Source: a virus
Reading direction: 5' to 3' (one strand)
DNA: 64,000 nucleotides
Virus record (IMG/VR): IMGVR_UViG_3300045988_145033
Location: 96,001 to 160,000 of that record
The notes below the pieces were generated by a model, which was not told where the DNA came from, did no database searches, and was given only the letters and a program-made list of their open reading frames with translations. The position numbers and the translations under genes were made by a program. Of this stretch, positions 1 through 64,000 are shown piece by piece. Numbering within the stretch: position 1 is the first letter of the stretch; each line of letters opens with the position of its first letter.

Positions 1-2
1 TA

Positions 3-836
3 CAGTATGGAAAGGCTACAGCACACGCTCAAAGTGATGAGCTTAATTTAATACCTTTATATGATACAGCGGGACTTGATAGTGAGTTTGACTTATTTAT
101 ATGTGGACACTATGTTAGAAAGGAATTTTATGAATTTGTAAATTATAATAATAATTTATTTATATTCTTAAAGAAAAGATTTCCTAAGAATAACTATGTA
201 TCTTGTATTGTACATGCTGATGATATATATAATATTAAAAAGGGTACTGTAAGTGATATAGAAGGTAAGGACCATATATCAAGATATAATAAGATTTATT
301 ACGCTGGTAAACTTATTCCTTATAATCATATACACGACTTCTTAGAAGGTAAGTATTATGATATAGCTCTTGATACACTTCCTGATATAAATGATGCTAA
401 GATAGAAATACTTGAGTATAAGAATAATAAAATGTATGATTTTATATCAGACGGAAATAGTCAAAACCTTTTAAAAGGATTCCACAAGATATCAGAAGTA
501 GAAAAGAAAGTTGCAATATTTCCTATGGTCGATATCTATAACTATATAAAAACTCAAGTTTCAAATAACATCATTTTGGCTAATAATTATCCTATTCATA
601 ACCACGATGATGATATTATAAAAAGGACCAAGTTCGTATACGATTGTATTACTATTGGAAAGAAATTAAGAGGAATTGTCAGCGGGAATGATATAATAGA
701 CACAGGAGTGAAAGACTATATAACGACCACTTATCAAGATTTGATAAACTCCAATGGGGTACTGGTACTAAGTAATAATGAGACAGTTATTTCACAAGCA
801 CCTATGCCAGTTATATTTGAAAGGTATGATGATTAG
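3..836 (+). CDS. 5'-truncated CDS (hypothetical protein); open in frame 3 from the window edge to the stop at 834-836
   Basis: No stop codon in frame from nt 3. The ORF track lists only the 432..836 part because no start codon lies inside the window. Codon usage matches neighbouring genes. Confidence 0.5.
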   Translation, partial: QYGKATAHAQSDELNLIPLYDTAGLDSEFDLFICGHYVRKEFYEFVNYNNNLFIFLKKRFPKNNYVSCIVHADDIYNIKKGTVSDIEGKDHISRYNKIYYAGKLIPYNHIHDFLEGKYYDIALDTLPDINDAKIEILEYKNNKMYDFISDGNSQNLLKGFHKISEVEKKVAIFPMVDIYNYIKTQVSNNIILANNYPIHNHDDDIIKRTKFVYDCITIGKKLRGIVSGNDIIDTGVKDYITTTYQDLINSNGVLVLSNNETVISQAPMPVIFERYDD

Positions 837-1140
837 CTAATACTAAGAAAAGAGGTGAAAACTCTTTCCTTTCTTTATTTTTTAATCCTGCACAATTAAA
901 TAGCTTTTGATAAGTACATATACGGTGTATAATGAGAAAGTGTCGTTTGGCAAATTCGGTCGAATTTTAGTAGTATTCTTTATCTGAGTATATTCTAAGA
1001 TATACCTTGAACGGCAGATACAATAAGAATATGAGAAAATTCTTTATGTGGTTTTTAAATTTTATAATACATATTTCTAATATCAATTTCGTTTATAAAC
1101 AAATGAACGATGGCTATTATTAGTATTAGTAAAAATATAT

Positions 1141-1312
1141 TAGGTGTCCTTTTTATTGAAGAGTTGAATTATTAAAAGATGAAACCCCGTTCACCGATTG
1201 AACGGTAACAAATGAATTTTGGGTGTCCCACCTCATTAACGAATAGAAAATTGTGAAATTAACTATTCAGGATAAAGATTTAAAATTATAAGTTTATGAA
1301 TTTTAGGTGTCC
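1141..1312 (-). repeat. three copies of a GGACACCYAA motif (minus orientation) at 1141-1149, 1221-1229 and 1304-1312, spaced 80 and 83 bp, with hairpin ccgttcaccgattgaacgg between them
   Basis: Exact 9-mers TAGGTGTCC, GGGTGTCCC and TAGGTGTCC in an ORF-free AT-rich spacer. Confidence 0.6.
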
Positions 1313-1407
1313 TACTGTGTAATTTGTAATTGTAAAAATATAAAATTAGATATTTTCATAATGATAAAAAAGATTACGAGATATCTGGTCATGTAATAAT
1401 ACAAAAG

Positions 1408-1436
1408 ATATATGCTCCCATTATGGGAGCATATAT
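1408..1436. terminator. palindromic terminator (atatgctccc-attat-gggagcatat)
   Basis: Perfect palindrome flanked by A/T runs. Member of the CTCCC/GGGAG palindromic family. Confidence 0.5.
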
Positions 1437-1437
1437 T

Positions 1438-1710
1438 TTAATGTATTTCCTCTGCATGTGGTTTGTACTGATTAAGCAGTCTACCGTGTTTTATAAAGGC
1501 GTAAGTTGCGAGTATATTTAGAACTACGATGTTTATGAAAATAAACGACACGAAGTGTAATCCTAAGATATATAACACGCTAAGAACAAAGGCACATCTT
1601 TTAAAAAATACAGAAGCCTTTTCGTTCCACGTCCTTACATAGATATAGAATAATAAAAAAGCTATGGCAAATAATACGACAATATTCAGCAATAATTTTA
1701 AAAGATACAT
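1438..1710 (-). CDS. small integral membrane protein (about 3 TM helices)
   Basis: 90 aa, hydrophobic. RBS AGGAAGGAGG upstream. Immediately downstream of the terminase gene in the same operon. Confidence 0.5.
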   Translation of the reverse strand: MYLLKLLLNIVVLFAIAFLLFYIYVRTWNEKASVFFKRCAFVLSVLYILGLHFVSFIFINIVVLNILATYAFIKHGRLLNQYKPHAEEIH

Positions 1711-1723
1711 TCTAACCTCCTTC

Positions 1724-4270
1724 CTAAAACGGTTTAAGTGATTTTGGTTTTAATCTATTGACACGTCTTCCATTACCGAAGTAACTTCCGTTCACACCCA
1801 TAGTTATCTCCTCATCACCGCTTCCATTTTCCAAAGCATTATATATTTCATGAGCTTTACGCTCGAATTCCACCGCATCGTTTCCTCTCTTGTAAGTATC
1901 ATCTTCAAGAGTTCTAAATCCTAACATTTGTCCATTTTCTAAAGCATTTTGCTTTAGAAACTCTTGATACTTTTGCTCTTCAGTTAAACCAGCATAAGGG
2001 TCAACCTTAATATCAAATACATCTAGTTTATTGTATGATAAACTTTCATCATCCGGTACATTAGGATAATGAAGTCCGAATTTAATATCCATATCTATAT
2101 CTTTATATAGTACATATAAAGCCATAAGATATGCCATTAAAACGTCATCGTGATAACCCGGTAAGTGGTCTACTCTACCAGCTGATGATATAGTAAGTGA
2201 CATAAGCTCACGTGATATATCTTCTGATACGAAGTATGTCTTGTATCTATTAACTCTCATATTTAGAATTTCTCTTGTCATAGTTTCACGAACATCGTGT
2301 GTCATATCAAGTCCATATTTACCTTTAGATATTTTACCGTCATTTGAGTTAATATAGAAAGAACTATCGTCTTTTGCTGTTTGATAATAAATATTATCAA
2401 CTATATCAGAGCAATGTATAAGCTTATCTACAACTCCACGTCCTATACCATTTCTTTCTACTACAAATATACCATTAGGTACATATTGTCTGTAGAATTC
2501 AATTATAGTTTTAGCAAATATCTCAGTATCGTCTTCATTACTTCTAAAGGTAAAAAGTACCTTAGTGGTATCAGGGTCTATACCTACCATAGTAGAATAG
2601 TCGGAGTCTTTAGTTCCCCCACCACCTGCTATATCGACACCTATTACGACTTTCTTAAATCTTGCTAGTTCAAAGCCGTCATAAGTTGTAAATACATGTC
2701 TATTATTTAAGACAATAGTTTTCTTTCTTTGGTTTTTGGTATAAATATCAATAAGCTCCAAAGCTCTTCTTGAGAATGGTGAACGAATAAGAGTTCTTTT
2801 CCATTTAAGCATAACTTCCACATCAAAGACTTCTCTATCAAGTTTTCTTAATCTTTCTATCAACCATTCTTGAGTAAAACCAAGTTCATTATACATAAAT
2901 GAGCAAAATACTATATCTTTCTTACCATTCGCTCTCATATATGTCTTTAGTTCTTCTTTTGATAAATCAAACATTATAAGATTAAATCTTACACAGTTTT
3001 CAAATAAAAGCTTATATAACCATTCTCCTTCCTTAGTTGTAGCATCGGGTGGAGTAGAAGTCATAGTAATATTGTGTGGAGTTCCAACTTTTTCAGCGTT
3101 CGCTGCCGCTTCTTCGTGAGCAGGTTGTGCTGAACCATAAGCAAGATAATTATATTTAGACCAACCAATTTCGTCAAATCCTATTTTAACTAAACTCTTT
3201 CCCCGTCCAGTCTTCATAGCACCTTCTTTAGTTTGTCCTGTAGTTCCAGCGTATATTTTATTATTCCAAAGTTTATGATGAATTTCTATACCTTTTGCAT
3301 AATCATCACAGTCTACTATAGTTATATTACCAGTAGTATCTTCTTTTGCTTTAAATCTATAAAACTTAAGATAAGCTGGTAAGAACTGTAATATATTTAT
3401 AACGTCTTGTAAGTTATCCTTTGCTTTAGGTAAGTTATTTGCAAAAAGTGCCATATTAGCATTACGAGAAGCAAAGTTCCAACACCAACCAACGATAGCA
3501 TTATCAGTTCCTGATTTATACGTTTGTCTTGGTTGTTCAAGATAATACGTAATATCATTCGCTGTTAAATACATTGAAGTAAATGAACCTATATGAAATC
3601 TCATCTTAGTAGGTCCAGCTGGAGTTGATACTCTTGCTACTTCACGACAATAATAGAATATATTAGAACAAGTCTCAAGCTGTATTCTATCCATTTGGTC
3701 TTGTGTTAGATTTTTAGAATGTGGGTCTACACCATCAAGTGATGTATCATTTAAAAGAAGTGGTAACCACCATCTATGTACACCTAAGTTAAATAAAACC
3801 TTAGCAAAGTTAATTGCGTGTGGGTTTGTAGATTGGAATTGAACCTTTGGTATTTTAGGTGGTGGAAACTGTTTCATTAAATCTTCCATCATTCTATCCA
3901 TAGTAGATATATCTTTGGTGTCATTTATAACTCTACCAGTTTCTATGTCTATATTAGGGTCTATCTCTCCTTTTACATCATAGTCAACTTTAGGTATATA
4001 ACCCTCACTAGGTGCGTTAGGGTCATGTACCGTTTCATTAGGATTTATATAGTTAGAATAAATATGATTACCTTCGGAATCTACATCCACATGATTTTCT
4101 GAAACTATAGTTCCAGCAAGTTCTATAGATAATCTGTCAAATCCTATATCTCCTGTCATTTCATTATCTTTTTGAAATTGTCTTATATCACTTTGTACTT
4201 CTTTTTTGAAACTAGAATTTATCTCTTCTTCTTGTAAAAACTTATTAAATTTACTAAAACTATTATCCAC
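1724..4270 (-). CDS. terL: terminase large subunit (ATPase plus RNaseH-like nuclease), with a long N-terminal extension
   Basis: Nuclease motif I VVIGVDIAGGGGTKDSDYSTMVGID and C-terminal LPGYHDDVLMAYLMAL (HDD motif). Candidate Walker B IVDCDD and motif III AGTTGQT. Start is a GTG 2 nt after the upstream stop (translational coupling). Confidence 0.6.
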   Translation of the reverse strand: MDNSFSKFNKFLQEEEINSSFKKEVQSDIRQFQKDNEMTGDIGFDRLSIELAGTIVSENHVDVDSEGNHIYSNYINPNETVHDPNAPSEGYIPKVDYDVKGEIDPNIDIETGRVINDTKDISTMDRMMEDLMKQFPPPKIPKVQFQSTNPHAINFAKVLFNLGVHRWWLPLLLNDTSLDGVDPHSKNLTQDQMDRIQLETCSNIFYYCREVARVSTPAGPTKMRFHIGSFTSMYLTANDITYYLEQPRQTYKSGTDNAIVGWCWNFASRNANMALFANNLPKAKDNLQDVINILQFLPAYLKFYRFKAKEDTTGNITIVDCDDYAKGIEIHHKLWNNKIYAGTTGQTKEGAMKTGRGKSLVKIGFDEIGWSKYNYLAYGSAQPAHEEAAANAEKVGTPHNITMTSTPPDATTKEGEWLYKLLFENCVRFNLIMFDLSKEELKTYMRANGKKDIVFCSFMYNELGFTQEWLIERLRKLDREVFDVEVMLKWKRTLIRSPFSRRALELIDIYTKNQRKKTIVLNNRHVFTTYDGFELARFKKVVIGVDIAGGGGTKDSDYSTMVGIDPDTTKVLFTFRSNEDDTEIFAKTIIEFYRQYVPNGIFVVERNGIGRGVVDKLIHCSDIVDNIYYQTAKDDSSFYINSNDGKISKGKYGLDMTHDVRETMTREILNMRVNRYKTYFVSEDISRELMSLTISSAGRVDHLPGYHDDVLMAYLMALYVLYKDIDMDIKFGLHYPNVPDDESLSYNKLDVFDIKVDPYAGLTEEQKYQEFLKQNALENGQMLGFRTLEDDTYKRGNDAVEFERKAHEIYNALENGSGDEEITMGVNGSYFGNGRRVNRLKPKSLKPF

Positions 4271-4272
4271 AA

Positions 4273-5745
4273 TTATCCTTCGTAACCTTCAGGGTATGCG
4301 ATATTAATTGTCATTCTTGATTTCTTGTGGTCGAATTTTCTAGTTTCTTCTATATCTTTATTTAAAGTCTTTATAACTATATTACAAGCTTCTATTGCTT
4401 CTTTAGTCTTTAGCTTTCTTCTTAAAGCTTGTGCTTCTTGCAGTACAATATACGCATTATTTATAGCATCCTTTTTGGAATATTTAGTTGTGATATACTC
4501 CATATCTATTTTAGCAATAGATGCTTCTCTTGCTATATCTGTAACTTTCATCATTTCTTTTTCTATTTCATCTTCTGTAAATGTAATAGATTCTGCGTAC
4601 ATTCTTATCTCTTTTCTTGCCATTTTATCTTGAAGTGCTGCAAGTATATCGCAAGATTCGGCATATTTTAGAAGCTCTTTAGATGCAAGTATTTGAGACG
4701 GTCTATCAGTTTTTATTTCGCTAAATCTATTACGAGATTTGTCTATTGCTGATAAGAAAGTTTCCATTTGTCCAAAAGATGCTGGAGTTTCAGAAAATCC
4801 AGAGTTTACTGACCTCATTATTCTTGAAAGTAGATAATCAAATGATGAACCTTTTTGGTTTTTACCAAGAGCTGAACGAAGTACAGTTTCTACATTTAAG
4901 AATTTGTGAGTATGATGTGTATTTATAATATTTTTAATAATATAAGCTACAGCTTCATCTAGTATTCTAATATTTTTGGTATCTCCTTTTACAGCATCGT
5001 TTATAACCTCAAATATTGTAAGAACGATAAGAGAAGTTCTAAAAGATTCTTGTGGAGTCTTATGATAATCGTTTACCCATCTATTTATAACACCATAAGA
5101 ATTCGTATCAACATTTTCCCTATTATTAGCATAATCTATAGTAGATGAAAAACTTTGCATAAGTCTATTAGCTTTTATAATTTGAGAAAGTCTTCCACAT
5201 AATTTAGGGAAGTTAGATACATAGGCTACAATTTGAGGAATAAATTCTTTATATATCTTTTCTTGTAAAAGTTTACTATCTATAGTTTCAGCCTTTATCT
5301 TATCACTTATTGTATCTATATATAGCTCATCTATAACCACCATTAAAGATGATATTTTGTAATCATTTACAAATACCTCTAAATCTCTTTGTAAAGCTTC
5401 AGCTAAATCCATATTCTCATATTCTTCTAAATCCTCATCATATTTAGATACTTCTATAGTAGCTGTATTTTTAGGAACAGCAAGCTCAGTTGCTCTACTT
5501 TTAACAATAGTCTCCATAATAGCATCAGCAGCACTCCACTGAGTTTCGTCTACACCCTTTCTATTAGGAAAACCTAGAGAAAAAATATAATCGGGATATA
5601 TGTCTATCATATCACTTGCATCTTCTGGATTAAAGCCTCTTATGTCTCTTTTACAGTAGGTAAAATTAAGAGTTATACCAGAAGCTTTATATATCTGAGA
5701 TGCCAAGTTATATAGTGGCTCTTTAAGTATTTCCAACTTATTCAT
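4273..5745 (-). CDS. hypothetical protein, 490 aa (contains an MYAES motif; possible head/packaging protein)
   Basis: Strong RBS AAGGAGG. Late-type AACA-N6-TA element upstream. Position directly upstream of terL. Confidence 0.5.
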   Translation of the reverse strand: MNKLEILKEPLYNLASQIYKASGITLNFTYCKRDIRGFNPEDASDMIDIYPDYIFSLGFPNRKGVDETQWSAADAIMETIVKSRATELAVPKNTATIEVSKYDEDLEEYENMDLAEALQRDLEVFVNDYKISSLMVVIDELYIDTISDKIKAETIDSKLLQEKIYKEFIPQIVAYVSNFPKLCGRLSQIIKANRLMQSFSSTIDYANNRENVDTNSYGVINRWVNDYHKTPQESFRTSLIVLTIFEVINDAVKGDTKNIRILDEAVAYIIKNIINTHHTHKFLNVETVLRSALGKNQKGSSFDYLLSRIMRSVNSGFSETPASFGQMETFLSAIDKSRNRFSEIKTDRPSQILASKELLKYAESCDILAALQDKMARKEIRMYAESITFTEDEIEKEMMKVTDIAREASIAKIDMEYITTKYSKKDAINNAYIVLQEAQALRRKLKTKEAIEACNIVIKTLNKDIEETRKFDHKKSRMTINIAYPEGYEG

Positions 5746-5779
5746 ATATTAAAACCTCCTTGTTTTACTTAAAATATTA

Positions 5780-5791
5780 TATTTTGGTGTT
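5780..5791 (-). promoter_or_regulatory. late promoter AACAccaaaaTA
   Basis: Minus strand, upstream of 4273..5745 (the terminase operon). Confidence 0.4.
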
Positions 5792-5816
5792 CGTAACAGA
5801 TGTATCTAGGAACATA

Positions 5817-5858
5817 GAAAAAAAAATAAAGGTGAGGCGAACCCCACCAATATTCTTT
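5817..5858 (-). terminator. intrinsic terminator (GGUGGGGUUCGCCUCACC plus U-run on the minus strand)
   Basis: A-run, GC hairpin, T-run. The A.C mismatch on plus becomes G.U on minus, so it is minus-oriented. Member of a conserved family. Confidence 0.6.
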
Positions 5859-6292
5859 TATTTCTTTCTTCTGTAAAGAGGTTGGTTTGTTCCTTCCTCT
5901 CTAAGTTGGTCCTTACTTCTTATGTATTCATAGAACCCTTTATGCTTGAAGTCAGCCTTTTTAGTAACTGACCCATCAGGGTTTTGAGTTTCTGTTACAA
6001 TTCTTTCTGAATAAGCATAGAAGCAAGGTATCCATGAGTTAAGGTCCAAACAAATCACATTTACTGCTGGTGGGAATCCAGCTACGTGTATTGCTGTACA
6101 GAAGTTTTGTTCCATGTAGTCAATAACATCATTGCAGACATATAAGTAATTGTCTGGTGTCATTTGACTCCAAGCTTTTTTCAATTCTTCACTCAATTCC
6201 ACAACTTGGTATCCCTTTTCAGCAAGTTCTTGGATTTGATTAAGACCTAATACGTGATTTGAGCAGTTTAACAAGTTTTCTAATTTTTTCAT
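5858..6292 (-). CDS. hypothetical early protein, 144 aa
   Basis: Stand-alone cassette: class A promoter plus conserved leader upstream, intrinsic terminator downstream. RBS AGGAGG. Confidence 0.55.
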   Translation of the reverse strand: MKKLENLLNCSNHVLGLNQIQELAEKGYQVVELSEELKKAWSQMTPDNYLYVCNDVIDYMEQNFCTAIHVAGFPPAVNVICLDLNSWIPCFYAYSERIVTETQNPDGSVTKKADFKHKGFYEYIRSKDQLREEGTNQPLYRRKK

Positions 6293-6340
6293 TTTTGTAC
6301 CTCCTAGTACGGTTATTTTAAATTAAGACTATTTGGAACT

Positions 6341-6356
6341 CCTGAGCCTTCTCAGG
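6341..6356 (-). promoter_or_regulatory. conserved 5'-leader hairpin (stem CCUGAG/CUCAGG, loop AAGG)
   Basis: Between the class A promoter and the RBS. Base-pair covariation across four cassettes. Confidence 0.5.
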
Positions 6357-6368
6357 TTTATTCCTTTT

Positions 6369-6396
6369 GTCTACGTTTATTATATATAATTGAAAT
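6369..6396 (-). promoter_or_regulatory. early promoter, class A: TTTCAATTATATATAATAAACGTAGAC
   Basis: One of 11 copies of TATATWATAWAYGTAGAC, all on the minus strand. About 95 nt upstream of the ATG at 6292. Confidence 0.5.
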
Positions 6397-6410
6397 ATAA
6401 AATCGTGTAA

Positions 6411-6671
6411 TTATCGTTTATTCCAATCTTCGTCAGGGTCGAAACTATTTTCTTTCTCCCATTTAACTTGAGCTTCTCTTGCATTACGAACAGCATCATT
6501 TCCATTATTTCTTGTAATAGATGCACCTTCTGTTACAAAGAAAAAACTCATATTATATTTCTTACAAAGTGCTTCCACTTCCTTACATAACTTTCTCGCC
6601 TTTTCCAACTTCTTTTCATCAATAACCTCTTTTTGAGACTCTGCTATCTTTCTTATTAAGCTTGTATTCAT
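6411..6671 (-). CDS. hypothetical small protein, 86 aa
   Basis: ATG at 6671 preceded by AAGGAGG. The ORF-track N-terminal extension (to 6818) would overlap the divergent + gene and lacks an RBS. Confidence 0.45.
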   Translation of the reverse strand: MNTSLIRKIAESQKEVIDEKKLEKARKLCKEVEALCKKYNMSFFFVTEGASITRNNGNDAVRNAREAQVKWEKENSFDPDEDWNKR

Positions 6672-6715
6672 ATTAAAACCTCCTTTATTTAATCGTTTGC
6701 TACAAAACCACCAGA

Positions 6716-6727
6716 AACACCCGAATA
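6716..6727 (+). promoter_or_regulatory. late promoter AACAcccgaaTA
   Basis: AACA-N6-TA, 28 nt upstream of the ATG at 6755. Confidence 0.45.
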
Positions 6728-6754
6728 TATTAATTTTAAAAGGAGGACTCGAAT

Positions 6755-8212
6755 ATGTATGTAAAAAAAGGTATTCCTTATAATATAGTAAGTGATGACG
6801 GATATACTGGTAATTCATTTATTACAATGTCTGATATAATTGCTAATGATATAATAATGGAAGCGATTTTTAATAATAAATCAAGAGAGCAAATAAAAGG
6901 ATTAGAAACAGAACCAGTTTCTCGTGAACTTTGTGAAAGTGTACTAGATAATATAAAATCTGATGAAGTTGAATATTCTATAGATAAGATAATAGATATA
7001 GATGCAATATATACATCATCTATACAATCACTAGATAGAGAATTCAATGTAGATGAAGTAACTTTACAAGGATGCGAATTTATTGTAGATGATTATGGTT
7101 CTTCATTCACTGTAATAAAAGTGGTAACTTATGAAAATATCGAAGGAAATGAACTTAATCAAGTTCATTATTTACTACCGCTTTTCCACCATGATGTAGT
7201 TCTTGCAAATAAAGTAACGTATGCTTTACACGTATCTGGAAATGGAGAATGTGAATTTTTAAGACTTCCTATGATAGAATCAGGAGACACGTATGCTATT
7301 GATAGTCGTGAACTTGTAAATAAACTATTGGAAACTAAAGCATATTCTATGTGGTTTATGAACCTTATACAACATAAGAAACTTTTAGTAGTTCCGAAAG
7401 AAGATTTCGCTGTTCAACTTGCAAGACTTGGAATTGTGAACTTTATACCAGCACAAGGATTAGGAGTTTATCTTGACGGACAAAATAAAACTCTTATGGG
7501 TAATATAGTTGACAATAACATAAGACTTCAAAAGTTTGACGTTGATGAGATTAATAATTCTAAAGATATGATAGTTATGTATGATAATCGTTCATACAAT
7601 GAAAATCTTCTAAATCATAGACTTCCTATATCTATATCTATATTAGATGAGGGACAAGTTATGTATGCTGGAATGTATATGGACGATACATTTATAGAAA
7701 TAGCAGATAATAGAATGAAGTATATGGAAGCTGACACTTCTACTAAAATTGGAAGGCTTGCTGAAAAAGCTAAAAGAATACCAAGACAAATAGTAGAAAA
7801 AGGTGAAAAGCTTATATCTGAGCTTAGAGGCTTTATGGTTGAATGGAGAAAGGCAAAAGATGATGCTTTAAGAGAAAAGGTTATAAATGATGAGTTTATT
7901 CCTATTCTTGATAACTCTATGCAATGGCTTGTAGGTGCCGCAACTGGATTTGGAATATACTTTCTTGTCACAGCAAACCCACTTATTGCTATACTTGGTG
8001 GATATGGAGCTAAAGTTGTAAAAGGAGTTCATGATGCTAAAACTCGTGAAAGAGTTTTAAAGATGATAAAAGATGAACTCGAAATAATAGATGAGAAGAT
8101 AAACGATGCTAAAAACTCAGATGACAGAAAGAAGAAATATGCTCTTATGAGAATTAAGCAATCACTTGAAAAGAAGCTACTTGGTATAGTAAGAACTAAG
8201 AAATACGTATAA
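6755..8212 (+). CDS. head-module protein, 485 aa, C-terminal hydrophobic segment (portal or prohead protease candidate; function not assignable)
   Basis: RBS AAGGAGG. AACA-N6-TA element 28 nt upstream of the ATG. First gene of the plus-strand head block. Confidence 0.5.
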   Translation: MYVKKGIPYNIVSDDGYTGNSFITMSDIIANDIIMEAIFNNKSREQIKGLETEPVSRELCESVLDNIKSDEVEYSIDKIIDIDAIYTSSIQSLDREFNVDEVTLQGCEFIVDDYGSSFTVIKVVTYENIEGNELNQVHYLLPLFHHDVVLANKVTYALHVSGNGECEFLRLPMIESGDTYAIDSRELVNKLLETKAYSMWFMNLIQHKKLLVVPKEDFAVQLARLGIVNFIPAQGLGVYLDGQNKTLMGNIVDNNIRLQKFDVDEINNSKDMIVMYDNRSYNENLLNHRLPISISILDEGQVMYAGMYMDDTFIEIADNRMKYMEADTSTKIGRLAEKAKRIPRQIVEKGEKLISELRGFMVEWRKAKDDALREKVINDEFIPILDNSMQWLVGAATGFGIYFLVTANPLIAILGGYGAKVVKGVHDAKTRERVLKMIKDELEIIDEKINDAKNSDDRKKKYALMRIKQSLEKKLLGIVRTKKYV

Positions 8213-8229
8213 GGAGGTGTAATACTTAT

Positions 8230-8883
8230 ATGAGAGGTTTCTTAAATAAACTAGAAGAAGTTAATAAAAAGAAAAGACCAAATCTTTATGGTGAAGCTGA
8301 TATAGATGGCTTCGATACATCTACATTTGATTTACCTGATTATATGGGAGCAGATAATGACCCAGTTCCACCAGAACCTGAACCAGAAGAACCAGAGTTT
8401 CAAGAACCTGAAGATGATACAGGAGATGATATACCAGAACCCGAGCCTGAAGAACCAGAGTTTACAGACCCTGACCCAGATGATGGCTTTGACCCTGAAA
8501 ACCCTGAACTTCAAGAAGATGCAGGAGAACCCGGAGATACTCCAAATGAAGACAACGCTTTTACAGAAGGGGAAGATGAGGATACTCCTGTATTTAGAAG
8601 AAAGACTAAAAAACTTAATAAAGCATTTGCATCTTTGTATGACCAATATAAAGACTTAATAGCAAAGCTTAAGAATATAGACGCTACAGGAGATAAGGCT
8701 ACAGTTATAAATACTTATATAGATGAGTATGAAGAAAACTTACAAGCCTTAGTTGAGTATGTAAATGATAATACTGATACTTGGGTTATAAGATTTCAAA
8801 CCTATGTAGAATTTCGTGCTACATTTGCAACTATTAATAAGAAACTGTCTTCTATAGAGGAAGATGTAAATATACTGTCGTAA
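8230..8883 (+). CDS. acidic Pro/Glu-rich protein with tandem PEPEPEEPEF repeats (scaffold-like)
   Basis: 217 aa, very acidic. Two 30-nt near-identical repeat units at 8371-8400 and 8434-8463. Lies between the 485-aa gene and the putative capsid gene, as scaffolds do in T4-like layouts. Confidence 0.5.
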   Translation: MRGFLNKLEEVNKKKRPNLYGEADIDGFDTSTFDLPDYMGADNDPVPPEPEPEEPEFQEPEDDTGDDIPEPEPEEPEFTDPDPDDGFDPENPELQEDAGEPGDTPNEDNAFTEGEDEDTPVFRRKTKKLNKAFASLYDQYKDLIAKLKNIDATGDKATVINTYIDEYEENLQALVEYVNDNTDTWVIRFQTYVEFRATFATINKKLSSIEEDVNILS

Positions 8884-8896
8884 AAACAGTTGAAAA

Positions 8897-8908
8897 AACA
8901 GCAGTTTA
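8897..8908 (+). promoter_or_regulatory. late promoter AACAgcagttTAGATTAAAA
   Basis: Upstream of the putative capsid gene. Confidence 0.5.
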
Positions 8909-8949
8909 GATTAAAATTAAAATTGAAAAATAACTAGGAGGTATAAAAT

Positions 8950-10704
8950 ATGGATAATAATACTATGCTTGTAAGAACAAGCTTACGTTCACCTAGCAAT
9001 GACGGTAAAGCTAGAGTTAAAGCATCTATCGTTGGTGTAAAAGACGTTCTTACTGGATTTAAACAATATGCGGAGTCTCAAGGGATTAACTTCTCTTCTA
9101 ACTCAGCACCTTCAGCTATGAAAGCTCATATGCAAGGATTAAAAGACCAAATGACTGCTAAAATAGTTGCAGACAGTCAAAGCACTAGATTTGGAAATGA
9201 CACGCAAGGAAGAGTTATGTATGCTGAAATGCAAAAAATAGCTAAATCAGACGTAGCAACAATAGGAGCAAGACTTGAAAATGAAATAAACCTATATGCG
9301 GAAGGTATGATGGCAGGGGAATATCACCCATTCCAACTTGCAATATTACCACACGTGTACTTAGAAACATTATCTCAAAATAGTAGATTTTTAATGCCTA
9401 CTAAAGAATATGTATCTGAACAATTACCACCAAGAAAAATGATTACAAGACAAGTGGTAATCGAAGGTAAGAAATATGACTTCCCTCATTGCTTAAAGAA
9501 TCCTGAAGTAATGAGAAAATTAAGAACTGCTGGAAGTAAAGCTATTGAATACAAATTAACAGATATGACAAAAACTGCATTTAATATCTTTACTGAATCT
9601 CATGAAGGAACTGTAGGAGAATCAACTCTTATTCCTCAACTTGACATCATAAAAGTAAAATACCATGATGCAGGAACAGCAGCAGATGAAGAAGTTGAAT
9701 TAAATGTATCTAATATAAACCCAGATGCACATAACTACACTATGGGTAGATTATTCAAAACTTTAAAATCACCGAAAGCAAATGCTACTACAGAAGTAAC
9801 TATATCAGCTGAAGTAAACTTTGCAACTGGAGATATTAAACTTATTAAATCTACTGAAGTAAAAGAAATTACATTCAGAGCTCATATGTCTGGAGCTTAT
9901 AATAGAAAATCAGCATCAATAGATATTGAAACTAAACCAATCATACAAGTGATTAAAAATAGAATCAATATGCTATTTGACTATGACCCGGGTTCAATGC
10001 AAAACTTCTTATCTTTAGAAAATATAGATGGAGTTTTGGAAGGACAATCTATTATATTCGACGTTGTTGTATCAGCAAAAGACCAATTTGTATTTGATAC
10101 ATTAAATGGAGTATTAGACCAATTAAAAACAGCAAAAGCTGCTGGTTTTGATTTTGAAAATTCAGATATGGGATACTATACTGGAACTCACTATACTAAA
10201 CCGGGGGTAACTAATGGATTTAGACCTACATCTCCTGAACAATGGGACATTGAAGAACTAGGAAGAAGAATGAAAGAAGTTCACACTAATATGGGAACTA
10301 AATTCAAATCTGTTTCTGGTTTACAATTCAACTGGTGGGCATCTCCAGTGAACACTGCAAGATTTATAAGAAGTACACCAATCTTAACTAAGAATGAAAA
10401 CTATGGTGGTATGACAAATGAATACGCTGTATATGGACTTCAAATAGCAGGACAAACTTGCAAAATGGTAGAAACTGAAAGAGCGTTAGATAATGAAGGA
10501 TTAAAATGTGTTCCTTATTCTAATATGGAATCTCAACCAACATTTGAATTCCAACAAGGACCACACGCATTATATACTGATGGAACATTCAGAAATCCAA
10601 CAAGACCTCATATGCCAGCTATAGCATACTATGATTACTATGATTGTAACTATATCTATGCAATACTTGGACATATTGATATCAAAGATACAGTTGCACC
10701 ATAA
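8950..10704 (+). CDS. putative major capsid protein, 584 aa (two YAE motifs near the N-terminus)
   Basis: Strong RBS. Late element AACAgcagttTA at 8897-8908. Followed by a strong GAAA-tetraloop terminator, as expected for a highly expressed structural gene. Motifs MYAEM and LYAEG within the first 120 aa suggest propeptide processing. Confidence 0.4.
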   Translation: MDNNTMLVRTSLRSPSNDGKARVKASIVGVKDVLTGFKQYAESQGINFSSNSAPSAMKAHMQGLKDQMTAKIVADSQSTRFGNDTQGRVMYAEMQKIAKSDVATIGARLENEINLYAEGMMAGEYHPFQLAILPHVYLETLSQNSRFLMPTKEYVSEQLPPRKMITRQVVIEGKKYDFPHCLKNPEVMRKLRTAGSKAIEYKLTDMTKTAFNIFTESHEGTVGESTLIPQLDIIKVKYHDAGTAADEEVELNVSNINPDAHNYTMGRLFKTLKSPKANATTEVTISAEVNFATGDIKLIKSTEVKEITFRAHMSGAYNRKSASIDIETKPIIQVIKNRINMLFDYDPGSMQNFLSLENIDGVLEGQSIIFDVVVSAKDQFVFDTLNGVLDQLKTAKAAGFDFENSDMGYYTGTHYTKPGVTNGFRPTSPEQWDIEELGRRMKEVHTNMGTKFKSVSGLQFNWWASPVNTARFIRSTPILTKNENYGGMTNEYAVYGLQIAGQTCKMVETERALDNEGLKCVPYSNMESQPTFEFQQGPHALYTDGTFRNPTRPHMPAIAYYDYYDCNYIYAILGHIDIKDTVAP

Positions 10705-10756
10705 TAAGATAAAGGCGTTCCACTGCCATAAATGAAGGAGCTATATAATACATGAG

Positions 10757-10792
10757 TGCTACCCGAAAGGGTAGCATTTCATTTACTTTTTG
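10757..10792 (+). terminator. intrinsic terminator (UGCUACCC-GAAA-GGGUAGCA plus U-run) after the capsid-like gene
   Basis: Perfect 8-bp stem, GNRA loop, T-rich tail. Confidence 0.65.
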
Positions 10793-10795
10793 AAA

Positions 10796-10807
10796 AACAG
10801 CGACGTA
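10796..10807 (+). promoter_or_regulatory. late promoter AACAgcgacgTA
   Basis: Upstream of 10839. Confidence 0.4.
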
Positions 10808-10838
10808 AGAGAGAAAGAATCTAAAGGAGGAACTAAAA

Positions 10839-11204
10839 ATGAATATTGAAATTAAAGAAGATTTTGTAGCACCCTTTTTAAATGTAGACCCTACTTGGAT
10901 AGATGAGCTTATAGCATCTAAAACCGATATACAAAATAAGGTAATTTGTATAGAAGAGTTATCCGAGCTTACTAAAGAGATTACAAAGGAGATAAGAGGT
11001 GAAGATAATAAATATGAGATAGTTGATGAAATGGTAGATGTTATAATATCACTTCAAATTATGGCAAGACTGTATCATATAACTCAAAATACTCTTGATA
11101 GTGCGTATAATAAAAAGATGAGAAGAAACCTAGAGAGGATTAGAGTTAATAAGTGGACAAGTGATATTATAAATAAGATAAAGGGTGGTGTAAATGGGAA
11201 TTAA
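10839..11204 (+). CDS. MazG-like nucleoside triphosphate pyrophosphohydrolase
   Basis: EELSELTKEITKE ... EIVDEMVDVIISLQIMARL matches the MazG/HisE E-x2-E ... E-x2-D helix motifs. 121 aa. Late element upstream. Confidence 0.5.
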   Translation: MNIEIKEDFVAPFLNVDPTWIDELIASKTDIQNKVICIEELSELTKEITKEIRGEDNKYEIVDEMVDVIISLQIMARLYHITQNTLDSAYNKKMRRNLERIRVNKWTSDIINKIKGGVNGN

Positions 11205-11826
11205 ATACGAAGCACTCACAAAGAATATAGAGAAGAACTTTAAGCTAAAACTTTGTGCAAATGATGATAAGTCTATAAAGTATATAAATAGATTCATAAA
11301 GGATAAGAAATATATAGTTGTAGGGGAAGCAGTATATCTTATATCTGATATAGAAAGTGTAGGAGATGACGTTATAATTCACTGTAAGCCTTTAGATGAC
11401 GTTATGTTTGTTTATGGCTTAGATATTCAAGTAGAGACCGACTATGAGCTAGATATGGCTCGTATCGACTTTAAAGCGACGTCTGTTGATAGTAAACCTT
11501 TTCTATCCATAGATGATGAGAACTACGAAACTGAACTTAAAGAGAGTATAGTAGTCGATACTAATAAGAAAGAATCAAGTATTGATAGAGTATTTCATTA
11601 TGTAGCTTCTGTTGATTTAGTAGTTTATATAAATGGAGTATATACTGAGATAGTAGAGCCTTTAATAGACGTTAATGATTTAGTTCATCTTGATAAAGCT
11701 GACGTTATGAAAATAGGAAATACGCTATACGATAAGAACAAAGCTATCGCTAAAATCATAAAAGAGCTACCACAAAACAGTAAAAATGTGGAAAAAAAGA
11801 AAGGACTTTTTTCTTTCTTAAAATAA
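11194..11826 (+). CDS. hypothetical protein, 210 aa
   Basis: Overlaps the previous stop by 11 nt (ATG at 11194). RBS GGGTGGTG. Confidence 0.45.
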   Translation: MGIKYEALTKNIEKNFKLKLCANDDKSIKYINRFIKDKKYIVVGEAVYLISDIESVGDDVIIHCKPLDDVMFVYGLDIQVETDYELDMARIDFKATSVDSKPFLSIDDENYETELKESIVVDTNKKESSIDRVFHYVASVDLVVYINGVYTEIVEPLIDVNDLVHLDKADVMKIGNTLYDKNKAIAKIIKELPQNSKNVEKKKGLFSFLK

Positions 11827-11998
11827 TAATTTATATCTATGTATTTATTTAGGGAAGGAGTGTGTTCGATATGGATATATTGCATTGTGACATAATAGAT
11901 TTATTTAATCTGCTCATGTATGCTATTGCAACTTCATGCTATATCACAACAGTGGGAGTCCTTGATTTAATCTTAGAACCTAAATGATAAAATTATGT

Positions 11999-12030
11999 AA
12001 ACGGTGGGATTTTCCCACCGTTTATTTGTG
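11999..12030 (+). terminator. intrinsic terminator (aaacggtggga-tttt-cccaccgttt)
   Basis: Perfect stem followed by a T-run. Confidence 0.55.
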
Positions 12031-12080
12031 TAACGAACAATTTTTTGATATAAATTAATATAATTCAGGAGGTTTAAAAT

Positions 12081-12872
12081 ATGGATAAAAGACCAAAGAT
12101 TATAACTCTTTATGGAGAGTCTGAAATATCAGCAACTCCTAGAAAGAGAATAGTTGATAGAAAATATGTAGGTAATCAAATAGTATGGGTACAAGAATGT
12201 CTTACATTTGGAAGAACTACAAGAAATGGAAATGATTTCTTAGAAGAAAACTTTAGAGAAGCAGTAGAAGACCCTTTCGTTAATGACAGATTAAAAGGTA
12301 ATAGATTCTTCTCAGAACTTGACCACCCTAGCAAAAGCGATACAGAAAGATTCGTGCAAGTATACTTACAAAATATAGCATATAGAAATAAGCACTTCTT
12401 CTTTGAAAATGGAACTATGTATTCTGAATGTGAAACTATAGATACTCCATCTGGAAAGATAGTAAGAACTCTTATAGAATCTGATGCTGAAATAGCTGTA
12501 TCTTTTAGAGGATATGGAGTGCCTAAACTTGACGGAAATGGAGAAACTATAAAGCTTGTAGCATTTGACGTTGTATATCAACCAAGTGACCCAACTTCAC
12601 TTTCAAGAGAAGAATCATTTAGAAATCAAATGTATGCAGAAGGATATAGTGCATCTGAGTTCGCAAGAATAGCAATGAGGGATAATTTAGTTGCTTATGA
12701 TACTATTCCTAAAAATTCAGGACTTTATGCTGAAGCTTCATTTGAAGGTATAAGACCTAAGCAAGTTATAAAATACGGAGATGACGTTTTAGGTATTACT
12801 TATGAAACTAAGGAAGAAATAGAAAGAAATGCTAAAGCTCAAGGATTTAGAAACTTTATCATAAATCTATAA
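12081..12872 (+). CDS. head-associated protein, 263 aa, with three Y(G/A)E motifs
   Basis: RBS AGGAGG. Motifs LYGESE, MYAEG and LYAEAS. Located within the structural block. Confidence 0.45.
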   Translation: MDKRPKIITLYGESEISATPRKRIVDRKYVGNQIVWVQECLTFGRTTRNGNDFLEENFREAVEDPFVNDRLKGNRFFSELDHPSKSDTERFVQVYLQNIAYRNKHFFFENGTMYSECETIDTPSGKIVRTLIESDAEIAVSFRGYGVPKLDGNGETIKLVAFDVVYQPSDPTSLSREESFRNQMYAEGYSASEFARIAMRDNLVAYDTIPKNSGLYAEASFEGIRPKQVIKYGDDVLGITYETKEEIERNAKAQGFRNFIINL

Positions 12873-12886
12873 GGAGCTCTGATAAT

Positions 12887-13702
12887 ATGAACCCTAATAG
12901 ACTTATAAAAGATGTAAAGGAAAAATTAGGAATAGGAACTTTTATAGAAACTAAATATACAGATTATGATTTATATGATAGGATATTATCATCTGCAAGA
13001 ATGTGGTTCTCAAGAATATACGCTTATGAAATATTTATACCGTCTATGAAATTTGATAATTCTTTAAGATATAATGGTAGAGTGTATTCATATAAGATAC
13101 CAGAATATATCACAAAAGAGCTAGCTTATGAAAAAACTGGAGTTATAGATGTAAGACATTTGCGTCAAGCATTTTCAACTGTAGAAGATACAGGTATGAT
13201 GTATCTTCCTACAGCAGATACTATGTATCCGCCACCAGCTGACGGTGTAGGTTCTACCTATATGGGAGCTATGAGTGCAACTCCGTCATACTATATGCAA
13301 GGACTTGCTCCATATATAGGAATGGCTCAAACTCAAGCATCTTATGAAATGTATAGAAAACCTATAAAGGCTAAGTTCCGTTCTCCTAATATAATAGAAT
13401 TCGATTTAAGAGGAATGTCACCTGTTGGAACTAATTGGGAGCTACGTTTAAAAGTAGGACACCCTATGAGTTTATTTAGTGTAGATGAGCCACACTATCT
13501 TATATTTCAAAACTTAGCTGTATTTGATATACAGGAGTTCTTATGGAATAGTGAACTTAAAGGACTTGATGGACTTACTAACGGTTATGATAATATATCT
13601 TTAAAGATAGATGATTGGGCTAATGCCTCTGAGCGTAGAGCTGAGTATATAGAAAAGCTTGAAGCTGATGTAGTTCTAATGGAAGGAATTACGACTTATT
13701 AA
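12887..13702 (+). CDS. hypothetical structural protein, 271 aa
   Basis: RBS AAGGAG. Operon partner of 12081..12872. Confidence 0.45.
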   Translation: MNPNRLIKDVKEKLGIGTFIETKYTDYDLYDRILSSARMWFSRIYAYEIFIPSMKFDNSLRYNGRVYSYKIPEYITKELAYEKTGVIDVRHLRQAFSTVEDTGMMYLPTADTMYPPPADGVGSTYMGAMSATPSYYMQGLAPYIGMAQTQASYEMYRKPIKAKFRSPNIIEFDLRGMSPVGTNWELRLKVGHPMSLFSVDEPHYLIFQNLAVFDIQEFLWNSELKGLDGLTNGYDNISLKIDDWANASERRAEYIEKLEADVVLMEGITTY

Positions 13703-13957
13703 AATGTGACAACACTAGATTGTGATAAGTTAGGTATATAACATCTGAAGCTAGAAAAACTGGTACAAGAATATTAGTCGACAATATCTTGGATAGAGTG
13801 TACACAATTAGTTCTAACGTAAGTCCGGTAAACCGCATGGAAGCGTTCAGCAATAGGGCGGAAGTGTTACGAGTGGTTTAGAAGCCTTCGGTAGTTTGAT
13901 GCCTTTATATGCAAACCTTATCACCCGGATAGTCTTTTATACTTTTAGAATATAGAT

Positions 13958-14000
13958 AAAAAAAAATAAAGGGAGGCGAAAGCCTCTCCTTATTTTTATT
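13958..14000. terminator. bidirectional terminator between convergent genes (gggaggcgaaagcctctcc)
   Basis: A9 upstream and T-run downstream. Confidence 0.5.
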
Positions 14001-15039
14001 CTGTCATTTCTCTTAGCTCTTTATAAAGCTTTTCATTAAATAGCATTTCTTCTCTATCAAGTTCCATAACATAGCAAGTTATCTCAGTTCTTTCAAGAGT
14101 ACGAGATGTCCAGAATTCTACATATCCACTATTACGTGGGTAGAATTCTTTTGGAACATTTACCATATCTATAAAGTAGACTCTCTTATTTGCTATTTTA
14201 AGAGTCTTATACTTTTCAGGTATTTCATTCCAATCATCAGAAGGAAGCTCAAGAACTTGTACTCCAGAAAGTCCAACTTGAGTTGCAAACTCAGTATTAA
14301 TATGATTACCCTTATGATACGCTAAGATAAATGGTGTAGTTGTATCTACAGTATTTTTCTTAGAAGACGCATAATAGTTATTTAATTGGTCTTCCGTCAT
14401 ATACTTAGATGCTACTTTAAATCCGAATTCGTATATAAGATAACCTATACAAGCATCAGCTATCTTATTATCGTTATCGAATTTAATATGCTTTAAAACG
14501 TTAGATGAGTAATTACCCACCTTTAAAAGTTTCCAAAGCATAGGAAGATTTAGGAAGTTTGCTGAAATTTCGGGAATTACACCTTTATCAAGCTTGTACA
14601 TTATATCATCATAAGGTGCAAGTCCTAACGCATATACCACATTTCTACAGTGATATATACGGATTTTCTTTTCAGAAGCTTCTACAATATCGGTAAATCT
14701 TGTGTGAGCATCATTATCCCACTCACCACTATCGTAGAAATCTATCATCTCAAATTCAGCCGTTTGAGACGTCTTATCAAACTCGCCAGTGTATCTTAGA
14801 AGTTTGTGAGATATATTTCCACCACTTCTATGAGATACGCATACAACATCACCTTTATTAAGTATAAATAAACCGTGATTGTCATTTGATAAAGTTCCAC
14901 CGGTACGGATAAAAATACAATCTTTCTTATGACCATATTTATCTCCGATAAGTTCAGTATGTCCTGAGTTAGTCATACCTCCCCCTTTTTCCCAGAATGC
15001 TGGGTAACCCTTTTTAGTAAATGCTATTTGTAATTTCAT
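13996..15039 (-). CDS. hypothetical early protein, 347 aa
   Basis: Stand-alone cassette with a TA-rich early promoter variant upstream and a terminator downstream. RBS AAGGAGG. Confidence 0.5.
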   Translation of the reverse strand: MKLQIAFTKKGYPAFWEKGGGMTNSGHTELIGDKYGHKKDCIFIRTGGTLSNDNHGLFILNKGDVVCVSHRSGGNISHKLLRYTGEFDKTSQTAEFEMIDFYDSGEWDNDAHTRFTDIVEASEKKIRIYHCRNVVYALGLAPYDDIMYKLDKGVIPEISANFLNLPMLWKLLKVGNYSSNVLKHIKFDNDNKIADACIGYLIYEFGFKVASKYMTEDQLNNYYASSKKNTVDTTTPFILAYHKGNHINTEFATQVGLSGVQVLELPSDDWNEIPEKYKTLKIANKRVYFIDMVNVPKEFYPRNSGYVEFWTSRTLERTEITCYVMELDREEMLFNEKLYKELREMTE

Positions 15040-15100
15040 AATATCATTCCTCCTTTTAATTTTAAATTAAGACATTATTGCCTTTTAATATTATTTATTA

Positions 15101-15123
15101 CTATAGTTATTATATATAATCAA
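15101..15123 (-). promoter_or_regulatory. early promoter variant
   Basis: GATTATATATAATAACTATAG upstream of 13996..15039. Confidence 0.35.
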
Positions 15124-15144
15124 ATGCAAAAATTCGTAGGAGCA

Positions 15145-15190
15145 TAAAAAAAATAAGGAGAGGTTTGTGAACCCCTCCAAATTATTTTAG
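15145..15190 (-). terminator. intrinsic terminator (ggagaggtttgtgaacccctcc)
   Basis: A-run, hairpin, T-run. Confidence 0.5.
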
Positions 15191-15438
15191 ATTTTAGTCA
15201 CAGTAATAAATGCAGAGAATATGACAGTATTGTTACCGCTGTCATAAGTTGATGAATATTGTATTTGCGGAATACCATTATATCCATCATTCTTGAATTT
15301 ACAAACCATTTCCAAAACTAAATCTGTTAAAGGAGTTGCCCCCTTTTCAGAAGATGTCCAAACGTGTCCCATACAAACATCTCCTCTCATTTCTCTTTCC
15401 AATCTGTCTCCAATAGTTTCATTAAATAATGTAGTCAT
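15187..15438 (-). CDS. hypothetical early protein, 83 aa
   Basis: Class A promoter, conserved leader hairpin and terminator. Confidence 0.5.
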   Translation of the reverse strand: MTTLFNETIGDRLEREMRGDVCMGHVWTSSEKGATPLTDLVLEMVCKFKNDGYNGIPQIQYSSTYDSGNNTVIFSAFITVTKI

Positions 15439-15480
15439 TTTAAACCTCCTCAGGTATTTTAAATTTTGGCATTAAGAACT

Positions 15481-15496
15481 CTCAACCCTTGTTAAG
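15481..15496 (-). promoter_or_regulatory. conserved 5'-leader hairpin (CUUAAC-AAGG-GUUGAG, one G.U)
   Basis: Same leader position as the other cassettes. Confidence 0.5.
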
Positions 15497-15517
15497 TTTA
15501 TTCTCTTGCTCTTACTT

Positions 15518-15547
15518 TTATTATATATAATTGAAAATAAAAATTAC
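15518..15547 (-). promoter_or_regulatory. early promoter, class A
   Basis: TTTCAATTATATATAATAAAAGTAAGAG upstream of 15187..15438. Confidence 0.5.
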
Positions 15548-15569
15548 GTAACTTCTTCTAGGAACATAG

Positions 15570-15612
15570 AAAAAAAAAATAAAGGTGAGGATAAACCCCA
15601 CCAATATCTTTA
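15570..15612 (-). terminator. intrinsic terminator, same family (ggtgaggataaaccccacc)
   Basis: Conserved 55-nt module that includes CTATGTTCC. Confidence 0.6.
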
Positions 15613-15987
15613 TTAATTTTTATAAGCTGTATAGTCTCTTATAATATCAAGACAAGTTTCTAAGTTGTCAGATAGTTCAAATCCTGCTGGACCTCTATCT
15701 TTCATATCAAGCATAAGAGCAACTTCTTCTCTTATTTGTTCACGATTAAGCCATTCTCTCATCCTTGTAGGACTATAGCTTTTACCTTTCTTAAATTCAG
15801 TTAATATAAACTCATTATTCTTTATTTCAAATGATACTATAAACTCATTTCTTGGAGATAGTTCTTTATCTTTAAGCTCGTGTCCTTTATCATCAAATAT
15901 TACGGTTTCAAATAATACCTCTATAATCTTATGATTCTTAGTCCATTTCTTATTAGTTTTTGTTAGTCTTATCATTCTTGAAACCAT
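15613..15987 (-). CDS. hypothetical protein, 124 aa (last gene of a 6-gene early operon)
   Basis: Start ATG overlaps the upstream stop (TAATG). Terminator directly downstream. Confidence 0.5.
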   Translation of the reverse strand: MVSRMIRLTKTNKKWTKNHKIIEVLFETVIFDDKGHELKDKELSPRNEFIVSFEIKNNEFILTEFKKGKSYSPTRMREWLNREQIREEVALMLDMKDRGPAGFELSDNLETCLDIIRDYTAYKN

Positions 15988-16319
15988 TATTCATCACACC
16001 CTTCTGTAAAGATTTCTTGCATTTTATACGTATTAGTATCTCTATCAAAGTGAGCTAAATCAAGTCTCACCTTATTATTAATACAAGCATTTATAACAGC
16101 TGCTGTTGCTTGAGTAAGTCCAGTTACATACAAAACTAACTTATCCTCTTTTAAGTTAAAGCTGTCCCCTTCAGCACCTACTATTTCAATAACTCTTCTA
16201 TTAGCAAGTCTGAATAAATCTCCAAATGCTAGAGGATTTGCTATATCCCCTTCGAATACATATTCACTTACTGGTAATTCATGTCTCCCTTTTATTAAAC
16301 CTACTTTTAATTCTCTCAT
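15987..16319 (-). CDS. hypothetical protein, 110 aa
   Basis: RBS AAGGAGG. Part of the operon. Confidence 0.5.
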   Translation of the reverse strand: MRELKVGLIKGRHELPVSEYVFEGDIANPLAFGDLFRLANRRVIEIVGAEGDSFNLKEDKLVLYVTGLTQATAAVINACINNKVRLDLAHFDRDTNTYKMQEIFTEGCDE

Positions 16320-16339
16320 CTTTATTCCTCCTTAAAATT

Positions 16340-16702
16340 TTAATAATCGCATATAGTATATATAACTTCCATCATAGTAGCAAGCACATAATAGTAATAC
16401 TTATATTCTTCATCATTGTCTTTAGCTTTATTATATTTATCAACAAGCTCCATATATTCCTTATAAGTTGGTATTTCCTTTTTATCAAAGTATGATGAGC
16501 ATAAATCATCGCATACTTGTAACTTAAATAATTCAGGTACATCTTTTGCAAATAGTTTATCCCATTCTTCATCAACTATAATTGATATATCTGGTAGGTT
16601 AAGTATAGCATAATCATCGACTGTTATTTTGTGAGTTTCTTCCCACGCCTTAACTAAGGCTGCTACATTTAGTATTTCTTTTTCTCCTATTCTTTTTAGC
16701 AT
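16340..16702 (-). CDS. hypothetical protein, 120 aa
   Basis: RBS GGAGG. Overlaps the upstream gene by 7 nt. Confidence 0.5.
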   Translation of the reverse strand: MLKRIGEKEILNVAALVKAWEETHKITVDDYAILNLPDISIIVDEEWDKLFAKDVPELFKLQVCDDLCSSYFDKKEIPTYKEYMELVDKYNKAKDNDEEYKYYYYVLATMMEVIYTICDY

Positions 16703-17091
16703 TCTACTACCTCCAATTTTGTAACTTTATTAAGTTGCTTAGTCACACCAGTTAAAGCAGTTTCTATGTCGTGTTGTATCATGTACATTGTCTTATCGTA
16801 TCTTGAAGTTAGAACTAAATCTTCATGTGATAATACAAACGCTTCAAATATAAATATAGTGTCGGCTTGTTTTAAGATATTTTTAACTATAGCTGTACTT
16901 ACATCATTTTTGATATCTATGGATACTATCTCAAACTCTCCACAGAATATACTACACTTTAATCCAAATAATGGCTTTCTTACTTCTTCCTTATATTTAG
17001 ATACTGTAACCAAATTAGCTACAATACCTATAGTTCTTGTGTATAATAATTTATTTTCTTCAGTTTTGCTAAATTCTATATATTTTCTCAT
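16696..17091 (-). CDS. hypothetical protein, 131 aa
   Basis: RBS AAGGAG. Confidence 0.5.
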   Translation of the reverse strand: MRKYIEFSKTEENKLLYTRTIGIVANLVTVSKYKEEVRKPLFGLKCSIFCGEFEIVSIDIKNDVSTAIVKNILKQADTIFIFEAFVLSHEDLVLTSRYDKTMYMIQHDIETALTGVTKQLNKVTKLEVVEC

Positions 17092-17104
17092 AGTTATCTC
17101 CTTT

Positions 17105-17512
17105 TTATTTTGATAGAAAATCTAATATAAATTTTGGTACATTTTGATATCTAGTCAAGCATTCTACTTTAATATCATCTCTTGTGAAGTGTATAGCATA
17201 AGATACCATATAAGGTTTTGTGTATACATTATGTATATCATTATAAGTATCTTCGTAGATAGTTATAACTTTACCTTCAGGTATACTTTTCTTTATCTTA
17301 TCATACGCCACAGAATACACTCCTTGAATGATGTTTACAGCGTCTGTGATGCCCAAATTTACCTTTGAAAGATGTAAAGCGTGCATTTCATTGTCTTTAC
17401 GAAATACCACTTCAGATACCCTTACATCAGCTGATATGACACCTAGATAAAATGAATCTTTATCATCAGTGTGAATATGTCTTATACATTCAGTGTCTAT
17501 AAGTTTAAGCAT
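17105..17512 (-). CDS. hypothetical protein, 135 aa
   Basis: RBS AAGGTGGTG. Overlaps the upstream stop. Confidence 0.5.
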   Translation of the reverse strand: MLKLIDTECIRHIHTDDKDSFYLGVISADVRVSEVVFRKDNEMHALHLSKVNLGITDAVNIIQGVYSVAYDKIKKSIPEGKVITIYEDTYNDIHNVYTKPYMVSYAIHFTRDDIKVECLTRYQNVPKFILDFLSK

Positions 17513-17867
17513 TTATATCACCACCTTCTATGTCATACTCAAGCATATCATGACCAGCATAATCAAGAGCTATAACTTTTAAATCAAGAAGCTTAGGTAA
17601 GTTTATTGGTTTATCTAAGTCATCTTCATATTCATTTAAGAACTCTTCAAAATCCCAAAGAGATACCTTGTTATTATAGTCAGGATATAGAATTGAACCG
17701 TACACTTTAGAGTACATTACAACCGCCATATTCCCACCTTTAAACAGTGATACCCAATCCTTCCAAAGAGCATCATGTATTCTCATATTATGCTCCTTTG
17801 ATGAATGTCCATTCTTATAGTTCTCTATAAGACTCCTTGCCAGTGTTTTCCATTTTTGTAAATCCAT
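17505..17867 (-). CDS. hypothetical protein, 120 aa (first gene of the operon)
   Basis: RBS AAGGAGG. Class B promoter about 50 nt upstream. Confidence 0.5.
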   Translation of the reverse strand: MDLQKWKTLARSLIENYKNGHSSKEHNMRIHDALWKDWVSLFKGGNMAVVMYSKVYGSILYPDYNNKVSLWDFEEFLNEYEDDLDKPINLPKLLDLKVIALDYAGHDMLEYDIEGGDINA

Positions 17868-17915
17868 AGAATTTACCTCCTTTAAATTTTTATTTGACTT
17901 TGGCTTGATTGCCTT

Positions 17916-17937
17916 GTCTTATGTATATAATATATAG
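17916..17937 (-). promoter_or_regulatory. class B promoter (6-gene early operon)
   Basis: TATATATTATATACATAAGAC. Confidence 0.45.
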
Positions 17938-17965
17938 CTTATTATAAGAATGCTGTGGAACGTAG

Positions 17966-18006
17966 AAAAAAAAAATAAAGGTGAGGATAAACCCCACCAA
18001 TATTCT
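17966..18006 (-). terminator. intrinsic terminator, same family
   Basis: Near-identical to 15570-15612. Confidence 0.6.
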
Positions 18007-18007
18007 T

Positions 18008-18241
18008 TTATTCATTTAAAGTTAATCTGCGTTTTAGAAGATATATATAATCTTCTAAGATTTTAATATCTGTAGAGAAGTCTTCTCCAAGATATTTATT
18101 TTTTATTGGTGCGTCTGGATTATGTATCCAGTTTGAAGCCTTCATTTGTTCTGAGACTTCTCCTTTCTTTAGTGCAAACAGTCTTCCTTCGGCTGTTTTA
18201 ATTTTGTTTTGGATTACTTCGATTTCTTTTTTATTTAACAT
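18008..18241 (-). CDS. hypothetical early protein, 77 aa
   Basis: Class A cassette. Confidence 0.5.
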   Translation of the reverse strand: MLNKKEIEVIQNKIKTAEGRLFALKKGEVSEQMKASNWIHNPDAPIKNKYLGEDFSTDIKILEDYIYLLKRRLTLNE

Positions 18242-18282
18242 ATTATCTACCTCCTCAGGTATTAAATTTAGACGTCGGAATT

Positions 18283-18298
18283 CTCAACCCTTGTTAAG
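18283..18298 (-). promoter_or_regulatory. conserved 5'-leader hairpin (CUUAAC-AAGG-GUUGAG)
   Basis: Same. Confidence 0.5.
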
Positions 18299-18310
18299 TT
18301 TATTCCTTAT

Positions 18311-18337
18311 CTCTACATTTATTATATATAATTGAAA
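18311..18337 (-). promoter_or_regulatory. early promoter, class A
   Basis: TTTCAATTATATATAATAAATGTAGAG upstream of 18008..18241. Confidence 0.5.
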
Positions 18338-18353
18338 AAAAAAACGTAGAAAT

Positions 18354-18746
18354 TTACTTATTTGCAATCTTTTCTACATTCTCTGTGAAGAAATCATCAT
18401 AAGATTTTGCATACTTTAAGTAATATTTCTCTTTAGGTTTTTCTCCGTTACTTGTTTGTCTTATTATGTTTGCGAAGTCTTTAATAGATACACCTATAAA
18501 TTCTATTATCTCTTTATTTGTGAGTAGAGTCTCATCCTCACAATGATTAATCTTTACAGATATATCATTGCATATAAAACTATATCTTCTTTTAACTACT
18601 ATATCTAAGTCTATAAGTCCACTAAAACTTAATCTATTAGATTCATTCAAATCAGCTCTTACTTTATATTCTATAAATATATCACCGCACTCAATACCAT
18701 ATTGCCATATCTTAAATATGTATCTGTCATCATTTGTTCTTTCCAT
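18354..18746 (-). CDS. hypothetical protein, 130 aa
   Basis: RBS AAGGAGAG. Confidence 0.45.
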   Translation of the reverse strand: MERTNDDRYIFKIWQYGIECGDIFIEYKVRADLNESNRLSFSGLIDLDIVVKRRYSFICNDISVKINHCEDETLLTNKEIIEFIGVSIKDFANIIRQTSNGEKPKEKYYLKYAKSYDDFFTENVEKIANK

Positions 18747-18798
18747 TATATCACTCTCCTTTATATTCTATTTAAAAGTTTTTCAAAAAATAAAATAA

Positions 18799-18826
18799 TA
18801 TACTCCCCGAAGGGAGTATACATTTA
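18799..18826. terminator. palindromic terminator (tatactcccc-gaa-gggagtata)
   Basis: Same family. Confidence 0.55.
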
Positions 18827-19315
18827 TTATTTGTCATCCATTGTAGCGTGGTCTGAGTCAATGATAGTTTGTTCAGGTTCTATTCTTTCGTCATTCATAT
18901 CACCTAAAGTAACTTCACCGTCAGCTTTATTTTCAGTTTCAGGCATTATATCTGTAGCTCCTACTTTAATAGAGTCTCCATCAATAACAGCACCTGCTCC
19001 TGCTTCTAATTGGTCTATTAATGATTCGTGGAATTTAGTAGCTTTGTCTATTTTACCTAAAGCTTCAGCATATTCAACTTCAACATTAACACTTTCTACA
19101 GTGTCACTTCCCGGTTCAACTGGTATATCTACAGTTATACTTGGAACTTCAGGAGCATCAGCATCTACATTAACTTCAGCCGTGTCACTTGCTTCTATTG
19201 AAACAGTTTGAGCATCATCTAAAGTGTCAGCTGGAGCTACTTCAGATTCTCCGTAAATATTTGGTTTATTGAATAAAGAGAAGTCTACTCCGTCTTTACC
19301 TATTTTTTGATACAT
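18827..19315 (-). CDS. highly acidic protein, 162 aa, with a VEYAEALG motif
   Basis: D/E-rich throughout. Late element AACAtttttaTA upstream. Palindromic terminator downstream. Confidence 0.5.
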   Translation of the reverse strand: MYQKIGKDGVDFSLFNKPNIYGESEVAPADTLDDAQTVSIEASDTAEVNVDADAPEVPSITVDIPVEPGSDTVESVNVEVEYAEALGKIDKATKFHESLIDQLEAGAGAVIDGDSIKVGATDIMPETENKADGEVTLGDMNDERIEPEQTIIDSDHATMDDK

Positions 19316-19355
19316 ATTTATACCTCCTAGTTATTTTTAATTTTATTAATTTCTC

Positions 19356-19367
19356 TATAAAAATGTT
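19356..19367 (-). promoter_or_regulatory. late promoter AACAtttttaTA
   Basis: Minus strand, upstream of the acidic 162-aa gene. Confidence 0.4.
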
Positions 19368-19370
19368 AAT

Positions 19371-19739
19371 TTATTGCTTTCTATCCATTTTATCTGAGAT
19401 TTTGTTATACAAAGAATCGAAGGACTTATTAAGTTCAGTTCTATCAGGTATTGCACCTAGTCTATACTTAATCTCATCCATATCTTCTTGTAGCTTTTTA
19501 ATATTATCTTCATGTGTAGAAAGCCTTACATCAGATGCAACTGAACGGTGTTTAAGTTCTTCCATAGTAACCTGTATATCGTGTATAGACCCGTTTATAT
19601 GATTTATTTCTATTGCTTGCTGATAAGTTGTAATAGTAAGAGTTACAAGTCCAACTATAGCTCCTCCTATTAAGGTAGTAAGTAAGGTTCCGGCATTTTC
19701 AAGTATTGATGAAAATGGTCCTTTATTGTTATTTGACAT
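19371..19739 (-). CDS. N-terminal TM plus coiled-coil protein, 122 aa (holin-like or membrane-tethered)
   Basis: Hydrophobic segment LLTTLIGGAIVGLVTLTITTY followed by a heptad-like region. RBS AAGGAGG. Confidence 0.45.
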   Translation of the reverse strand: MSNNNKGPFSSILENAGTLLTTLIGGAIVGLVTLTITTYQQAIEINHINGSIHDIQVTMEELKHRSVASDVRLSTHEDNIKKLQEDMDEIKYRLGAIPDRTELNKSFDSLYNKISDKMDRKQ

Positions 19740-19753
19740 AACCTAAAACCTCC

Positions 19754-20197
19754 TTATTCAGATTTAGATTTTTTGTTCTTTTTCCCTTTCTTTTCTGTAG
19801 CTTCTTCAGATTCGACAGTTTCTGATGCTTCTTCTGTAGATTCTCCGGAACCAGTAGTTTCTTCTTCAACTAATCCTTCCTCTTCTTCTACAAGTTCTTC
19901 TTCGGGATACATTGCTTCTTCCATTTCTTGTGCTTCTTTTACGATATCCTCATTTACATAACCTAACTCATACAATTTATTATATAAGCTATCATTTAAT
20001 ACAACTGGTGTATCTAAATTATGAATTGTAATTTCAACTTGTCCATTTGCCTTTGCTGCTATTATATCTCCCATTCCAACCCATACTGGATTTAATATAG
20101 GTAGCGGATAAGGAAGTCCGTGTCCGTGAGTTACAGCATCACTATTGTCCTTTAATCTCGCAGTTATCAGTAATTGTCTTTCTTCTATTTTAGCCAT
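19754..20197 (-). CDS. hypothetical protein with an acidic E-rich C-terminal tail, 147 aa
   Basis: RBS AGGAGG. Confidence 0.45.
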   Translation of the reverse strand: MAKIEERQLLITARLKDNSDAVTHGHGLPYPLPILNPVWVGMGDIIAAKANGQVEITIHNLDTPVVLNDSLYNKLYELGYVNEDIVKEAQEMEEAMYPEEELVEEEEGLVEEETTGSGESTEEASETVESEEATEKKGKKNKKSKSE

Positions 20198-20216
20198 TTA
20201 TAAACCTCCTATATAT

Positions 20217-20351
20217 TTATTACATTTGAAATTCTGCCTCTTTTTGTTGATTAGCTATTATTGCAAGAGTGTCTTTATTATCTTGATATAATCCAACGTC
20301 AAGGCAGTGCATTATTTCTGGTATCAGTACATAACTTAACATAAAATCCAT
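20217..20351 (-). CDS. possible 44-aa small ORF translationally coupled to the upstream gene
   Basis: ATG lies 2 nt after the TAG of the 451-aa gene. GGAGGTG sits 8 nt upstream within the upstream coding end. No similarity evidence. Confidence 0.25.
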
Positions 20352-20352
20352 A

Positions 20353-21708
20353 CTATCTCTTCACCTCCGCTAAATCATCTAATAGGAACTTAGGGTCTTT
20401 TTGAGCTCCATCTATTGTAAGTTTTAGAAGATATAGTATTATAGGAACTATTAAGAAATCCTCTAAAGTATCATCAACTTCCAAATCTACAGTTTCATCT
20501 AAGATACTTGCTGGGTCTTCAGCTATTCTCATAATAGATGATATAATATCACTATCGCTATCCAAAAGCTTTTCTGAACTTTTCTTTAAACTGTCAAGCT
20601 CTACAAGAGTTGGAATCTTTTTAACATTCGAGCTATCCTTTATTAGATACTCAGCTGTCTTATCAGACGGTATTCCTATAGACATTAAAGCTACATTTGG
20701 AGATGCGAATTGATTTAACTGAGTTAGATATCTTTGCTTAGGAAACCATTTCATAAGCTTTGTATATCTTCCACCTACTTCAAATTCCTTTACATCAAAT
20801 CTTGAAAAATTACCCAAAAAAGAAGATAAGTCATCATAAGTTATATCACCATACATTGATTTTTCAAAATCAAATGGTGTCATATCCTCATGTGTGAGTA
20901 TAAGCTCACCTACATACTTTTGTGAAAACTCATACATTATAGGACGCATTCTTCTTTGAAACTCTACAAGCATAGGGGAGTAGTATATCATATCTATTGG
21001 GTGCTCGGGATTATCTTCACATACATGAGAATATAAAAGTAAATTATATTCTTCATTGTAAAACGTTTCCAAGTATTCATTATTAATTCTTGCATAAGTT
21101 GCAACTAGCTTTCTTATATAAGCTACCGTTCCTATATCTATGATAGTTACTTTATTGTCTCCAACATTACCCATCACAAAATCGTAATTTCCTACAGTTT
21201 GCTTTTCAAGTTGCTTAAACTTATCAGGGTCTTTGTCAGATACAGCATAATAAGTATAAGTTATATGATGATGAGGTTCTTGAAGTATCGTATTAGCATC
21301 AGCTCTTGTCACACGAAACATAAGTTCCTTTGCTCCCGGTAAGGATATTACAAGCAAATCTCCTACTTGTGGATAAAACCCCGGAAGAATTAAACTCTCA
21401 TTATCAAGCTCTATAGTTATACCTTTTATATCCGTCTTTCTAGTTTCCCTATTAAACTCTTTAAAGGCATAAAGCGGAGTATTATTAATTCTATTATATC
21501 TTACAGGTGAGTCTGGTGATAACCAGTCATATACTTGTCCCATACCTTTAGAACCCGTACTATCAGCATTTGATATATTATAGTATCTACAGAAGATAGG
21601 TTTTGACTCCATTCTTCTTACATTGTATTTATAGTATCTTCTCGCTTGATTTCTGAGCATCTTATTCGTCGTATCAACCGTTTGGTCTTTTAAATTCAAG
21701 GATTTCAC
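20353..21708 (-). CDS. hypothetical protein, about 450 aa (start more likely the TTG at 21699)
   Basis: The track start is a GTG with zero spacer to GGAGG, whereas a TTG 9 nt downstream has good spacing. Late element AACAcctttTTA upstream on the minus strand. Confidence 0.45.
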   Translation of the reverse strand: MKSLNLKDQTVDTTNKMLRNQARRYYKYNVRRMESKPIFCRYYNISNADSTGSKGMGQVYDWLSPDSPVRYNRINNTPLYAFKEFNRETRKTDIKGITIELDNESLILPGFYPQVGDLLVISLPGAKELMFRVTRADANTILQEPHHHITYTYYAVSDKDPDKFKQLEKQTVGNYDFVMGNVGDNKVTIIDIGTVAYIRKLVATYARINNEYLETFYNEEYNLLLYSHVCEDNPEHPIDMIYYSPMLVEFQRRMRPIMYEFSQKYVGELILTHEDMTPFDFEKSMYGDITYDDLSSFLGNFSRFDVKEFEVGGRYTKLMKWFPKQRYLTQLNQFASPNVALMSIGIPSDKTAEYLIKDSSNVKKIPTLVELDSLKKSSEKLLDSDSDIISSIMRIAEDPASILDETVDLEVDDTLEDFLIVPIILYLLKLTIDGAQKDPKFLLDDLAEVKR

Positions 21709-21732
21709 CTCCTATTAAAATTGTAAATTTCT

Positions 21733-21744
21733 CTAAAAAGGTGT
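21733..21744 (-). promoter_or_regulatory. late promoter (divergent) AACAcctttTTA
   Basis: Minus strand, upstream of 20353..21708. Confidence 0.4.
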
Positions 21745-21757
21745 TCGATACAGTGAA

Positions 21758-21769
21758 AAACAGCCCTTT
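21758..21769 (+). promoter_or_regulatory. late promoter AACAgcccttTAGTTAAAAA
   Basis: Upstream of 21808. Confidence 0.45.
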
Positions 21770-21807
21770 AGTTAAAAATTATAAATAAAATAGGAGGTTT
21801 AAAATAT

Positions 21808-23640
21808 ATGGAAGATATAACTTTATATGGAAATGAAGTTCTACCAGAAGTAAGAGAATATATGTATGCTGAAGCTGAAATGACAGTATCGTATAATTTA
21901 ATACAAGATTATTTCTTCAATCTTATGGATAGCTTTAGAGATGAAACTATATACTATGGTGAAGCTGATGATGATGGTGAAGTTAAAACTGGATTTTTTG
22001 CGAAGATAGGACAAATGTTTGTAAAGATGTGGAAAGCTATTATAAACTTTATTAAAACTGTATTTAGAAAAACTTGGGAAATACTTTCAAAACCATTCAG
22101 TTTTAAAATGAATAGAGCTAATAACTCGTCTGGTGGCGGAGGTGGCGGTGGCTCATCAACACCTACTGAAAGAACTGCTGGTGGAGGCGGTGCTGAAGAA
22201 ACTGCTAATAGAATAACTACTACAGATTTTAGACAATACCAAGAAATTGCAAACTTAAGAAGAAATCTAGTTTCATATCTTGGAAAAATGTCTACGGTAG
22301 AAAAGGATAAACTTTTAGCTACATTTGCTATAATGAAGGATGATAGTGTAAAAAATATAAGTCTTACTAAGATAGACAATAAAGGTACATACGATACACA
22401 CATAAAAAATATGGAAGCTATAAAGAAGAACTTGCTTGAAAACTTTAAACTTATATACGAATATGATGAGTTAAAGGATACAGATGCTATTAAAAACGTA
22501 GCAGCTACTCCAGCCATGAACCTTGTGTATAAGGAAGTACCAAAGCATTCTTTAATAAATGTAAAATATGAAAAGCCTAAAGAAGATGAAGAAGTAGTTA
22601 AAAAAGGAATAGCATCTCTATTCGGGATACAAATGATAGCTAAAAAGATTATAGAATGTACATCTAAAGTTACAGATACGACACAAACTGTTCAAAAGAA
22701 AAAGTCTGAAGCTAGTATAGCTAAAGATATTAAGAGTTTGATTAATACAATATTAGCGATAAATATGAGTGATACTGGAACTCACACTGGACTTATAACG
22801 GATAAGGATAATGATATAAAGGTATTTGGAGACTATAATATAGTAGAGCTTTCTAAAGCTGTTAATGTTATATACGTATACTCATTTGGAGAAGATGCTT
22901 TAAAATTACTTAAAAAAGACCCTACAGGTATAATACAAGCTAAATTAAATTCAAATACAGTAATAAAGCCAGAAGCATATGAAACTAATAAAGGTATATT
23001 CTTAAAGAAAATGGTTAATGTCAATATAGCTGACAAGGTGTTAGAAACTGTTCAAATTAAAGCCGATGGAAATCAACCAGAATCTTTAACTTCTATTCTT
23101 AGTAAAGAATTTAAAGCAGCCGAAGGCAAAAAACCAGCAACAACATATGATGCACTAAGAGACCAGCTACTTAATGCTTTAGCGACATTTAAAGATTTAA
23201 GAGAGAATAATGAAAAGAAAGATAACGATGGTAAAACTGAATATGATAAAATAACAGATGAAAATGAAGCAGTTAAAGCGTCTGATATGTGGAAAGGTAT
23301 AGTAACTAATGCTGCAAAGATAATTAAGAATGTAGCTAGTAGTGCACCAGAAATGGCAAGAACTATAACTAGAATAGATACAGCCATAGTTATACATAAG
23401 CACTTATATAATACTATTCTTAGTGTATCGGTTACTGCTAACTTATGGGACGTATATTGTCATATGTATAAGGTAGCTAAAGACAACTTAGAGAATAATA
23501 AAGAGTTGATAAAGGATACAACAGGAAGCGATGACGCTACTAAAGAGCACAAACTAATAAAAGAAAAGTTAGCAGCATTAGATACAGAAGTTGCAGATTT
23601 AAAAGTTCAACTACAAAAAGAACTTAAAGGAAAACAATAA
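21808..23640 (+). CDS. paralog 1 of a propeptide/hydrophobic-helix/poly-Gly family, 610 aa (candidate internal or ejection protein)
   Basis: N-terminal YMYAEAE and YYGEADDDGE, then amphipathic helix GFFAKIGQMFVKMWKAIINFIKTVF, then G7 run. Late element upstream. Confidence 0.5.
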   Translation: MEDITLYGNEVLPEVREYMYAEAEMTVSYNLIQDYFFNLMDSFRDETIYYGEADDDGEVKTGFFAKIGQMFVKMWKAIINFIKTVFRKTWEILSKPFSFKMNRANNSSGGGGGGGSSTPTERTAGGGGAEETANRITTTDFRQYQEIANLRRNLVSYLGKMSTVEKDKLLATFAIMKDDSVKNISLTKIDNKGTYDTHIKNMEAIKKNLLENFKLIYEYDELKDTDAIKNVAATPAMNLVYKEVPKHSLINVKYEKPKEDEEVVKKGIASLFGIQMIAKKIIECTSKVTDTTQTVQKKKSEASIAKDIKSLINTILAINMSDTGTHTGLITDKDNDIKVFGDYNIVELSKAVNVIYVYSFGEDALKLLKKDPTGIIQAKLNSNTVIKPEAYETNKGIFLKKMVNVNIADKVLETVQIKADGNQPESLTSILSKEFKAAEGKKPATTYDALRDQLLNALATFKDLRENNEKKDNDGKTEYDKITDENEAVKASDMWKGIVTNAAKIIKNVASSAPEMARTITRIDTAIVIHKHLYNTILSVSVTANLWDVYCHMYKVAKDNLENNKELIKDTTGSDDATKEHKLIKEKLAALDTEVADLKVQLQKELKGKQ

Positions 23641-23648
23641 TAAAATTA

Positions 23649-23678
23649 ATACTCCACCATTACGGTGGAGTATCTTTA
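23649..23678. terminator. bidirectional terminator between convergent paralog genes (atactccacc-attac-ggtggagtat)
   Basis: 10-bp perfect stem. Confidence 0.55.
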
Positions 23679-25310
23679 TTTATCATCGTCATCACTTTTT
23701 ACAGATATATAATATAGTGCTTGTACTACAGTTGATATATCTTCTTGAATCTTTTTATAGAATGGATTATTTACATTTCTTATAAATTTTTGAGATATAT
23801 CTACAATCTTTGATACAACCAGTGTTATATTGATACTACGATTTAAAATATTTTCTAATGCTATCTTTGTAGAATACTCATCGAATTGTAAAGTTTCATC
23901 TGATTGAAATTCATTTAGTTTATCTCTTATTTCCTTACCTTTACTATGTAGAGCATTTATAGATTTTGATAAATCGTTTAGTTCTATCGTATTATCGTCT
24001 ATAACCTTCATAAGTTTAGCTGTTATTCTAGTTTCTATATCAGCTAAATCAGAACGAGCTATAGCATAAACAGTTTTCTCATTATCGCTTAATTTTCTAA
24101 ATTCAGAGAAAACTAAAGTATTTTTGATTTCAGCTAAATTAGAATTTCTAACGAACTTCATATCTTGTAGTATACTCGCAAGTGTATTTAAAGTCTTATC
24201 GTCAAGTATAGGTATATTCTGAACCTTACCTTTAGTTTCGTTTATAATTCTACTTTCAAGTTTAGCGACATCTGGACTTCCTTTTAACTTATCGTCTATA
24301 GACAGTATAAGATTCGTGTATTCTGTTGCTGATTTTTCCGATAATCCCTCAAATACAGTAGAGTACCCTGTATTAATTTCTTTCTGCAACTGTGTTATTT
24401 CAGCGTCTGTAGGCTTTCTATTTGCATTACCGTCCGTATCAATCTTAATTCTTTTTATAGTCATTATAGAATTTGGAGTAGTCTGATAAATCATAGCAAC
24501 CAACATAAGAGAGTCAGCATTTATAAGAGTATCGGTCATGAAATCTGCTATAAAATATTTACCACCTTTAGACAAAGCTTGTATTTTTTCAACTTTATCG
24601 AAATATGTATCAATATCTTCGAAATCCTCAAAAGGATATTGTCTTAAAATATCGCTATATTTAGTTCCGTCAAATGCTTTATCTTCAGCGATATTTCCAC
24701 GAACAACATCAAGAACAAGATTTGCTATATCTTTTGATATAACAAATACACCATTTGATGTCTTGTCTATATCAACTCTTATATCCTTTACAGCTTCCCT
24801 ACTTATATCATTTATCATCTCGTCAGTTAAAGGTTTACCTTCTTCGTTGCTTATAATATTATCAAGTCTTTTACGTATTCTTAAAGTAGCTTCTCCGTCT
24901 CTTAAACCGCCATATTTACGTATAGCTTCTTTAGCTCTTAATGTCATCATCTTAAGATTAGCCGCTCTTATAATTTCAGGTTGACGTCCGACTCTTCCAA
25001 TATTTACAGAAGAGTAGTCTGAACCTCCACCTCCACCCGAATAAATGTCAACACGGTCTCCTTTTAGTTTATCTTTGACTTTCTTGAATATGAAGCTAAA
25101 GATACCGAATATAACAGTTTTAATTCCCATCAATATTTTAAGCAATAAAGATATAGCCGATTTAGCCATATTTCCTATAGCTTGAAAGATAGACTTTACA
25201 GATTCATCATAAAGTCTAAGTTTATTTTCTGTCTCTATTCTATCCTTTAAAGCTTGTAGCTGATATGTAGCAGCTACAGCTTCGTAATATTCTATAGAAT
25301 AATCTTCCAT
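23676..25310 (-). CDS. paralog 2 of the same family, 544 aa
   Basis: Hydrophobic helix ISLLLKILMGIKTVIFGIFSFIF followed by a GGGGG run. RBS AAGGAAGTG. Confidence 0.5.
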   Translation of the reverse strand: MEDYSIEYYEAVAATYQLQALKDRIETENKLRLYDESVKSIFQAIGNMAKSAISLLLKILMGIKTVIFGIFSFIFKKVKDKLKGDRVDIYSGGGGGSDYSSVNIGRVGRQPEIIRAANLKMMTLRAKEAIRKYGGLRDGEATLRIRKRLDNIISNEEGKPLTDEMINDISREAVKDIRVDIDKTSNGVFVISKDIANLVLDVVRGNIAEDKAFDGTKYSDILRQYPFEDFEDIDTYFDKVEKIQALSKGGKYFIADFMTDTLINADSLMLVAMIYQTTPNSIMTIKRIKIDTDGNANRKPTDAEITQLQKEINTGYSTVFEGLSEKSATEYTNLILSIDDKLKGSPDVAKLESRIINETKGKVQNIPILDDKTLNTLASILQDMKFVRNSNLAEIKNTLVFSEFRKLSDNEKTVYAIARSDLADIETRITAKLMKVIDDNTIELNDLSKSINALHSKGKEIRDKLNEFQSDETLQFDEYSTKIALENILNRSINITLVVSKIVDISQKFIRNVNNPFYKKIQEDISTVVQALYYISVKSDDDDK

Positions 25311-25322
25311 TTTATCACTTCC

Positions 25323-26765
25323 TTATTTTAAAAATTCAGCGAAATTAGTTCTAATGAATTCTTCGTTTTCTTTATCGTCTCCAGATACAAGTTGTAATAG
25401 ATTTTTCTCTTTACCTTTTATCTTTCCAGTTATGTTATTTAGTATATCTCTTCTCATGTTATGGAATATTTTACTATCTATTACATTTTTAACAACTTGT
25501 CCAATTTGTACCGAATACATAACTGAAGATGTCATAGCTATCGTAACGGTAATCCATTTATTTATTTCAGATATTATACCTTTATCTTCAATAGCATTAT
25601 TCTCATCTAAGTTATCTACTATAGACTTTATAGAATTTTGATATCCTGATAGTTTTCCAATTTTTTCTTTTATTGTTTTTATTTTACTATCGTCAATATC
25701 TTTACCTTCTGCTAGTTCACTAAATATACTATATATTTTTGATTGATTGCTTATTTTTTCAGCGTTAAATGAGATTTGTAAATTCATTCTTTCATCATCA
25801 GCACTATCATTATCAAATTCCCAAGTAAAATTATAAAATGTGCTCATTAAATTCTTATGACTTTCTGATTTTATTTGTAGAACTTTAGATATATCACCGT
25901 AGTTTAAAATGTTCTTTGGAGATGCACTGTCAGTATATAGTTTAGATAAAACTTCGTTCGAATCTTTTTCAAATTTATCCACAGACTCTTTATTACTGAA
26001 ATCAACACTTTGAGTTTTTAATGGAGCTAGTAAAGCTATTAAATCTTCTTGCACATCTTTATATAAAGACTTTGTAGTATTTGCAATATTAGAACTTACA
26101 CCTATAGCTGTACCGTCGACTTTCCCGATATATCTATTCACATTTAATTGAGTTGCAGCAGATAGTAGTAATATACCCGGTGCATTTAATACCGTTTCTA
26201 ATATGAATTTAGGAAAAGTATCGTCATTGTCACTAGATACAATCTTTTTAAACTCAGCATTTGATTTATTATAGCTCTCATCATTTAATAAAACGACTGG
26301 TTCGCTCATATTGCTGTATTTATCTCTTATCGTAGACAATGTCGCTCCTTCGAAAACTTTATTCATAAGTTCAGACCTTATTTTTAATTTAGGTGTGCTA
26401 GAAGATGAGCCTCCACCACCTCCACCACCGAAAGAAATACCATTACCTTTCTTTCTTCTGAAATACATAATAAGTCCTATAATTACTAAAAGTAGTAGTC
26501 CTTTTATTCCTAATACCATTTTAAGTATAATAAGTATAGCTTTCTTTATGAATACTAAAAGTGCCGCAAATATTCCTCCAACGCTTTCAGCATACATTAT
26601 TTCTCTTCTTTGATACATCTCAAGCATTACTCTACCTTCTTCTAAAGCCATATAACTTTCGCAAATAGCAAGCTCATCAACTTCAGGAATTTCAATATCA
26701 CGATGTCTGCTACTATTATCAATATCAGCTACAGACTCCATATATAAATTTACTATATTATCCAT
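25323..26765 (-). CDS. paralog 3 of the same family, 480 aa (strongly hydrophobic helix pair)
   Basis: MYAESVGGIFAALLVFIKKAILIILKMVLGIKGLLLLVIIGLIMYF, then G7 run. Late element with TAGATTAAAA upstream. Confidence 0.5.
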   Translation of the reverse strand: MDNIVNLYMESVADIDNSSRHRDIEIPEVDELAICESYMALEEGRVMLEMYQRREIMYAESVGGIFAALLVFIKKAILIILKMVLGIKGLLLLVIIGLIMYFRRKKGNGISFGGGGGGGSSSSTPKLKIRSELMNKVFEGATLSTIRDKYSNMSEPVVLLNDESYNKSNAEFKKIVSSDNDDTFPKFILETVLNAPGILLLSAATQLNVNRYIGKVDGTAIGVSSNIANTTKSLYKDVQEDLIALLAPLKTQSVDFSNKESVDKFEKDSNEVLSKLYTDSASPKNILNYGDISKVLQIKSESHKNLMSTFYNFTWEFDNDSADDERMNLQISFNAEKISNQSKIYSIFSELAEGKDIDDSKIKTIKEKIGKLSGYQNSIKSIVDNLDENNAIEDKGIISEINKWITVTIAMTSSVMYSVQIGQVVKNVIDSKIFHNMRRDILNNITGKIKGKEKNLLQLVSGDDKENEEFIRTNFAEFLK

Positions 26766-26796
26766 ATTAAACCTCCATTTTTTTTTGTTTTTAATC

Positions 26797-26808
26797 TAAA
26801 ACGCTGTT
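26797..26808 (-). promoter_or_regulatory. late promoter AACAgcgtttTAGATTAAAA
   Basis: Minus strand, upstream of 25323..26765. Confidence 0.5.
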
Positions 26809-26836
26809 TTAAAGGTATTTATAAGATAAAAAAAAA

Positions 26837-26866
26837 TAATACCCCGAAGGGTATTATTTTATCATA
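26837..26866. terminator. palindromic terminator (taatacccc-gaa-gggtatta)
   Basis: Same family. Confidence 0.55.
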
Positions 26867-26870
26867 TAAT

Positions 26871-28109
26871 TTATTCCTTAGCTGTAGAAGTTTGCACATT
26901 TTTCAATTTATCTAAAGATGTACATAAAGGTTTTACATAACCGATAAATCTATCAAGTTGTATTTTACCTGTGTTGAATGCAGTTACAACAGCTGTAGAA
27001 ACTCTTGTCATGTATGTAGAGTACACAGTAGATATTCTCATAAGAGCAGACGCGTTATCTTTTACATTTTGATTTTCATTTTCTTTATCAGTACGGTCAT
27101 TATAAATACCTTCGGCTTTATTTTCGATTCTTGCCATTAATTTCTTCAAGTCGTCGATTTTTTCTTTATATTCAGATACACCTTTATCTAAAGCGTCTTC
27201 TATATCATCATATACGATATTTTTAGCCGCACTATTTAATTTAGCTATAGCTTTAGGTATATCTCCTCCTTTCTTAACTGTGTCAGCTTTAGAATCCCAT
27301 AATTTTGCAATAGCTTCTGCTGGTTTTTGAGTTGAAGTGTCACCGAATATAGCACCATTTAAGTCAGGGTCAGTAATACCACCATTTTTTATAGCACTAT
27401 CGTATATGTATCTGACTAATGATTCGTCGTCTCTCATATGTCTAGCTTGTTGAACATCTTTAAATAGCCCTTCAACAGTTTTACCAGCACCTTCACTAGC
27501 AGATTTTAAATCTGTAATCTTTTCTAGTTCTTCAGTTAATTTTGAAATCGTTACAGTTTCTCCAGTTTTATCAGTTAAATTAATTTGTAGTAAAGTTTTA
27601 GTTCTTGTTGTAGCACCCTTAGCTAGTTTACTTCCTATAGTACCCATAATTATATTAGATATAGCTTCGTAAGCATAATCTTTAAAACTTATTTTATCGT
27701 CTTCATTGAAAGTTGTAAGTTTAGAAACTTTGTCTAATACATCTTTAATGTATTGAATATCCATTCTGTAGTTTTTGTTAGCTTTGAATCTTCCTAATAA
27801 TTTGATTACAAAGTCTTTTGCTTTTTCATACAATTTAACGATAGCTGCTATAATCTTTTTGAAGAACCCACCTTCAGCTTCTCCATACATAATAGCTCCT
27901 ACTAAAGATAGTCCTTTAGAATCCATTAATTCTTGAGTAGCTTCAGCATATAAAACACCATTTCTTTCCATATTTGCAGACGCTTCAGCATAAGCCATGA
28001 ATGATTCCATTAAGTCGGCTTCAGATGCTTCAGGTACTCCACCGTATAATGTTCCATGTTGTGGTAATGTTGCTTCACGATACAATTTCATGAATGTATT
28101 TTCTGACAT
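26871..28109 (-). CDS. paralog 4 of the same family, 412 aa
   Basis: AYAEAS, LYAEAT, IMYGEAEGGFFKKIIAAIVKLY. Late element with TAGATTAAAA upstream. Confidence 0.5.
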   Translation of the reverse strand: MSENTFMKLYREATLPQHGTLYGGVPEASEADLMESFMAYAEASANMERNGVLYAEATQELMDSKGLSLVGAIMYGEAEGGFFKKIIAAIVKLYEKAKDFVIKLLGRFKANKNYRMDIQYIKDVLDKVSKLTTFNEDDKISFKDYAYEAISNIIMGTIGSKLAKGATTRTKTLLQINLTDKTGETVTISKLTEELEKITDLKSASEGAGKTVEGLFKDVQQARHMRDDESLVRYIYDSAIKNGGITDPDLNGAIFGDTSTQKPAEAIAKLWDSKADTVKKGGDIPKAIAKLNSAAKNIVYDDIEDALDKGVSEYKEKIDDLKKLMARIENKAEGIYNDRTDKENENQNVKDNASALMRISTVYSTYMTRVSTAVVTAFNTGKIQLDRFIGYVKPLCTSLDKLKNVQTSTAKE

Positions 28110-28153
28110 ATTTTATACCTCCTAGTTATTTTAAAATTTATTTTGTTTTAATC

Positions 28154-28165
28154 TACACCTATGTT
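28154..28165 (-). promoter_or_regulatory. late promoter AACAtaggtgTAGATTAAAA
   Basis: Minus strand, upstream of 26871..28109. Confidence 0.5.
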
Positions 28166-28228
28166 TATTTTCCTTGAAATAGGTATACTTTTCATATAAT
28201 TTGTTAGCTTGTACGCAAAAGGGTCAGA

Positions 28229-28241
28229 AACAAGGAAAATA
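28229..28241 (+). promoter_or_regulatory. late promoter variant AACA-N7-TA
   Basis: AACAaggaaaaTA upstream of 28271. Also TTGAAA-N15-TATAAT nearby. Confidence 0.3.
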
Positions 28242-28270
28242 GTTACATTAATATATAAGGAGGTAGCAAA

Positions 28271-31200
28271 ATGTCTGATATAAAAAGAATAGCATTTATA
28301 CCCTATGACAAGAAGCATAGAAACTATACGGAAGCTGATATTGTTGTAGGGGAGCTTATTATAGATAGCGAGACAGGTTATGCGTGGATAAAAGTTAAAT
28401 CAGGCGATTTGATTCCACTTCGTGGTGCAGGATATATAGATTTGATAAACTATATCGCTTCCACTATGGCGATAGGAATAGAGCCTAAAGATATACATTC
28501 ATTCTTACTAGATACAGCAAAAAGAATTCCTAATGAGAATATACCTACAGGTGTTTTAAAAGTAAGAGTACCGAAAGGAACTTCTACAGAATTTAAAGAA
28601 ATAGGAATAGTTACAAATGGAGAAAATTGTATAATATACACAGGAGAAAAAGATAGTGTCACACAAGAACCTATCACAGTTACAGTAAAGGACGTTTATT
28701 TAGACTATTCTAAATTTAAGAAAGAAACTAAAGAAACTCTTGCAGACCATACTACAAGAATTACATCTTTAGAAACTGAAATAGCTCAAAGAGCAAAAGA
28801 TACTAAAACTTTCTATGATAAATTTACAGAAGCTGAATCTGCTGATTTGGTTTATTGTATTCACCCAGATATGACAGCAACTAAACCAACAGAACCCACA
28901 AACTACATATTTGAGACTTCTATGGTTTTACATATGGATAATGGAGAGTCTGTAAATAGACACTCACTTGGATATCATATGGATTACAAAAATCACAGAA
29001 TAGATAAAGATAATGCTTATGTAAAGGACATAGGTAATAAGGTAGATTTATCTGTAAGATTTTATTATAAAAATGAATGTATTTGGGTACAACCTACTCA
29101 AATAGACGGTGAGTTTATTTTAAGAGATAAATCACCAAACGCTGGCTCATTTGTACCTTATAAAGGACAAGTTACAAAAGAATCATTTGCAGCATCAGGT
29201 TTAACACCGGGAGATTTAATAATTCCTTTAGGTTCTTCTAATAATGAAGAATCTGTATCTTGGACTTATTATCAAGCAAATCATGGTTTTCCACCTATGA
29301 GTGCTGTATACTTTGATAAAGAAGATAATAAATGGAAACTAGCAACTTTAAAGAATAGAGCTAAAAATATAGCAATTCCTATAGATGAGAACTGGCTTAC
29401 TATATATTCGGCTGGACATATTAAAGTACCAGAAAATGCTAAAGCTAACTTAAGTGATGAAGATTTCGTATCTAATGAAATGTACTACTTAAGCCAAACT
29501 ATAAATGGTGGATTTCAAAAAGAATATCCAACTTATATTTATCAGGAACTAGGATACGCTTATATGAAATACGGTTCTATGTGGTTTGCAATTCATATAG
29601 ATACACCAGTTGAACTTGCAGCTTACACTATTAAGAATATGGCAACTAAAGAAGATTTAAAGAATAGACAACTTGTGGTACAAGTAGCAACTCCGGATAT
29701 AGCAAAGCTTGATGAACCATTAGGAACTGTAATGACAGTCGCTGATGATAGTGGAGAAGAAACTTGGCATATAAGAAAGGTACAAGAAACTAGAAAAGAT
29801 AGTGAAAGTATACAAATAAGAAATGGTTTATGGGCAAATATCATCGAAGTATCTGGTAAGATAAAAGAAGAGGATATGGCTGGTAAACTAGATAAAGGTA
29901 TAAACTTTGCAAAATATAAAGCTGAGTATCCAGATGCTGTTGCTATTATAGAAAAGATAATAAATGGTATAGGGTATAAAACTGGAGATAGATTAAAGAC
30001 TTGGCAAGAGCTTATGGAAGATTTAGAAAAGTATGTAAAGAAAGAGCAAATAACTCAATCTATGACAGAAAATAGTATAGATAAAATACCTTCTGCTAAT
30101 ATCTTTAATCAACTTCTAAAACTTGTACAAGATATTAAACTCGGACATACTGGAAGTATAGTACCGCAAGAAAATACAGCGGTACATATTCAATCTGGTA
30201 TACTTCAAAGAACTGCTGTGACTATTCAATCGAATGTAGACGTTTTATACAATCCTACATTATTTATAGACGGTCAGCAATACGATAGAGCTTACTGGTC
30301 ATTTGATGCAAATACTGGTATCATAACTTTAAAAGAGCCTTATGATATGTATACAGATGCTAGATGGACAATATTTGACGTATTTCCTACAGATATTAAA
30401 TATATATCAAATAGTGTAGGAGCAATTCAAATAGCACCTTATGCTAACTCGCTTAAAGATTATGACGTCATAAAATGTCTTGGAGAAAATTCAAAATACG
30501 ACGGTGGTTATCAACTACGTATGGTTGTACCAGAATCTGATATTACAAACTCGTCATCTCAATGGCATTTCTTAGCTAGTCAACCTAGAGTAAAATTTAA
30601 AAATAAATGGCTTGTAGAGCTTCCAAAAACTCACGTAAAAAGAGAACTTGAAAGAAAGTTAGAAAAAGAAATATTTGACGCATATGTTAAAAAGAATGCA
30701 GTATATACTTTAGAAGATGTAGGATACGATAATATCGAAGGTATAGGATACGTGAAGGGTAAATATAAACTTAAATCTGAAAATGAGCTTACATTAAGAT
30801 TTAATATAAAGGTCACTAAAGACTTACTTGTACAACCGCCACAAGGACAAACAGAAGACCCTTTAAAGAATATGCAAATGGATTATTTAAGATTTGTAGC
30901 TAATCTTCCAGAAGGTATAGAGAAGAGTGATTTATTATTTGAGTATGCTCAAGTTTCAGTATACGATTATAAAGAAGAGCCAGATTTTATAGATGTCGAT
31001 GAATATAACTTCACTGATAGTTCCAGTCAAACTCATCAAAGAAAGACTAGAATTAAGAAATTTGGTTTTGGAATTATGTATCAGTATACTTCAGATGTAA
31101 GACCGCTTACAAAATACGACGGACTTTCAAGTAGACCTACTCCTAGTGGAAATAAAAATAGAGACGGTTCACTTGAGTATATGGACGATATGTCGGTAAA

Positions 31201-31417
31201 CTATGACGTTTATAATGAGCTTAAAACTAGAGATAAGAATAATAATGTTATAGGAGAAGGAAGATTTGGAACTAATCCAATGGAACCGAAGTTCCCTAAT
31301 CATAACGCATTTATTCTTTTAATTCAAAGATACTTTGAAGGTTTGGCTGTAGGTTTTAATAAGCACTTATTTGAAGACTACTACTTAAATGTGACTATTA
31401 AAATACCTATGAGATAA
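28271..31417 (+). CDS. large virion structural protein, 1048 aa (tail fibre or baseplate candidate)
   Basis: Size and position. RBS AAGGAGG. AACA-N7-TA variant upstream. Confidence 0.4.
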   Translation: MSDIKRIAFIPYDKKHRNYTEADIVVGELIIDSETGYAWIKVKSGDLIPLRGAGYIDLINYIASTMAIGIEPKDIHSFLLDTAKRIPNENIPTGVLKVRVPKGTSTEFKEIGIVTNGENCIIYTGEKDSVTQEPITVTVKDVYLDYSKFKKETKETLADHTTRITSLETEIAQRAKDTKTFYDKFTEAESADLVYCIHPDMTATKPTEPTNYIFETSMVLHMDNGESVNRHSLGYHMDYKNHRIDKDNAYVKDIGNKVDLSVRFYYKNECIWVQPTQIDGEFILRDKSPNAGSFVPYKGQVTKESFAASGLTPGDLIIPLGSSNNEESVSWTYYQANHGFPPMSAVYFDKEDNKWKLATLKNRAKNIAIPIDENWLTIYSAGHIKVPENAKANLSDEDFVSNEMYYLSQTINGGFQKEYPTYIYQELGYAYMKYGSMWFAIHIDTPVELAAYTIKNMATKEDLKNRQLVVQVATPDIAKLDEPLGTVMTVADDSGEETWHIRKVQETRKDSESIQIRNGLWANIIEVSGKIKEEDMAGKLDKGINFAKYKAEYPDAVAIIEKIINGIGYKTGDRLKTWQELMEDLEKYVKKEQITQSMTENSIDKIPSANIFNQLLKLVQDIKLGHTGSIVPQENTAVHIQSGILQRTAVTIQSNVDVLYNPTLFIDGQQYDRAYWSFDANTGIITLKEPYDMYTDARWTIFDVFPTDIKYISNSVGAIQIAPYANSLKDYDVIKCLGENSKYDGGYQLRMVVPESDITNSSSQWHFLASQPRVKFKNKWLVELPKTHVKRELERKLEKEIFDAYVKKNAVYTLEDVGYDNIEGIGYVKGKYKLKSENELTLRFNIKVTKDLLVQPPQGQTEDPLKNMQMDYLRFVANLPEGIEKSDLLFEYAQVSVYDYKEEPDFIDVDEYNFTDSSSQTHQRKTRIKKFGFGIMYQYTSDVRPLTKYDGLSSRPTPSGNKNRDGSLEYMDDMSVNYDVYNELKTRDKNNNVIGEGRFGTNPMEPKFPNHNAFILLIQRYFEGLAVGFNKHLFEDYYLNVTIKIPMR

Positions 31418-31428
31418 GGAGGACTGAA

Positions 31429-32229
31429 ATGAAACATACACCAAATAAAATACATATATACTCAGCCACAGGAAAGTATATAGCAACGCAACCATATACA
31501 CTAAAAGACTTTCAAGAAGACCCAAAAAGATTTTATGATGCTTGGGATAATTCTATGATAGTTACTGATACTTGGTATGATTTCCCTTGTCTTGACGGAA
31601 CAAAACGTGGCATAAGAGAGATGACAGCGGAAGAACGTGTAACTTCAGGAAGTGTCGACTTGCAAGACGGTCAATATCTTGAACTGGCTACAGGTAAGAT
31701 AGTATCAACTCCTATTCCTGAATGGCTTTTAAAACCTAGATGGAATAAAGATAAAAAAGAATGGTATGAGGGTGCAACTCCCGATGAGCTTCATGATTAT
31801 ATTGTAGATATGAGCTATAAATGGAGAGATGAAAGATTTGAGCTAGGTTTTCAGTGGCTTGATAAAAAAGGTGGTAAACATCATCAAAGAGTAAGAGAAA
31901 ACGATAGAAGTCGTTTCTTGGAAGCTAAAGCTGTACTTGAGATTACAAAGGAAATAGACCCTAACCAAACTATAGAATGGCAATTCTCAGATACTGATAG
32001 TTTTGATGTAGATTATAACGACATTAAAGCTTTAATGGTTATGGGTGGAATGCTAGTTCAAGTTGGATACAGAGTAAACTCAGCTTGGAGAAAAGTTCCT
32101 AAAGATAAAATAGATTTAAAAACTATGACTAGAGAGAACTTCTTTAAAACTATTGATACTGAGTTTAAAAAGGTTATGGTTAAATATGCACCAGCACCTA
32201 CTCCTCTTACACCAGCTCAAGAAGATTAA
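31429..32229 (+). CDS. hypothetical protein, 266 aa
   Basis: RBS AAGGAGG, 11 nt after the previous stop. Confidence 0.45.
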   Translation: MKHTPNKIHIYSATGKYIATQPYTLKDFQEDPKRFYDAWDNSMIVTDTWYDFPCLDGTKRGIREMTAEERVTSGSVDLQDGQYLELATGKIVSTPIPEWLLKPRWNKDKKEWYEGATPDELHDYIVDMSYKWRDERFELGFQWLDKKGGKHHQRVRENDRSRFLEAKAVLEITKEIDPNQTIEWQFSDTDSFDVDYNDIKALMVMGGMLVQVGYRVNSAWRKVPKDKIDLKTMTRENFFKTIDTEFKKVMVKYAPAPTPLTPAQED

Positions 32230-32237
32230 AAAAAAAT

Positions 32238-32262
32238 AAATGGTGGCGTGATGCCACCATTA
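32238..32262. terminator. bidirectional terminator (aatggtggc-gtga-tgccaccatt)
   Basis: Between convergent 31429..32229 and the primase gene. A9 upstream. Confidence 0.55.
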
Positions 32263-33249
32263 TATTTCATATTTATAAATATCCATAGGTTTTGTCATAT
32301 CTCCCACATCTTTATATGCTTTATTTCTCACAACGTAGATATCCTTTACTCTATATCTTATATCCTTAAAGAAGGATTTAATAAGTCTGTCATCTACATC
32401 ACTATCAGCAATGTAAACTATGTGTCTATAAGGATTGTACTTAGTTATAGCTTTTATAAAGCCTTTTTGATTTGTAACCGTTCCTGAAACCCATATACCC
32501 TTATTCTCAGGCATTATATACTCCATGGTATTTATAAGGTCAAATGGACCTTCACAAATAGTAATATAAGAATTATCATCTAAATAATTATTAGCTCTTT
32601 CTATAGTATATGGTTTATGAGTTATAAATCTTGACATATTAGAATTATCAAGAAGTGAGAACTTCATAAATCTTTTAGTATCATCTACACTACGAAGAAG
32701 TATATTAGTTCCAGTGGGATTTAGAAAACCTATAGATTTTACATTGTAATCTAAAAGTTTATCTTTAACTAAATCTGGTAATATATCTTTATTTATTTCT
32801 ACAAAGGAACGTAGATTTTCAACTATTCTGTATTTATTCTTTGTATTCATATTAAGTTCTAATTTCGTTCTATTGTAGAAATACTTTTGAACATCGCTAT
32901 CTTCTTTAGTTTCTATATTGTATTTAATCTCTGTAGTAAGTTCTTGTGATATAAGCTCATGTGTTATACTTCTATTGCTTTCCACAAACTCCGTAATATC
33001 GCTATCTAGTATTCCCATTCTTAGAAGATGAGATTTATTCATAATACCGGACGCTGTACACTTAAGTTGAAAGCAATGAACTATTAAAGCATCATCACTT
33101 TGTGATACTCTTATATTGCAATGCCTAGTATGTGGGTTTGGACTATCTCCACAAAAAGGACAAGAAATGGTGTACCATACACCATTTGATTGTCTTCTTG
33201 CATTAAATTTATTCATAAGAATAGATACCAGTTTTTCTTTAGGTTTCAT
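32260..33249 (-). CDS. DnaG-like DNA primase (CHC2 zinc finger plus Toprim)
   Basis: CPFCGDS...H..C...C zinc ribbon at the N-terminus. Toprim motifs ICEGPFD and YIADSDVDDR. Confidence 0.6.
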   Translation of the reverse strand: MKPKEKLVSILMNKFNARRQSNGVWYTISCPFCGDSPNPHTRHCNIRVSQSDDALIVHCFQLKCTASGIMNKSHLLRMGILDSDITEFVESNRSITHELISQELTTEIKYNIETKEDSDVQKYFYNRTKLELNMNTKNKYRIVENLRSFVEINKDILPDLVKDKLLDYNVKSIGFLNPTGTNILLRSVDDTKRFMKFSLLDNSNMSRFITHKPYTIERANNYLDDNSYITICEGPFDLINTMEYIMPENKGIWVSGTVTNQKGFIKAITKYNPYRHIVYIADSDVDDRLIKSFFKDIRYRVKDIYVVRNKAYKDVGDMTKPMDIYKYEI

Positions 33250-33260
33250 AGTATCTCCTT

Positions 33261-33467
33261 TTAAATAAGCTCAACTAAATACTTAATAATTGTATATATC
33301 ATAAAGTACCACATACAAGTAAGTATAAAGAATTCTAAATTTACCGAAAATACAGTCTTTTCCTTTTTAGAATTAAGATGCACCATAAAGTAATCTATCA
33401 TCATAACTAATGCGAATACGATACCTATAATAAGAGCAATGTAGTGAAGTATTTTAAATAATAGCAT
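33261..33467 (-). CDS. small membrane protein, 68 aa (2 TM)
   Basis: Hydrophobic. Start overlaps the upstream stop (TAATG). Confidence 0.4.
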   Translation of the reverse strand: MLLFKILHYIALIIGIVFALVMMIDYFMVHLNSKKEKTVFSVNLEFFILTCMWYFMIYTIIKYLVELI

Positions 33468-34618
33468 TAGAATACACCAACCTTTCTCATATCAAATATA
33501 GATTTAATAAGTTCTATATCGGAACCTAGTCTTCTTTTCTCATCTTCAGTCACTATCTTATAGACGTCTTCTATATCATTTGAATTTACAGATAGATTAC
33601 CTTCATAAGCAAAACACATATCATTAAAGTTAGTTTTACCTTTATCTGGAGTATCACGTCTTATATCTGTACTACCTTTTCTTAGCTTATCTTGATATTT
33701 CCAAGCAATATCTGCAAAGTCTATAAATATACCATCCATACATTCAAATTTCAAAAAGTATTCAAAGAACTCTAAACTGTATCTTTTTACTATATCATTT
33801 ATTTCTGGATTCTTCTCAGCTATTTCTTTATTCTTTCTATCTATACCCATAGCAAGAGATGAGTTGTGAACACCGTCATTTGTTATAGATACTGTAACAT
33901 AGTAGTCTCTATACTTTTCAGATAAAAGCTCTTCTTTCTTTGCAGTTGCAGCTTCTACCCATTCATCTAAAGGTACAGTAAATATATCAAAGACATAAGA
34001 GTATTTATTTCTCTTGTCTCTTAAATCCACAAGCTTTGCAAATATATCTCTCATAGTTTTAGAAGATAAATCTTTTTCCATACGAATAGCTACATCTCTT
34101 TCTATATTATACCTTTTTACGAAATCAGAATAAGTGTATAAATCCTTCATTTCAGTACCTTCAAGTAAGTCTTTTATACAAGCATAAAAGAACGAGCCTA
34201 ATACATATTTGTATTGGTCGTCGCTACTTTCAGGATTTATAGTATGTCTCCATTTATCATATCCTTTCATATCTATAATTTCTCCGAAGTCTCTTATTTC
34301 TATGATATGGTAAAGTCCTTCATCGTCTTTTATAAGTTCTCCATTTTTGTCAAGATAGCTTATAGCATAAAAATTGCTAGTTGCTAAAGTTTTATCTTCT
34401 TTATTAAGTTCAAGATATGATACAGCAAGAATTACCATATCGTTATCTATGTTTGCGTCGTAGAACGCTTTACTTCCTGTAGAATATATCTTTCTTTGAT
34501 ACTCTACCTCTCTTTTATAAGCGGTTTTAAGCTTTTCCTCATACTTATCATTTTTCAAAAACTCTCTTAACTTTTCACTTACATTTGCTAAAATTAGTGT
34601 ATTAACTACTATTTCCAT
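33467..34618 (-). CDS. hypothetical protein, 383 aa
   Basis: RBS AAGGAGG. Confidence 0.45.
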   Translation of the reverse strand: MEIVVNTLILANVSEKLREFLKNDKYEEKLKTAYKREVEYQRKIYSTGSKAFYDANIDNDMVILAVSYLELNKEDKTLATSNFYAISYLDKNGELIKDDEGLYHIIEIRDFGEIIDMKGYDKWRHTINPESSDDQYKYVLGSFFYACIKDLLEGTEMKDLYTYSDFVKRYNIERDVAIRMEKDLSSKTMRDIFAKLVDLRDKRNKYSYVFDIFTVPLDEWVEAATAKKEELLSEKYRDYYVTVSITNDGVHNSSLAMGIDRKNKEIAEKNPEINDIVKRYSLEFFEYFLKFECMDGIFIDFADIAWKYQDKLRKGSTDIRRDTPDKGKTNFNDMCFAYEGNLSVNSNDIEDVYKIVTEDEKRRLGSDIELIKSIFDMRKVGVF

Positions 34619-34640
34619 AACATTTCCTCCTTAAAATTTA

Positions 34641-35612
34641 TTAATTAAATATTTGGTTACTATCTATTAAATTTCTCATATAAACTTCAGTGTCTTCTAT
34701 ATTCTTTAGAATCCTTTTCTTAATATCATCAGTTATTGCTTTACTCTCAAGTAAAGATGATACATAAACACCTTTAGCTAAATCTCCTTCTATATTAAGT
34801 TTATCCTTTATAGGATATATCTCTTCTCTTACTATACGAATAAGTCTCAGCCAAGCATCACATTCGTGCATATATCTTGGAATACTAAACTTATCTAAAA
34901 CTGGATTTACTTTAGTATTTACATACTCAAGTGCTGTGTCATAGTAAGCGTCCGTAATTGATAAACCTCTTGAAGTTACAGAAGTTTCACCATCTGTACA
35001 AGTTCTAAAGTTTAGGAACATACAGTTTTTATCTGTAGCTCCAATATCTTTCATTATATCGACTCCTACAAGTTTTGATATATCATCAGCCGTATACTCT
35101 AGCATTATAACGTCAAGAAGATTAGGATTGTCAAACATATCATTCACAAGGGAAGAGCTACAGCATTCCTTAATCTCTTCCCATATAAGTGCATCTGTGC
35201 AATCATCTTTTATTTTATATATTTTCTTTGTCCATTCTTTCATACTATACTTTTTAGGATTTCTCATATAATCATAGTATACAGGCATAAGTATATTATC
35301 TACCGCATAGCATTTAGATAAATCTAGTTTATCCTTAGACTGTATATATGAGCCTTTATATGTAAGAGTGGTATCTTTATCTTTAAGTCCTGTAAACACG
35401 TAGTCTTTAGTATGATGAACTTCATTATTTTCATCAGTATATACCTTTCTTATAACACGAATATCTACTTCTTTACTATCATATGTCTCCAATATAGCTT
35501 TGACTATATCCTTTCCAAATATAGACGTGTACATACTTTTAAAGAACTCGGTATCATTTTTGTGTGCTACTGCTGTATATATTTCAAATTTATGTACTTT
35601 ATATTTTCTCAT
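34641..35612 (-). CDS. hypothetical protein, 323 aa
   Basis: ORF. Weak RBS AAAAGGA. Confidence 0.4.
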   Translation of the reverse strand: MRKYKVHKFEIYTAVAHKNDTEFFKSMYTSIFGKDIVKAILETYDSKEVDIRVIRKVYTDENNEVHHTKDYVFTGLKDKDTTLTYKGSYIQSKDKLDLSKCYAVDNILMPVYYDYMRNPKKYSMKEWTKKIYKIKDDCTDALIWEEIKECCSSSLVNDMFDNPNLLDVIMLEYTADDISKLVGVDIMKDIGATDKNCMFLNFRTCTDGETSVTSRGLSITDAYYDTALEYVNTKVNPVLDKFSIPRYMHECDAWLRLIRIVREEIYPIKDKLNIEGDLAKGVYVSSLLESKAITDDIKKRILKNIEDTEVYMRNLIDSNQIFN

Positions 35613-35626
35613 ATTATTATATCCTT

Positions 35627-37366
35627 TTAAAAATATTTATTTATATCAAATGAAGACCAATCTTCATCATAATTTACATTACTAAAATCTAAGTCTTCTG
35701 ATATCGTAGGTTTTTGCTTAAAATATTTGTGAGCATTACTTAAGAAATCTATAAACTCATCTCTTATCTCAACAGGCTTAGATTTATTTTGCATGGTATT
35801 TCCTACCTTCACTTTAAGCTCATATAAATACTTCTTCTCAACTATATGAGTTATAGAAGATAGACAACCGTCTACATTCGCTGCTATAAATGTAGGTATA
35901 GTTCCTCCGAAATCAGCAAGTGTAACTTGAGCGTTATTTACAGATGAGTAAACCTTACCAAATAAAGCAAGAGCTAGGTTTTCATAGTCTTTATGTATTA
36001 AATCAAATATGTGTATAACCATAGCTTTATAATCACTCATAGTCATAATATTAACAGGCTCTGATATAGAGTATCTCATATTAAGATATAGCGATATTAA
36101 AAACTTGCCTAAGTTGTGCTTTTGAATATGAAAGTTACGACTCATAGCTATAGTTCCATTATCAGTAAGAGATACGGCTTCTTTTACAGCTTCATCTCTT
36201 ATACTTATCATATACTCGTAGTTCTCTTTATTCTCATTTATACGAGCATCAAATACATCTTTTTCTGCATTCAAATCAGCTCCTTCTACTCTCATAGAAT
36301 AACTAGGTTTGAAGTTAGTTAAAGTATTTTGCAAAATTTGATTTAGAGTCGCTGATAAGTATTTTGCTATCTTCATAAAATAGAACTTTCTTTCAGCTGG
36401 GTCCATATCAGAATTCACATCAAAATCATCTCTTTCATCATTTTTATCTTCATCATCTTTTCTTGCAAGACGTGAAGCTTTCTGTGCTTCTATTGAAAGA
36501 GACGGCACAATTCTGTGTATTCCATTAAACATTTCATAGATTACTTTTTGATATAGATATGGCATATTAACTCCAACTATACCAAATTTATCTATGATAG
36601 TTTTGTCTGATAGTTTCTTAGAATCTATATAAGGCGATAAGTAGTCAAATGCCACTTTATCAAAGAAGTTCTTTCTTATAGCTCCTATAGATTCTGGGTA
36701 ATACTTCATTATTGTATTTCTAAGTATTATATCAGAAAGTCCATTTGGGAATTCTTCCATTCCTTGAGATGTATCAAATATAACATCTGAAATCATAGAC
36801 ACGTAGTCCCCTGCATCCATTACTGTAAGATAAGATATATAAAATATCCTAGAGAAAGTGAATAGCATAGAGAATGTATATATGTCATAACTTGCAAGTC
36901 TTGCTTCTTCTTGGTCTCCACCTTGAATATTATCTACAGCTACAGCATGCGTGTATCTGTCTATAATATCTATTATTCTTTCATCTTTAGCGAATCTATT
37001 TAAAACATTCGTAAAGTATTTCTTTTTAACAGCATGTGCTGACAGTTTCTCTCCGTATAACTCCTTTGAGTTTTCAAGCATATAAGAACATCTTTTCTGA
37101 ATTGTATCAGTCTGTAAAGACTTTGCTAGTTCAAACAAGTGTCCTATTATGTATCTGTAGTCTGTGTCAGTTTCAGACTCATACGGTGCTCTATTTTGCT
37201 TAACCCACGTAAGCATCCTATTTAGAGCATTAACAACAGATACCGCAGTGGGAGATGTCATTCCCCCATTGCTTCTTGCTCTTTTGAAACGAAGAGGTGT
37301 ATTACCTATGTGAAATATAATATCCTTTCCATTTTCCAAAAATTTAGCATAAACATTATTACTCAT
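35627..37366 (-). CDS. hypothetical protein, 579 aa
   Basis: RBS AAGGAGG. Class B promoter upstream. Confidence 0.45.
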   Translation of the reverse strand: MSNNVYAKFLENGKDIIFHIGNTPLRFKRARSNGGMTSPTAVSVVNALNRMLTWVKQNRAPYESETDTDYRYIIGHLFELAKSLQTDTIQKRCSYMLENSKELYGEKLSAHAVKKKYFTNVLNRFAKDERIIDIIDRYTHAVAVDNIQGGDQEEARLASYDIYTFSMLFTFSRIFYISYLTVMDAGDYVSMISDVIFDTSQGMEEFPNGLSDIILRNTIMKYYPESIGAIRKNFFDKVAFDYLSPYIDSKKLSDKTIIDKFGIVGVNMPYLYQKVIYEMFNGIHRIVPSLSIEAQKASRLARKDDEDKNDERDDFDVNSDMDPAERKFYFMKIAKYLSATLNQILQNTLTNFKPSYSMRVEGADLNAEKDVFDARINENKENYEYMISIRDEAVKEAVSLTDNGTIAMSRNFHIQKHNLGKFLISLYLNMRYSISEPVNIMTMSDYKAMVIHIFDLIHKDYENLALALFGKVYSSVNNAQVTLADFGGTIPTFIAANVDGCLSSITHIVEKKYLYELKVKVGNTMQNKSKPVEIRDEFIDFLSNAHKYFKQKPTISEDLDFSNVNYDEDWSSFDINKYF

Positions 37367-37396
37367 AATATCCTCCTTTTAAATTTAGACTATATT

Positions 37397-37419
37397 GTCC
37401 TTACATATATTATATATAA
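37397..37419 (-). promoter_or_regulatory. class B promoter
   Basis: TATATATAATATATGTAAGGAC upstream of 35627..37366. Confidence 0.45.
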
Positions 37420-39890
37420 CTTAAATACGGTATAACTTTCAAGTCCCCCACAGAAGTCATTTCTATAACCCCTATGCTGTCAGCCTCTGTTGCAGAATAG
37501 TATTCGTTATGTGATATAGCAAATACTTGTAAGTCTTTAACTGATGCAAAATTAACTATTATATCTAAGAACTTTCTTTTATTTTCTTTAGACAGAGTTG
37601 CGTCCATTTCATCAAGTATAAAGACATTATAATTTGGTATCATGACGCTATTTAAAGCAAGAGTTGTAGCAAGAGCCATAATAGCCTTCTCACCATCACT
37701 CATCTTAGATATATCGTCTGATACAAACTCATCTTTTTGAACCTTTATTATAAAATCTTTTTCAGTTATTGTAAAATCGTGAACTCTATAAGGAATGTCT
37801 GTAAGCTCTAAGAAGTTATTAGTAATTTCCTTTAGGTTTAGAACTATTCTTCTCATAACTTTAACTGGTAAATGTTTAGTTAAAGTCTCTCTTATTTTTT
37901 CACTATCCTTTTCATCTATTGTGGCTTTTTTGAGTTCATCTTCTACATATTCCCTTAAAGATATATTAAAATCTATTTTCTTTAAACTTTCTTCAAGTTC
38001 TTTTATATTTTCTTCAACTCTTTTAAGTTTCTCTTGAGTCTCAGCTTGCTCTATTCTTTTTGCTTTATCTTTAGCTATGATATTTCTTATGGATACACTA
38101 TCTTCTATTATAGAGAGTTGTATCTCTTGCATATCATTTAAAGACATATTAAAATATTCAGAAGTTTCTATATCTTGTGATACTCTTGGCATCTTCTCAT
38201 TTACCTTTTCTATCTTAGCTAGAGTTTCCTTATATTCTACGTTCCAAGTATCAAGGTTTGTCTTAATTACAACTATATCTCTATTGATAGCTTTATCGTA
38301 CTCTTGTTTCTTTTCAAAATAAGATATAGCAACTCTTGATACATATATTATATCTTCAACAATACCGTCAAAAGAAAAAGCATTGCCATTAAGCAAGTAT
38401 CTTCTGAAGTTATCTTTTGATTTTAGAAAATCTCCGAGTATAGATAAAGTATCATTATTCTCTATAATAGAATATACAAGTTTTATATTATATAGTGCAT
38501 TTACTTGAGTATCATACTTGTCAAGCTTTAACTTAACTTCTGATAATCTTTCTTTACTATCTTGTATATCCTTTACTATAGCTTCATATTCTTCAAGTCT
38601 TGCCCTCATATTTATAAACTCTTTTCTAAGTAAGCAAGTCTCATCTTTGCAAGACTCGGGTGGAGAAACTAGATTATCAGCTACGTATTTCTCTTCTCTT
38701 AATCTTTCTAGTCTTTCTATCTTATTTTCTAATTCACTATATAAAGCTTTAATAGGTGCTACACTTGTGTGTACTTCATTGTATACATCTTTCATATCTA
38801 CAAAATTAGAAATGTCTTCTATATTACTTAGAAACTCTTTAATCTGATTATAACCTAATATAAAAGAAGATAGCTTATCGTTTGTAGTAAAATGTCTTTT
38901 ATTATTAATAGATAAATATTCGTGATTATTAAGTTCTTTCTTTATTACATCTACGTCTATTTCAGATGCTATCTGACTTTCTGCAAGTCTTAAGTTAGCA
39001 TCTACTATATTTTTAGATAGAAGCTCTAATGCTCCTTGAAGTTTTGACTTTTCATTTCTTCTAGCGGACATATAATCTCCTAGAGTTGTAAGTATCTTAT
39101 ACTCATCTATTATATCTCTTATCTTAGTTATTATATCGGAATCTCTATCAAGTTCTTCTACTTGCATTTTAAGCTTTAATACTTCTTCATCAGACATACA
39201 GACATTCTCGTCTTTTACTTTATTTTCTAAATTCTTAAGTTGAGCTATCTCAGCCATAGTATTTGATTTATCCATGAGTAAACTCTCAGAACTTGGAAGA
39301 TTTGATAGTTCTTTTTCTTTTGCTTCTCTTGTCTTTTTAGAATGAATGTATTTTTCAGATATAACTTTCACAAGTTCTTTTGTATCTCCTATCGGTGATA
39401 TAGATTGCATGAAATCTCTTCTTGCTCCAGATTTCATATTTACTATACCTCTGTCTTCAGAATTAAGATACGCAAGTTTCATAAGTTTTGTATCAAGTCC
39501 TATCATCTGCTTAATACGAGCTTTAACTTCATTAACTGATGAACTTTCAACTATCTGAACTTGCTTCCCGTTTTCTATCTTAGCAAGGTCAGCAATACAA
39601 GAATGTGACTCTCCATTAGGTTTATATATATAATGAACTTTATAATCTTCGCTATTATATGTAAAATACACAATCTTCTCACCAGTTTCGTAAGGTACAA
39701 TATCGTATCCGTCGGAAATCGACGGAAGCAAGTTAAGTTCAGATGCGAGTGTTGATTTCCCAGTTCCATTATCTCCTACTATCATAATAGTGTGATAATC
39801 TTGTGGAAATTCTATATCTATTTTAGTTCTTTTTGTTCCTTTTACAAAACGATTAAAATTAACAAGTATTATTCTTTTAAGTTTAACCAT
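37410..39890 (-). CDS. SbcC/Rad50-like (T4 gp46-like) recombination ATPase with a long coiled coil
   Basis: Walker A GDNGTGKST at the N-terminus. ABC signature MSDGEKA and Walker B VFILDEMD at the C-terminus. About 500 aa of coiled coil between them. Confidence 0.6.
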   Translation of the reverse strand: MVKLKRIILVNFNRFVKGTKRTKIDIEFPQDYHTIMIVGDNGTGKSTLASELNLLPSISDGYDIVPYETGEKIVYFTYNSEDYKVHYIYKPNGESHSCIADLAKIENGKQVQIVESSSVNEVKARIKQMIGLDTKLMKLAYLNSEDRGIVNMKSGARRDFMQSISPIGDTKELVKVISEKYIHSKKTREAKEKELSNLPSSESLLMDKSNTMAEIAQLKNLENKVKDENVCMSDEEVLKLKMQVEELDRDSDIITKIRDIIDEYKILTTLGDYMSARRNEKSKLQGALELLSKNIVDANLRLAESQIASEIDVDVIKKELNNHEYLSINNKRHFTTNDKLSSFILGYNQIKEFLSNIEDISNFVDMKDVYNEVHTSVAPIKALYSELENKIERLERLREEKYVADNLVSPPESCKDETCLLRKEFINMRARLEEYEAIVKDIQDSKERLSEVKLKLDKYDTQVNALYNIKLVYSIIENNDTLSILGDFLKSKDNFRRYLLNGNAFSFDGIVEDIIYVSRVAISYFEKKQEYDKAINRDIVVIKTNLDTWNVEYKETLAKIEKVNEKMPRVSQDIETSEYFNMSLNDMQEIQLSIIEDSVSIRNIIAKDKAKRIEQAETQEKLKRVEENIKELEESLKKIDFNISLREYVEDELKKATIDEKDSEKIRETLTKHLPVKVMRRIVLNLKEITNNFLELTDIPYRVHDFTITEKDFIIKVQKDEFVSDDISKMSDGEKAIMALATTLALNSVMIPNYNVFILDEMDATLSKENKRKFLDIIVNFASVKDLQVFAISHNEYYSATEADSIGVIEMTSVGDLKVIPYLSYI

Positions 39891-39919
39891 AATATGTTCT
39901 CCTTTATACTTTTATTCTC

Positions 39920-39931
39920 TAGTGGGGTGTT
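39920..39931 (-). promoter_or_regulatory. late promoter AACAccccacTA
   Basis: Minus strand, upstream of the SbcC-like gene. Confidence 0.4.
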
Positions 39932-39947
39932 TGTGAAAAATTACAAA

Positions 39948-39978
39948 AAAAAAGAATATGGGGATTTCTCCCCATATT
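39948..39978 (-). terminator. intrinsic terminator (atatgggga-tttc-tccccatat)
   Basis: Ends the RNAP / membrane-protein operon. Confidence 0.5.
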
Positions 39979-39981
39979 AAT

Positions 39982-40554
39982 TTATACATAATATATTGAC
40001 ATATTTCTTAGCTTATCTATCTTGTCTTCTAATTTTCCTATAAGAGCTACTTTCTTTGCTTCAGGAATATCATCGCAAGTTTTAAGCCAAATCATATATT
40101 TATCTAAAGACTTAATAGCAAACTTCTTTTCATAATCATCATAGATAAGCTTAGTAGATAGATTCTCTAAATATCTATCTATATCATCAAGGACTGTAAG
40201 AGTTAAGTCTTTATCATTAGCTTTAGAGTAATTAGATAGTATGAAGAATTTTAAAGTAATTAGTTCATCCATATCACCGTACTTCATAGAACGTTCACTT
40301 TCTATCCAATCTTTTTGAGTTTTCATATAAGACCTATACTCAGCTTTCTCATCGTGACTCAATTTATCATAATCTACAGACGATAGGGTCTTGTAAATAT
40401 CAGACGTTCTATCAAGAATGTATTTTGCTTTATTCTTAGCTTCCATTATATTTTTATATCTCGCTTTTATAAGAGATATAAGCATAAGAGATACCATCAC
40501 CACAAGTGTAAAAACAGCTCCAAGATACACTATCATATCAGTTTTTGTTACCAT
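39982..40554 (-). CDS. N-terminally membrane-anchored protein, 190 aa (paralog of 42080..42643)
   Basis: TM LGAVFTLVVMVSLMLISL. Shared blocks with the 187-aa protein (W-x-S-E-x-M-x-G; VL-D/E-DID; Y-x-WL). Confidence 0.5.
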   Translation of the reverse strand: MVTKTDMIVYLGAVFTLVVMVSLMLISLIKARYKNIMEAKNKAKYILDRTSDIYKTLSSVDYDKLSHDEKAEYRSYMKTQKDWIESERSMKYGDMDELITLKFFILSNYSKANDKDLTLTVLDDIDRYLENLSTKLIYDDYEKKFAIKSLDKYMIWLKTCDDIPEAKKVALIGKLEDKIDKLRNMSIYYV

Positions 40555-40564
40555 ATTTTCCTCC

Positions 40565-40906
40565 TTATTCTCCTAATACAAATCTAATATCTTTTATCCA
40601 TTTAACTCTTTCTTTCTTAACTAGAAAGAAAGCTTCTGGTGATTTAAGCCAATTCTCATAGAACTTAAGTTTATTCTTAATTCCTACTCTTTCCTCTTTA
40701 GTAGCCCTATCTATTTTAATATTAGAGAATAACTCTCTCATTTCATCATAGATAGCATAGGCTTTAAATCTTTCCTCTTTTTTCTTTTCCTTAGCTTCTA
40801 CATTTTTAGCAAATCCGTCAGCAAATGGTTTTATTACTAAAAACCACAAAATTGCAAGTCCGCCTAAACTCATAAGTCCTTTAATCAATCCTTCTCCGTA
40901 TGTCAT
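40565..40906 (-). CDS. N-terminally membrane-anchored protein, 113 aa
   Basis: TM GLMSLGGLAILWFLVI. RBS AAGGAGG. Confidence 0.45.
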   Translation of the reverse strand: MTYGEGLIKGLMSLGGLAILWFLVIKPFADGFAKNVEAKEKKKEERFKAYAIYDEMRELFSNIKIDRATKEERVGIKNKLKFYENWLKSPEAFFLVKKERVKWIKDIRFVLGE

Positions 40907-41448
40907 TTTTCTTCCTCCTTATTACCATGCGTATAATAGAAAACTATAGCATCTAATAATTCCTTTTCATCTTTATAATATTCTAAAGGTTTTTCATTGA
41001 GATAATTCTTCATATCTATATTAAGTTTTACCCATACTGGTTGTATATCAGTTTCTTCATATAGCTTTATTTCCTTAGCATATTTATCGAGTCTACTATC
41101 ATCTTTTATCTCAGTAAAGCAATAATCTATGACAGCATCTAAAAGCTCATCATTACTTTTATGAAACTTTAAAGGCTTCTTACTTTTGAAGTTCTCTATA
41201 TCTTCTAATACACAAGGGTTTATATCTTCTACACTTGCAAGTTCGTCCATAAGTTTTTCGAGTTCTAAATGAGCTTTATGTAAATCTACCATTTTAGTTT
41301 TGTCTTCTTCAATTTCAGCAATTATCTTATCCATATTATCTACAGCATTTTGTGTACGCTTTCTCTGAATGTATACACGTATAAGAGTATAGATACTCAT
41401 AGCTATAGATATAATTCCTATCGTCGATGATATAATTCTTAGAAGCAT
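40903..41448 (-). CDS. N-terminally membrane-anchored protein, 181 aa
   Basis: TM IISSTIGIISIAMSIYTLI. RBS AAGGAAGTG. Confidence 0.45.
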   Translation of the reverse strand: MLLRIISSTIGIISIAMSIYTLIRVYIQRKRTQNAVDNMDKIIAEIEEDKTKMVDLHKAHLELEKLMDELASVEDINPCVLEDIENFKSKKPLKFHKSNDELLDAVIDYCFTEIKDDSRLDKYAKEIKLYEETDIQPVWVKLNIDMKNYLNEKPLEYYKDEKELLDAIVFYYTHGNKEEEK

Positions 41449-41660
41449 TAGTATTCACTTCCTTTACCATACTTATAATCCATAAGTATTGAGTTATATT
41501 CATCTATAGATACTGTAAATTCGGTTTCTCCAGTTTCTTGCTTTTCAAGATAAGGTATTATAACTTCATTTGTATCTTGTGTTAGTTTAACCGTATTCAT
41601 TCTCATAGCTTCTATAATAGCCTCTCTTTTTTCTTTAGTCATTTTCTTATCCCCTTCCAT
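41448..41660 (-). CDS. small hypothetical protein (63-70 aa; start at 41660 or at the internal ATG 41639)
   Basis: ORF in operon context. Confidence 0.35.
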   Translation of the reverse strand: MEGDKKMTKEKREAIIEAMRMNTVKLTQDTNEVIIPYLEKQETGETEFTVSIDEYNSILMDYKYGKGSEY

Positions 41661-41938
41661 TCTTTAAAGTTATAGTTTAAGATTTCTCCACTCAAATGAT
41701 TTAACTCATTTCTAGTATCGTTATCATCAGTTTGTATAGATAACGCTGACATCAATGAAGAATATCTGCCTATATGCTTTTCTAAATTATCTTTAATATT
41801 CTCTATGATATTATCTCTATTTATTACAGCTGAAATTAAAGCTTCTTTAGAAAGTGTATTTAAAAACTCTTTATCGGATTCTTGAAACTTATACCCTTCT
41901 ACATCTCCTACCTTGTCAAGAATGGCAGTTTCCTGCAC
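41639..41938 (-). CDS. hypothetical protein, about 99 aa, GTG start and weak RBS
   Basis: ORF only. No in-frame ATG upstream. Confidence 0.3.
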   Translation of the reverse strand: MQETAILDKVGDVEGYKFQESDKEFLNTLSKEALISAVINRDNIIENIKDNLEKHIGRYSSLMSALSIQTDDNDTRNELNHLSGEILNYNFKEWKGIRK

Positions 41939-42079
41939 ATTCCTAACGGATTCTGACTTAGTTTGCTCGGAACTTAATTCTTTCTTTTTATTATCCCCAA
42001 ATAAGAACCTTACAGTCCCGTCAGCTTCTATTATTATCTCACTAGATTCTCCTACAAGTTTATCAAGTATTTCATCCTA

Positions 42080-42643
42080 TTATCTTATACTTTGTAAATG
42101 TAAAATAGCTTTCTCTAATTTAGCTTTATATAATTCTCTTTCGCTATTACTTTCACACAAAAGGTCATTACTATTAAGCCACGATATATACATTCTATAA
42201 GCTTTTGTGTAGAACTTTATCTTATAATCATATGTAGAAGATAGTCTATTCGTTTCCCACGTAATATCATCTATATCTTCTAAAACTACACTTCTTAATG
42301 AACGATTCATACTATTAGAAAATAAGTCAAGACATTCACGTCTTAATCTCATTACATCTTCTACATTTCCGTGACGCATAACATCTTCGGATTTTAACCA
42401 TTCGAGTTGTAATCCCGCATACTCACGGTAGTTGTCTATAATAGAATAGTGTCCTGTATATATTACCTCTGAAGATGCTATCTTTAAAGCGTCACAAACA
42501 TCTTTCATTCTGTCCTCTATATATTTTCTCTTTTCTTTATTACTAGGTGTATTACCATATCTATCATTAATTTCATTAAATATGATAATTAGCATGAATG
42601 AGGTAAGTACACCAAGCATAAATATTATAAAATCTCTATACAT
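42080..42643 (-). CDS. N-terminally membrane-anchored protein, 187 aa (paralog of 39982..40554)
   Basis: TM FIIFMLGVLTSFMLIIIF. RBS AAGGAAGG. Follows the RNAP beta-N gene directly. Confidence 0.5.
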   Translation of the reverse strand: MYRDFIIFMLGVLTSFMLIIIFNEINDRYGNTPSNKEKRKYIEDRMKDVCDALKIASSEVIYTGHYSIIDNYREYAGLQLEWLKSEDVMRHGNVEDVMRLRRECLDLFSNSMNRSLRSVVLEDIDDITWETNRLSSTYDYKIKFYTKAYRMYISWLNSNDLLCESNSERELYKAKLEKAILHLQSIR

Positions 42644-42645
42644 AG

Positions 42646-43950
42646 TTACTTACCTTCCTTATGTGATAAATGTACATCTGGTATAGAAAACGCAAGAAGT
42701 CCAGCAAGTCCTACGTTATCTGAAGTTGAAGTTCCTATTGGGTCTATTATACCTAGCTGGTCCATTCTAAAACTTCTATCACGAGTTATCTCAGCGTCAT
42801 CTTCTATATTTGAGATATAACCAAAGAAGTTGTATACATCAACTTCATTCGCAGACTTTGTGATAGCGTACTGATTATTATTCTTAATAATAGTACACAC
42901 GGTTCTTGGGTCTACATTTATCTTAGATTTATATGTATTCAAGTTTTGCTTTTTCGCTTTCTTACCAGCTATTTTGAGTCCCTTTTTAATCTCCATTCTA
43001 AGTTTACCTCTTAGAGATGTATGAAGTGATATTACTTCTTCAGTACCACCATAAGTTGTAGCTATTATGTATCTATACAAACTATCAACAACGTCAGTTG
43101 GTGGAATACTATCTCTTACATTTTCAACATCCATATCTTCTAAATCCCAGTGGTCTAAATCTTCTATGGTATTTTCTAAGATTTGAGCAAACTCAGCCTT
43201 TCTATCTTCATCTTCTATATCTAGTATCTTCTCTACATCCTTTTTGGTAAGCTCTGGATTTCTTCCTAAGAATAGCAAAGGATTATAGTTACTTGAGAAT
43301 ATATTAGTTATAAATATAGGCTCTCCAGTATTTGGAGATTTATCTACAGATAAGTAACTCACATAGCTTGGATGTTGACATTTAAGCTTTCCTTCTTTTG
43401 TAAGAGATATACTATCTTGTATATGAAACTTATTGAAATAATGATTTCCATTAAGTCTTATTACATTATTTATAAGTCTCGGAATGTACAAATTCACTCT
43501 TATGAAAAGAGATTGTGGTTCTTCTTCAGTACTCATCATATTTAAATCATATGTAAGTATTTCTTGCTTTAAGTGCTCATCATACCATTCAAGTTTAGGC
43601 AAACTTAAAAGTTCTCTTCTTGTATTTGCTTTACCCGGTCCTATGGTGTTATCCGAAACCTTATCTTCGGATAGTAAAAACCAACATTCCATACAAGATA
43701 TAACATCATCTGACATATCTATATATATGTCTTCCTTTGTCTTTGTCTTGTGCATATAATCCACATTTGTCATTCTGAAATCTTCCTCTAAATTAACAGG
43801 AAGCATTCTGTAACCATAAAGTCTTACTCCAGTTACAGTCTTTAATATATCAACTACTATAGTTTTAAGTTCTCTTCTTTCTTTATCTACAACCATAGGG
43901 TTAATAGAATTTATCGAAAGTTTCTCTCTTATTCTATTATTAAACTTCAT
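42646..43950 (-). CDS. multisubunit RNA polymerase beta subunit, N-terminal module
   Basis: The C-terminus TRDRSFRMDQLGIIDPIGTSTSDNVGLAGLL aligns with bacterial beta [34 protein letters not shown] (E. coli residues about 545-580). Confidence 0.55.
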   Translation of the reverse strand: MKFNNRIREKLSINSINPMVVDKERRELKTIVVDILKTVTGVRLYGYRMLPVNLEEDFRMTNVDYMHKTKTKEDIYIDMSDDVISCMECWFLLSEDKVSDNTIGPGKANTRRELLSLPKLEWYDEHLKQEILTYDLNMMSTEEEPQSLFIRVNLYIPRLINNVIRLNGNHYFNKFHIQDSISLTKEGKLKCQHPSYVSYLSVDKSPNTGEPIFITNIFSSNYNPLLFLGRNPELTKKDVEKILDIEDEDRKAEFAQILENTIEDLDHWDLEDMDVENVRDSIPPTDVVDSLYRYIIATTYGGTEEVISLHTSLRGKLRMEIKKGLKIAGKKAKKQNLNTYKSKINVDPRTVCTIIKNNNQYAITKSANEVDVYNFFGYISNIEDDAEITRDRSFRMDQLGIIDPIGTSTSDNVGLAGLLAFSIPDVHLSHKEGK

Positions 43951-43969
43951 TATAGCTCCTTTCTAAAAA

Positions 43970-43998
43970 AGAAAGGCGAGCTTAACTCGCCAATCTTA
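43970..43998 (-). terminator. terminator or attenuator hairpin (ggcgag-cttaa-ctcgcc) directly before the RBS of the RNAP beta-N gene
   Basis: Hairpin plus TTTCTTTTTTAG on the minus strand, followed at once by AAAGGAG-N5-ATG. Confidence 0.45.
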
Positions 43999-44577
43999 TT
44001 ATAAAACTGATGTATGTTCAACGTCAGATTTGAACGCCATATTAACTGAGTTATCGGTTGAATATTTGTAAACTACAGTTGGCTCTCCGTGTTCATCAGT
44101 TACAACAAATGCTGCAATTCTTAATGGACCTATTGCAGCCTCTTGTTTAGCAAGGTCTGTATACAATCTGTAAGTTAATCCTTCAGATTGTAAGAAATCT
44201 ACATTTTCTCCAGATTCTATACAAATTCCTATTGCTTCCATTAGCTTATTTTCAATAAGCATTAAGTCATACAGAAGACTATCAATATAATCTTTTGAAG
44301 TAGCTCCTTTGAACTGAGCTATAATTAATTTAATATTTTCTGGTATTCTCATTTCATCTTGAACGCTGTATCTTTTGATACTTGGAATACCATTCACGTT
44401 TTTGAATTGTAATGATATAGTCGAATCTATATCTTTTGCTTCAGCATGCAATACAGCTCCACCTTGAATTAAACCAGTTATAAGATAACTTAATTGGTTA
44501 TTATCTGTCCAAGTTAAACCACCTTCAAGTTGTTCTGCTACCCATTGTTCCGCTTCTTTCTTTAAATTTCTTGCCAT
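43999..44577 (-). CDS. hypothetical protein, 192 aa
   Basis: RBS AAGGAGG. Lies between the two RNAP beta module genes. Confidence 0.45.
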   Translation of the reverse strand: MARNLKKEAEQWVAEQLEGGLTWTDNNQLSYLITGLIQGGAVLHAEAKDIDSTISLQFKNVNGIPSIKRYSVQDEMRIPENIKLIIAQFKGATSKDYIDSLLYDLMLIENKLMEAIGICIESGENVDFLQSEGLTYRLYTDLAKQEAAIGPLRIAAFVVTDEHGEPTVVYKYSTDNSVNMAFKSDVEHTSVL

Positions 44578-44604
44578 TTTTATTCCTCCTTAAAATTTGT
44601 GTAA

Positions 44605-45870
44605 TTATTTATTATTATTTTCGTCTAAAGCTGTATATCTTCTTAATAAATCTACTAAGTATTGTACATCTTTAGATTCATAGTTACCAGACTCAAATGC
44701 CGCATAAAGTTCAGCAAAACCATACGCACCTATAGGTACTTCCATTCCACCTTCAGATAGAAGCTTGTATTCATTTTGTGTCATATCTGTAGCTTCATAT
44801 CTTTCTTTATTACCGTCATTTACTTTAGGTAATTTAATAAGAGCTGTTCCTGATACATATTCTTCAGGAACTACTGTAAATTTAACCTTTAGAATATGAG
44901 ATAATTTCTTAAGTTGAGAAAGTGTTACACTATCACTTTCTATAGCATTACATATTGCTTTTGCTTGAGAAACCATTTCTCTTGGAACATAGAAAGTTTG
45001 TCCACTTATAGCTTCTTTTATGTAGTTGAAGTTCATAGGGTCTATATCACCTTCTGTGAATACATAGTTAAATTCTATATACTCATCAATATCACCACCA
45101 AATATGTCAGAAACTCCCATAAGCTCAGACAGTCTGTATTCTGATATATCATTACCAGAAGCAATATTATATATAACATACGATGCTATCTTATTACTAC
45201 TTGTGTAATCTCTTGATAGTTTTAGATTAGCTAAATCTACTACATTATGGTGTATTAAATCTGATACAAACTTCAAGCCATTTCCCGGAACTATATTTAT
45301 ACCATTCCAAGAAAGTGTATTAGATATATCAAATTCATCAGGATATGTTATTCCCATCTTACTTGAATGTATTTGAACTGAGCTAAGTTCTTCTATTGGA
45401 ATAGCGATACCTTCTTCTGTATTAGATTTAACATAATGCTTACCGTCTTTACTGTAAACTGATAAATCATAACTTGGATATAGAGCGTCTTTATGAGCTA
45501 CCCACCCAAAGCATACCTTTCTTACATCAAAATCTTTATATTTACTTTCTAATACGAGATGAGATGAATTGTTCCATACAATATCTTTCAAGTCCTTTTC
45601 TGGAATAAGATGAACAGCTTTACCGCTATCAACACTCGGTACTACAACTAAAGAAGTTAGCTCACCAAAATTATCCTTTTGCTTTCTAAGTATTCTTTCA
45701 GCATCACTATTTTTTGGTTTTTTGTTTTCAAAAAGTATTGCGTTTTCTCTCTCTTGTAGTTCCTTTTGTTTCTTTTCTTCTAATGCTTTTGCATCTTTAA
45801 CAGCTTCACGAGCAGCTGTTCCAGCTCCTTTTGCAATTTCTGCATTTTTCTTTGTCATTCTAATTGTCAT
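44605..45870 (-). CDS. hypothetical protein, 422 aa (start at ATG 45870, MTIRM...), adjacent to the RNAP genes
   Basis: AAGGAGG 8 nt upstream of the ATG at 45870. The track's longer ORF would overlap the upstream gene. Class B promoter 50 nt upstream. Confidence 0.5.
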   Translation of the reverse strand: MTIRMTKKNAEIAKGAGTAAREAVKDAKALEEKKQKELQERENAILFENKKPKNSDAERILRKQKDNFGELTSLVVVPSVDSGKAVHLIPEKDLKDIVWNNSSHLVLESKYKDFDVRKVCFGWVAHKDALYPSYDLSVYSKDGKHYVKSNTEEGIAIPIEELSSVQIHSSKMGITYPDEFDISNTLSWNGINIVPGNGLKFVSDLIHHNVVDLANLKLSRDYTSSNKIASYVIYNIASGNDISEYRLSELMGVSDIFGGDIDEYIEFNYVFTEGDIDPMNFNYIKEAISGQTFYVPREMVSQAKAICNAIESDSVTLSQLKKLSHILKVKFTVVPEEYVSGTALIKLPKVNDGNKERYEATDMTQNEYKLLSEGGMEVPIGAYGFAELYAAFESGNYESKDVQYLVDLLRRYTALDENNNK

Positions 45871-45906
45871 TTTTAATTCCTCCTTAAAATTTTTATTATG
45901 ACTTTC

Positions 45907-45926
45907 GCCTACATATATAATATATA
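45907..45926 (-). promoter_or_regulatory. class B promoter embedded in an inverted repeat
   Basis: cgccTATATATTATATATGTAGGCG. The GTAGGCG half-site is the reverse complement of the CGCCTA start of the element. Confidence 0.45.
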
Positions 45927-45937
45927 GGCGAAATATC

Positions 45938-47824
45938 TTATTCTTCATCATTGAAATTAGGATTGTTTAATTTAACACCCATAGCCATAAATAGAGCATT
46001 TACATTTTGTATACTTTCTTGCTCTGTCATAGAATTTATGTATTTCAAATCATCAGGGTGAAGTGAGTTCACTTGAACGTCAGCAACAAGCGATGATTTT
46101 CTAACTGGTGTATTTCTTATTCTACTTTCACCTGTTCTTAATATAATACCACGAGAGTCAAAGCTACCCTTTGCTCTTAGAGACAACTGAGTTTCAGCAA
46201 CTTGCTTCAAAGGTGTTACAAAAAGTTTAGATACAAATGCTTCTCCTAAACACATTTCTCCATGTTCTGTATTCATATAAACTTTAGTTCTTTTTACGTT
46301 AAGTCCTACAGAGTTCATATAGTTACGAGCTTCATAGCAAGTACCAATAGTAGTTCCACTATGATAAGTAGATTGATACCAACGAATTTGTGGGTCTTTT
46401 ATAAAATCTTCAAATCCGCCATTTTCAAATTCATACTTATAAGCTTCATACATCTTCTTATCCATAATAGATAATATCTTTAAGATATGAGTTTTCATTT
46501 CATCTAGTGGCTTTAGCTTCTCTCTTATAAATCTTTCTATTACCATTGTGATATAAGTTTGAAACATTTCCATCGGAACTTCCATAATAGCACGATTAAA
46601 TAGTGCTAGACAGTTTCCAAGATATTCAAGGTTTCCATATTCTTTTGTGTAATATTTACCACTATTAAATACACTAGAAACTGTGAACTTATTTCCACAT
46701 CTACCTGTAATCTTTTGTCCATTTATAGGAACTTCTCTATCGACAGTTGTAATCTTTAAAACTATTGCTTTCTTTGAAAGTATTTTCTTATATTTAAAAC
46801 CGCCTTCTTTATCATAGATAGTTCTTAAGAAGTTATACTTATCTATAAAATCATATGAGAATTTAGATTCAGAATACTCATCATTTTCATAGAATTCTTT
46901 TAAGGAATCGAGTACCTCTCTTTCATACTTTCTAGTAGCTTCTATAAGTCCCGCAAGATATGTATTTTGACATTGTTCTCCAAGTTTTTGTCTACAAGTT
47001 ATATCAACTACTTTTCCTCTTGCATATACTCTTTTGTCATTCTTATTAACTGAATCCATTCCACTTGCGAGTTTCACTCTTTGATACTCTCCCTTTTGCT
47101 TTGCTATTGCTAAAAGTAAATCATTTTGTATATCTTCTCCTACAAGTGGGAAAGGTCTATAAGTATCATCAGTTCCATATAGATTCTTTAGTATATCATT
47201 ATCGACATCTATTATCTCCTCCGTAACTTGATACTTCCAACCAGCAAATCTTTCAGCTAGGCTCGTAGAAATCAGTCCTGCATCTTCGATAGATTTGACA
47301 TCAATAGATAATACAGATAAAGCATTTACTCCCCATTTATACTCCATATCCTCTCCATATGAATTAGTACGTATGATAGATTCGTCTTTTGGTATTTCAT
47401 CTCCTTCTTTATACGAAGATAAGTCATCTATCATTTTAACTCCATAGCCAGCTCCAGTTTCTTCATATCCGTGGAACTCTATATAGTTAAATTCATCGTT
47501 TTCTTTATCATATAGAATATACGAAGTCACACCACAATATTCTCCATTTATATACTTCGGAATAGCTTTACAAAGTGTATAGTTATTCTCGGCAAATATA
47601 TTTTTAGTAGATTTAAGAATATCATACGAGTATGCTGTATCTACTATTGGAACTTCACCGTTCTCTATTGGACGATACTGGTTCGAGGCATTCGAGAACA
47701 TATTACCTCTATTTTTGGAAACCATACCCTCGTGTGGTATTATGTTACCTTTACCATTGAACCTATCGAGCATTTCATTCCATTCAGGAATTTCCTTGTA
47801 TAGAGTTGTCTTTAATTCTTTCAT
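45938..47824 (-). CDS. multisubunit RNA polymerase beta subunit, C-terminal module
   Basis: GQKITGRCGNKF matches beta GDKMAGRHGNKG. Downstream HGEMCLGEAF matches FGEMEVWALEAYG. N-terminal GNMFSNASNQYRP resembles motif NMQRQAVP. 628 aa. Confidence 0.6.
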   Translation of the reverse strand: MKELKTTLYKEIPEWNEMLDRFNGKGNIIPHEGMVSKNRGNMFSNASNQYRPIENGEVPIVDTAYSYDILKSTKNIFAENNYTLCKAIPKYINGEYCGVTSYILYDKENDEFNYIEFHGYEETGAGYGVKMIDDLSSYKEGDEIPKDESIIRTNSYGEDMEYKWGVNALSVLSIDVKSIEDAGLISTSLAERFAGWKYQVTEEIIDVDNDILKNLYGTDDTYRPFPLVGEDIQNDLLLAIAKQKGEYQRVKLASGMDSVNKNDKRVYARGKVVDITCRQKLGEQCQNTYLAGLIEATRKYEREVLDSLKEFYENDEYSESKFSYDFIDKYNFLRTIYDKEGGFKYKKILSKKAIVLKITTVDREVPINGQKITGRCGNKFTVSSVFNSGKYYTKEYGNLEYLGNCLALFNRAIMEVPMEMFQTYITMVIERFIREKLKPLDEMKTHILKILSIMDKKMYEAYKYEFENGGFEDFIKDPQIRWYQSTYHSGTTIGTCYEARNYMNSVGLNVKRTKVYMNTEHGEMCLGEAFVSKLFVTPLKQVAETQLSLRAKGSFDSRGIILRTGESRIRNTPVRKSSLVADVQVNSLHPDDLKYINSMTEQESIQNVNALFMAMGVKLNNPNFNDEE

Positions 47825-47862
47825 TTACTTTTCCTCCTTTAAACTTAAATTAACACATCTTG

Positions 47863-47882
47863 TGTCTACATATATAATATAT
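47863..47882 (-). promoter_or_regulatory. early/middle promoter, class B (drives the RNAP beta-C gene)
   Basis: TATATATTATATATGTAGAC, about 50 nt upstream of the ATG. Confidence 0.5.
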
Positions 47883-47888
47883 AGATAA

Positions 47889-47922
47889 AAAATAAAGGGT
47901 GGGTTTAACCACCCCAGTATTT
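47889..47922 (-). terminator. intrinsic terminator (gggtgg-gtttaa-ccaccc)
   Basis: Downstream of the lipoprotein gene. Confidence 0.55.
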
Positions 47923-48552
47923 TTAATTTCCAGTTAATTCTCTAGCTCTTTTTGCAAAGTCTGTAAAATTTTGACTTTGATATTGAACTGAAGTTACAAC
48001 GTGGTCCACTCTTTTGATTTGGTTGTTATACCATTGAATAGCTTCTTGCGGACCATATGTTCTTTCTATTCCGTTTTTGATAGATGCGATATGTTGTAAG
48101 AAATCTTTAGATTGTCCTAATATTAATATCTTATCATCACCTTGAATAGTGAATGGAATAAATATAGCCATTCTATCCCAAGTAATCATTACTTGTCCGG
48201 AATAGTCATTGAAGTATATCATATAAACATAGTGTCTTCTAACTCCAATACTATCAGCATACTTATCTACTCTAGCTACAGTATCTCCAATACTGTATCC
48301 TTTATAAGTAGATTGTAATACCTTATTAGTTATAGATAAATCAAATTCATTGAAATCTCTAACATCCCACGCTTCAGTATCATTTATATAATACTTAACG
48401 TAATTAAGATATTCAGATGAAGATAAATAACTGTAGTCTACATTACTCGCGTATCCCACATCTTGATTCTTTCTACCAGCACAATAAGCATCACAACTTA
48501 CAAACATTAAACTCATTACCATAACCATTAAAACCTTTACTAATTTTTTCAT
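47923..48552 (-). CDS. secreted protein or lipoprotein, about 209 aa
   Basis: Signal peptide MKKLVKVLMVMVMSLMFVSC with Cys at the end of the h-region. ATG at 48552 preceded by GGAGG. Own promoter-like element and own terminator. Confidence 0.5.
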   Translation of the reverse strand: MKKLVKVLMVMVMSLMFVSCDAYCAGRKNQDVGYASNVDYSYLSSSEYLNYVKYYINDTEAWDVRDFNEFDLSITNKVLQSTYKGYSIGDTVARVDKYADSIGVRRHYVYMIYFNDYSGQVMITWDRMAIFIPFTIQGDDKILILGQSKDFLQHIASIKNGIERTYGPQEAIQWYNNQIKRVDHVVTSVQYQSQNFTDFAKRARELTGN

Positions 48553-48601
48553 AATAAATACCTCCATAAATTTTTTATTTTGCTTTCGGATATTTCCGTC
48601 G

Positions 48602-48625
48602 CTTACGTTTATTATATATGTATAC
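48602..48625 (-). promoter_or_regulatory. early promoter variant (drives the lipoprotein gene)
   Basis: ATACATATATAATAAACGTAAGCGAC. Confidence 0.4.
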
Positions 48626-48660
48626 AAAAAAGAAAGGTGTAAGTAAATTACACCAATCCT
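48626..48660 (-). terminator. intrinsic terminator (ggtgtaagtaaattacacc) overlapping the HTH gene stop
   Basis: Hairpin plus TTTCTTTTTTG on the minus strand. Confidence 0.5.
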
Positions 48661-48989
48661 TTTAGTGATTTGAATTTTTTAATTAGGTTATAGACCTTAA
48701 CCAAATCGCTTTGAGATAGACTAACTATCTCACTATTTATTTCAGAAATGTAATCTACCAAATCCTCACATAAAAGGTAACGGATATCTACCTTCAATGC
48801 TCTTGACAAGTTAGATAAAGATGAGACCTTAATTTTCTTAAACACACAAGTCTCGTACTTGTGAACTTGCATATATGTCTCTCCAATTAAGTCACCAAGT
48901 TCACTTTGAGAAAGCCCTAATCTAGTTCTTTCTCTGAAAATCCTTCTTGCCATTTCTCTAGTCAATTCCACTCTTAGTATTGCTGTCAT
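48648..48989 (-). CDS. XRE-family helix-turn-helix transcriptional regulator
   Basis: LGLSQSELGDLIGETYMQVHKYE is a typical HTH_3. 113 aa. Class A promoter plus leader. Confidence 0.6.
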   Translation of the reverse strand: MTAILRVELTREMARRIFRERTRLGLSQSELGDLIGETYMQVHKYETCVFKKIKVSSLSNLSRALKVDIRYLLCEDLVDYISEINSEIVSLSQSDLVKVYNLIKKFKSLKGLV

Positions 48990-49031
48990 ATCTAGTACCT
49001 CCTTAAGGGTATTAAATTATCCCGATGAGTT

Positions 49032-49047
49032 CTTAAGCCTTCTTAAG
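49032..49047 (-). promoter_or_regulatory. conserved 5'-leader hairpin (CUUAAG-AAGG-CUUAAG)
   Basis: Same. Confidence 0.5.
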
Positions 49048-49058
49048 TTTACTCTTGG

Positions 49059-49086
49059 GTCTACATTTATTATATATAATTGAAAA
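49059..49086 (-). promoter_or_regulatory. early promoter, class A (drives the HTH regulator)
   Basis: TTTCAATTATATATAATAAATGTAGAC. Confidence 0.5.
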
Positions 49087-49094
49087 AAAAACGT

Positions 49095-49475
49095 CTATTT
49101 TCGTATTTCTATAAATCTATCTCCTTTATATACTATGACTTCTATAAGAGATTTATATTCATCTTGTATTTCAAATAGTATAGTAAATCTAGGTTCATTT
49201 TCGGTATATACACCTTTTGCTTTAGTTTCTTTATATAGACGTATATTAGATATATCTCTCATAGATACTTCTAATACCTTTACATCTTTATGATATTTAT
49301 TAATATAATAAACTGTAAGCTCATTCACGTACTCATCTACGGTTTTAACAACTGGTGGCTTAGGTCTCATAATAGACATATTAATATTTAAAATTGTTAT
49401 ACCTATTGATGCGAATATTCCTAGTACAAGAAAAAGGGACACAATATCCCTTTTAGTAATTTTTTGTAAATTCAT
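49095..49475 (-). CDS. N-terminally membrane-anchored protein, 126 aa
   Basis: TM IVSLFLVLGIFASIGITILNI. RBS AAGGAGG. Confidence 0.45.
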   Translation of the reverse strand: MNLQKITKRDIVSLFLVLGIFASIGITILNINMSIMRPKPPVVKTVDEYVNELTVYYINKYHKDVKVLEVSMRDISNIRLYKETKAKGVYTENEPRFTILFEIQDEYKSLIEVIVYKGDRFIEIRK

Positions 49476-49487
49476 TATATAACCTCC

Positions 49488-50807
49488 TTAAAATATCTCA
49501 TCTAACATATTTCTCATTTTAGTGACTTCAGCAAGGTTATCTACGTGTCTTGTATACTTTTCAAAGTTCTTAGCGTATACTTCAAATACTTTTCTTCTAA
49601 AAGCTTCGTCTTCCATAAACTTAGGGAAGAAGTCTTTTCTATAAAATTTATTTTCTTTGTCTCCTTTTAAATACTTATAAGAACCAGCGTCTTCTAAAAC
49701 TGTATGAGTTGACATCATATCAACTATAGTTGACATAAGTGGATTAAATCCATAAAGTGGGTCAGCTACTATACAGAATTTAGTTGTAGCATCGTGCATA
49801 GCAAATCTTGATTTATACACATTACATTCAACTGTCTTTGAGTCAGGAACTTTAAGTCCTAAATCTTCTTCAAGTTTTGCTGCACTATCATATTTATACT
49901 TATTAAGTATTACACCAAACTCAGTTTCGAACTCAAGTTGTTTTCCACCAGAGATATTAACTTTCTTATCAAGTACAGCATAAGACTTTTGAGAATAAGT
50001 TACGTCCATTCCAATCTTTTCACCGACGTGTACTATCGCAAATAGCATAATATTAGCTTCTAGCATAAATGGTCTCATTTGTTCTAAATACATTCCATTG
50101 AAGTTATTTCTTCTTGCGTGGAAAGTGTTAGAAGCTTCGTCTGTTATATCAAGTTGTGTACTTCTAAGCTGTGTCCACGAATCGACCACAAGAACTGTAG
50201 GAACGTACTTCTTTGTAGGTTCGCCGTCCATATTTATAGTATCATACATAAATTTATCAGGAGCTTCAGTCTTTAATTTATATAAATCCATAACTAACTT
50301 AAATAAGCCTTCGATAGATGTGTGCTTTTTATGTCTGTGAGTTATTCTTATAAGATTATTACGAATAGCATCGTTTCCTAACCCACAACACACTTGCATC
50401 CAGTCAGCTTCTAAACCTTCTTCGGGAGTAAAGTATTCTATCCAAGATGGCATACCTTTTTGTATGAATGGTCTCACAATATTACCCGCTATATTCATTG
50501 CAAATACCGATTTACCTTTATGTGTAGTTCCACCTATAGTAAATAGAACCCCATCTCTTAATCCTCTATTTTTAATAATCTTATCTTTGTCTACTCTACT
50601 TGGATTATTTCTACCTAAAAAGAAATCAATAGTCATAAATCCTGTAGGATAGCAAACTCTATTTAAGTTATACTCTGCTCTTTTATCTCTTACTTTTTGA
50701 TATTTCTTAAGCTCCTCATCAAGTTGATTTGAAATCTTCATCTCGATTTCTTCCATTTGTTTTATTTCTTCTTCTGTCATATCTTGAAAGTCTTCTTTGA
50801 TAGCCAT
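49488..50807 (-). CDS. DnaB-like replicative helicase (RecA-fold ATPase)
   Basis: Walker A FTIGGTTHKGKSVFAMNIAGN matches DnaB GxxxxGKTAFALNIA. Walker B VLVVDSWTQL. ATG immediately after the upstream TAA. Confidence 0.5.
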   Translation of the reverse strand: MAIKEDFQDMTEEEIKQMEEIEMKISNQLDEELKKYQKVRDKRAEYNLNRVCYPTGFMTIDFFLGRNNPSRVDKDKIIKNRGLRDGVLFTIGGTTHKGKSVFAMNIAGNIVRPFIQKGMPSWIEYFTPEEGLEADWMQVCCGLGNDAIRNNLIRITHRHKKHTSIEGLFKLVMDLYKLKTEAPDKFMYDTINMDGEPTKKYVPTVLVVDSWTQLRSTQLDITDEASNTFHARRNNFNGMYLEQMRPFMLEANIMLFAIVHVGEKIGMDVTYSQKSYAVLDKKVNISGGKQLEFETEFGVILNKYKYDSAAKLEEDLGLKVPDSKTVECNVYKSRFAMHDATTKFCIVADPLYGFNPLMSTIVDMMSTHTVLEDAGSYKYLKGDKENKFYRKDFFPKFMEDEAFRRKVFEVYAKNFEKYTRHVDNLAEVTKMRNMLDEIF

Positions 50808-51080
50808 TTATTCATCTTCTCCTTCTTCTCCGTCTTTTATTACATTGTCAATCCTGTCTTTGATATCGTAAGTAAAACTCATATTTCTTGAATTTAATGT
50901 AACTATACTTCCAGCATTTACTAAGATATCTGTGAGCACATCTGTACTATCTTCAGTCATATTTCGAGTACACACATTTATAATTCTTTCGATAAACTTT
51001 AATATCTCTGTATTATTCTTGGAGATATTATCAGCATTTACTCGTATTAAATCATACTCCCCTTTTAAATATAAACCCAT
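50808..51080 (-). CDS. hypothetical protein, 90 aa
   Basis: RBS AAGGAGG. Late element with TAGATTAA upstream. Confidence 0.45.
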   Translation of the reverse strand: MGLYLKGEYDLIRVNADNISKNNTEILKFIERIINVCTRNMTEDSTDVLTDILVNAGSIVTLNSRNMSFTYDIKDRIDNVIKDGEEGEDE

Positions 51081-51105
51081 TTGTTGCCTCCTTTTTAAAT
51101 TAATC

Positions 51106-51117
51106 TAAAATCGTGTT
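51106..51117 (-). promoter_or_regulatory. late promoter AACAcgatttTAGATTAA
   Basis: Minus strand, upstream of 50808..51080 and the helicase operon. Confidence 0.5.
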
Positions 51118-51134
51118 CCTTGCAAAAGACAAAA

Positions 51135-51160
51135 AATATGGGGTTTTCACCCCATATTAT
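51135..51160 (-). terminator. intrinsic terminator overlapping the SLT gene stop (atatggggt-tttca-ccccatat)
   Basis: Palindrome spanning the TGA. Confidence 0.45.
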
Positions 51161-52178
51161 AAACTATTTTTCCTTTTAATATATTATTTGCTTCTTTCCT
51201 TGAAAGTCCTAAAGCTACCATATTATTTACAAGTTTAGTTCTATAACTATTTGCATAATATTTAGGAGAACCACAATACTCTCCCATAGCTCTATCGTAG
51301 CTTCCGTGCTTTTTAAGATACTTAAAATATCCTAGCATATACTCTATACTAACCATAGGGTCTTTTAATCTTTCGTGGTTATACGGAGTATTGTAACCAA
51401 GTACATTACTATGTATATACTCTCCTGTACCTCTTACTATTTGTCCTAAGCCTGTTGCTGATGATTTCTTATTTTTAGCACTAGCATAGAAGTTTGATTC
51501 TCCCGCAACTATTCCTAAAACTACATAAGGATTTACATTATATTCTCTTGCCTTATCAAATACATCATCTAAGAAGTCATAAGTCATATAAGATACATCT
51601 CTTCCATATGATTTAGCTTTAGCTATTATTATATCATATTTTGCATATTTATTCAGAAGTCTAGCTTCATTCTTTTCAACTTCTTTTTCTATCTCTTCTT
51701 TATACTCTGATTTAGTTTCAGGTATCTTAAGTTTCCCATTTATTATATCAATTTCTACATCTCTATAATACATAGTAGGAAAGCTTATATGGTATACACT
51801 ACCAAGTGGAGTTAGATTAAATACCTTTTTAACTGAAGCATCTTTTCCTTTTGGTTTATATACTTGCTTCGCTTCTTTATGCTCTCCTATAGTCTTTATT
51901 TCTTTTTCTTCTATTTCTTTACCACTTTTAACTATAACCGCATCTTTTTTAGATTCTAAATCTGCTATTTTCTTTTTAAGTTCAATATTTTCTTTTGTAG
52001 CAACGTCAAGCTCATACTTTGCATTTTCTAAATCCATTTTAATTCTATTAGCTTCTTTCTTTCCAGCATGAGAAGCTATCATATAAGTCATTGCAAAGTT
52101 CATTATAAATATTATACCCGTAAATAGTATAAACATTTTGAACGCCCGTTTATTTAATTTTCCTTTATTATCTACCAT
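51147..52178 (-). CDS. membrane-anchored lytic transglycosylase (SLT domain) with a coiled coil
   Basis: N-terminal TM. SLT catalytic motif GESNFYASAKNKKSSATGLGQIV. Confidence 0.55.
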   Translation of the reverse strand: MVDNKGKLNKRAFKMFILFTGIIFIMNFAMTYMIASHAGKKEANRIKMDLENAKYELDVATKENIELKKKIADLESKKDAVIVKSGKEIEEKEIKTIGEHKEAKQVYKPKGKDASVKKVFNLTPLGSVYHISFPTMYYRDVEIDIINGKLKIPETKSEYKEEIEKEVEKNEARLLNKYAKYDIIIAKAKSYGRDVSYMTYDFLDDVFDKAREYNVNPYVVLGIVAGESNFYASAKNKKSSATGLGQIVRGTGEYIHSNVLGYNTPYNHERLKDPMVSIEYMLGYFKYLKKHGSYDRAMGEYCGSPKYYANSYRTKLVNNMVALGLSRKEANNILKGKIVYNMG

Positions 52179-52189
52179 TATTATACCTC

Positions 52190-52873
52190 CTAGTAATCTT
52201 TATCTAAAAATCCCGGCTCTATACCCATACCGTAGTAACAAGCCGTAATGTATTTAAGTGCTACTTTGCCATCTTCAGGTGCTTCAGGAATATTAGTTCT
52301 TCCTGTATTTCTTATATTAGTATATGCTTCCTTTTTAGCTATATCATTATCTGCTCTAAAAGTAAACATTTCTTCTATAACTTTTTCATATCCTCCAGAT
52401 AGAAGTTGAGCAACTTCGTTATCTGAAATACCTGCACCTTTTGAACCGTTTACAACTTGGTTAGTCTTATCTCTCATTACTATATCTTCAGAGTGACGGT
52501 TTTCCCCTTGAGCCGTTTGCATAAGCTTTATAACAGGAACACGAAGTATTATCTGTTTCTTGTCTGATATGGGTGCTCCTATTTCTGGGTCATTCATCAT
52601 AAAAGGCATAGTAACTCTTTCCTCTAAATTACGTCCAAGCACTTCTTTATAAGACTTTGCAATATTTGCTAAAGTAAAAGTCTTTTCAAGTGGAAGCTCT
52701 TTTACTCTCATAACTCCCTCTTTTAGAAACGCTTTAAACTCATTATCGTCCATAGCTCCAAATAATACTTTATAATGATTATAATTTGCAGCCTTTTTTG
52801 TATCTCCACCTTCAGCTATAAGTAACATATCTAAAAGTCTTTTCTTACATTTTTCTATTTTAGCATCAGCCAT
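52190..52873 (-). CDS. hypothetical protein, 227 aa
   Basis: RBS GGAGG. Confidence 0.45.
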   Translation of the reverse strand: MADAKIEKCKKRLLDMLLIAEGGDTKKAANYNHYKVLFGAMDDNEFKAFLKEGVMRVKELPLEKTFTLANIAKSYKEVLGRNLEERVTMPFMMNDPEIGAPISDKKQIILRVPVIKLMQTAQGENRHSEDIVMRDKTNQVVNGSKGAGISDNEVAQLLSGGYEKVIEEMFTFRADNDIAKKEAYTNIRNTGRTNIPEAPEDGKVALKYITACYYGMGIEPGFLDKDY

Positions 52874-52882
52874 TTAAACCTC

Positions 52883-54031
52883 CTAACTCATCTTAACGAT
52901 GATATCATATATTAAAACTATGTGTAGCTTTAAAAAGCTTCTTGGGAACTCTCTTCCTCTTATTTGATATTTAGCTTTCATTGCTTCAGGAAACGTCATA
53001 TCAATATGCTTTGCTTTTGCTACTATTCCTACGAAGTTACGCTTCATCGCTTCAAATGAAAATGATGGAGCTTTTTCTCCATAGAAATCAACTAGATACT
53101 CACAGTAAGTAATTACATCTTTTAAATGTTCTTCATATATCTTTTTAAATTCTTCATAATACATAGTATTATTTGTACGACGAACGAGTGATGCGTCAAG
53201 TCCTAATGATAACTTTTCAGCAATTTGTGCTTTAAGCGAAGCAAGTTTTATAGTTTCGTTTTCTACAGTTATATTAGTTTCTTCATCATATACGTCCTTT
53301 TGGTCATATAATCTTTCGTTCTTGTATTGGTCATATAAATCTCTTACACCTCTCATATTATGATTTACACGAGTTCTTATACTCATCAAGATATATACAA
53401 CAACATCATCTATTAAAAGCTCATCTTTTTTAAATTTATTTTTAATAAACTCATCTGTTACAGTTTTCATTATAGCCTTAACCATACCTAAAGATGAACC
53501 TTCAGATTTTAAAAGATACTTTTGTGACATTACTGGTTTATTATCTTTCATTCCATATACTATAAATCTCATTATCCCCGGATTTAAACTACCATTTTTA
53601 GTATAGTATTTATACATAAGTCCAGTTAAGAATTTAATACCTAGAAATTCTATAAACTCTCTTTTTCCAGTTTCTAAATAAGATATAAGTAAGGCTAAAG
53701 ATAATGGGTCATTAGGAGTATCCCAGCCAAGTTTTAATATTCTATGTGTATGAGCAAATGCTCTAAACTCACCCTCATCAATTCCATAAGCCTGCATGAA
53801 TTTTCTTCTTTCTCCATTTCCAAATACAACAAGTTCAAGAAGTGGAGTAGCAAGAGCATCAGCATTTCTTGTCATATAATCAGCTATCAGTCTTAGAACT
53901 TGTGGGTGCTTCTTAGTTATGTCTTTACCGCCGAAAAACTCATATATTTCTCTTGTAGCTTCTTTTGGGTCATAGACTTTCAGATTAATATCTGAACTTT
54001 TCTTTTCTATGTCCTTATCGTTAAACTTCAT
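52883..54031 (-). CDS. hypothetical protein, 382 aa
   Basis: RBS AGAGGTG. Confidence 0.45.
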   Translation of the reverse strand: MKFNDKDIEKKSSDINLKVYDPKEATREIYEFFGGKDITKKHPQVLRLIADYMTRNADALATPLLELVVFGNGERRKFMQAYGIDEGEFRAFAHTHRILKLGWDTPNDPLSLALLISYLETGKREFIEFLGIKFLTGLMYKYYTKNGSLNPGIMRFIVYGMKDNKPVMSQKYLLKSEGSSLGMVKAIMKTVTDEFIKNKFKKDELLIDDVVVYILMSIRTRVNHNMRGVRDLYDQYKNERLYDQKDVYDEETNITVENETIKLASLKAQIAEKLSLGLDASLVRRTNNTMYYEEFKKIYEEHLKDVITYCEYLVDFYGEKAPSFSFEAMKRNFVGIVAKAKHIDMTFPEAMKAKYQIRGREFPRSFLKLHIVLIYDIIVKMS

Positions 54032-54077
54032 AAATTATCACCTCTTTCTCAAAAAAATGTTAGTGACAGATATGAAA

Positions 54078-54116
54078 ACCAAAAATAAAGGGTGAGGATA
54101 AACCCCACCCAATATT
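54078..54116 (-). terminator. intrinsic terminator, same family (gggtgaggataaaccccaccc)
   Basis: Downstream of 54117..54950. Confidence 0.55.
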
Positions 54117-54950
54117 TTATCTTTTCTTTAAGCTACCTTTGAAACTTGGTTTTTCAACCGAACCTTCACCAGCTTTATTTATAGCGTTACCTGTTCCAAA
54201 AGGAGATTTGAATTCCTCTCTTCTTATTGGACCATGTGCTGTAAGTCTTGGACCGAAACTTTCACGTTTGTTAATTTCTGTAAAAGTTTCAACTATTTCA
54301 CTACCTTCAACGAAAGCATCAGCCGCAGTTGTTGCAGGTACGACACTAGCTTGACTTGCTATCTTACCATTAGTAAGATTAATTAAGTCTTGGAATATAC
54401 CGATTTCCCCGTCGATATATTGTAAGAAGTTCGCTCTTGTATATTTCATAGCGTCTTCTGTTAAAAGTCTTAGTGCATAGTTTTGTCCTACGAATCCCTT
54501 GTATGCTGGGTTTTCCATACCAGAGTTCGCAACGTCAGTTAAAGTTCTTGCAGGTATTGACCAATATTGCATATCTTTAACCATTTTTAATAAGTCTCTC
54601 GCAGTTTCAAATAAGTTCAAAAGACTTCTTTGTTCTTCTCCAACCTTTACCATATTTGGTTGGAAAAATGTATAGGCATATTTACCAGTAGCTTCATTTT
54701 TAGCTACTCCATAAACAGTGCCTTTTAAAGTTAAAGTATCTTCACCAATTCTGTAAGTACGAGTTTCCTCTTTAATCTTTTGTAAAGATACCTCGAAACC
54801 TGATACGTTTCCTGTCGTATCGATTTTTGGAACAACCCCTATATCTAGTTGTCCCGGATTGATGTGTTCTATGATATCGTTTACTGATTCACTGAACACT
54901 CCTTGCACATTTCTTGTTGATGGTTTGACATTCTTAAAGTTTACTGTCAT
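54117..54950 (-). CDS. hypothetical protein, 277 aa
   Basis: RBS AAGGAGG. Class B promoter. Terminator downstream. Confidence 0.5.
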   Translation of the reverse strand: MTVNFKNVKPSTRNVQGVFSESVNDIIEHINPGQLDIGVVPKIDTTGNVSGFEVSLQKIKEETRTYRIGEDTLTLKGTVYGVAKNEATGKYAYTFFQPNMVKVGEEQRSLLNLFETARDLLKMVKDMQYWSIPARTLTDVANSGMENPAYKGFVGQNYALRLLTEDAMKYTRANFLQYIDGEIGIFQDLINLTNGKIASQASVVPATTAADAFVEGSEIVETFTEINKRESFGPRLTAHGPIRREEFKSPFGTGNAINKAGEGSVEKPSFKGSLKKR

Positions 54951-54988
54951 TTTTAATTCCTCCTTAAAATTTTTTATTTAACCTCTCG

Positions 54989-55010
54989 GTCTACGTATAT
55001 AATATATATT
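54989..55010 (-). promoter_or_regulatory. class B promoter
   Basis: TATATATTATATACGTAGAC upstream of 54117..54950. Confidence 0.5.
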
Positions 55011-55881
55011 AAAAATCTGGAATGTTGATGAAGTCATTTAAGACTTCTCTCTCGAAGTCTTTTGTACATTTCAACTTTACAGACATTATTGTTGAAGGGA
55101 TATTCCATACAGACGGAATATACGATTCAGTATATTGTTTGTGATTTTCTTCTTTTCTATTTTCCTTTAATTTTTCAAGAACTTTTTGTAATATATTTTT
55201 CTTAACTTTAATATACTTCTCATCAGCTTTATAAAGTAAATCCATAGGCATACTAAATACAGGACCTTCGTACACAGTTTCAAAAGTAGACATAATTCTT
55301 TCTCCTACTTCTTTTGGAGAAAGCATATATCTTGTACCTCTACCTATATTAGTTCTAAGTCTATTATTAAAGTCAGTTATATTAGAAAGTATTAAAGCTA
55401 CGAACTCAGAGCATATAAAAGAAGTTTCATTTGCATATTTAGTTATTCTTTTCTTAGGTATCCAAGGAGCAAATCTTGCAAGTTTTCCAAATGAATAAGA
55501 TACCTTTTTATAGTTTTGCTTGAATTGCTCAATATTGTAAACCATCTTCTCATAGGTATCTATTGGAATAAATCTACGAGTTATCTTCATATCTTGGTCT
55601 CTTGCGTGTTCAGGAAACTCAAATATACTCTCAACAGCAACACCATTATTTTTAGCTGTATTTCCTACAGATACAGTTTCATAATAATTCATAGCAACTA
55701 TAGCGTGAGAGTATTTAGAACGAGTAAAGGTTTTGATAACTTTAGATATCCAAGAAGAACCTGATGTAAGAATTACATATATCGGAACCATTCCATTATT
55801 AGTTGCAGCTTCTGAATATAATGTAGACGTTCTTAAAGGATTAAAGATTTCACTTTCAGCTATCTCTTTTAATATACTCAT
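55009..55881 (-). CDS. permuted papain-fold (YiiX/YaeF, NlpC/P60-like) cysteine peptidase candidate
   Basis: His-containing SKYSHAIVAM precedes Cys-containing FICSEFVALI. The His-before-Cys order is typical of permuted NlpC/P60 enzymes. Confidence 0.4.
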   Translation of the reverse strand: MSILKEIAESEIFNPLRTSTLYSEAATNNGMVPIYVILTSGSSWISKVIKTFTRSKYSHAIVAMNYYETVSVGNTAKNNGVAVESIFEFPEHARDQDMKITRRFIPIDTYEKMVYNIEQFKQNYKKVSYSFGKLARFAPWIPKKRITKYANETSFICSEFVALILSNITDFNNRLRTNIGRGTRYMLSPKEVGERIMSTFETVYEGPVFSMPMDLLYKADEKYIKVKKNILQKVLEKLKENRKEENHKQYTESYIPSVWNIPSTIMSVKLKCTKDFEREVLNDFINIPDF

Positions 55882-57047
55882 TTCTTATCACCATCTTTCT
55901 TAGCATCTTTTTCTATTATCTTATCAAGCTCATCTTCAGCTTCTTGTGATTTCTTATATGCCTTTTTGTAATCTTCGTGAATACACTTTCTTTTAAGAGC
56001 TTTAATCCATTCTTCTATAGAGTGCTCTTCTACAAACTTCTCACCTAAGATAATCTTTGATATTATATAAAGATTAGATTCTTTCTCGGTTCTATCCTTA
56101 AAAGTATCGTATGTCATCTTAGCACCTTTACAATAGAATACTTCTATATTTTCCTGAACCTTATCGCTTTCTATATATCTCATAAGATTAACTGTAACCA
56201 TATATCCCTTTGGTGGAAATATAAAGAAAGCAAATCCATCTTCTACATTTCTTATAGGTAGAGCAAAGTATTTATCCTTTTCTCCAGAACCTAATATAAA
56301 TGCTGGAAATTCAACTCCTTCAAATTCTTTTGCGTATTTAGGTGGAGTAAACCAACCTTCACTATATAGTAAAGCGAAGTCTATTCTTGGTGGTATTACA
56401 ACTCTTCCTTTCTTTATGAGTTTCTCTATGGTGATAAAAGTGGAATCGAGTGCTTTTACTTCTTTTTCTCCTTCTACTTGAACGTAGTTAAAATTCCAGT
56501 TATCAAGTATCTCTTTAAAGATAGCGATATTCTTCTTTCTATCCTTTATAAAGTGTGGAGACATATTAGGATTATCAAGTCCGTCTTTTCCAGATATTAT
56601 AAGATTTAAAGGTTTTACAAATATATCAGGAATATGATTTAAGTTCTTACCTTCAAACTTATAAGGAATAACAACAGAAGCTGGTGCTTCTACTTCTTCT
56701 GAAGTATATCCTTTATTATCTAAGTATTCGAGTATTCCGTATTCAATATTTGATAATACTATCTTTTGTCCACCATCTTTAAACGTATAAGTTTTAGCTA
56801 TACTTCTATTAGCCATAAGTTTATCCTTTTGAAATTCAGGAATACTAGCAAGATTGGTAGTTCCATATTTATCAAGCATTCTTTTATTTCTTATCTCTAC
56901 ATACTTCTTGACACAATCATCTGAGCAAAATCTATTGTATCTTCCTTTCTCTTCATTCCAAGAAGTAGGCTTTTTACAGATGACGCATTTACCTATATTT
57001 TTTCTATATTTATTACGCTCTAAAAACGCTTTTTGTTTCTCAGTCAT
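55878..57047 (-). CDS. zinc-ribbon-containing protein, about 389 aa (start at ATG 57047, MTEKQ...)
   Basis: AAAGGAG 8 nt upstream of the ATG at 57047. N-terminal CVIC...C..C cluster. Confidence 0.45.
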   Translation of the reverse strand: MTEKQKAFLERNKYRKNIGKCVICKKPTSWNEEKGRYNRFCSDDCVKKYVEIRNKRMLDKYGTTNLASIPEFQKDKLMANRSIAKTYTFKDGGQKIVLSNIEYGILEYLDNKGYTSEEVEAPASVVIPYKFEGKNLNHIPDIFVKPLNLIISGKDGLDNPNMSPHFIKDRKKNIAIFKEILDNWNFNYVQVEGEKEVKALDSTFITIEKLIKKGRVVIPPRIDFALLYSEGWFTPPKYAKEFEGVEFPAFILGSGEKDKYFALPIRNVEDGFAFFIFPPKGYMVTVNLMRYIESDKVQENIEVFYCKGAKMTYDTFKDRTEKESNLYIISKIILGEKFVEEHSIEEWIKALKRKCIHEDYKKAYKKSQEAEDELDKIIEKDAKKDGDKK

Positions 57048-57097
57048 ATATAACTCCTTTCGGGACAAAACCCCTATTTCTCAACGAAATGTTTTAA

Positions 57098-57109
57098 AAC
57101 AGCTGGGTA
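57098..57109 (+). promoter_or_regulatory. late promoter AACAgctgggTA
   Basis: 30 nt upstream of the gp25-like gene. Confidence 0.45.
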
Positions 57110-57138
57110 AATGGTATTTTTAAAGGAGGTGCATTGAA

Positions 57139-57585
57139 ATGAAAGCTGTTCCAATACCACAGAAAGATTTGATTAAATATATAGAAACTCCTATGAGTTT
57201 ATCTGAATTTAATAAAAATGAACGCTACGAGGATATTCGTGGCATTATAAATTTTCTTTTAAATTTAATAGTAATGGTGCCGGGAACTATACCCGAGATG
57301 CCAGAAATGGGTTACGATTTGCATGGAAGAAGACACTTTATAATGAATGGAAAGTCTCTTATGAAGCAAACTGATGACCTTAAAAAACAAATAGCACTAT
57401 ATTGCAATCATAATGCAATAACAGCAACTACTGTGTATCCTACAACTGACCATATAACAGGAGAGCAATCCGTTACAGTTATAGAAATAATGCTAGCAAC
57501 TGGAGAGGTTGTAAAACTGTATGATGACGGTTATGATACAAAGATAGGCGTTAATATAATAGATGGAAAAGATTTTAGTAAATAA
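57139..57585 (+). CDS. baseplate wedge protein, gp25/GPW family
   Basis: LNLIVMVPGTIPEMPEMGYDL matches T4 gp25 LLGIITTRKGSRPFDPEFGCDL. 148 aa. Late element AACAgctgggTA 30 nt upstream. Confidence 0.65.
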   Translation: MKAVPIPQKDLIKYIETPMSLSEFNKNERYEDIRGIINFLLNLIVMVPGTIPEMPEMGYDLHGRRHFIMNGKSLMKQTDDLKKQIALYCNHNAITATTVYPTTDHITGEQSVTVIEIMLATGEVVKLYDDGYDTKIGVNIIDGKDFSK

Positions 57586-57598
57586 GGAGGAATAATTA

Positions 57599-59383
57599 AT
57601 GGAAGAAAAAATGACACTTGCCGAATATGGTAAGAAGTTACAAGAGGGAGAAGGTATAACTCCTATTAAAGAAGAAAGCGAAGTATTTGGTGAAGAAACT
57701 AAAAGTGAGAATACTGTAAGCGTTAATACTCCAGCAAGTGAGAGCTTAGATGATGTAGAAGTATTTGACCCAAAAGATGCTTCTAAATTTATACCTAGTA
57801 TGCAAAGAGTAGCAAACTTATCAGAACGTGGTGGAATAATTCCTGCTATGAATGAAGAAGAAATAGCAGATATGAATAAGAAACTTGAAGGTGCTGAAAA
57901 TCTATACATGAAGTATACAGAAAAGGACGCTATTGCATCTATAGAAGCTTTAAGAAGACACGGATATACAGATGCTGAAATAGATGAACTTCCATATCTT
58001 AAACTTCTATCTATAGGTAAAGCTATAATAGAAGACGAGAAAGCTGGAACTGTAGGAGATATGAAAGATAAAGTAGATGAAAATGGAAATATAGATATGT
58101 CTCATATGAATGAAGAAGTTACAAATAGTGGACTTAAAAAGGTAGATGAAACTGTAAGAGTCGACTCAGCTGTTTCTGGTGTTCAATCTAATAATCCTAA
58201 CCCTACAGTAATAGATAAAGACGGTAAAGACTTAACTAAAGAGGAAGAAGATGAATTAGTAGAAAAATCTCTAAATGATATGCTAGATGCTAATAAAAAG
58301 GTGTATATTAAATATGCTGATAAACCTTTAAACTCTTATAGAAGAGCAAAGGAATCAAAAGCTAAGAAGCTACTTTCAAGACAAAAAAGAGGAAATAAGG
58401 TAGAAGTATTCCTACCTAACTCAAATCTTATGCTTGAAGTATTTGAAATTCATCAACCTATGATAATAAATGAAGTTATGACTTTAACTCAAATGAGCCA
58501 AGATATAATGGCTAAGAAAAGAGTAGTGGAAGCTATACTTGAAAGGTCAAATCCTATGTGCTCAGACGGTGATGAGATAACTGTAGACGGTATGATGAAC
58601 TATATATCTTATGACGATTTAGGATACATTTATTTAGCAGCGGCTTATGCAAATACTATAGGAGAAGTTCCTTATGGTGTAAGATGTGAAAAATGTGGAA
58701 CACAAGGAACTATAAAGCTTGATATACCTAAACTATTCACAAAGGCTATACAAGATATACCTGATGATGTAAAAGCTCAATATAACCCTTCTGATAGCTT
58801 TGGTAAGTGTATAGAAAAATCGCTAGCTAATAAGATAGTAGAAGTAAAAGATAAAGATGCAAGAGTTGTAGTAACTCTATCTAATCCGTCTTTACTTGCT
58901 AACTGTACACTAGGACAAGCTATAAAGACATATATTTGCGAATCATTTGCATCTATGATACCTGAACAATTCAAGTTCCAATCTATAGATACTAAGTTTG
59001 ATTTCTTAGCAAATCTTGAATCTAATGAGATTATGAAAACTGTATCAGCTTGTGTAATCTTGTCTTATATAGAAAAGGTAGATATATTCACATTTGAAGG
59101 CGGAGAAGATAATTGGGATAATCCTGAATTCTTAGATGCTTCTTATGATAGTGATGAAGACGGAGTGGACTTAATGATAGAAACTATGCTATCTTTAGAA
59201 AAGTCTACTATGGATATAATAGAAAAGACTATAGAAAAGGAATATATAAGAAAGAGAATAGAGCTTGATACTGGAGCTTGGTCTTGTCCTAATGAAAAGT
59301 GTAAAGCTATTAACTCTTCGAGGGTTGAGGGTTTAGAGCTATTGATTCTTTCTTTGTCTCACAAGATGGAAGAAAGCAAATAG
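57599..59383 (+). CDS. putative baseplate protein, 594 aa, acidic
   Basis: Directly downstream of the gp25-like gene. RBS AAGGAGG. Confidence 0.35.
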   Translation: MEEKMTLAEYGKKLQEGEGITPIKEESEVFGEETKSENTVSVNTPASESLDDVEVFDPKDASKFIPSMQRVANLSERGGIIPAMNEEEIADMNKKLEGAENLYMKYTEKDAIASIEALRRHGYTDAEIDELPYLKLLSIGKAIIEDEKAGTVGDMKDKVDENGNIDMSHMNEEVTNSGLKKVDETVRVDSAVSGVQSNNPNPTVIDKDGKDLTKEEEDELVEKSLNDMLDANKKVYIKYADKPLNSYRRAKESKAKKLLSRQKRGNKVEVFLPNSNLMLEVFEIHQPMIINEVMTLTQMSQDIMAKKRVVEAILERSNPMCSDGDEITVDGMMNYISYDDLGYIYLAAAYANTIGEVPYGVRCEKCGTQGTIKLDIPKLFTKAIQDIPDDVKAQYNPSDSFGKCIEKSLANKIVEVKDKDARVVVTLSNPSLLANCTLGQAIKTYICESFASMIPEQFKFQSIDTKFDFLANLESNEIMKTVSACVILSYIEKVDIFTFEGGEDNWDNPEFLDASYDSDEDGVDLMIETMLSLEKSTMDIIEKTIEKEYIRKRIELDTGAWSCPNEKCKAINSSRVEGLELLILSLSHKMEESK

Positions 59384-59610
59384 GTTTTTTACATAATGTC
59401 GTTATCATCTTAGAAGGTAAGTATTCATATGAAACTCTAGCAGAAATGCCTATGAGTGAAATAGAAGCTCTACTTCAACATAATCAAGAATTTATAAGGA
59501 TTAGAGATGAGATGATGGAGAAACAAAGACAGAAAGCAGAGCAAGAATCAAGAAACGGAAATAAAAAAGGTAGAACTACTAAAGAACCAATATATTATTA
59601 AAATAAAAAT

Positions 59611-59636
59611 ATATGTGTGGGATATCCCACACATAT
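59611..59636. terminator. perfect 26-nt palindrome atatgtgtgggatatcccacacatat
   Basis: Follows the baseplate gene after an A-run. Bidirectional hairpin. Confidence 0.45.
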
Positions 59637-59728
59637 ATTTAGAAATACAAAATATTTCGGAGATAACTTTTATGAGAAGACAATATAAAGAATATTATCG
59701 ACTTACAAAAAGTTATTTAAGAAGATGT

Positions 59729-60315
59729 GGGACACCCAATGAATATTGATATTGACATTTCAACTCAAAGAAGTGTTCCTAATATTGTAATAAAAGATTT
59801 AGGTAGGCTTTCGCCTACCAATGTCATACATTATTAAATAACTTGTATAAAAGGACACCTAAATAATCTACATAAATTTAAGTACGAGTGATATAATATT
59901 CAAACCGAAAAGGATGAAATTATTTCAAATACGTGTTGTGCATATTTTAAGGTGGGCATATGCCCACCCGAGATGTGTCTTGTTAGTTGAATTTGAACCA
60001 AATAGTTCAAGCTCTCTTCACAAGTGGTAGAATAGGACACCTAAGAGAACCTTGATAAAATCATTATCATGGCTATTAATAGCCATATAAATGTTAAATT
60101 GAGGGGTGGAGCTCAAAGCTCCACACAATAGGACACCTAAGTCATTAATTAAATTTTATTAAGTTTTCTTCATGGGGTATCATACTTTGATATCCAAAAA
60201 AGTAATTAAGAATCTTCTCACTTAAAGAGGATTCTGATTCTTAGAAGAGAAAGTAAAGAGAACTACCTCTATCGTAATTCTCTTTCCTTGTCTAAATGAA
60301 TAAAGTGGGACACCC
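59729..60315 (+). repeat. five copies of a GGACACCYAA motif (plus orientation) at 59729, 59852, 60034, 60130 and 60307, each preceded by a short perfect hairpin
   Basis: Copies are GGGACACCCAA twice and AGGACACCTAA three times. Adjacent hairpins: ggtaggctttcgcctacc, ggtgggcatatgcccacc, gtggagctcaaagctccac. Confidence 0.6.
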
Positions 60316-60405
60316 AAGGTATTATATGATTTCTACATGAGTAATAAGATAACAATTTTTCCAAATGTTTATGCTATCATTTATCTTGTTAGTCAATTTT
60401 AAAAA

Positions 60406-61104
60406 TTACATAGTAACCATACATAGTCCATCTGAGCTATCAAGAGATACAATCTTACCGAATATCTCTTTTATCTCTTTATCATAATCTTCTACAGATT
60501 TATGCTTTTCGTATGTATTTATTATATTATCTAAATAATGAACTATTTGAGCTATTCTTTTAACCCAAGTTTCATCTTTAGCACTTTCTATGTGATGGTC
60601 AGGTTTACCGTCTTTCATTACTATCTTATATATAAGCTCATCAAATACAAAAGTATATACTTTAGCATTATTACCTTCAGGGTGTATAGATAAGCTATCA
60701 AGAACCATAACACTATCAGTTATTGCTTGTTCATTCTCTCTTTTACTCATATCAGTAATAAGTACATTCACATCAAATAACTCATATCCATTATTTCTCA
60801 AATCATTATGAGCTTTATATCTTTCAAGTATAGTCTTATTAGCATCCCAAGTAATATCAGCTTTTTCTATATTATGATTACCTATTACTATTATCTCATT
60901 CTCAGTTCTTATTCTAATAGTAATATCATTATTAAAAGGATGTCCGTTATATATCCCTATTTCAGTTTCTACACTCTTACCTTGCTTTCTATAATGTGAT
61001 GATACACCTTCTACTATATTTGATATAAATATACCTTTATCCTCTTTACTTAAATACTTAGTAGTACCTATTATATCAATATTTAAAACTACCTTACATT
61101 TCAT
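60406..61104 (-). CDS. hypothetical protein, 232 aa
   Basis: RBS AAAGGAGG. Late element AACAttttcgTA upstream. Confidence 0.45.
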   Translation of the reverse strand: MKCKVVLNIDIIGTTKYLSKEDKGIFISNIVEGVSSHYRKQGKSVETEIGIYNGHPFNNDITIRIRTENEIIVIGNHNIEKADITWDANKTILERYKAHNDLRNNGYELFDVNVLITDMSKRENEQAITDSVMVLDSLSIHPEGNNAKVYTFVFDELIYKIVMKDGKPDHHIESAKDETWVKRIAQIVHYLDNIINTYEKHKSVEDYDKEIKEIFGKIVSLDSSDGLCMVTM

Positions 61105-61132
61105 ATTAATTATCCTCCTTTAAACTTAATTA

Positions 61133-61144
61133 TACGAAAATGTT
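61133..61144 (-). promoter_or_regulatory. late promoter AACAttttcgTA
   Basis: Minus strand, upstream of 60406..61104. Confidence 0.4.
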
Positions 61145-61204
61145 CATAAACTCTCAAGTTACAATACTTTTTATTTTTATTAAAAAACTTTTTTCAAAAA
61201 AGTG

Positions 61205-61395
61205 GAAACACTGTTGTGTAAAAAACAACCTTGACGTTGGTTGTTGTCCGAGCAGAGCGAGGAGCTGAAGCGTGAGCGGAACCCCAAACCATCCCGACCG
61301 GTGCCCCTAAGGCAAGGAGTGGAGGGTGGTTAGGGGTTGCCGAGGAACGAGCAAGAACTAATGGCAACGGTGGGAATATCGACCAAGGCAAAAGA
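61205..61395 (-). ncRNA. GC-rich (>55% GC) structured element, candidate small non-coding RNA with its own terminator; identity unknown
   Basis: Sharp GC island in 30% GC DNA. The only ORF here (65 aa) is Pro/Ala-rich, unlike every other protein. Minus-strand hairpin ACAACC-N8-GGTTGT plus T5 lies at 61218-61244. Confidence 0.35.
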
Positions 61396-61500
61396 ATAAA
61401 TAAAAATATAATATAAATGTTACTAAATATACAGAAATAGTAATCCTAAATGGATTATTAATTAATATAAAAAATTATAAACAACATATTGCAGTAGCAA

Positions 61501-61540
61501 AAAAGAAACGGCTTCGCCTACTCCGCCTGCGGCGAGCCAT
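61501..61540 (-). terminator. GC-rich hairpin plus U-run (minus strand)
   Basis: Revcomp ggctcgccgcaggcggagtaggcgaagcc then GTTTCTTTTTT. Confidence 0.4.
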
Positions 61541-61686
61541 ACGATACTGGTTACAGTAGTAGTAATACTATATGTAAATACTTATATAAACAAAATAAAT
61601 GATATTATTTGAGATAAGTATGTCAAAAATGTAATAGTAATATTTCGTTTTTAATTCAGCCTTATTTAGAATTTTTCTTCTAAAAA

Positions 61687-61714
61687 TATATACTCCCGAT
61701 ATGGGAGTATATAT
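61687..61714. terminator. palindromic terminator (atatactccc-gatat-gggagtatat)
   Basis: Same family. Confidence 0.5.
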
Positions 61715-62239
61715 TTACTTTTTATTATCATAAATTGTAGTAGTAGATAAAAGGTATCTTACTTTCTTTTCTACATAGGTTTCTAAATTCATTCCTAAAG
61801 CATCTAATATATTAGATACAATAGTATGATACTTATCTGGTAGTATGTAATCAGCTTTAGTAAGTTTATAGTTATCTTGTCTTTTAAACTTATAGTAAAA
61901 CTTATATATTCTTGCAAATAAAGTATTATTAACTGAGTGCATTATATACCAAGTAATAATAGTAGTTACAAGTTCATATTGTGATATATAGAAATGGTCA
62001 TCTTTCACTTCTCCATTTATTTGTATCCAATTATCCCTATAATTATTAATATCTTCTAAAGGATATTTATAATCGGAATTATCTTTATCATGTACTATTC
62101 TTATATCCAGTTTATTCCATAATGTAAAGTAATCATCAAAATGAATACTTCTTAAATAGTAAGCTATTCTATTAAACATAAATTCATTTTCAAATAATTG
62201 TGGATACATAAATGTGGGTACTTTATAACCTTCTTGCAT
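61715..62239 (-). CDS. hypothetical protein, 174 aa
   Basis: RBS AGGAGG. Palindromic terminator downstream. Confidence 0.45.
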   Translation of the reverse strand: MQEGYKVPTFMYPQLFENEFMFNRIAYYLRSIHFDDYFTLWNKLDIRIVHDKDNSDYKYPLEDINNYRDNWIQINGEVKDDHFYISQYELVTTIITWYIMHSVNNTLFARIYKFYYKFKRQDNYKLTKADYILPDKYHTIVSNILDALGMNLETYVEKKVRYLLSTTTIYDNKK

Positions 62240-62346
62240 ATTAAAACCTCCTATAAATTATAATTCTATAAATAAGTTTTTAAAATCGTATGGAACACGA
62301 ATATGACGATTATATCACTTTAAATAATGTAAAAGGAGGTAGGAAT

Positions 62347-62586
62347 ATGGATTTAAAGAATACTAATAATACAATATCATCTAAAATATATAATATTCCT
62401 AAAGTAGTATTTAAAGAAGGAAGTTTAAAAATAACAGCAGGAGCTATGAGGGAAATAGTTGATATGTTATGTATAAAAGATGTAGATAATGTATTAGAAG
62501 AATTAGGAAAGATAATTCCTGTTAGTGAATCTCTTAAAAGTGATATAAAGATTAGAAATGGATTGCTTACAAACTGTAAAGTGTAA
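62347..62586 (+). CDS. hypothetical protein, 79 aa (start at ATG 62347)
   Basis: AAAGGAGG precedes the ATG at 62347. The track start at 62290 lacks an RBS. Confidence 0.4.
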   Translation: MDLKNTNNTISSKIYNIPKVVFKEGSLKITAGAMREIVDMLCIKDVDNVLEELGKIIPVSESLKSDIKIRNGLLTNCKV

Positions 62587-62601
62587 AGGAGGATTGGGAA
62601 T

Positions 62602-62820
62602 ATGTTTGAGAATTTGGCTCCGGTTACCCCCCTTGAAATTACGGTAATGAACTCAATAAAAATATCATTTTATTTCTATGCTGGAGTAGTATGTGCATAT
62701 CTTTTGACAAGACTTGAAGGAGATATGGAATCGCCATATATAGATAATGCGATAAAAGTTTTAGATATATGGTTTTTTACTTCAATTACAATGTATATAC
62801 TTCTAAAGATAGCGGGGTGA
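62602..62820 (+). CDS. small membrane protein, 72 aa
   Basis: RBS AAGGAGG. Two hydrophobic segments. Confidence 0.45.
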   Translation: MFENLAPVTPLEITVMNSIKISFYFYAGVVCAYLLTRLEGDMESPYIDNAIKVLDIWFFTSITMYILLKIAG

Positions 62821-62826
62821 TATTAA

Positions 62827-64000
62827 ATGCCACAAAAAATGAATTTTTTAACAGCTACAAATCTTGTAGGAGATAAAACTAAAATGGACTTCTCGTATAA
62901 GTTTACAGTATCAATACTTGATAAGAAAATACCTGATGCTTTTGTGCTGTCTTATTTTTATGATAGAGATTTCTTAAATTATATGTATCCGAAAAGGATA
63001 CTTAAAGTTTTACTTCTTCCACAAGACTATTATGATATAGTATCAAAACTTGCACCTGATAAACCTTTCGTTCCTGTTACGATTACAATAGATATAACTG
63101 CAAGACAAAGTGAGATTAATATGACACCCGTACACGTTACAGCGTCTTATTTACAAGGAGAGTTTACAGGTATAGTAGATAAGACTAAGGTTGACTCAAC
63201 TGTCCTTAAAACGGCTCAGCAAGCTTCTCAGGCAACAGGAGACAAGCAAGCTATAGGAGTTGAAAATGTATATGAACTTAATATAGCTTTATTTGATTTT
63301 GATGATTTAAACTTTACAAAAGAAGGAGTAGTATCTGGAAATATTGGAAGTGGTAAGAAAGTAGAAGATATAATAAAACACGCATTCGACGTATGTAAAG
63401 GAAAGAATAAGTGTAAACTTGCAATGGCACCGCCTGATAATAAAACTCCTGTAAAAAATTGTATCATATCAGCACAAGGATTTTTAGACTTCTTAAAATT
63501 TATAGATAGAGAATACGGGGTTTATAAATCTAAATACAATGTCTATGTAGAAGACGGAACTTGCTATATACTAAATACCGAAAAGAACGATACAGGTATG
63601 AATAAGGTTATGCAAGGAACGAAAGACGATAAGATAGATATAAATGTATATGAAGCTAAAAATAAACCTTTACAATTATACGGTATATCTTTAAACGAAG
63701 ACCACTTTAGATATAATGTATTTAAAAATAGTATGATACAAGATGAGATAACACTCGATGCTATAATGCGTCCAGTTGAATATACTATTAACTCATCAGG
63801 ACAAAAGTCTAAATCTCAAGAATCTCAAAATAAAAAGGAAACTATATCACCTACAGTTAAGGTAAATGCTGGAAGAACTAGAAGTATCACAAAGGATAAT
63901 AAAAATCCGTCTTTTAAAGGTGTAGTAATACTCGATGATGTTCCAGTCCACGTTATGCCTTATACGATTGTGAATTATGTAGCTGATAATAGAAAGGGTA
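62827..64000 (+). CDS. 3'-truncated CDS (hypothetical structural protein); open to the end of the window
   Basis: ATG at 62827 after GGGGTGA. No stop codon was seen in this frame to nt 64000 on a manual read, so it is absent from the ORF track. Confidence 0.45.
   Translation, partial: MPQKMNFLTATNLVGDKTKMDFSYKFTVSILDKKIPDAFVLSYFYDRDFLNYMYPKRILKVLLLPQDYYDIVSKLAPDKPFVPVTITIDITARQSEINMTPVHVTASYLQGEFTGIVDKTKVDSTVLKTAQQASQATGDKQAIGVENVYELNIALFDFDDLNFTKEGVVSGNIGSGKKVEDIIKHAFDVCKGKNKCKLAMAPPDNKTPVKNCIISAQGFLDFLKFIDREYGVYKSKYNVYVEDGTCYILNTEKNDTGMNKVMQGTKDDKIDINVYEAKNKPLQLYGISLNEDHFRYNVFKNSMIQDEITLDAIMRPVEYTINSSGQKSKSQESQNKKETISPTVKVNAGRTRSITKDNKNPSFKGVVILDDVPVHVMPYTIVNYVADNRKG

What the first reader, a model, noticed from the sequence alone, without database searches (positions are those of the whole stretch)
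6369..55010. Second promoter family TATATWATAWAYGTAGAC (11 copies, all on the minus strand) driving small early genes, an HTH regulator and the RNAP beta gene
There are two sub-classes.
- Class A is TTTCAATTATATATAATAAA(C/T)GTAGAC, about 95 nt upstream of the start.
- Class B is TATATATTATATA(T/C)GTAGAC, about 50 nt upstream.
- They differ mainly at two positions (TATATAAT versus TATATTAT) and share the GTAGAC box.

The family is distinct from the AACA late motif. It precedes unknown small genes, the XRE regulator, the lipoprotein gene, the RNAP beta-C gene and the 35627 replication-block gene. This suggests an early or middle class read by a different polymerase, either host sigma-A or an injected virion RNAP.

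TATATTAT is a reported early -10-like element of AR9, but this is quoted from memory and is not certain.
Basis: partly seen in the sequence, partly recalled or inferred. Interest (0 to 1): 0.65.

Follow-up and report, generated by a model that had tools for sequence, protein, structure and literature searches.

The report
AR9-type early promoters, Fusobacterium phage
The repeated TATATWAT…GTAGAC element is real and is almost certainly the early-gene promoter of a ~180 kb Fusobacterium phage that carries its own two RNA polymerases, the same promoter code known from Bacillus phage AR9. Here it is joined to hairpins at the start of the early messages.

Summary
There are 11 sites, all on the minus strand, all intergenic, each 50-94 nt upstream of a minus-strand start codon. 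Chance would give about 0.2.

The window is about 90% identical to Fusobacterium nucleatum phages JD-Fnp1/4/6/7. These encode an AR9-like non-virion RNA polymerase and orthologues of AR9's virion RNA polymerase.

- **Match to AR9.** The core (c)TATATATTAT is identical to the mapped AR9 early promoter (AAATATATATTAT-6N-G+1). A matrix built from 38 mapped AR9 early promoters ranks five of the sites as its top five window hits.
- **Gene context.** The AR9 g089 orthologue (nvRNAP beta-C, 45938-47824) sits directly behind a site. So do all three recognisable nvRNAP genes in JD-Fnp1.
- **Late class.** A disjoint set of 16 genes carries AR9's late motif, AACA-6N-T(A/G).

Best reading: early promoters read by injected virion RNAP. 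This rests on comparison only; there are no transcript data.

New details:
- The 'GAC' of the GTAGAC box is the 5' strand of a 5'-terminal RNA hairpin.
- Class A is a fixed promoter plus three-helix-leader module with covariation and no Rfam match. It drives small, hypervariable or swapped ORFs, much like T4 PeSL cassettes.

A host sigma-70 reading cannot be excluded.

The parts
6369..6386 (-). Class A early promoter core TATATAATAAACGTAGAC, preceded by TTTCAATTA. It drives the 144-aa ORF 5858-6292.
   Evidence: Exact match. Matrix score 53.8. AR9-matrix rank 3.
6326..6372 (-). Class A leader RNA, a three-helix hairpin. P1 is AGAC/GUCU, P2 is GGAAU/(A)GUUCC, P3 is CCUGAG/CUCAGG, and the loop is AAGG.
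   Evidence: MFE -16.4 kcal/mol, z = -4.45. Descriptor hit. Covariation.
15099..15116 (-). Hybrid site TATATAATAACTATAGTA upstream of the 347-aa ORF 13996-15039. It has no class A hairpin.
   Evidence: Matrix score 23.6. Conserved in JD-Fnp1 at 40193.
15510..15527 (-). Class A promoter TATATAATAAAAGTAAGA. It drives the 83-aa ORF 15187-15438; the leader hairpin lies at 15469-15509.
   Evidence: AR9-matrix rank 2.
17917..17934 (-). Class B-type promoter TATATTATATACATAAGA. It heads the operon that starts at 17867. The leader hairpin is GAC..GGC/GCC..GUC at about 17896-17918.
   Evidence: GGC/GCC covaries to GGG/CCC in JD-Fnp1 copy 123853.
18311..18328 (-). Class A promoter TATATAATAAATGTAGAG. 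It drives the 77-aa ORF 18008-18241; the leader hairpin lies at 18269-18315.
   Evidence: The ORF is replaced by an unrelated one in JD-Fnp1.
37399..37416 (-). Site TATATAATATATGTAAGG upstream of the 579-aa ORF 35627-37366 (function unknown).
   Evidence: Conserved in JD-Fnp1 at 64911.
45907..45924 (-). Class B promoter TATATTATATATGTAGGC. The downstream gene most likely starts at 45870, giving a 421-aa product (44605-45870).
   Evidence: The leader starts with a GGC-GAAA-GUC mini hairpin.
47864..47881 (-). Class B promoter TATATTATATATGTAGAC, directly upstream of the nvRNAP beta-C gene.
   Evidence: Exact match. Terminator-like hairpin at 47896-47915 just upstream.
45938..47824 (-). Non-virion RNA polymerase beta-like subunit, the orthologue of AR9 g089 (beta-C).
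   Evidence: phrog_3295 at 6.5e-42. PDB 7S00 chain C at 7.8e-27. tblastn hit to AR9 73267-75069.
48601..48618 (-). Hybrid site TATATAATAAACGTAAGC. It drives the lipoprotein-like ORF 47923-48552.
   Evidence: Terminator-like hairpin at 48636-48654 upstream.
49059..49076 (-). Class A promoter TATATAATAAATGTAGAC. It drives the XRE/HTH regulator 48648-48989; the leader hairpin lies at 49021-49059.
   Evidence: The XRE cassette is absent from two IMG/VR relatives.
54989..55006 (-). Class B promoter TATATTATATACGTAGAC. It drives the 277-aa ORF 54117-54950.
   Evidence: Exact match. Top AR9-matrix hit in the window. The leader starts with a GACC-GAGA-GGUU hairpin.

Best explanation

**Proposed sequence of events.**
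1. The virion RNA polymerase, packaged in the capsid and injected with the DNA, recognises a highly conserved AT-rich element of about 10 nt: (c/t)TATATAT(T/A)AT.
2. It starts transcription a few bases downstream, within the YGTA of 'YGTAGAC'. The start is most likely the G, or possibly the A two bases on.
3. The resulting transcripts encode the non-virion RNA polymerase subunits, an XRE regulator, and many small genes of unknown function.
4. The non-virion enzyme then reads the separate AACA-(6N)-TA/G late class.

**The leaders.** The first transcribed bases (the GAC of the box) pair with a downstream GUC to close a 5'-terminal hairpin in most early leaders. In class A this hairpin is a fixed three-helix structure of about 45 nt with conserved unpaired bases (UAAA internal loop, A-N-GG loop).

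**What is shown.** The motif, its statistics and its placement; homology of both polymerase sets; identity of the core to mapped AR9 promoters; RNA covariation.

**What is inferred.** Which polymerase reads the sites, the exact start site, early timing, and the role of the hairpins. The hairpins most likely protect the 5' end from 5'-end-dependent RNases, or bind a phage factor that controls these messages.
For: **Non-random, oriented, intergenic.**

**Match to AR9.**
- AR9 early consensus AAATATATATTAT-(6N)-G+1.
- 38 mapped AR9 early promoters.
- The matrix built from them puts five of the 11 sites at window ranks 1-5 and nine of the 11 in the top 30.
- AR9 P001 reads 'tttttcaattaTATATTATaaagatG', close to the class A upstream region.

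**Polymerase sets.**
- The window gene 45938-47824 is the AR9 g089 orthologue. In AR9 the g087-g089 region lies behind a mapped early promoter (P087, TSS 72079).
- The JD-Fnp1 nvRNAP genes _72, _99 and _153 match PDB 7S00 chains C, d and D. Each is directly preceded by a TATATTAT site.
- JDFnp1_14 and JDFnp1_95 best match AR9 genes annotated 'virion RNAP subunit'. They lie on the + strand without the motif.

**Wider clade.** The same ATATATTAT-(6N)-G(TA) element sits upstream of nvRNAP beta-C in a Staphylococcus jumbo phage and in intergenic regions of the Listeria phage LPJP1 locus.

**Late class.** AACA-(6N)-T[AG] sits upstream of 16 other genes. That accounts for 16 of only 26 occurrences in the window.

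**Published rule.** Every RNAP-encoding jumbo phage has a conserved AT-rich motif of about 10 nt near -10 upstream of its early operons (PMC7598289).

**Hairpins.**
- 32 of 39 leaders have a hairpin starting within 7 nt of the G, against 18.7 +/- 3.3 in shuffles.
- For class A, all 28 distinct copies fold the same way.
- On alignment A1, 91% of cells are paired and 28 cells show double changes against 7.9 expected; 0 of 500 shuffles reach this.
- The structural descriptor hits only behind class A promoters: 12 of 12, with none elsewhere.
Against: - There are no transcript 5' ends, kinetics or rifampicin data for this phage.
- Class A contains a perfect TATAAT. F. nucleatum promoters rely on a strong -10 with a weak -35, so host RNAP could read at least class A.
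- The conserved G lies 4 nt after TATATWAT, not 6 nt as in AR9, Staphylococcus and Listeria phages. The register relative to the start site therefore differs or is mis-assigned.
- Virion packaging of the second polymerase is inferred from orthology only. The describing paper has no proteomics.
- AR9 vRNAP is reported to be intolerant of some core changes, yet class A differs at one core position. One mapped AR9 early promoter (g157) does have TATATAAT.
Confidence: 0.72

Rival explanations
1. These are strong host sigma-70-type early promoters, read by F. nucleatum RNA polymerase immediately after injection, as in T4, T5 or T7 class I. TATAAT/TATTAT would be the -10 box and the T-rich upstream DNA an UP-like element.
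For: - Class A carries a perfect TATAAT, and class B is 5/6.
- The start would fall about 7 nt downstream, the same place as in the vRNAP model.
- Host promoters have a pronounced -10 and only a weak -35 (PMC11005410).
- T4-type PeSL cassettes are sigma-70 early promoters with a similar cassette-like architecture.
Against: - The core is identical over 10 nt to AR9 early promoters, which are used without host-type recognition.
- The phage group encodes orthologues of the virion RNAP.
- Positions outside a -10 hexamer are invariant, namely TATAT upstream and YGTA downstream.
- No -35 appears at proper spacing for most sites, and bipartite sigma-70 matches are not enriched (58 found against 60.2 expected).
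- RNAP-encoding relatives are reported to develop independently of host RNAP.
Confidence: 0.15
2. This is a middle-class promoter read by the non-virion RNAP with an alternative specificity factor, analogous to the phiKZ middle class.
For:
- phiKZ has AT-rich middle promoters not read by purified nvRNAP.
- Two sub-classes exist here.
Against: - The nvRNAP subunit genes themselves sit directly behind these sites. nvRNAP therefore cannot be what first reads them.
- The motif equals AR9's early consensus, not a middle one.
- phiKZ middle motifs are weak and centred near -24.
Confidence: 0.05
3. The repeats are copies of a mobile or duplicated intergenic cassette, kept by recombination and not by any promoter function.
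For: - Class A modules are about 100 nt long, near-identical, and flank hypervariable or swapped ORFs.
- An XRE cassette indel lies between two copies.
Against: - Class B sites share only the core and the 5' stem logic, with unrelated flanks.
- Orientation and distance to the SD/ATG are fixed.
- The core matches functionally mapped promoters in AR9.
- Cassette mobility and promoter function are compatible, as in PeSLs.
Confidence: 0.03

Closest known systems
Early (virion-RNAP) promoters of Bacillus phage AR9/PBS1, consensus AAATATATATTAT-(6N)-G+1 (Lavysh et al. 2017, PMC5312081)
   Same: - The 10-nt core TATATATTAT is identical in class B, and class A differs at one position.
- It is an AT-rich element near -10 followed by Y-G.
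- It is placed before nvRNAP subunit genes and many small unknown genes.
- It is paired with an AACA-(6N)-TA/G late class.
- The phage encodes orthologues of both AR9 polymerases.
- AR9 P001 even shares the TTTTCAATTA upstream sequence.
   Different: - The host phylum is Fusobacteriota, not Bacillota, and the genome is about 180 kb (below the 200 kb 'jumbo' line).
- RNAP proteins are only about 23-29% identical.
- The conserved G is 4 nt, not 6 nt, after the element.
- The AAA at -19..-17 is not conserved.
- The start region GTAGAC is strongly conserved and forms a 5' hairpin. None of the nine AR9 early leaders examined has a comparably stable 5'-terminal hairpin (at most -2.1 kcal/mol).
phiKZ-family vRNAP early promoters in general (review PMC7598289)
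   Same: - A motif of about 10 nt, AT-rich and highly conserved, centred near -10 upstream of early operons and detectable by bioinformatics alone.
- Early genes include the nvRNAP subunits.
   Different: - The sequence is specific to the AR9/Staphylococcus/Listeria branch.
- This phage's RNAP is far closer to AR9 than to phiKZ (7.8e-27 against 0.0028).
PeSL (promoter-early stem-loop) cassettes of T4-like phages (PMC2839356, PMC4122927)
   Same: - Repeated composite intergenic modules of about 100 bp, combining an early promoter with a stem-loop, sit in front of small ORFans.
- The flanked genes are the most variable. ORFs behind class A are 59-74% identical or replaced, against 90-97% for neighbours.
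- There is a cassette indel between two copies.
   Different: - PeSL promoters are sigma-70-type and read by host RNAP, and their stem-loops act as terminators.
- Here the promoter is AR9-type. A separate conserved terminator lies upstream, and the class A stem-loop lies inside the transcript without a U-tract.
5'-terminal stabiliser stem-loops of bacterial and phage mRNAs (for example the ompA 5' UTR; from general knowledge, not tested here)
   Same: The hairpin begins within a few nt of the inferred 5' end in 32 of 39 early leaders.
   Different: - The start site is not mapped.
- Class A has conserved unpaired bases that a pure stability element would not need.

Membership tests
AR9-type vRNAP early promoter | Highly conserved AT-rich element near -10 matching AAATATATATTAT | tested here: met
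   TATATATTAT is identical in class B, and class A has one substitution. The AR9 matrix built from 38 mapped promoters ranks 5 sites as window hits 1-5 and 9 of 11 in the top 30. The AAA at -19..-17 is not conserved here.
AR9-type vRNAP early promoter | Conserved start (T-1, G+1) 6 nt downstream of the element | tested here: inconclusive
   A conserved Y-G is present, but 4 nt after TATATWAT. At 6N the base is the A of GTAGAC. No 5'-end data are available.
AR9-type vRNAP early promoter | The phage encodes a virion multisubunit RNAP distinct from the non-virion one | tested here: met
   This was shown in the 90%-identical relative JD-Fnp1. _14 matches AR9 g145 and _95 matches AR9 gp188, both annotated as virion RNAP subunits. 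Neither matches nvRNAP PDB chains. These genes lie outside the window. Virion packaging itself was not tested.
AR9-type vRNAP early promoter | Precedes early genes, including the nvRNAP subunit genes | tested here: met
   In the window, site 47864-47881 precedes the g089 orthologue. JD-Fnp1 sites 75429, 102303 and 146966 precede the three nvRNAP genes.
AR9-type vRNAP early promoter | Transcripts appear within minutes, independent of host RNAP and of new protein synthesis | not testable with these tools
   This needs infection RNA-seq or primer extension with rifampicin and with chloramphenicol.
AR9-type vRNAP early promoter | A separate late class, AACA-(6N)-TA/G, on other genes | tested here: met
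   16 genes carry the motif, accounting for 16 of 26 window occurrences. None overlaps the 11 early-motif genes.
Host sigma-70 promoter | -10 hexamer TATAAT | tested here: met
   TATAAT is exact in the TATATAAT sites, and TATTAT is 5/6 in the others.
Host sigma-70 promoter | -35 hexamer TTGACA-like at 16-18 bp | tested here: not met
   Only site 49076 scores 10/12, and bipartite matches are not enriched (58 against 60.2 expected). The caveat is that F. nucleatum -35 boxes are weak.
PeSL-type regulatory cassette | Repeated composite of early promoter plus stem-loop flanking variable ORFans, with indels between copies | tested here: met
   Class A module. ORF hypervariability and replacement. 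XRE cassette indel.
PeSL-type regulatory cassette | Sigma-70-like promoter read by host RNAP, with the stem-loop acting as a terminator | tested here: inconclusive
   The promoter is AR9-type. The class A stem-loop has no U-tract and lies downstream of the start. A separate terminator module lies upstream. Function was not tested.
Known RNA family (Rfam 15) | Class A leader matches a curated covariance model | tested here: not met
   There are no matches at gathering score across the window, and only chance-level hits at E<=10 on the leader.

The most novel reading that the evidence does not exclude
The class A module (AR9-type promoter fused to a fixed three-helix 5' leader with conserved unpaired UAAA and A-N-GG bases) may be a new cis-regulatory RNA. 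A phage factor would recognise it to time or shut off a set of immediate-early, rapidly exchanged host-takeover or anti-defence genes. The module would also act as the recombination handle that shuffles those genes.

More broadly, conservation of the TATATATTAT code from Bacillota phages to a Fusobacteriota phage, at about 25% polymerase identity, suggests that the sigma-less virion RNAP reads this element with conserved core residues. Comparison across these phages could then find those residues.
Probability: 0.3. Interest if true: 0.7.

Novelty: new member of a known kind. Interest (0 to 1): 0.5.

Why it matters
- **Reach of the system.** It extends the two-polymerase, host-independent transcription programme of AR9/phiKZ-type phages to phages of Fusobacterium nucleatum. 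These are candidates for phage therapy against a cancer-associated bacterium. Their genomes are about 83% 'hypothetical', and their describing paper does not mention polymerases or promoters.
- **Practical use.** It gives a ready map of early and late genes for these phages.
- **Open question.** How virion RNAPs recognise promoters is unsolved. A promoter core conserved across very distant hosts and about 25%-identical enzymes is a useful comparative handle.
- **Testable additions.** The 5'-hairpin rule and the class A leader are new features that can be tested directly.

Tried and rejected
- **Rfam.** Scans of the window and of a class A leader found nothing.
- **Generic sigma-70 scan.** Bipartite matches were not enriched and do not single out the sites.
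- **Bacterial genomes.** A scan of 185,579 genomes for the 18-mer gave only scattered single matches in unrelated taxa, as expected by chance in 596 Gb. This was uninformative.
- **Neighbouring proteins.** PDB sequence searches with the 421/430-aa and 434-aa neighbours, to find the gp226-like specificity subunit, gave no hits. Pfam and PHROGs scans of most early ORFs also gave nothing.
- **RNAalifold.** On the raw MAFFT alignment it recovered only 4 pairs of P3, because P1 and P2 were misaligned. I used per-sequence folds, a named structure and a descriptor instead.
- **Distant relatives.** The search for related loci with the RNAP gene returned only 97-98% identical relatives.
- **DNA operator idea.** I considered that the class A palindrome is a DNA operator for the XRE protein. 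I rejected it as the main reading because the helices covary in sequence and use G.U pairs that exist only on the sense strand.
- **Attenuator or antitermination idea.** I considered the hairpin as a terminator/attenuator or a put-like antitermination RNA. There is no U-tract, and class A units look monocistronic, each followed by a terminator.
- **Alternative pairing.** An alternative pairing between P3 and the RBS was seen in some copies only and was dropped.
- **Paralogy.** I tested whether the class A ORFs are paralogues of one another; they are not.
- **AR9 comparison.** I tested whether AR9 early leaders share the 5' hairpin. None of the nine examined has a comparably stable 5'-terminal hairpin; one (g001) shows a very weak fold of -2.1 kcal/mol.

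Full report

Yes. The stated pattern TATATWATAWAYGTAGAC has 4 exact matches against 0.00 expected. It has 8 matches at <=2 mismatches against 0.17 expected.

An iterated position-weight matrix finds 12 hits in the window, all on the minus strand, and 11 of them are convincing. Their 18-mer coordinates are 6369-6386, 15099-15116, 15510-15527, 17917-17934, 18311-18328, 37399-37416, 45907-45924, 47864-47881, 48601-48618, 49059-49076 and 54989-55006.

Every site is intergenic and lies 50-94 nt upstream of a minus-strand start codon with a Shine-Dalgarno sequence. Two ORF calls that appeared to swallow a site simply have a later true start (44605-45870 and 47923-48552).

**2. What genome is this?**

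The window is about 90% identical to Fusobacterium nucleatum myophages JD-Fnp1/4/6/7, which are 175-180 kb. I assembled JD-Fnp1 from five fetched pieces. The same matrix finds 25 sites there, all on the minus strand. A looser look adds a few more.

The paper describing these phages does not mention polymerases, promoters or transcription. No paper in the library links Fusobacterium phages to non-virion RNAP or to Chimalliviridae.

**3. Two phage RNA polymerases.**

- **Non-virion set.** Window ORF 45938-47824 is a phage RNAP beta-like subunit (phrog_3295, 6.5e-42). It matches chain C of the AR9 non-virion RNAP structure 7S00 at 7.8e-27, against 0.0028 for phiKZ gp71. By tblastn it hits AR9 73267-75069, and the phiR1-37 match is annotated 'beta subunit, C-terminus'. 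In JD-Fnp1, _153 matches 7S00 chain D (1.8e-22) and _99 matches chain d (1.4e-5).
- **Virion set.** A second set, _95 (1484 aa) and _14 (930 aa), lies on the + strand. It does not match the nvRNAP chains. Its best AR9 matches are genes annotated 'virion RNAP subunit', gp188 and g145.

**4. Comparison with mapped AR9 promoters.**

AR9 early promoters are AAATATATATTAT-(6N)-G+1. They are active at 5 min and do not need protein synthesis. AR9 late promoters are AACA-(6N)-TA/G (PMC5312081).

From Table S2 of that paper I built a matrix of 38 mapped early promoters.
- Scanned over the window, its top five hits are five of the 11 sites, and nine of the 11 are in the top 30.
- Class B shares TATATATTAT exactly.
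- Class A's upstream TTTTCAATTA is also found in AR9 P001 ('tttttcaattaTATATTATaaagatG').
- One mapped AR9 early promoter (g157) has the class A-type TATATAAT.

The same ATATATTAT-(6N)-G(TA) element lies upstream of the nvRNAP beta-C gene of Staphylococcus phage UFV_DC4 and in intergenic regions of Listeria phage LPJP1.

A published review states that every RNAP-encoding jumbo phage has such an AT-rich element of about 10 nt near -10 before its early operons, and that these include the nvRNAP genes (PMC7598289; PMC13282480). Here the beta-C gene in the window, and all three recognisable nvRNAP genes of JD-Fnp1, are directly preceded by a site.

**5. The contrasting late class.**

AACA-(6N)-T[AG] occurs 26 times in the window on both strands. 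Sixteen of those occurrences lie within 90 nt upstream of a gene start on the same strand. They cover 16 genes, none of which has the early motif. The window therefore carries both halves of the AR9 promoter code on disjoint gene sets.

**6. What the 'GTAGAC box' is.**

The conserved G is only 4 nt after TATATWAT, whereas it is 6 nt in AR9, Staphylococcus and Listeria phages. The start is therefore either this G (Y-1, G+1, as in AR9's T-1, G+1) or the A two bases on.

The GAC that follows is the 5' strand of a hairpin in the transcript. When the box varies, its partner compensates:
- GGC/GUC
- GCC/GGU
- ACC/GGU
- GACC/GGUU
- ACACA/UGUGU

Several class B hairpins have GNRA loops. Overall, 32 of 39 leaders from the window and JD-Fnp1 have a hairpin starting within 7 nt of the G, against 18.7 +/- 3.3 in shuffles (maximum 27 of 100). 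The hairpin most often starts at the G-A-C. None of the nine AR9 early leaders with mapped starts shows a comparably stable 5'-terminal hairpin; eight have none and one (g001) folds at only -2.1 kcal/mol. This is a difference from AR9.

**7. The class A module.**

Class A is a fixed unit: T-run, CAATTA, TATATAATAAAN-GTA(G/A)(A/G)N, then a three-helix hairpin of about 45 nt. The hairpin has P1, then P2, then a UAAA/A internal loop, then P3 and an A-N-GG loop. It is followed by UAAUUUAA and the SD.

- Twenty-eight distinct copies come from the window, JD-Fnp1 and 17 IMG/VR loci. All fold into this shape on their own. The four window copies have z-scores of -2.2 to -4.5.
- On alignment A1, with P2 and P3 named, 91% of cells pair. 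There are 28 cells with changes on both sides against 7.9 in shuffles (0 of 500 reach this). Sliding the partner by one column drops pairing to 54%.
- G.U pairs occur on the sense strand only, which argues for RNA and against a DNA operator.
- A structural descriptor hits 4 places in the window and 8 in JD-Fnp1. All are on the minus strand and directly behind a class A promoter, with none elsewhere. Shuffles give about 0.15.
- There is no Rfam match.

**8. Cassette behaviour.**

Class A units drive single small ORFs: 144, 83 and 77 aa, plus the 113-aa XRE/HTH_3 protein. These ORFs are not paralogues of one another.

Between the window and JD-Fnp1, these ORFs are the most divergent parts of the region. 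They show 59%, 66% and 74% nucleotide identity, and one is wholly replaced. Neighbouring genes are 90-97% identical, and the promoter-leader regions are kept at 76-90%.

In two IMG/VR relatives, the stretch of about 440 bp holding the XRE ORF, a terminator and the next promoter is absent. There the class A promoter and hairpin join directly to the lipoprotein gene's RBS. This resembles the PeSL promoter-stem-loop cassettes that shuffle ORFans in T4-like phages (PMC2839356, PMC4122927). The difference is that the promoter here is AR9-type and the stem-loop lies inside the transcript.

**9. Most likely mechanism and rivals.**

- **Best reading, about 0.72.** Injected virion RNAP initiates at these sites and makes the nvRNAP subunits and accessory early proteins. 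5'-terminal hairpins protect or regulate the messages.
- **Host sigma-70, about 0.15.** This cannot be excluded. Class A has a perfect TATAAT, and F. nucleatum promoters depend mainly on the -10 box. Against it stand the AR9 homology, the presence of vRNAP genes, the invariant positions outside the hexamer, and the lack of -35 boxes.
- **nvRNAP 'middle' class, about 0.05.** This is unlikely because the nvRNAP genes themselves sit behind the sites.

The function of the hairpins is inference. The conserved unpaired bases in class A suggest a specific binding partner and not stability alone.

**10. Verdict.**

The finding is real and correctly interpreted in outline. It is a new member of a known kind, namely AR9/phiKZ-type vRNAP early promoters, in a host phylum and genome-size range where this has not been described. 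It adds three features:
- a shorter spacing between the core element and the conserved G;
- a 5'-hairpin rule for early leaders;
- a structured, cassette-like class A module.

Noticed in passing
window 6716-6727(+), 8897-8908(+), 10796-10807(+), 21759-21770(+), 57098-57109(+), 5780-5791(-), 19356-19367(-), 26797-26808(-), 28154-28165(-), 39920-39931(-), 51106-51117(-) and others: AACA-(6N)-T[AG], the AR9 late-promoter consensus, lies 14-45 nt upstream of 16 genes. That accounts for 16 of the 26 occurrences in the window, and none of these genes has the early motif. In AR9 this motif is read in the template strand and requires deoxyuridine, which raises the question of whether this phage's DNA contains dU.
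   Followed up: partly
window 5832-5850, 15584-15602, 17980-17998 (-), each followed by a T-run and CTAYGTTCC; also 15157-15178: A repeated terminator module with conserved flanks, ATATTGGTGGGGTT(tatc/cgc)CTCACC-TTTATTTTTTTTTT-CTAYGTTCC. It sits just upstream of both early and late promoters, with at least 9 copies in JD-Fnp1. The conserved CTAYGTTCC after the T-run is unexplained.
   Followed up: partly
window 52190-52873 (-): A 227-aa protein matches a phage 'RNA polymerase beta subunit' family (phrog_3233, 1.7e-21). It lies in an AACA-type (late) unit with an SLT transglycosylase (51147-52178). It is possibly a small virion-RNAP subunit and is annotated 'polymerase basic protein 2' in JD-Fnp1.
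   Followed up: partly
window 48553-48989 (-) versus L012:10735-10900 and L015:8526-8690: The XRE regulator gene, its terminator and the next promoter (about 440 bp) are missing in two IMG/VR relatives. The class A promoter-hairpin is fused there to the lipoprotein gene's RBS, giving an indel bounded by two promoter copies.
   Followed up: yes
window 54969, 49493, 45889, 44595, 34636, 16337 (-) versus 8932(+), 28127(-), 19332(-): There are two stereotyped ribosome-binding contexts. AATTTTAAGGAGG occurs on early-strand genes, including ones internal to operons. AAAATAACTAGGAGGTATAAA(T)ATG occurs on several AACA-class genes.
   Followed up: no
window 18008-18241 (-) versus JD-Fnp1 43456-43719: At the same position behind orthologous class A promoters, the two phages carry unrelated small ORFs of 77 aa and 87 aa, with no blastp hit at 1e-3.
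   Followed up: partly
window 30385-30402 (-): A weak matrix hit (TATTTAATATCTGTAGGA, score 24) lies antisense inside the + strand gene 28271-31417. It may be chance or an internal antisense start.
   Followed up: no
window 55878-57068 (-): A 396-aa ORF with a TTG start matches phage endonuclease and homing-endonuclease families (phrog_15137 at 2e-25; phrog_3339). It is annotated 'DNA gyrase subunit A' in JD-Fnp1.
   Followed up: no
window 10839-11204 (+): A MazG-like NTP pyrophosphohydrolase (PF12643; phrog_2245) sits behind an AACA site. This could matter for nucleotide-pool editing if the phage uses a modified base.
   Followed up: no
class A leaders, about 10-25 nt upstream of the ATG (for example window 6297-6320, 18246-18262, 48994-49012): Short ACCU...AGGU, UACC...GGUA or GAC...GUC pairings bracket the Shine-Dalgarno sequence in many class A copies. 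They might be small SD-sequestering hairpins.
   Followed up: no
AR9 Table S2, -40 to -28 of about 9 early promoters: A second conserved box, (C)CGTATTAAAA, lies upstream of a subset of AR9 early promoters, including several the authors call 'pre-early'. It is loosely reminiscent of the CTAYGTTCC box here.
   Followed up: no

Follow-up and report, generated by a model that had tools for sequence, protein, structure and literature searches.

The window we analysed is a stretch of 64,000 nucleotides of viral DNA (positions 96,001 to 160,000 of IMG/VR record IMGVR_UViG_3300045988_145033). It comes from a jumbo myophage of Fusobacterium nucleatum of about 180 kb whose kin are the JD-Fnp1/4/6/7 group (PMC9670143). 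About 150 of the 178 genes in F. nucleatum jumbo phages of the JD-Fnp type are labelled 'hypothetical', and use of these phages in therapy is under consideration. This work concerns a cassette of four large genes that adjoins a gene for a head-tail joining/virion protein (Pfam and PHROG scans), together with other head genes that carry the same Y-x-E motif. All four open reading frames lie where the original prediction placed them. The features are as follows.

8230-8883, plus strand: hyper-acidic scaffold-like or core-like protein of 217 aa, with N-L-Y-G-E-A at aa 18-23
8950-10704, plus strand: putative major capsid protein of 584 aa, with conserved sites at aa 40, 91 and 116
12081-12872, plus strand: prohead maturation protease of 263 aa, T4 gp21/Peptidase_S77 family, from Pfam and PHROG profile matches
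18827-19315, minus strand: hyper-acidic protein of 162 aa, sites at aa 21 and 82, whose 20-nt leader is also that of D412 and the 584-aa gene
21808-23640, plus strand: A610, A-type, 610 aa, from the open reading frame and motif scan
21808-21963, plus strand: predicted propeptide of A610 (aa 1-52, net charge -10), up to and including the second Y-x-E site
23648-23674, no strand assigned: bidirectional terminator-like hairpin between the convergent A610 and B544
23676-25310, minus strand: B544, B/C-type, 544 aa, with a predicted propeptide of aa 1-36 ending L-Y-D-E
25077-25202, minus strand: hydrophobic helix of B544, aa 37-78, with conserved K50, K58 and K64 on one helical face
25323-26765, minus strand: C480, B/C-type, 480 aa, with a predicted propeptide of aa 1-60 ending M-Y-A-E (Y[AG]E at aa 58)
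26466-26585, minus strand: hydrophobic helix of C480, aa 61-100, with K74, K82 and K88 spaced as in B544
26833-26860, minus strand: terminator-like hairpin after D412, parting it from the C480-B544 unit
26871-28109, minus strand: D412, D-type, 412 aa, with a predicted propeptide of aa 1-77 and Y-x-E sites at aa 40, 54 and 75
28112-28131, minus strand: 20-nt leader with ribosome-binding site AAATAACTAGGAGGTATAAA upstream of D412, from an exact-copy search

The four cassette proteins are built alike: an acidic propeptide of 36-77 aa (net charge -5 to -10) leads to a Y-x-E site, and behind this come a cationic helix, hydrophobic or amphipathic, of net charge +4 to +7 and a C-domain that diverges. 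A Gly/Ser linker is present in three of the four, and as had been claimed the same three contain a run of five to seven glycines. A610 has its YAE over aa 20-22 and its YGE over aa 50-52, both kept in the A-type protein of L014 (28.5% identical), and a cationic amphipathic helix at about aa 61-100 is followed by G7 (aa 109-115), G4 (aa 125-128) and then the divergent C-domain. The hydrophobic, Lys-striped helix of B544 leads to G5 at aa 92-96 and an alpha/beta C-domain at aa 110-540; an AF2 model (pLDDT 77, pTM 0.72) has one long N-terminal helix, disordered poly-Gly and a confident C-domain. The helix of C480 (SVGGIF...IMYF) precedes G7 at aa 113-119. D412 has a cationic amphipathic helix, GGFFKKIIAAIVKLYEKAKDFVIKLLGRFK, and a helical C-domain without poly-Gly.

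An amphipathic or transmembrane helix had been proposed to follow the last motif in all four. The transmembrane reading stands for B544 and C480 alone, whose Kyte-Doolittle 19-residue maxima of 2.07 and 2.67 are the only ones of transmembrane grade, whereas the helices of A610 and D412 are amphipathic, with a hydrophobic moment of 0.57-0.71 and a low mean hydrophobicity. Conservation of the B/C helix extends to fine detail: its K/G/K positions do not vary and the SVGGIF motif is kept. None of the four proteins has a significant match in Pfam or PHROG, where the hits were noise such as SelK_SelG and BChl_A, and the C-domains match no enzyme, inhibitor or defence-related family in Pfam, PHROG, PDB or BFVD.

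The claim that the four are paralogues holds for A610, B544 and C480, which have a homologous N-terminal module, but could not be demonstrated for D412. B544 and C480 are related over their full length (hhalign probability 97.6%), B matches a JD-Fnp1 paralogue at 99.2% over 488 columns, and A matches the B/C N-terminal module at 94.9% over 93 columns; D reaches just 45% against A and 19% against B/C. The B/C family comprises 18 clusters in an exhaustive HMMER search, which was required since word-indexed homologue searches were flooded by Gly/Ser words and returned close relatives alone.

Instead D412 may bear a weak likeness, below threshold, to the internal head proteins of phiKZ. It scores 10.1 bits (E=0.45) against PF12699 (phiKZ_IP), and the best D-type scores 23 bits (E=5.5e-5), both under the gathering threshold of 27 bits. 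Five of the six D-types have such sub-threshold matches; these are colinear and always start at the first residue past the predicted cut, running from profile position 101 onward. The scan gave no match to this profile in 20 B/C members or in two A-type proteins. An HMM of 11 phiKZ-like internal proteins ranked D-types 1, 2 and 5 of 264 proteins with weak E-values, an HMM built from phiKZ gp93-95 (3 sequences) did not pick them out, hhalign gave 12-22% probability for D-types against phiKZ_IP, and PHROG yielded no consistent match for the D family.

The motif strings quoted in the original prediction are all found in the sequence, and the enrichment of the motif, well beyond chance, is confined to the head block. 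The head block (4273-28109) has 17 Y[AG]E against a shuffle mean of 2.6, a count that none of 300 shuffles reached, and the rest of the window has 4 against 4.8 expected. Across the whole JD-Fnp1 genome the head block has 22 against 3.1 expected (Poisson P ~4e-12), 17 of them within the first 130 residues, and the genome minus that block has 32 against 18 expected. Not every detail survives. One to three Y(A/G)E were attributed to each cassette protein, which is right for A610, C480 and D412, but B544 has none; its aligned site is L-Y-D-E-S (aa 33-37), and its orthologues have YGE, YSE, YNE or HGE there. We therefore write the motif, approximately, as [LM]-[Y>H]-[small]-E with S/A/G next, a form defined post hoc with the data already seen. 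The sites hold their position in relatives of just 31-51% identity. An alignment of 20 B/C members shows no change at the P1 Glu and hardly any at the P3 Tyr, and these two are the best-conserved propeptide residues across the family. The motif was also said to lie near the N-termini of other head proteins, but not every site is N-terminal: the 490-aa protein has it at aa 361 and 383 and the product of 12081-12872 has two of its three sites at aa 185 and 216.

The latter product is the prohead protease that the original prediction wanted identified and had not recognised in this gene, which lies 9 kb from the cassette. Its match to Peptidase_S77 is borderline (27.2 bits, cut-off 27), its match to phrog_207 has E=2.5e-17, and its L019 orthologue also carries PF03420; phmmer found no match in the PDB, and the loci returned by a scan of IMG/VR were all 97-98% identical. 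Its own Y-x-E sites, at aa 11, 185 and 216, all lie outside the catalytic domain (aa 47-173), and an orthologue of 38% identity has them at aa 9, 183 and 213.

In the putative capsid protein the N-terminal 118 aa are poorly conserved and strong conservation starts directly after E118. Among homologues 51-76% identical, seven of nine motif positions never vary, compared with 8 of the 109 remaining positions in the N-terminal region (P=3.9e-6). HMM scans and phmmer against the PDB gave no match for this protein, and tblastn against phages found no relatives beyond this phage group. Its AF2 model has a pLDDT of 48 and was therefore kept out of the fold search. The 217-aa acidic protein has a distant orthologue with K-L-Y-A-E-A, the Tyr at aa 11. 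The likeness to a prohead-protease site proposed originally is borne out by the enrichment, the nearby gp21-family gene and the positional conservation in the protease and the putative capsid protein. We believe the case for the motif as a predicted prohead-protease site is strongly supported in silico.

The leader upstream of D412 has identical copies at 8928-8947 (plus strand) and 19317-19336 (minus strand), giving three exact copies where 0 are expected by chance; it is shared by D412, the gene for the putative capsid protein and the gene for the acidic 162-aa head protein. A scan for sigma-70 promoters found 54 against 49 expected from shuffles, and the upstream word TTAGATTAAAA shows no enrichment in the window. 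Two other ideas about the window were dropped: a Pfam scan of ten of its proteins gave no match to Chimallin, the phage-nucleus protein, and small ORFs at 15.6-17.9 kb were rejected as mutual paralogues on comparison.

What is new here is that the cassette is a hypervariable island: its N-terminal handle is conserved, and the C-terminal alleles behind it are old and have been shuffled. The cassette proteins are 32-55% identical whereas the flanking genes are 91-100% identical, and the number of cassette genes varies from 3 to 6. The break in identity comes at about aa 110-120; near aa 110 the identity of A610 to JD-Fnp1 drops from 100% to some 20%. No counterpart of the C480 C-domain allele was detected in JD-Fnp1/4/6/7. 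The C-domain alleles have a synonymous divergence 2-3 times that of the flanks, assort independently, and have dN/dS of 0.5-0.65. The reading of this as a conserved propeptide with a variable body is well supported by analogy, with the same pattern in T-even internal proteins and in SPN3US gp53/54 (PMC3012670, PMC5694885).

Both of these systems deserve a closer comparison. The inner-body and ejection proteins of phiKZ, 201phi2-1 and SPN3US (PF12699; phiKZ gp92-95, 97, 162 and 163; SPN3US gp53/54) are processed by gp175 or gp245. There as here we find a jumbo myophage with multisubunit RNA polymerase genes, a gp21-type protease cutting after Glu (a prediction in our case) with C-terminal self-cleavage sites, long N-terminal propeptides with several sites, and clustered paralogous head proteins with conserved N-termini and a divergent remainder, the sites preceding the conserved domain. 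In SPN3US and phiKZ, cleavage follows A/S/G-x-E and falls at several points of a long propeptide, and the N-termini of their paralogous ejection proteins are identical (PMC10052503, PMC5694885). The C-terminal sites in our protease mirror the autocleavage of SPN3US gp245 at its C-terminus (PMC5694885). In phiKZ the paralogous internal proteins enter the cell by injection and become associated with a lipid vesicle (bioRxiv 10.1101/2024.03.24.586471). As in D412, an I-S-x-E site stands ahead of an amphipathic K-rich helix in phiKZ gp93-95. However, P3 is Tyr here with a small P2, while in phiKZ P3 is Ala/Ser/Gly; gp93-95 sequences show neither the transmembrane-grade Lys-striped helix of the B/C types nor the poly-Gly/Ser linker; no match in sequence or fold reaches significance; and our cassette is hypervariable between near-identical genomes.

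With T-even IPI, IPII, IPIII and Alt the cassette has in common the gp21 protease family and an N-terminal targeting propeptide whose removal after Glu is predicted here. The capsid targeting sequence alone is conserved among the T-even internal proteins, and the cargo behind that handle is diverse between related phages (PMC3012670). Unlike theirs, the propeptides here are 36-77 aa rather than 10-20 aa, the motif is Y-x-E rather than L/I-x-E, the proteins are of 412-610 aa rather than small and basic, and the predicted mature N-terminus is hydrophobic.

T7 gp14/15/16, P22 gp7/16/20 and phiX174 H are carried in the capsid, have hydrophobic or amphipathic helices and are thought to be active at the host envelope during DNA delivery. 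The cassette proteins match no ejection protein of this type in Pfam, PHROG, PDB or BFVD. By hydropathy B544 and C480 would have a hydrophobic segment in the mature protein, and that of A610 and D412 is just amphipathic. The T7, P22 and phiX174 proteins do not form hypervariable cassettes of paralogues as these do, and to our knowledge none is activated by a gp21-type cut that exposes a helix. Membrane-active peptide precursors with an anionic propiece and a cationic helix, and viral fusion peptides primed by a protease, are unrelated and offer a functional analogy, in that an acidic pro-region precedes a cationic hydrophobic helix that becomes N-terminal after one cut.

We believe the four genes are probably a hyperplastic 'internal head protein' cassette, whose products would be processed, packaged, delivered and engaged with membranes. 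The route by which we infer cleavage, location in the virion, ejection, membrane action and effector roles would be this. The precursors would be made late; their acidic propeptide would steer them to the core of the prohead and offset the charge of the cationic hydrophobic helix beside it. In the prohead, the 12081-12872 protease would cut behind the Glu of [L/M]-Y-[small]-E where S/A/G comes next, and it would also trim the capsid protein, the two acidic scaffold-like proteins and itself. The mature N-terminus would then be an amphipathic helix in the A and D types, or a transmembrane-like, Lys-striped helix of about 40 residues in the B/C types, tied to the variable C-domain by the Gly/Ser linker in the A and B/C types and without it in D412. 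Packaged with the DNA, the proteins would be carried into the cell, and there the freed helix would engage the host membrane and the variable domains may act on the host or evade its recognition. The conserved N-terminal module may double as a homology arm through which phages exchange C-terminal alleles. A strongly hydrophobic segment of 40 residues normally goes to the membrane during synthesis, and this counts against the route through the prohead.

One variant of this explanation shifts the weight from the helix to the C-domains, which would be injected as effectors against host defence or for takeover of the host, a scaled-up T4 IPI* model, with the helix merely part of a packaging handle. 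A conserved handle, swapped old alleles and 3-6 copies do resemble T-even internal-protein loci (PMC3012670), and the C-domain of B544 folds confidently in its AF2 model. We regard the variant as possible though somewhat unlikely: no family with such an activity was matched by the C-domains, and the helix, which stays in the predicted mature protein, is conserved more strictly than a mere handle requires.

A bolder version of the cassette reading, which we put forward tentatively and consider unlikely, makes the B/C types an undescribed class of capsid-delivered, protease-armed membrane proteins. The acidic propeptide would be a safety catch that the prohead protease removes; on ejection the freed 40-residue helix would oligomerise in the host cytoplasmic membrane and form or anchor a DNA conduit, or seed an early compartment like the early-infection vesicle of phiKZ. 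Host immunity would impose frequency-dependent selection on the exchanged C-domains.

The proteins might also be processed internal head proteins whose work is confined to the capsid, where they would spool the DNA in the manner of an inner body or core or would scaffold assembly, their helices bundling or binding DNA and their variability the mark of weak constraint on a space-filling role. Processing and association with the head fit this equally well, phiKZ inner-body gp89 and gp162 do not leave the head (bioRxiv 10.1101/2024.03.24.586471), lysines of T4 internal proteins contact DNA (PMC3012670), and the dN/dS of the C-domains fits relaxed constraint. But relaxed constraint alone leaves the raised synonymous divergence and the independent assortment of alleles unaccounted for, and the helix is conserved down to its K/G/K and SVGGIF positions and is transmembrane-grade in the B/C types; we find a capsid-only role quite improbable. 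That these are non-virion membrane proteins of the infected cell (serving, for instance, to exclude superinfection, control lysis or remodel the envelope), with the Y-x-E a coincidence or put to other use, is very unlikely: B544 and C480 do resemble single-pass signal-anchor proteins, and exclusion and receptor-related genes are also typically hypervariable, but the A610 and D412 helices are not transmembrane, the motif also marks the protease, the capsid candidate and the acidic core-like proteins while non-head genes of the window are unenriched, its P1 Glu and P3 Tyr head the conserved propeptide residues, the D412 leader is common to the capsid gene, and the cassette sits among head genes.

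If the internal-head-protein reading is true, it would provide the first functional map of the head module in these F. nucleatum jumbo phages. It predicts a new specificity in the gp21 family, with Tyr at P3, and a list of substrates that is directly testable. A lineage whose equivalent cassette has overt membrane helices, exposed at the predicted cut, would give a direct handle on what the numerous injected paralogues of phiKZ-like phages do and on how injected cargo recruits membrane. The variation in copy number and the shuffling of alleles make the cassette a likely front line between phage and host, which would bear on host range.

The window comes from a jumbo myophage of Fusobacterium nucleatum. 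Megablast matches to the cassette region are confined to JD-Fnp1/4/6/7 (174-180 kb) and cover, in two of the four cassette genes, just the initial ~320-370 nt. For JD-Fnp1-5, 148 ORFs are listed as hypothetical (PMC9670143). The cassette proteins, named by type and length in amino acids, and the principal genes identified around them are as follows.

1724-4270, large terminase
12081-12872 (+), head maturation (prohead) protease
20353-21708, head-tail joining/virion protein, directly adjoining the cassette
21808-23640 (+), A610
23676-25310 (-), B544
25323-26765 (-), C480
26871-28109 (-), D412

Further genes identified in the window encode a multisubunit RNA polymerase beta-like protein, a primase, SbcC and a UvsX-like protein. 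A further set of genes (window 45938-47824 (-); JD-Fnp1 genes 14, 72, 95, 99 and 153, loci L010-L012) encodes several split multisubunit RNA-polymerase-like proteins, a GroEL-like chaperonin and, beside the portal, a protein of 3026 aa. These genes are those of a phiKZ/AR9-like lifestyle. Chimallin, the phage-nucleus protein, had no Pfam match among the ten window proteins scanned. The 343-aa product of 51147-52178 (-) contains a lytic transglycosylase domain of the SLT family (E=1.1e-7) and may be an endolysin or a cell-wall hydrolase carried on the virion.

The original prediction likened the tripeptide Y-A/G-E to prohead-protease cleavage motifs, and its occurrence in the head block (4273-28109) does exceed chance. 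Y[AG]E is found there 17 times, where shuffled sequences average 2.6 (none of 300 shuffles reached 17), and in the remainder of the window 4 times against 4.8 expected. We pieced together the whole JD-Fnp1 genome for the same count. There the head block contains 22 sites where 3.1 would be expected (P about 4e-12), 17 of them within the first 130 residues. Outside that block there are 32 against 18 expected, a fraction that takes in the portal and the subunits of RNA polymerase, possible further substrates of the protease. An extended motif, [LMIYA]Y[AG]E[AGSM], drawn up post hoc after inspection of the data, occurs 14 times in the window's head block, where 0.19 would be expected, and nowhere outside it (0.29 expected).

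The protease itself, which was still to be found, is the 263-aa product of 12081-12872, previously noted merely as a motif carrier (Peptidase_S77 27.2 bits, cut-off 27; phrog_207 E=2.5e-17). The catalytic match spans aa 47-173, and none of the three motif sites (aa 11, 185 and 216) falls within it. In L019, a 169 kb metagenomic relative with head proteins 31-51% identical, the protease sites are at aa 9, 183 and 213, KLYAEAE is retained close to the N-terminus of the acidic scaffold-like protein, and the capsid-protein candidate retains 3 of 3 sites. Proteomics of SPN3US and phiKZ found cuts after A/S/G-x-E, long propeptides cut at several sites, and a protease that trims off its own C-terminal tail (PMC10052503, PMC5694885). 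The site pattern here agrees with theirs.

The putative major capsid protein (584 aa, 8950-10704, +) points the same way. Among nine homologues (51-76% identity), 7 of 9 motif positions never vary, compared with 8 of 109 other N-terminal positions (Fisher P=3.9e-6), and strong conservation sets in directly after E118. This pattern is the signature of an N-terminal propeptide region that is probably cleaved. Because its AF2 model reaches a pLDDT of just 48, the capsid fold is left unconfirmed.

Sites of this kind are seen in other proteins as well. Two hyper-acidic proteins, at 8230-8883 (+) (59 D+E of 217 aa) and 18827-19315 (-) (40 D+E of 162 aa), each have a Y-G-E site about 20 residues from the N-terminus and resemble scaffold or core proteins of the kind represented in T4 by gp22, gp67 and gp68. 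A 490-aa putative head protein adjoining the terminase (4273-5745, -) has two Y-A-E sites near its C-terminus (aa 361 and 383) rather than its N-terminus, and a 31%-identical orthologue retains one of them (aa 347). If such sites are used, the protein would be processed at its C-terminal end. The 1048-aa protein adjoining the cassette (28271-31417, +) starts ...KKHRNYTE|ADIV, with Y-T-E-A at aa 18-21; L014, a diverged relative, has Y-N-E-A there. The segment may be a short capsid targeting propeptide like those of T4, in which case this large protein would be an additional protease substrate.

All four cassette ORFs and every peptide string quoted for them are present in the window. Three of the four proteins have the poly-Gly linker described: A610 (G7 and G4 runs), B544 (G5) and C480 (G7), D412 being the one that lacks it. 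Y(A/G)E was claimed for all four; it is present in A610 (YAE at aa 20, YGE at aa 50), C480 (YAE at aa 58) and D412 (Y-x-E sites at aa 40, 54 and 75) but not in B544, where the aligned site is LYDES. The helix following the motif has transmembrane-grade hydropathy in B544 and C480 and is amphipathic with a high hydrophobic moment in A610 and D412. Propeptides are acidic (net charge -5 to -10) and helices cationic (+4 to +7). The AF2 model of B544 (pLDDT 77, pTM 0.72) has a single long helix across the propeptide and hydrophobic segment, a disordered poly-Gly run, and a confident alpha/beta C-domain, for which searches of PDB and BFVD gave no significant match.

Searched exhaustively with HMMER, a set of 1.84 billion representatives contains just 18 clusters that match the B544 profile, all of 495-640 aa except two short fragments. 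No functional name is attached to any of the clusters looked up, and those traced are located on 140-181 kb contigs of the same phage clade. In a 20-sequence alignment of the B and C types the P1 Glu, the helix K/G/K positions (LKIxLGxKG) and the Gly run are invariant, P3 Tyr is near-invariant (His in two), and the E-S-V-G-G-I-F junction is conserved, as are YSxIL..P, a Gln and NPIYxxIxED in the C-domain. Three conserved lysines share one face of the helix. Profile comparison gives probabilities of 97.6% for B against C, 99.2% over 488 columns for B against a JD-Fnp1 paralogue, and 94.9% for A against B/C in the N-terminal module (N-module), but 45% for D against A and 19% for D against B/C. 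The claim of four paralogues must therefore be narrowed to the N-module for A, B and C and to full length for B and C, leaving out D412. JD-Fnp4/6/7 have an extra 528-aa cassette protein (E-type), absent from the window, encoded between the head-tail joining and A-type genes. It has a single KKLYAES site and neither hydrophobic helix nor poly-Gly, and in its C-domain it shares homology with the B/C types (hhalign 90.5% across 313 C-terminal columns).

The cassette is also a hypervariable island, which goes a step beyond the original prediction. Among these phages the flanking proteins are 91-100% identical and the cassette proteins 32-55%. C480 matches JD-Fnp proteins over about 110 N-terminal residues only, and identity falls from 85-100% to 15-40% near residue 110-120, at the linker. 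The N-modules of A610, C480 and D412 have substitution rates like those of the flanks (dS 0.2-0.5, dN/dS 0.03-0.13); divergent C-domain alleles have dN 0.5-0.9, saturated dS and dN/dS 0.5-0.65. Where the residue is unchanged and has at least four codons, third positions differ by 0.34-0.68 in divergent alleles against 0.15-0.28 in flanks. Because this divergence is higher than that of the flanks, the C-domain alleles must be older than the backbone and swapped between phages by recombination. Alleles assort independently among the cassette genes: D412 is 97% identical to its counterpart in the related phage L005, for C480 the identity is 46% with L005 and 79% with L008, and for B544 it is 49% with L005 and 93% with L008. 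Copy number is 3 (L019), 4 (window, L005, L008), 5 (JD-Fnp1/4/6/7) or 6 (L014), with one A-type and one D-type gene in each cassette seen. In T-even internal-protein loci the capsid targeting sequence alone is conserved (PMC3012670), which the conserved N-terminus and variable remainder parallel; the identical N-termini of SPN3US gp53/gp54 likewise parallel the N-modules (PMC5694885). Elsewhere in the window, the products of 33467-34618 (-), 34641-35612 (-) and 13996-15039 (-) have 67-74%, 76-85% and 83-95% amino acid identity among these phages, against 95-100% nearby.

An exact 20-nt leader with ribosome-binding site, AAATAACTAGGAGGTATAAA, occurs in just three copies in the window, with 0 expected by chance.

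8928-8947 (+), upstream of the 584-aa capsid-protein candidate gene
19317-19336 (-), upstream of the acidic 162-aa gene
28112-28131 (-), upstream of D412

The common leader suggests shared high-level late expression. Terminator-like hairpins lie between D412 and the C480-B544 unit and between A610 and B544.

The D-type proteins may be linked to the internal head proteins of phiKZ. A distant D-type gene has a 'faint' phiKZ_IP flag, and 5 of 6 D-types match PF12699 (E = 5.5e-5, 0.016, 0.053, 0.45 and 0.53), all scoring below the 27-bit threshold; 0 of 20 B/C-type and 0 of 2 A-type proteins scanned do so. Four of the five matches are one stretch from profile position 101 to near the profile end, beginning at the first residues past the predicted cut (D412 residue 82). 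The best-scoring is a partial sequence with the same profile start, broken into two stretches. Hhalign gives 12-22% probability; a 3-sequence phiKZ-type HMM matched no D-type, and with an 11-sequence phiKZ-like HMM D-types rank 1, 2 and 5 of 264 proteins. We regard the link as a possible lead, not membership. In phiKZ gp93-95 themselves, an I-S-x-E site stands directly before an amphipathic helix rich in K. The phiKZ internal-protein paralogues are proteolysed, co-injected and associated with a lipid early-infection vesicle (bioRxiv 10.1101/2024.03.24.586471).

We believe the cassette is best read as a protease-processed, variable set of internal head proteins of the T4/phiKZ kind, whose cleavage, packaging, ejection and membrane action we infer. 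Three features set it apart: a predicted Tyr at P3, a cationic helix of membrane type that the predicted cut would leave at the mature N-terminus, and the shuffling of alleles behind a conserved N-terminal handle.

Follow-up and report, generated by a model that had tools for sequence, protein, structure and literature searches.

The window analysed in this study is a stretch of 64,000 nucleotides of viral DNA, and its longest ORF-free stretch (59602-60405), correctly picked out by the original prediction as the largest gene-free one, lies between a plus-strand ORF of 51 aa (59446-59601) and a minus-strand gene (60406-61104). This gap, here called array II, contains the five plus-strand copies of the motif GGACACCYAA that had been described for it, all within 59730-60317. 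The copies start at 59730, 59853, 60035, 60131 and 60308 and are spaced by 123, 182, 96 and 177 nt. Three more copies, on the minus strand at 1140, 1219 and 1303, make up array I. The window thus holds eight exact matches, as compared with 0.06 expected, and none of 100 shuffles reached eight. Outside the motif of 11-13 nt, no position is conserved among the copies within -40 to +70, and a half-site, AATAGCCAT, common to arrays I and II is within chance.

The features of array II, referred to throughout by the names given here, are as follows.

59607-59640, no strand assigned: T0, long GC-cored hairpin with T-runs on both sides, scored terminator-like on the minus strand; terminator of the plus-strand 51-aa ORF and predicted 3' end of minus-strand unit 1
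59729-59737, minus: M1', mini-hairpin GGG-UGU-CCC, the reverse complement of motif copy 1
59766-59777, minus: P1, putative AR9-type late promoter AACACTTCTTTG, predicted start G 59766
59802-59819, minus: H1, terminator-like hairpin of unit 2, GAAA loop, minus-strand tail UAAAUCUUUU
59852-59860, minus: M2', mini-hairpin AGG-UGU-CCU
59926-59937, minus: P2, putative late promoter AACACGTATTTG
59952-59969, minus: H2, GC-rich hairpin at the predicted end of unit 3, weak U tail
60034-60042, minus: M3', mini-hairpin AGG-UGU-CCU
60070-60087, minus: H3, palindrome ATGGCTATTAATAGCCAT, the same sequence in 5/5 phages
60084-60095, minus: P3, putative late promoter AACATTTATATG
60107-60125, minus: H4, hairpin 4 nt past M4', cUUCGg loop (minus strand) in relatives
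60130-60138, minus: M4', mini-hairpin AGG-UGU-CCU
60194-60234, minus: hairpin GAAUCCUCU...AGAAGAUUC followed by UUAAUUACUUUUUUGG, terminator-like as read from the sequence
60255-60285, minus: H5, terminator-like hairpin 22 nt past M5'
60307-60315, minus: M5', mini-hairpin GGG-UGU-CCC
60378-60390, minus: P5?, variant late promoter candidate AACAAGATAAATG with N7 spacing, the surrounding stretch being conserved in 5/5 phages

To judge from its sequence, the DNA comes from a Fusobacterium nucleatum phage of ~180 kb, a relative of JD-Fnp1/4/6/7 that has multisubunit phage RNA polymerases. The array II region is 80-87% identical to its counterparts in JD-Fnp1/4/6/7, whose isolation paper is silent on promoters or repeats, and terminase-based scans of viral and metagenome contigs for more distant relatives returned the same two clades only. 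The neighbouring proteins (148, 594, 51, 232, 174, 134 and 90 aa) gave no match in Pfam and PHROG searches. No tRNA was found in the window and 150 kb of JD-Fnp4, and no tRNA/tmRNA or Rfam 15 family reached a gathering-level match in the same sequences; a relaxed E-value Rfam scan of the array II region gave chance-level matches only (E ~1). A CRISPR array or an RNA anti-CRISPR repeat mimic is also not supported, the shared element being 11 nt long with variable stem bases and spacers of 85-170 nt. A Cas6-like processing enzyme was rejected, since the JD-Fnp4 protein labelled "Cas system-associated protein" turns out to be an SF2 helicase.

A covarying mini-hairpin

GGACACCYAA represents one strand of the mini-hairpin NNG-ACA-CNN, and the stem of this hairpin covaries among 48 distinct copies from two phage clades. 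The closing pair is G-C in all 48, the second pair is GC in 29, CG in 13, AU in 4 and GU in 1, and the third is AU in 24, GC in 22, CG in 1 and GU in 1. The covariation score of 0.55 compares with 0.19 in shuffles and was reached by none of 500, and registers slid along the sequence scored 0.23 at most. Among orthologous copies past the terminase gene, AGG/CCT is replaced by CCG/CGG or GCG/CGC; the clade B orthologues of the array I copies have the stems CCG/CGG, GCG/CGC and ACG/CGT. Both G·U intermediates of the core stem fall on the minus-sense strand (GGG-UGU-CCU at L010 and GGG-UGU-CUC in JD-Fnp4). CGU also occurs as the loop. A stem of 3-4 bp with a triloop is barely stable alone: minimum free energy folding recovers the mini-hairpin in two of the five predicted RNAs, and the strands cannot be told apart by folding energy.

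The mini-hairpin is confined to non-coding gaps, with none in mRNA leaders. Its use as a general phage promoter was rejected because the early-like (TATATATTAT...) and late-like (AACA-N6-TR) motifs of the phage differ from it and because it precedes no gene except at array III. Nor does the motif serve consistently as a -35 element or as a plus-strand GACA-N6-TR promoter; 2-3 copies fit, in no common register.

Minus-strand promoter motifs and terminator-like hairpins

Late promoters of Bacillus phage AR9 have the consensus AACA-N6-T[AG] (PMC5312081), and a promoter was accordingly defined here as non-template AACA at -11 to -8, six free bases, T at -1 and A or G at +1. Exact matches to this promoter of the AR9 non-virion RNA polymerase occur on the minus strand of array II at 59777-59766, 59937-59926 and 60095-60084 (P1-P3); in all three, AACA and TG are unchanged across five phages and the N6 is variable. 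Together with the N7 variant P5?, which lies 16 nt past the stop of the minus-strand gene, these sequences all face the minus direction and lie 40-77 nt upstream of M1', M2', M3' and M5', P1 being 40 nt upstream of M1' start to start. No canonical late promoter was found upstream of M4'.

AACA-N6-T[AG] is avoided elsewhere, with 26 occurrences in the window against 111±9 in shuffles, and 70 in JD-Fnp4, where composition predicts ~395. Of the 70 copies, 39 are on the sense strand 23-78 nt ahead of start codons. By its position upstream of genes and its avoidance elsewhere, the motif marks real promoters in this phage. The JD-Fnp4 promoters without a gene number 13 and all end in TG, whereas the gene promoters divide 24 TA to 15 TG. 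Of 14 mini-hairpins, 10 have an exact promoter no more than 110 nt upstream, where 2% would be expected for each (P ~2e-14). The sole promoter copy on the GGACACC strand in the arrays examined belongs to gene 114 and sits at the border of array III.

Several genes for RNA polymerase beta and beta' fragments are present in JD-Fnp4, and the nearest relatives of the beta-like ORF of the window, other than those in Fusobacterium phages, are the non-virion polymerase beta subunits of AR9, PBS1 and Staphylococcus S6. The AR9 promoter-specificity subunit gp226 has no BLAST match in the window or in JD-Fnp4, so that motif identity and the beta-subunit relationship are the basis of the polymerase assignment. 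A giant polymerase like that of N4 was considered and rejected; the 2978-aa protein of JD-Fnp4 has a C39 peptidase domain only and lacks a PDB relative.

On the minus strand, intrinsic-terminator-like sites were scored at 59640-59607, 59819-59802 and 60285-60255, three as compared with 0.3 expected. The original prediction placed a perfect hairpin before every motif copy and took the four that it named to lack U-tracts. These four hairpins are present (59802-59819, 59952-59969, 60070-60087 and 60107-60125); copy 1, however, has only T0, 88 nt away, and the hairpin of copy 5, H5, is imperfect. U-tracts are indeed lacking on the plus strand, but on the minus strand three hairpins of the gap have U-rich tails, one of them among those four. 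H2 and H4 have the hairpin but weak tails, so that three of five fit an intrinsic terminator, in which a U-run on the transcribed strand comes after a GC-rich hairpin. The loops of the GC-rich hairpins read GAAA or cUUCGg on the minus strand, and GC-rich 7-bp tetraloop hairpins are the ordinary gene-end terminators of this phage; in phiKZ, like hairpins end genes (PMC10914365).

These structures are retained among relatives. The T0 stem has compensatory changes between phages, the H1 stem GGTAGGC/GCCTACC becomes GGCAGGG/CCCTGCC in JD-Fnp1 with its T-rich tail retained, the H2 loop is GAAA on the minus strand in JD-Fnp1, and the A-run and T-run of the hairpin at 60194-60234 are invariant in five phages. 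In units 1-3, the next promoter follows 11-24 nt after the terminator-like hairpin.

The layout of array II is repeated at three more JD-Fnp4 loci and in the distant clade, with at least four mini-hairpin loci per genome. In array III of JD-Fnp4, four promoters alternate with four hairpins, and one hairpin with a UUUUU terminator lies on the GGACACC strand; a single-copy JD-Fnp4 locus has one promoter. In clade B, L013 has P6, P6, P7 and one GACA variant, each ahead of a hairpin, and a strong T11 terminator stands between the first promoter and its hairpin. Array I has the following features.

887-961, plus: conserved block at the far end of the array I gap, containing cACAATTAAATAG and TTGATA-N15-TGTATAAT, facing array I
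1142-1150, 1221-1229 and 1305-1313, plus (RNA sense taken as plus): three mini-hairpins downstream of the large terminase operon

At array I, a late promoter of canonical form was not found. The block at 887-961 is 84% identical to clade B, the remaining gap being unalignable, and is a candidate promoter of an array I RNA. Read on the GGACACC strand, the one strong internal hairpin of array I is followed by its U-rich tail.

A probable tandem array of small non-coding units

The confinement of promoters to the minus strand, the sense of the loops and U-tails, and the positions of the G·U pairs all indicate that the functional strand is opposite to the one originally proposed, and we therefore view the region as a row of short non-coding transcription units in tandem, probably expressed late. 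We assign a probability of roughly 0.6 to the reading that 59600-60405 comprises about five such units on the minus strand. Enrichment of GGACACCYAA, covariation of the hairpin, the promoter motif with its strand-specific association, the terminator-like features and the recurrence of the layout at other loci and in a second clade are observed; from these we infer that the units are transcribed, late, by a phage polymerase.

Each unit would start at the G of an AR9-type AACA-N6-TG promoter, canonical in units 1-3 and of the N7 variant in unit 5, with the promoter of unit 4 not found. An unconserved leader would come next, and the conserved mini-hairpin, 5'-(U)U-NNG-UGU-CNN-(A)-3', the reverse complement of GGACACCYAA, would begin 40-77 nt after the promoter. 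In array II the predicted order is promoter, 5'-UU-RGG-UGU-CCY hairpin and terminator, the last being the GC-rich hairpin 4-88 nt past the mini-hairpin, which the original prediction had described as a perfect hairpin. The predicted RNAs are ~125-165 nt long. The predicted start of unit 3 overlaps H3, which in the RNA would fold into a hairpin at the 5' end. The earlier suggestion of very short transcripts thus finds support, as non-coding output, in the promoter and terminator anatomy, with a different strand, polymerase and role of the motif.

As for function, our guess is that the mini-hairpin is a shared protein-binding or processing tag on otherwise unrelated RNAs, and that the arrays encode a family of tagged or decoy RNAs, not base-pairing regulators. 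A search of the remaining phage genome for sequence complementary to these RNAs gave only chance-length matches and paralogous hairpins. If transcribed as predicted, ~13 small RNAs would occupy the three longest non-coding gaps (904, 786 and 689 nt in JD-Fnp4), and ~13 RNAs with only a triloop hairpin in common would point to a dedicated RNA-protein system. The predicted array II units supply exact starts and ends that are open to testing.

The unit layout has no match in Rfam or in the literature searched, and its parts recall several known systems. The late units of the AR9/PBS1 non-virion polymerase share the promoter consensus, its avoidance elsewhere, a position ~40 nt before start codons and a related beta subunit (PMC5312081). 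They differ in that 13 JD-Fnp4 promoters have no gene and that BLAST found no gp226 homologue here; in 85 kb of AR9 sampled there are no mini-hairpin arrays. The intergenic small RNAs of phiKZ and 201phi2-1 are likewise short promoter-terminator units in phages with their own multisubunit polymerases (PMC11512511). Those RNAs, however, are single loci defined by sequencing, with no shared tag and no sequence or motif kinship with the units described here.

In bacteria, LhrC1-5 and Qrr1-5 are tandem sibling small RNAs, and CsrB and RsmZ are multi-hairpin sponge RNAs, in which the sequence between motifs is free to evolve. The likeness lies in head-to-tail small RNA genes and one short motif per hairpin. 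In contrast, sibling RNAs are homologous over their full length, whereas these units have just the 11-nt hairpin in common. CsrA-type sites present GGA in the loop, but the mini-hairpin has a UGU loop and its GG belongs to the stem. The hairpin promoters of the phage N4 virion polymerase also have a short stem and a 3-nt loop and are clustered in non-coding DNA, but they are DNA promoter elements at a fixed distance from the start site, used by a giant single-subunit polymerase; no such polymerase and no conserved start-site register were found here.

Two implications extend beyond the arrays. The analysis provides a promoter grammar, an AR9-like early motif and a strongly avoided AR9-like late motif, for Fusobacterium nucleatum phages discussed for therapy, and it would extend the template-strand-reading polymerase type beyond the uracil-DNA phages of Bacillus and Staphylococcus.

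Alternative readings of the arrays

It is unlikely that the mini-hairpin acts in cis, as a nut- or put-like or attenuator signal that tunes the polymerase response to the downstream terminator and makes the units read-through switches. The unit order does mirror lambda pL-nutL-tL1 or PR'-tR', parts of the hairpins (I3, I13, alternative pairing) resemble terminator arms, and short terminated late transcripts may be by-products of such control (PMC7547250). Like lambda boxB in nut, the mini-hairpin is small, with a conserved loop and covarying stem, between promoter and terminator; boxB, however, has a 5-bp stem, a pentaloop and an adjacent boxA and controls downstream genes, whereas the array units have a stem of 3-4 bp, a triloop, no boxA and no downstream genes. 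Read-through would run antisense into neighbours for more than 2 kb at every locus, leaving nothing to switch on. Moreover, the distance from mini-hairpin to GC-rich hairpin varies from 4 to 88 nt, and the local 7-bp GC hairpins would beat any long-range antiterminator.

We consider it quite doubtful that the RNAs are 6S-like decoys, in which the UGU triloop would mimic the template core 3'-UUGU-5' (-11 to -8) and titrate the phage polymerase late, and just as doubtful that they bind the specificity subunit of the AR9-type polymerase as a phage counterpart of 6S RNA for a non-canonical polymerase. The AR9 enzyme recognizes 3'-UUGU-5' as a single strand, U-10 being flipped into a pocket, and requires uracil, not thymine (PMC9209446). 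The hairpin read 3' to 5' is C-U-G-U, which agrees at -10 to -8, and the RNAs would come from the promoter type of the same polymerase. A three-base match is weak (1 in 64), however, position -11, which AR9 needs, is C and paired, and CGU loops also occur; the lack of a BLAST match to gp226 in the window and JD-Fnp4 and of such arrays in the AR9 sample also counts against this reading. Were it true, the presence of AACA-N6 promoters would in addition be a hint that a Fusobacterium phage has uracil in its DNA.

A replication origin had been suggested for the region in the form of an iteron locus, which is unsupported because the spacing is irregular, the stem sequence is free and each genome has at least four such loci. 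A transcription-primed origin, of the kind represented by the T7 primary origin and T4 oriF/oriG, with the hairpins as marks for primer processing or protein loading, is distinctly improbable. Several phage promoters do lie within the longest AT-rich non-coding gaps, at several loci per genome, and the phage encodes a primase, helicase and polymerase of its own. Against this, a terminator-like hairpin soon follows each promoter, GC skew tracks gene strand only and carries no origin signal, regularly spaced iterons are absent, and the G·U pairs favour an element of RNA over one of duplex DNA.

Structural DNA repeats (REP-like, or for packaging or partition), shielded from transcription by terminators on both strands, are very improbable: terminator-like hairpins with tails on either strand do occur within arrays and array I adjoins the large terminase gene, but the arrays contain conserved promoters and so are not transcription-free, there are at least four loci per genome, and the asymmetric loop orientation is fixed relative to the promoters.

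Scarcely credible is the model first put forward, of GGACACCYAA as a duplex-DNA activator site for host sigma-A promoters on the plus strand that yield tiny RNAs or micro-ORFs; for it speak a conserved extended -10 (TGATATAAT, 59889-59897), AGGACA-N16-TAAAAT with TG on the plus strand and AGGACA-N17-TATAAT at array I, and against it the lack of any element at a conserved fixed distance from the motif, sigma-70-like sites no more frequent than in shuffles (4 in array II as compared with 6.7 expected), stem covariation with free sequence, which a duplex half-site would not require, and the use by relatives of their own polymerases (PMC5312081). The hexamers on which it was built are present as described, TATAAT (59892) and TATTAAT (60074) each lying 29 nt past motif copies 2 and 3, with TTGATA-N16-TATTAAT at copy 3. 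The analysis corrects a natural misreading, in which regions like this one are taken for host-type promoters, iterons or micro-ORFs. The proposed micro-ORF at 59672, which is 25 rather than 21 aa long, was rejected as protein-coding; indels of 1 and 2 nt shift its frame between phages while the nucleotides are conserved, and the frame of an ORF at 59914 is shifted by a 1-nt indel.

Fold and distribution of the GGACACC element

The 64-kb window has eight copies of GGACACCYAA where 0.06 would be expected: five on the plus strand (59730-60317, array II) and three on the minus strand (1140-1312, array I). As originally predicted, array II occupies the longest stretch without an ORF in the window (59602-60405), and the positions of its four quoted hairpins and -10-like hexamers were confirmed. 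The region contains no tRNA or Rfam family and shares 80-87% identity with four Fusobacterium nucleatum phages with genomes of 175-180 kb, JD-Fnp1/4/6/7; the paper on their isolation is silent on promoters and repeats. Across the whole JD-Fnp4 genome, GGACRCC falls in five non-coding gaps, the genome's three longest among them, and elsewhere gives one coding match and one within a terminator stem.

The bases flanking GGACACC covary, as A...T or G...C. A distant clade (55% identity in the neighbour protein, 68-69% in terminase) is without GGACACC and has, at the same two syntenic places, an equal number of NNG-ACA-CNN elements with stems ACG/CGT, GCG/CGC, GAG/CTC, AAG/CTT and CCG/CGG. Among 48 distinct copies of this mini-hairpin, the closing G-C pair is invariant, the second pair is GC 29, CG 13, AU 4 and GU 1 times, and the third AU 24, GC 22, CG 1 and GU 1 times, so that pairing at the latter two is lost never or almost never across three to four pair types each; a fourth pair, U-A, is optional. 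The covariation score is 0.55 versus 0.19 when shuffled (0/500 reach 0.55), and slid registers give at most 0.23. No other conservation among motif copies was found from -40 to +70. Paired flanks accompany nearly every GACAC in motif-bearing gaps, as compared to 1/6 in all other gaps, that one within a terminator. Because stem sequence is free but pairing is constrained, the element is, on this covariation, a folded single strand and not a duplex protein site. Iterons, proposed as an alternative, are disfavoured by the same free stem sequence and by irregular spacing, and GC skew gives no origin signal. The mini-hairpin is absent from mRNA leaders and from 85 kb sampled of the Bacillus phage AR9.

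Promoter motifs and polymerase of the phage

Two promoter motifs were derived from the upstream regions of JD-Fnp4 genes. The first, TATATATTAT-ATATGTAG, is similar to the early consensus of the AR9 virion polymerase, AAATATATATTAT-N6-G; it lies upstream of genes at 17936, 45926, 47883 and 55008 (-), including an RNA-polymerase beta-like gene. The second, AACA-N6-TA/G, matches exactly the late consensus of AR9, the one recognised by its non-virion polymerase (PMC5312081, PMC9209446). This late motif is depleted about 4-fold in the window (26 copies versus 111±9 in shuffles) and has 70 copies in JD-Fnp4 versus about 395 expected, 39 of them in sense orientation 23-78 nt ahead of a start codon; such a distribution indicates strong selection. 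Most copies in the window precede an ORF start by a few tens of nt, e.g. 5780(-), 6716(+), 8897(+), 21734(-)/21759(+), 39920(-) and 57082(-)/57098(+), and provide a usable promoter map of the phage. In JD-Fnp4, late-type promoters that precede no gene all end in TG (13/13), as compared to TA 24 : TG 15 at gene promoters (Fisher 6e-5), and the non-coding units may have a distinct promoter subclass with a G start.

Several RNA-polymerase beta/beta' fragment genes are annotated in JD-Fnp4. For a 628-aa beta-like ORF of the window (45938-47824, -), the nearest sequences outside the phage group are the non-virion polymerase beta subunits of AR9/PBS1 (Bacillus) and Staphylococcus S6-type phages. BLAST detected no homologue of AR9 gp226 in the window or JD-Fnp4, and neither an N4-like polymerase nor a Cas6-like enzyme was found. 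The orthologue of 55878-57068 (-) is named "DNA gyrase subunit A" in GenBank; the protein gives a match to the phage endonucleases of phrog_15137 (E 2e-25) and none to gyrase families.

A further AT-rich promoter-like motif, AATTATATATAATAAA(TGTAG), occurs at 6376, 15517, 18318 and 49066 (-) (four copies versus 0.16 expected); ahead of several small JD-Fnp4 genes, a conserved leader hairpin, cttaagaaggcttaag, comes after the motif.

Predicted minus-strand units

Array II features, minus strand, 5' to 3' (M, mini-hairpin, complement of the like-numbered motif copy; P, late-type promoter; H and T0, other hairpins)
60406-61104 (-), gene whose stop begins the array II order
60390 (-), P5, tentative candidate promoter, N7 variant
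60315-60307 (-), M5'
60285-60255 (-), H5
60234-60194 (-), second hairpin, with U-run
60138-60130 (-), M4'
60125-60107 (-), H4
60095 (-), P3, predicted promoter
between P3 and M3' (-), H3, 5' hairpin
60042-60034 (-), M3'
59969-59952 (-), H2
59937 (-), P2, predicted promoter
59860-59852 (-), M2'
59819-59802 (-), H1
59777 (-), P1, predicted promoter
59737-59729 (-), M1'
59640-59607 (-), T0, last in order

Array II has three exact late motifs, all on the minus strand (59777-59766, 59937-59926, 60095-60084), and an N7 variant at 60390-60378. Each precedes the complement of a motif copy (1, 2, 3 or 5) by 40-77 nt. In a five-phage alignment their AACA and TG are invariant while the intervening six bases change. 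The promoter-then-hairpin alternation recurs four times in JD-Fnp4 array III, once at a single-copy JD-Fnp4 locus and four times in the distant clade (two exact, one N7, one GACA variant). Of 14 hairpins, 10 have an exact promoter in the 110 nt upstream, where chance would give 2% for each (P about 2e-14). On the GGACACC strand, the arrays contain a single late promoter, which belongs to gene 114 and lies at the array III edge.

The distance from the preceding hairpin to P3, P2 or P1 is 11-24 nt, and the predicted RNAs are about 125-165 nt long. Units 1-3 fold better than shuffles (z -2.5 to -6.5), a measure that alone does not separate the strands; no promoter was found for unit 4. The core stem has just two G·U intermediates, one each from L010 and JD-Fnp4; both show G·U in the minus sense and would read A·C on the opposite strand. 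GC-rich hairpins have minus-strand loops GAAA (H1; H2 in JD-Fnp1) and cUUCGg (H4 in four phages). The original prediction held that the hairpins are not terminators; three hairpins of the region, only one of them among the four quoted, score as intrinsic terminators on the minus strand versus 0.3 expected, and ordinary genes of the phage end in hairpins of exactly this GC-rich type. Conserved GC-hairpin terminators are typical of phiKZ (PMC10914365). Some terminators inside the arrays face the opposite way. The intermediates, loops and terminators agree with the promoters in pointing to the minus strand as functional.

Short non-coding transcripts, as first proposed, are likely on this promoter/terminator anatomy; the strand, the polymerase and the roles first assigned to motif and hairpins were wrong. 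Sigma-A-type promoters fit poorly: sigma-70-like sites are no more frequent than expected, and the motif shares no register with the -10-like hexamers. Micro-ORFs are not supported, their reading frames being unconserved.

Array I has three hairpins, and its sole promoter candidate is non-canonical. The candidate lies in 887-961 (+), a 76-nt block 84% identical between the two clades, in a gap otherwise unalignable; the block contains TTGATA-N15-TGTATAAT and cACAATTAAATAG, directed into the array.

Possible roles and other structured candidates

Only promoter, hairpin and terminator can be aligned between the units of the two clades, which argues against base-pairing seeds and suggests that the hairpin, or the act of transcription, is what matters. 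Promoter-to-hairpin and hairpin-to-terminator distances are not fixed, and therefore the mini-hairpin looks like an independent RNA module. Our best guess is that it would serve as a shared tag that a single protein binds or processes, the phage polymerase making a family of tagged or decoy RNAs. Competing readings are a cis signal similar to nut, an origin primed by transcription and, more speculatively, a promoter-mimic decoy: the AR9 enzyme reads its template-strand promoter core as single-stranded, uracil-bearing DNA (PMC9209446), and the loop UGU matches positions -10 to -8 of that core. As judged from sequence, the array element is a variant of phage small-RNA genes whose units have an unusual structural tag in common. 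The small-RNA reading yields a clear set of testable predictions.

Other gaps hold further candidates. Two plus-strand orphan late-type promoters, at 61207 (AACACTGTTGTG) and 61480 (AACAACATATTG), lie in gap 61105-61714, antisense to both flanking genes. The former is followed, within 61207-61420 (+), by a GC-rich stretch of about 200 nt, which forms an extended imperfect hairpin (-63.9 kcal/mol, z -3.8), has no Rfam match and is a candidate structured non-coding RNA; a GC-rich block occupies the equivalent place in the distant clade (L013 7450-7630). JD-Fnp4 has paralogous elements at 41463-41648 and 167736-167971, with a 16-bp stem (ACAAGTAGAATAGAAT/...) around a GGG-(A/C)GT-CCC mini-hairpin; in the window phage the first copy is missing, and 32230-32259 holds just a bidirectional terminator. 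Array III of JD-Fnp4 has a 13-bp hairpin at 127624-127656 that is reminiscent of a tRNA acceptor/T-arm minihelix; read on the GGACACC strand, its heptaloop (GGG-TTCAATC-CCC) is similar to a T-loop, and ARAGORN calls no tRNA. Another orphan late-type promoter, AACACTAGATTG at 13711-13722 (+), lies in the convergent gap 13703-13995 and is also present in the orthologous JD-Fnp4 gap, 62534-62825.
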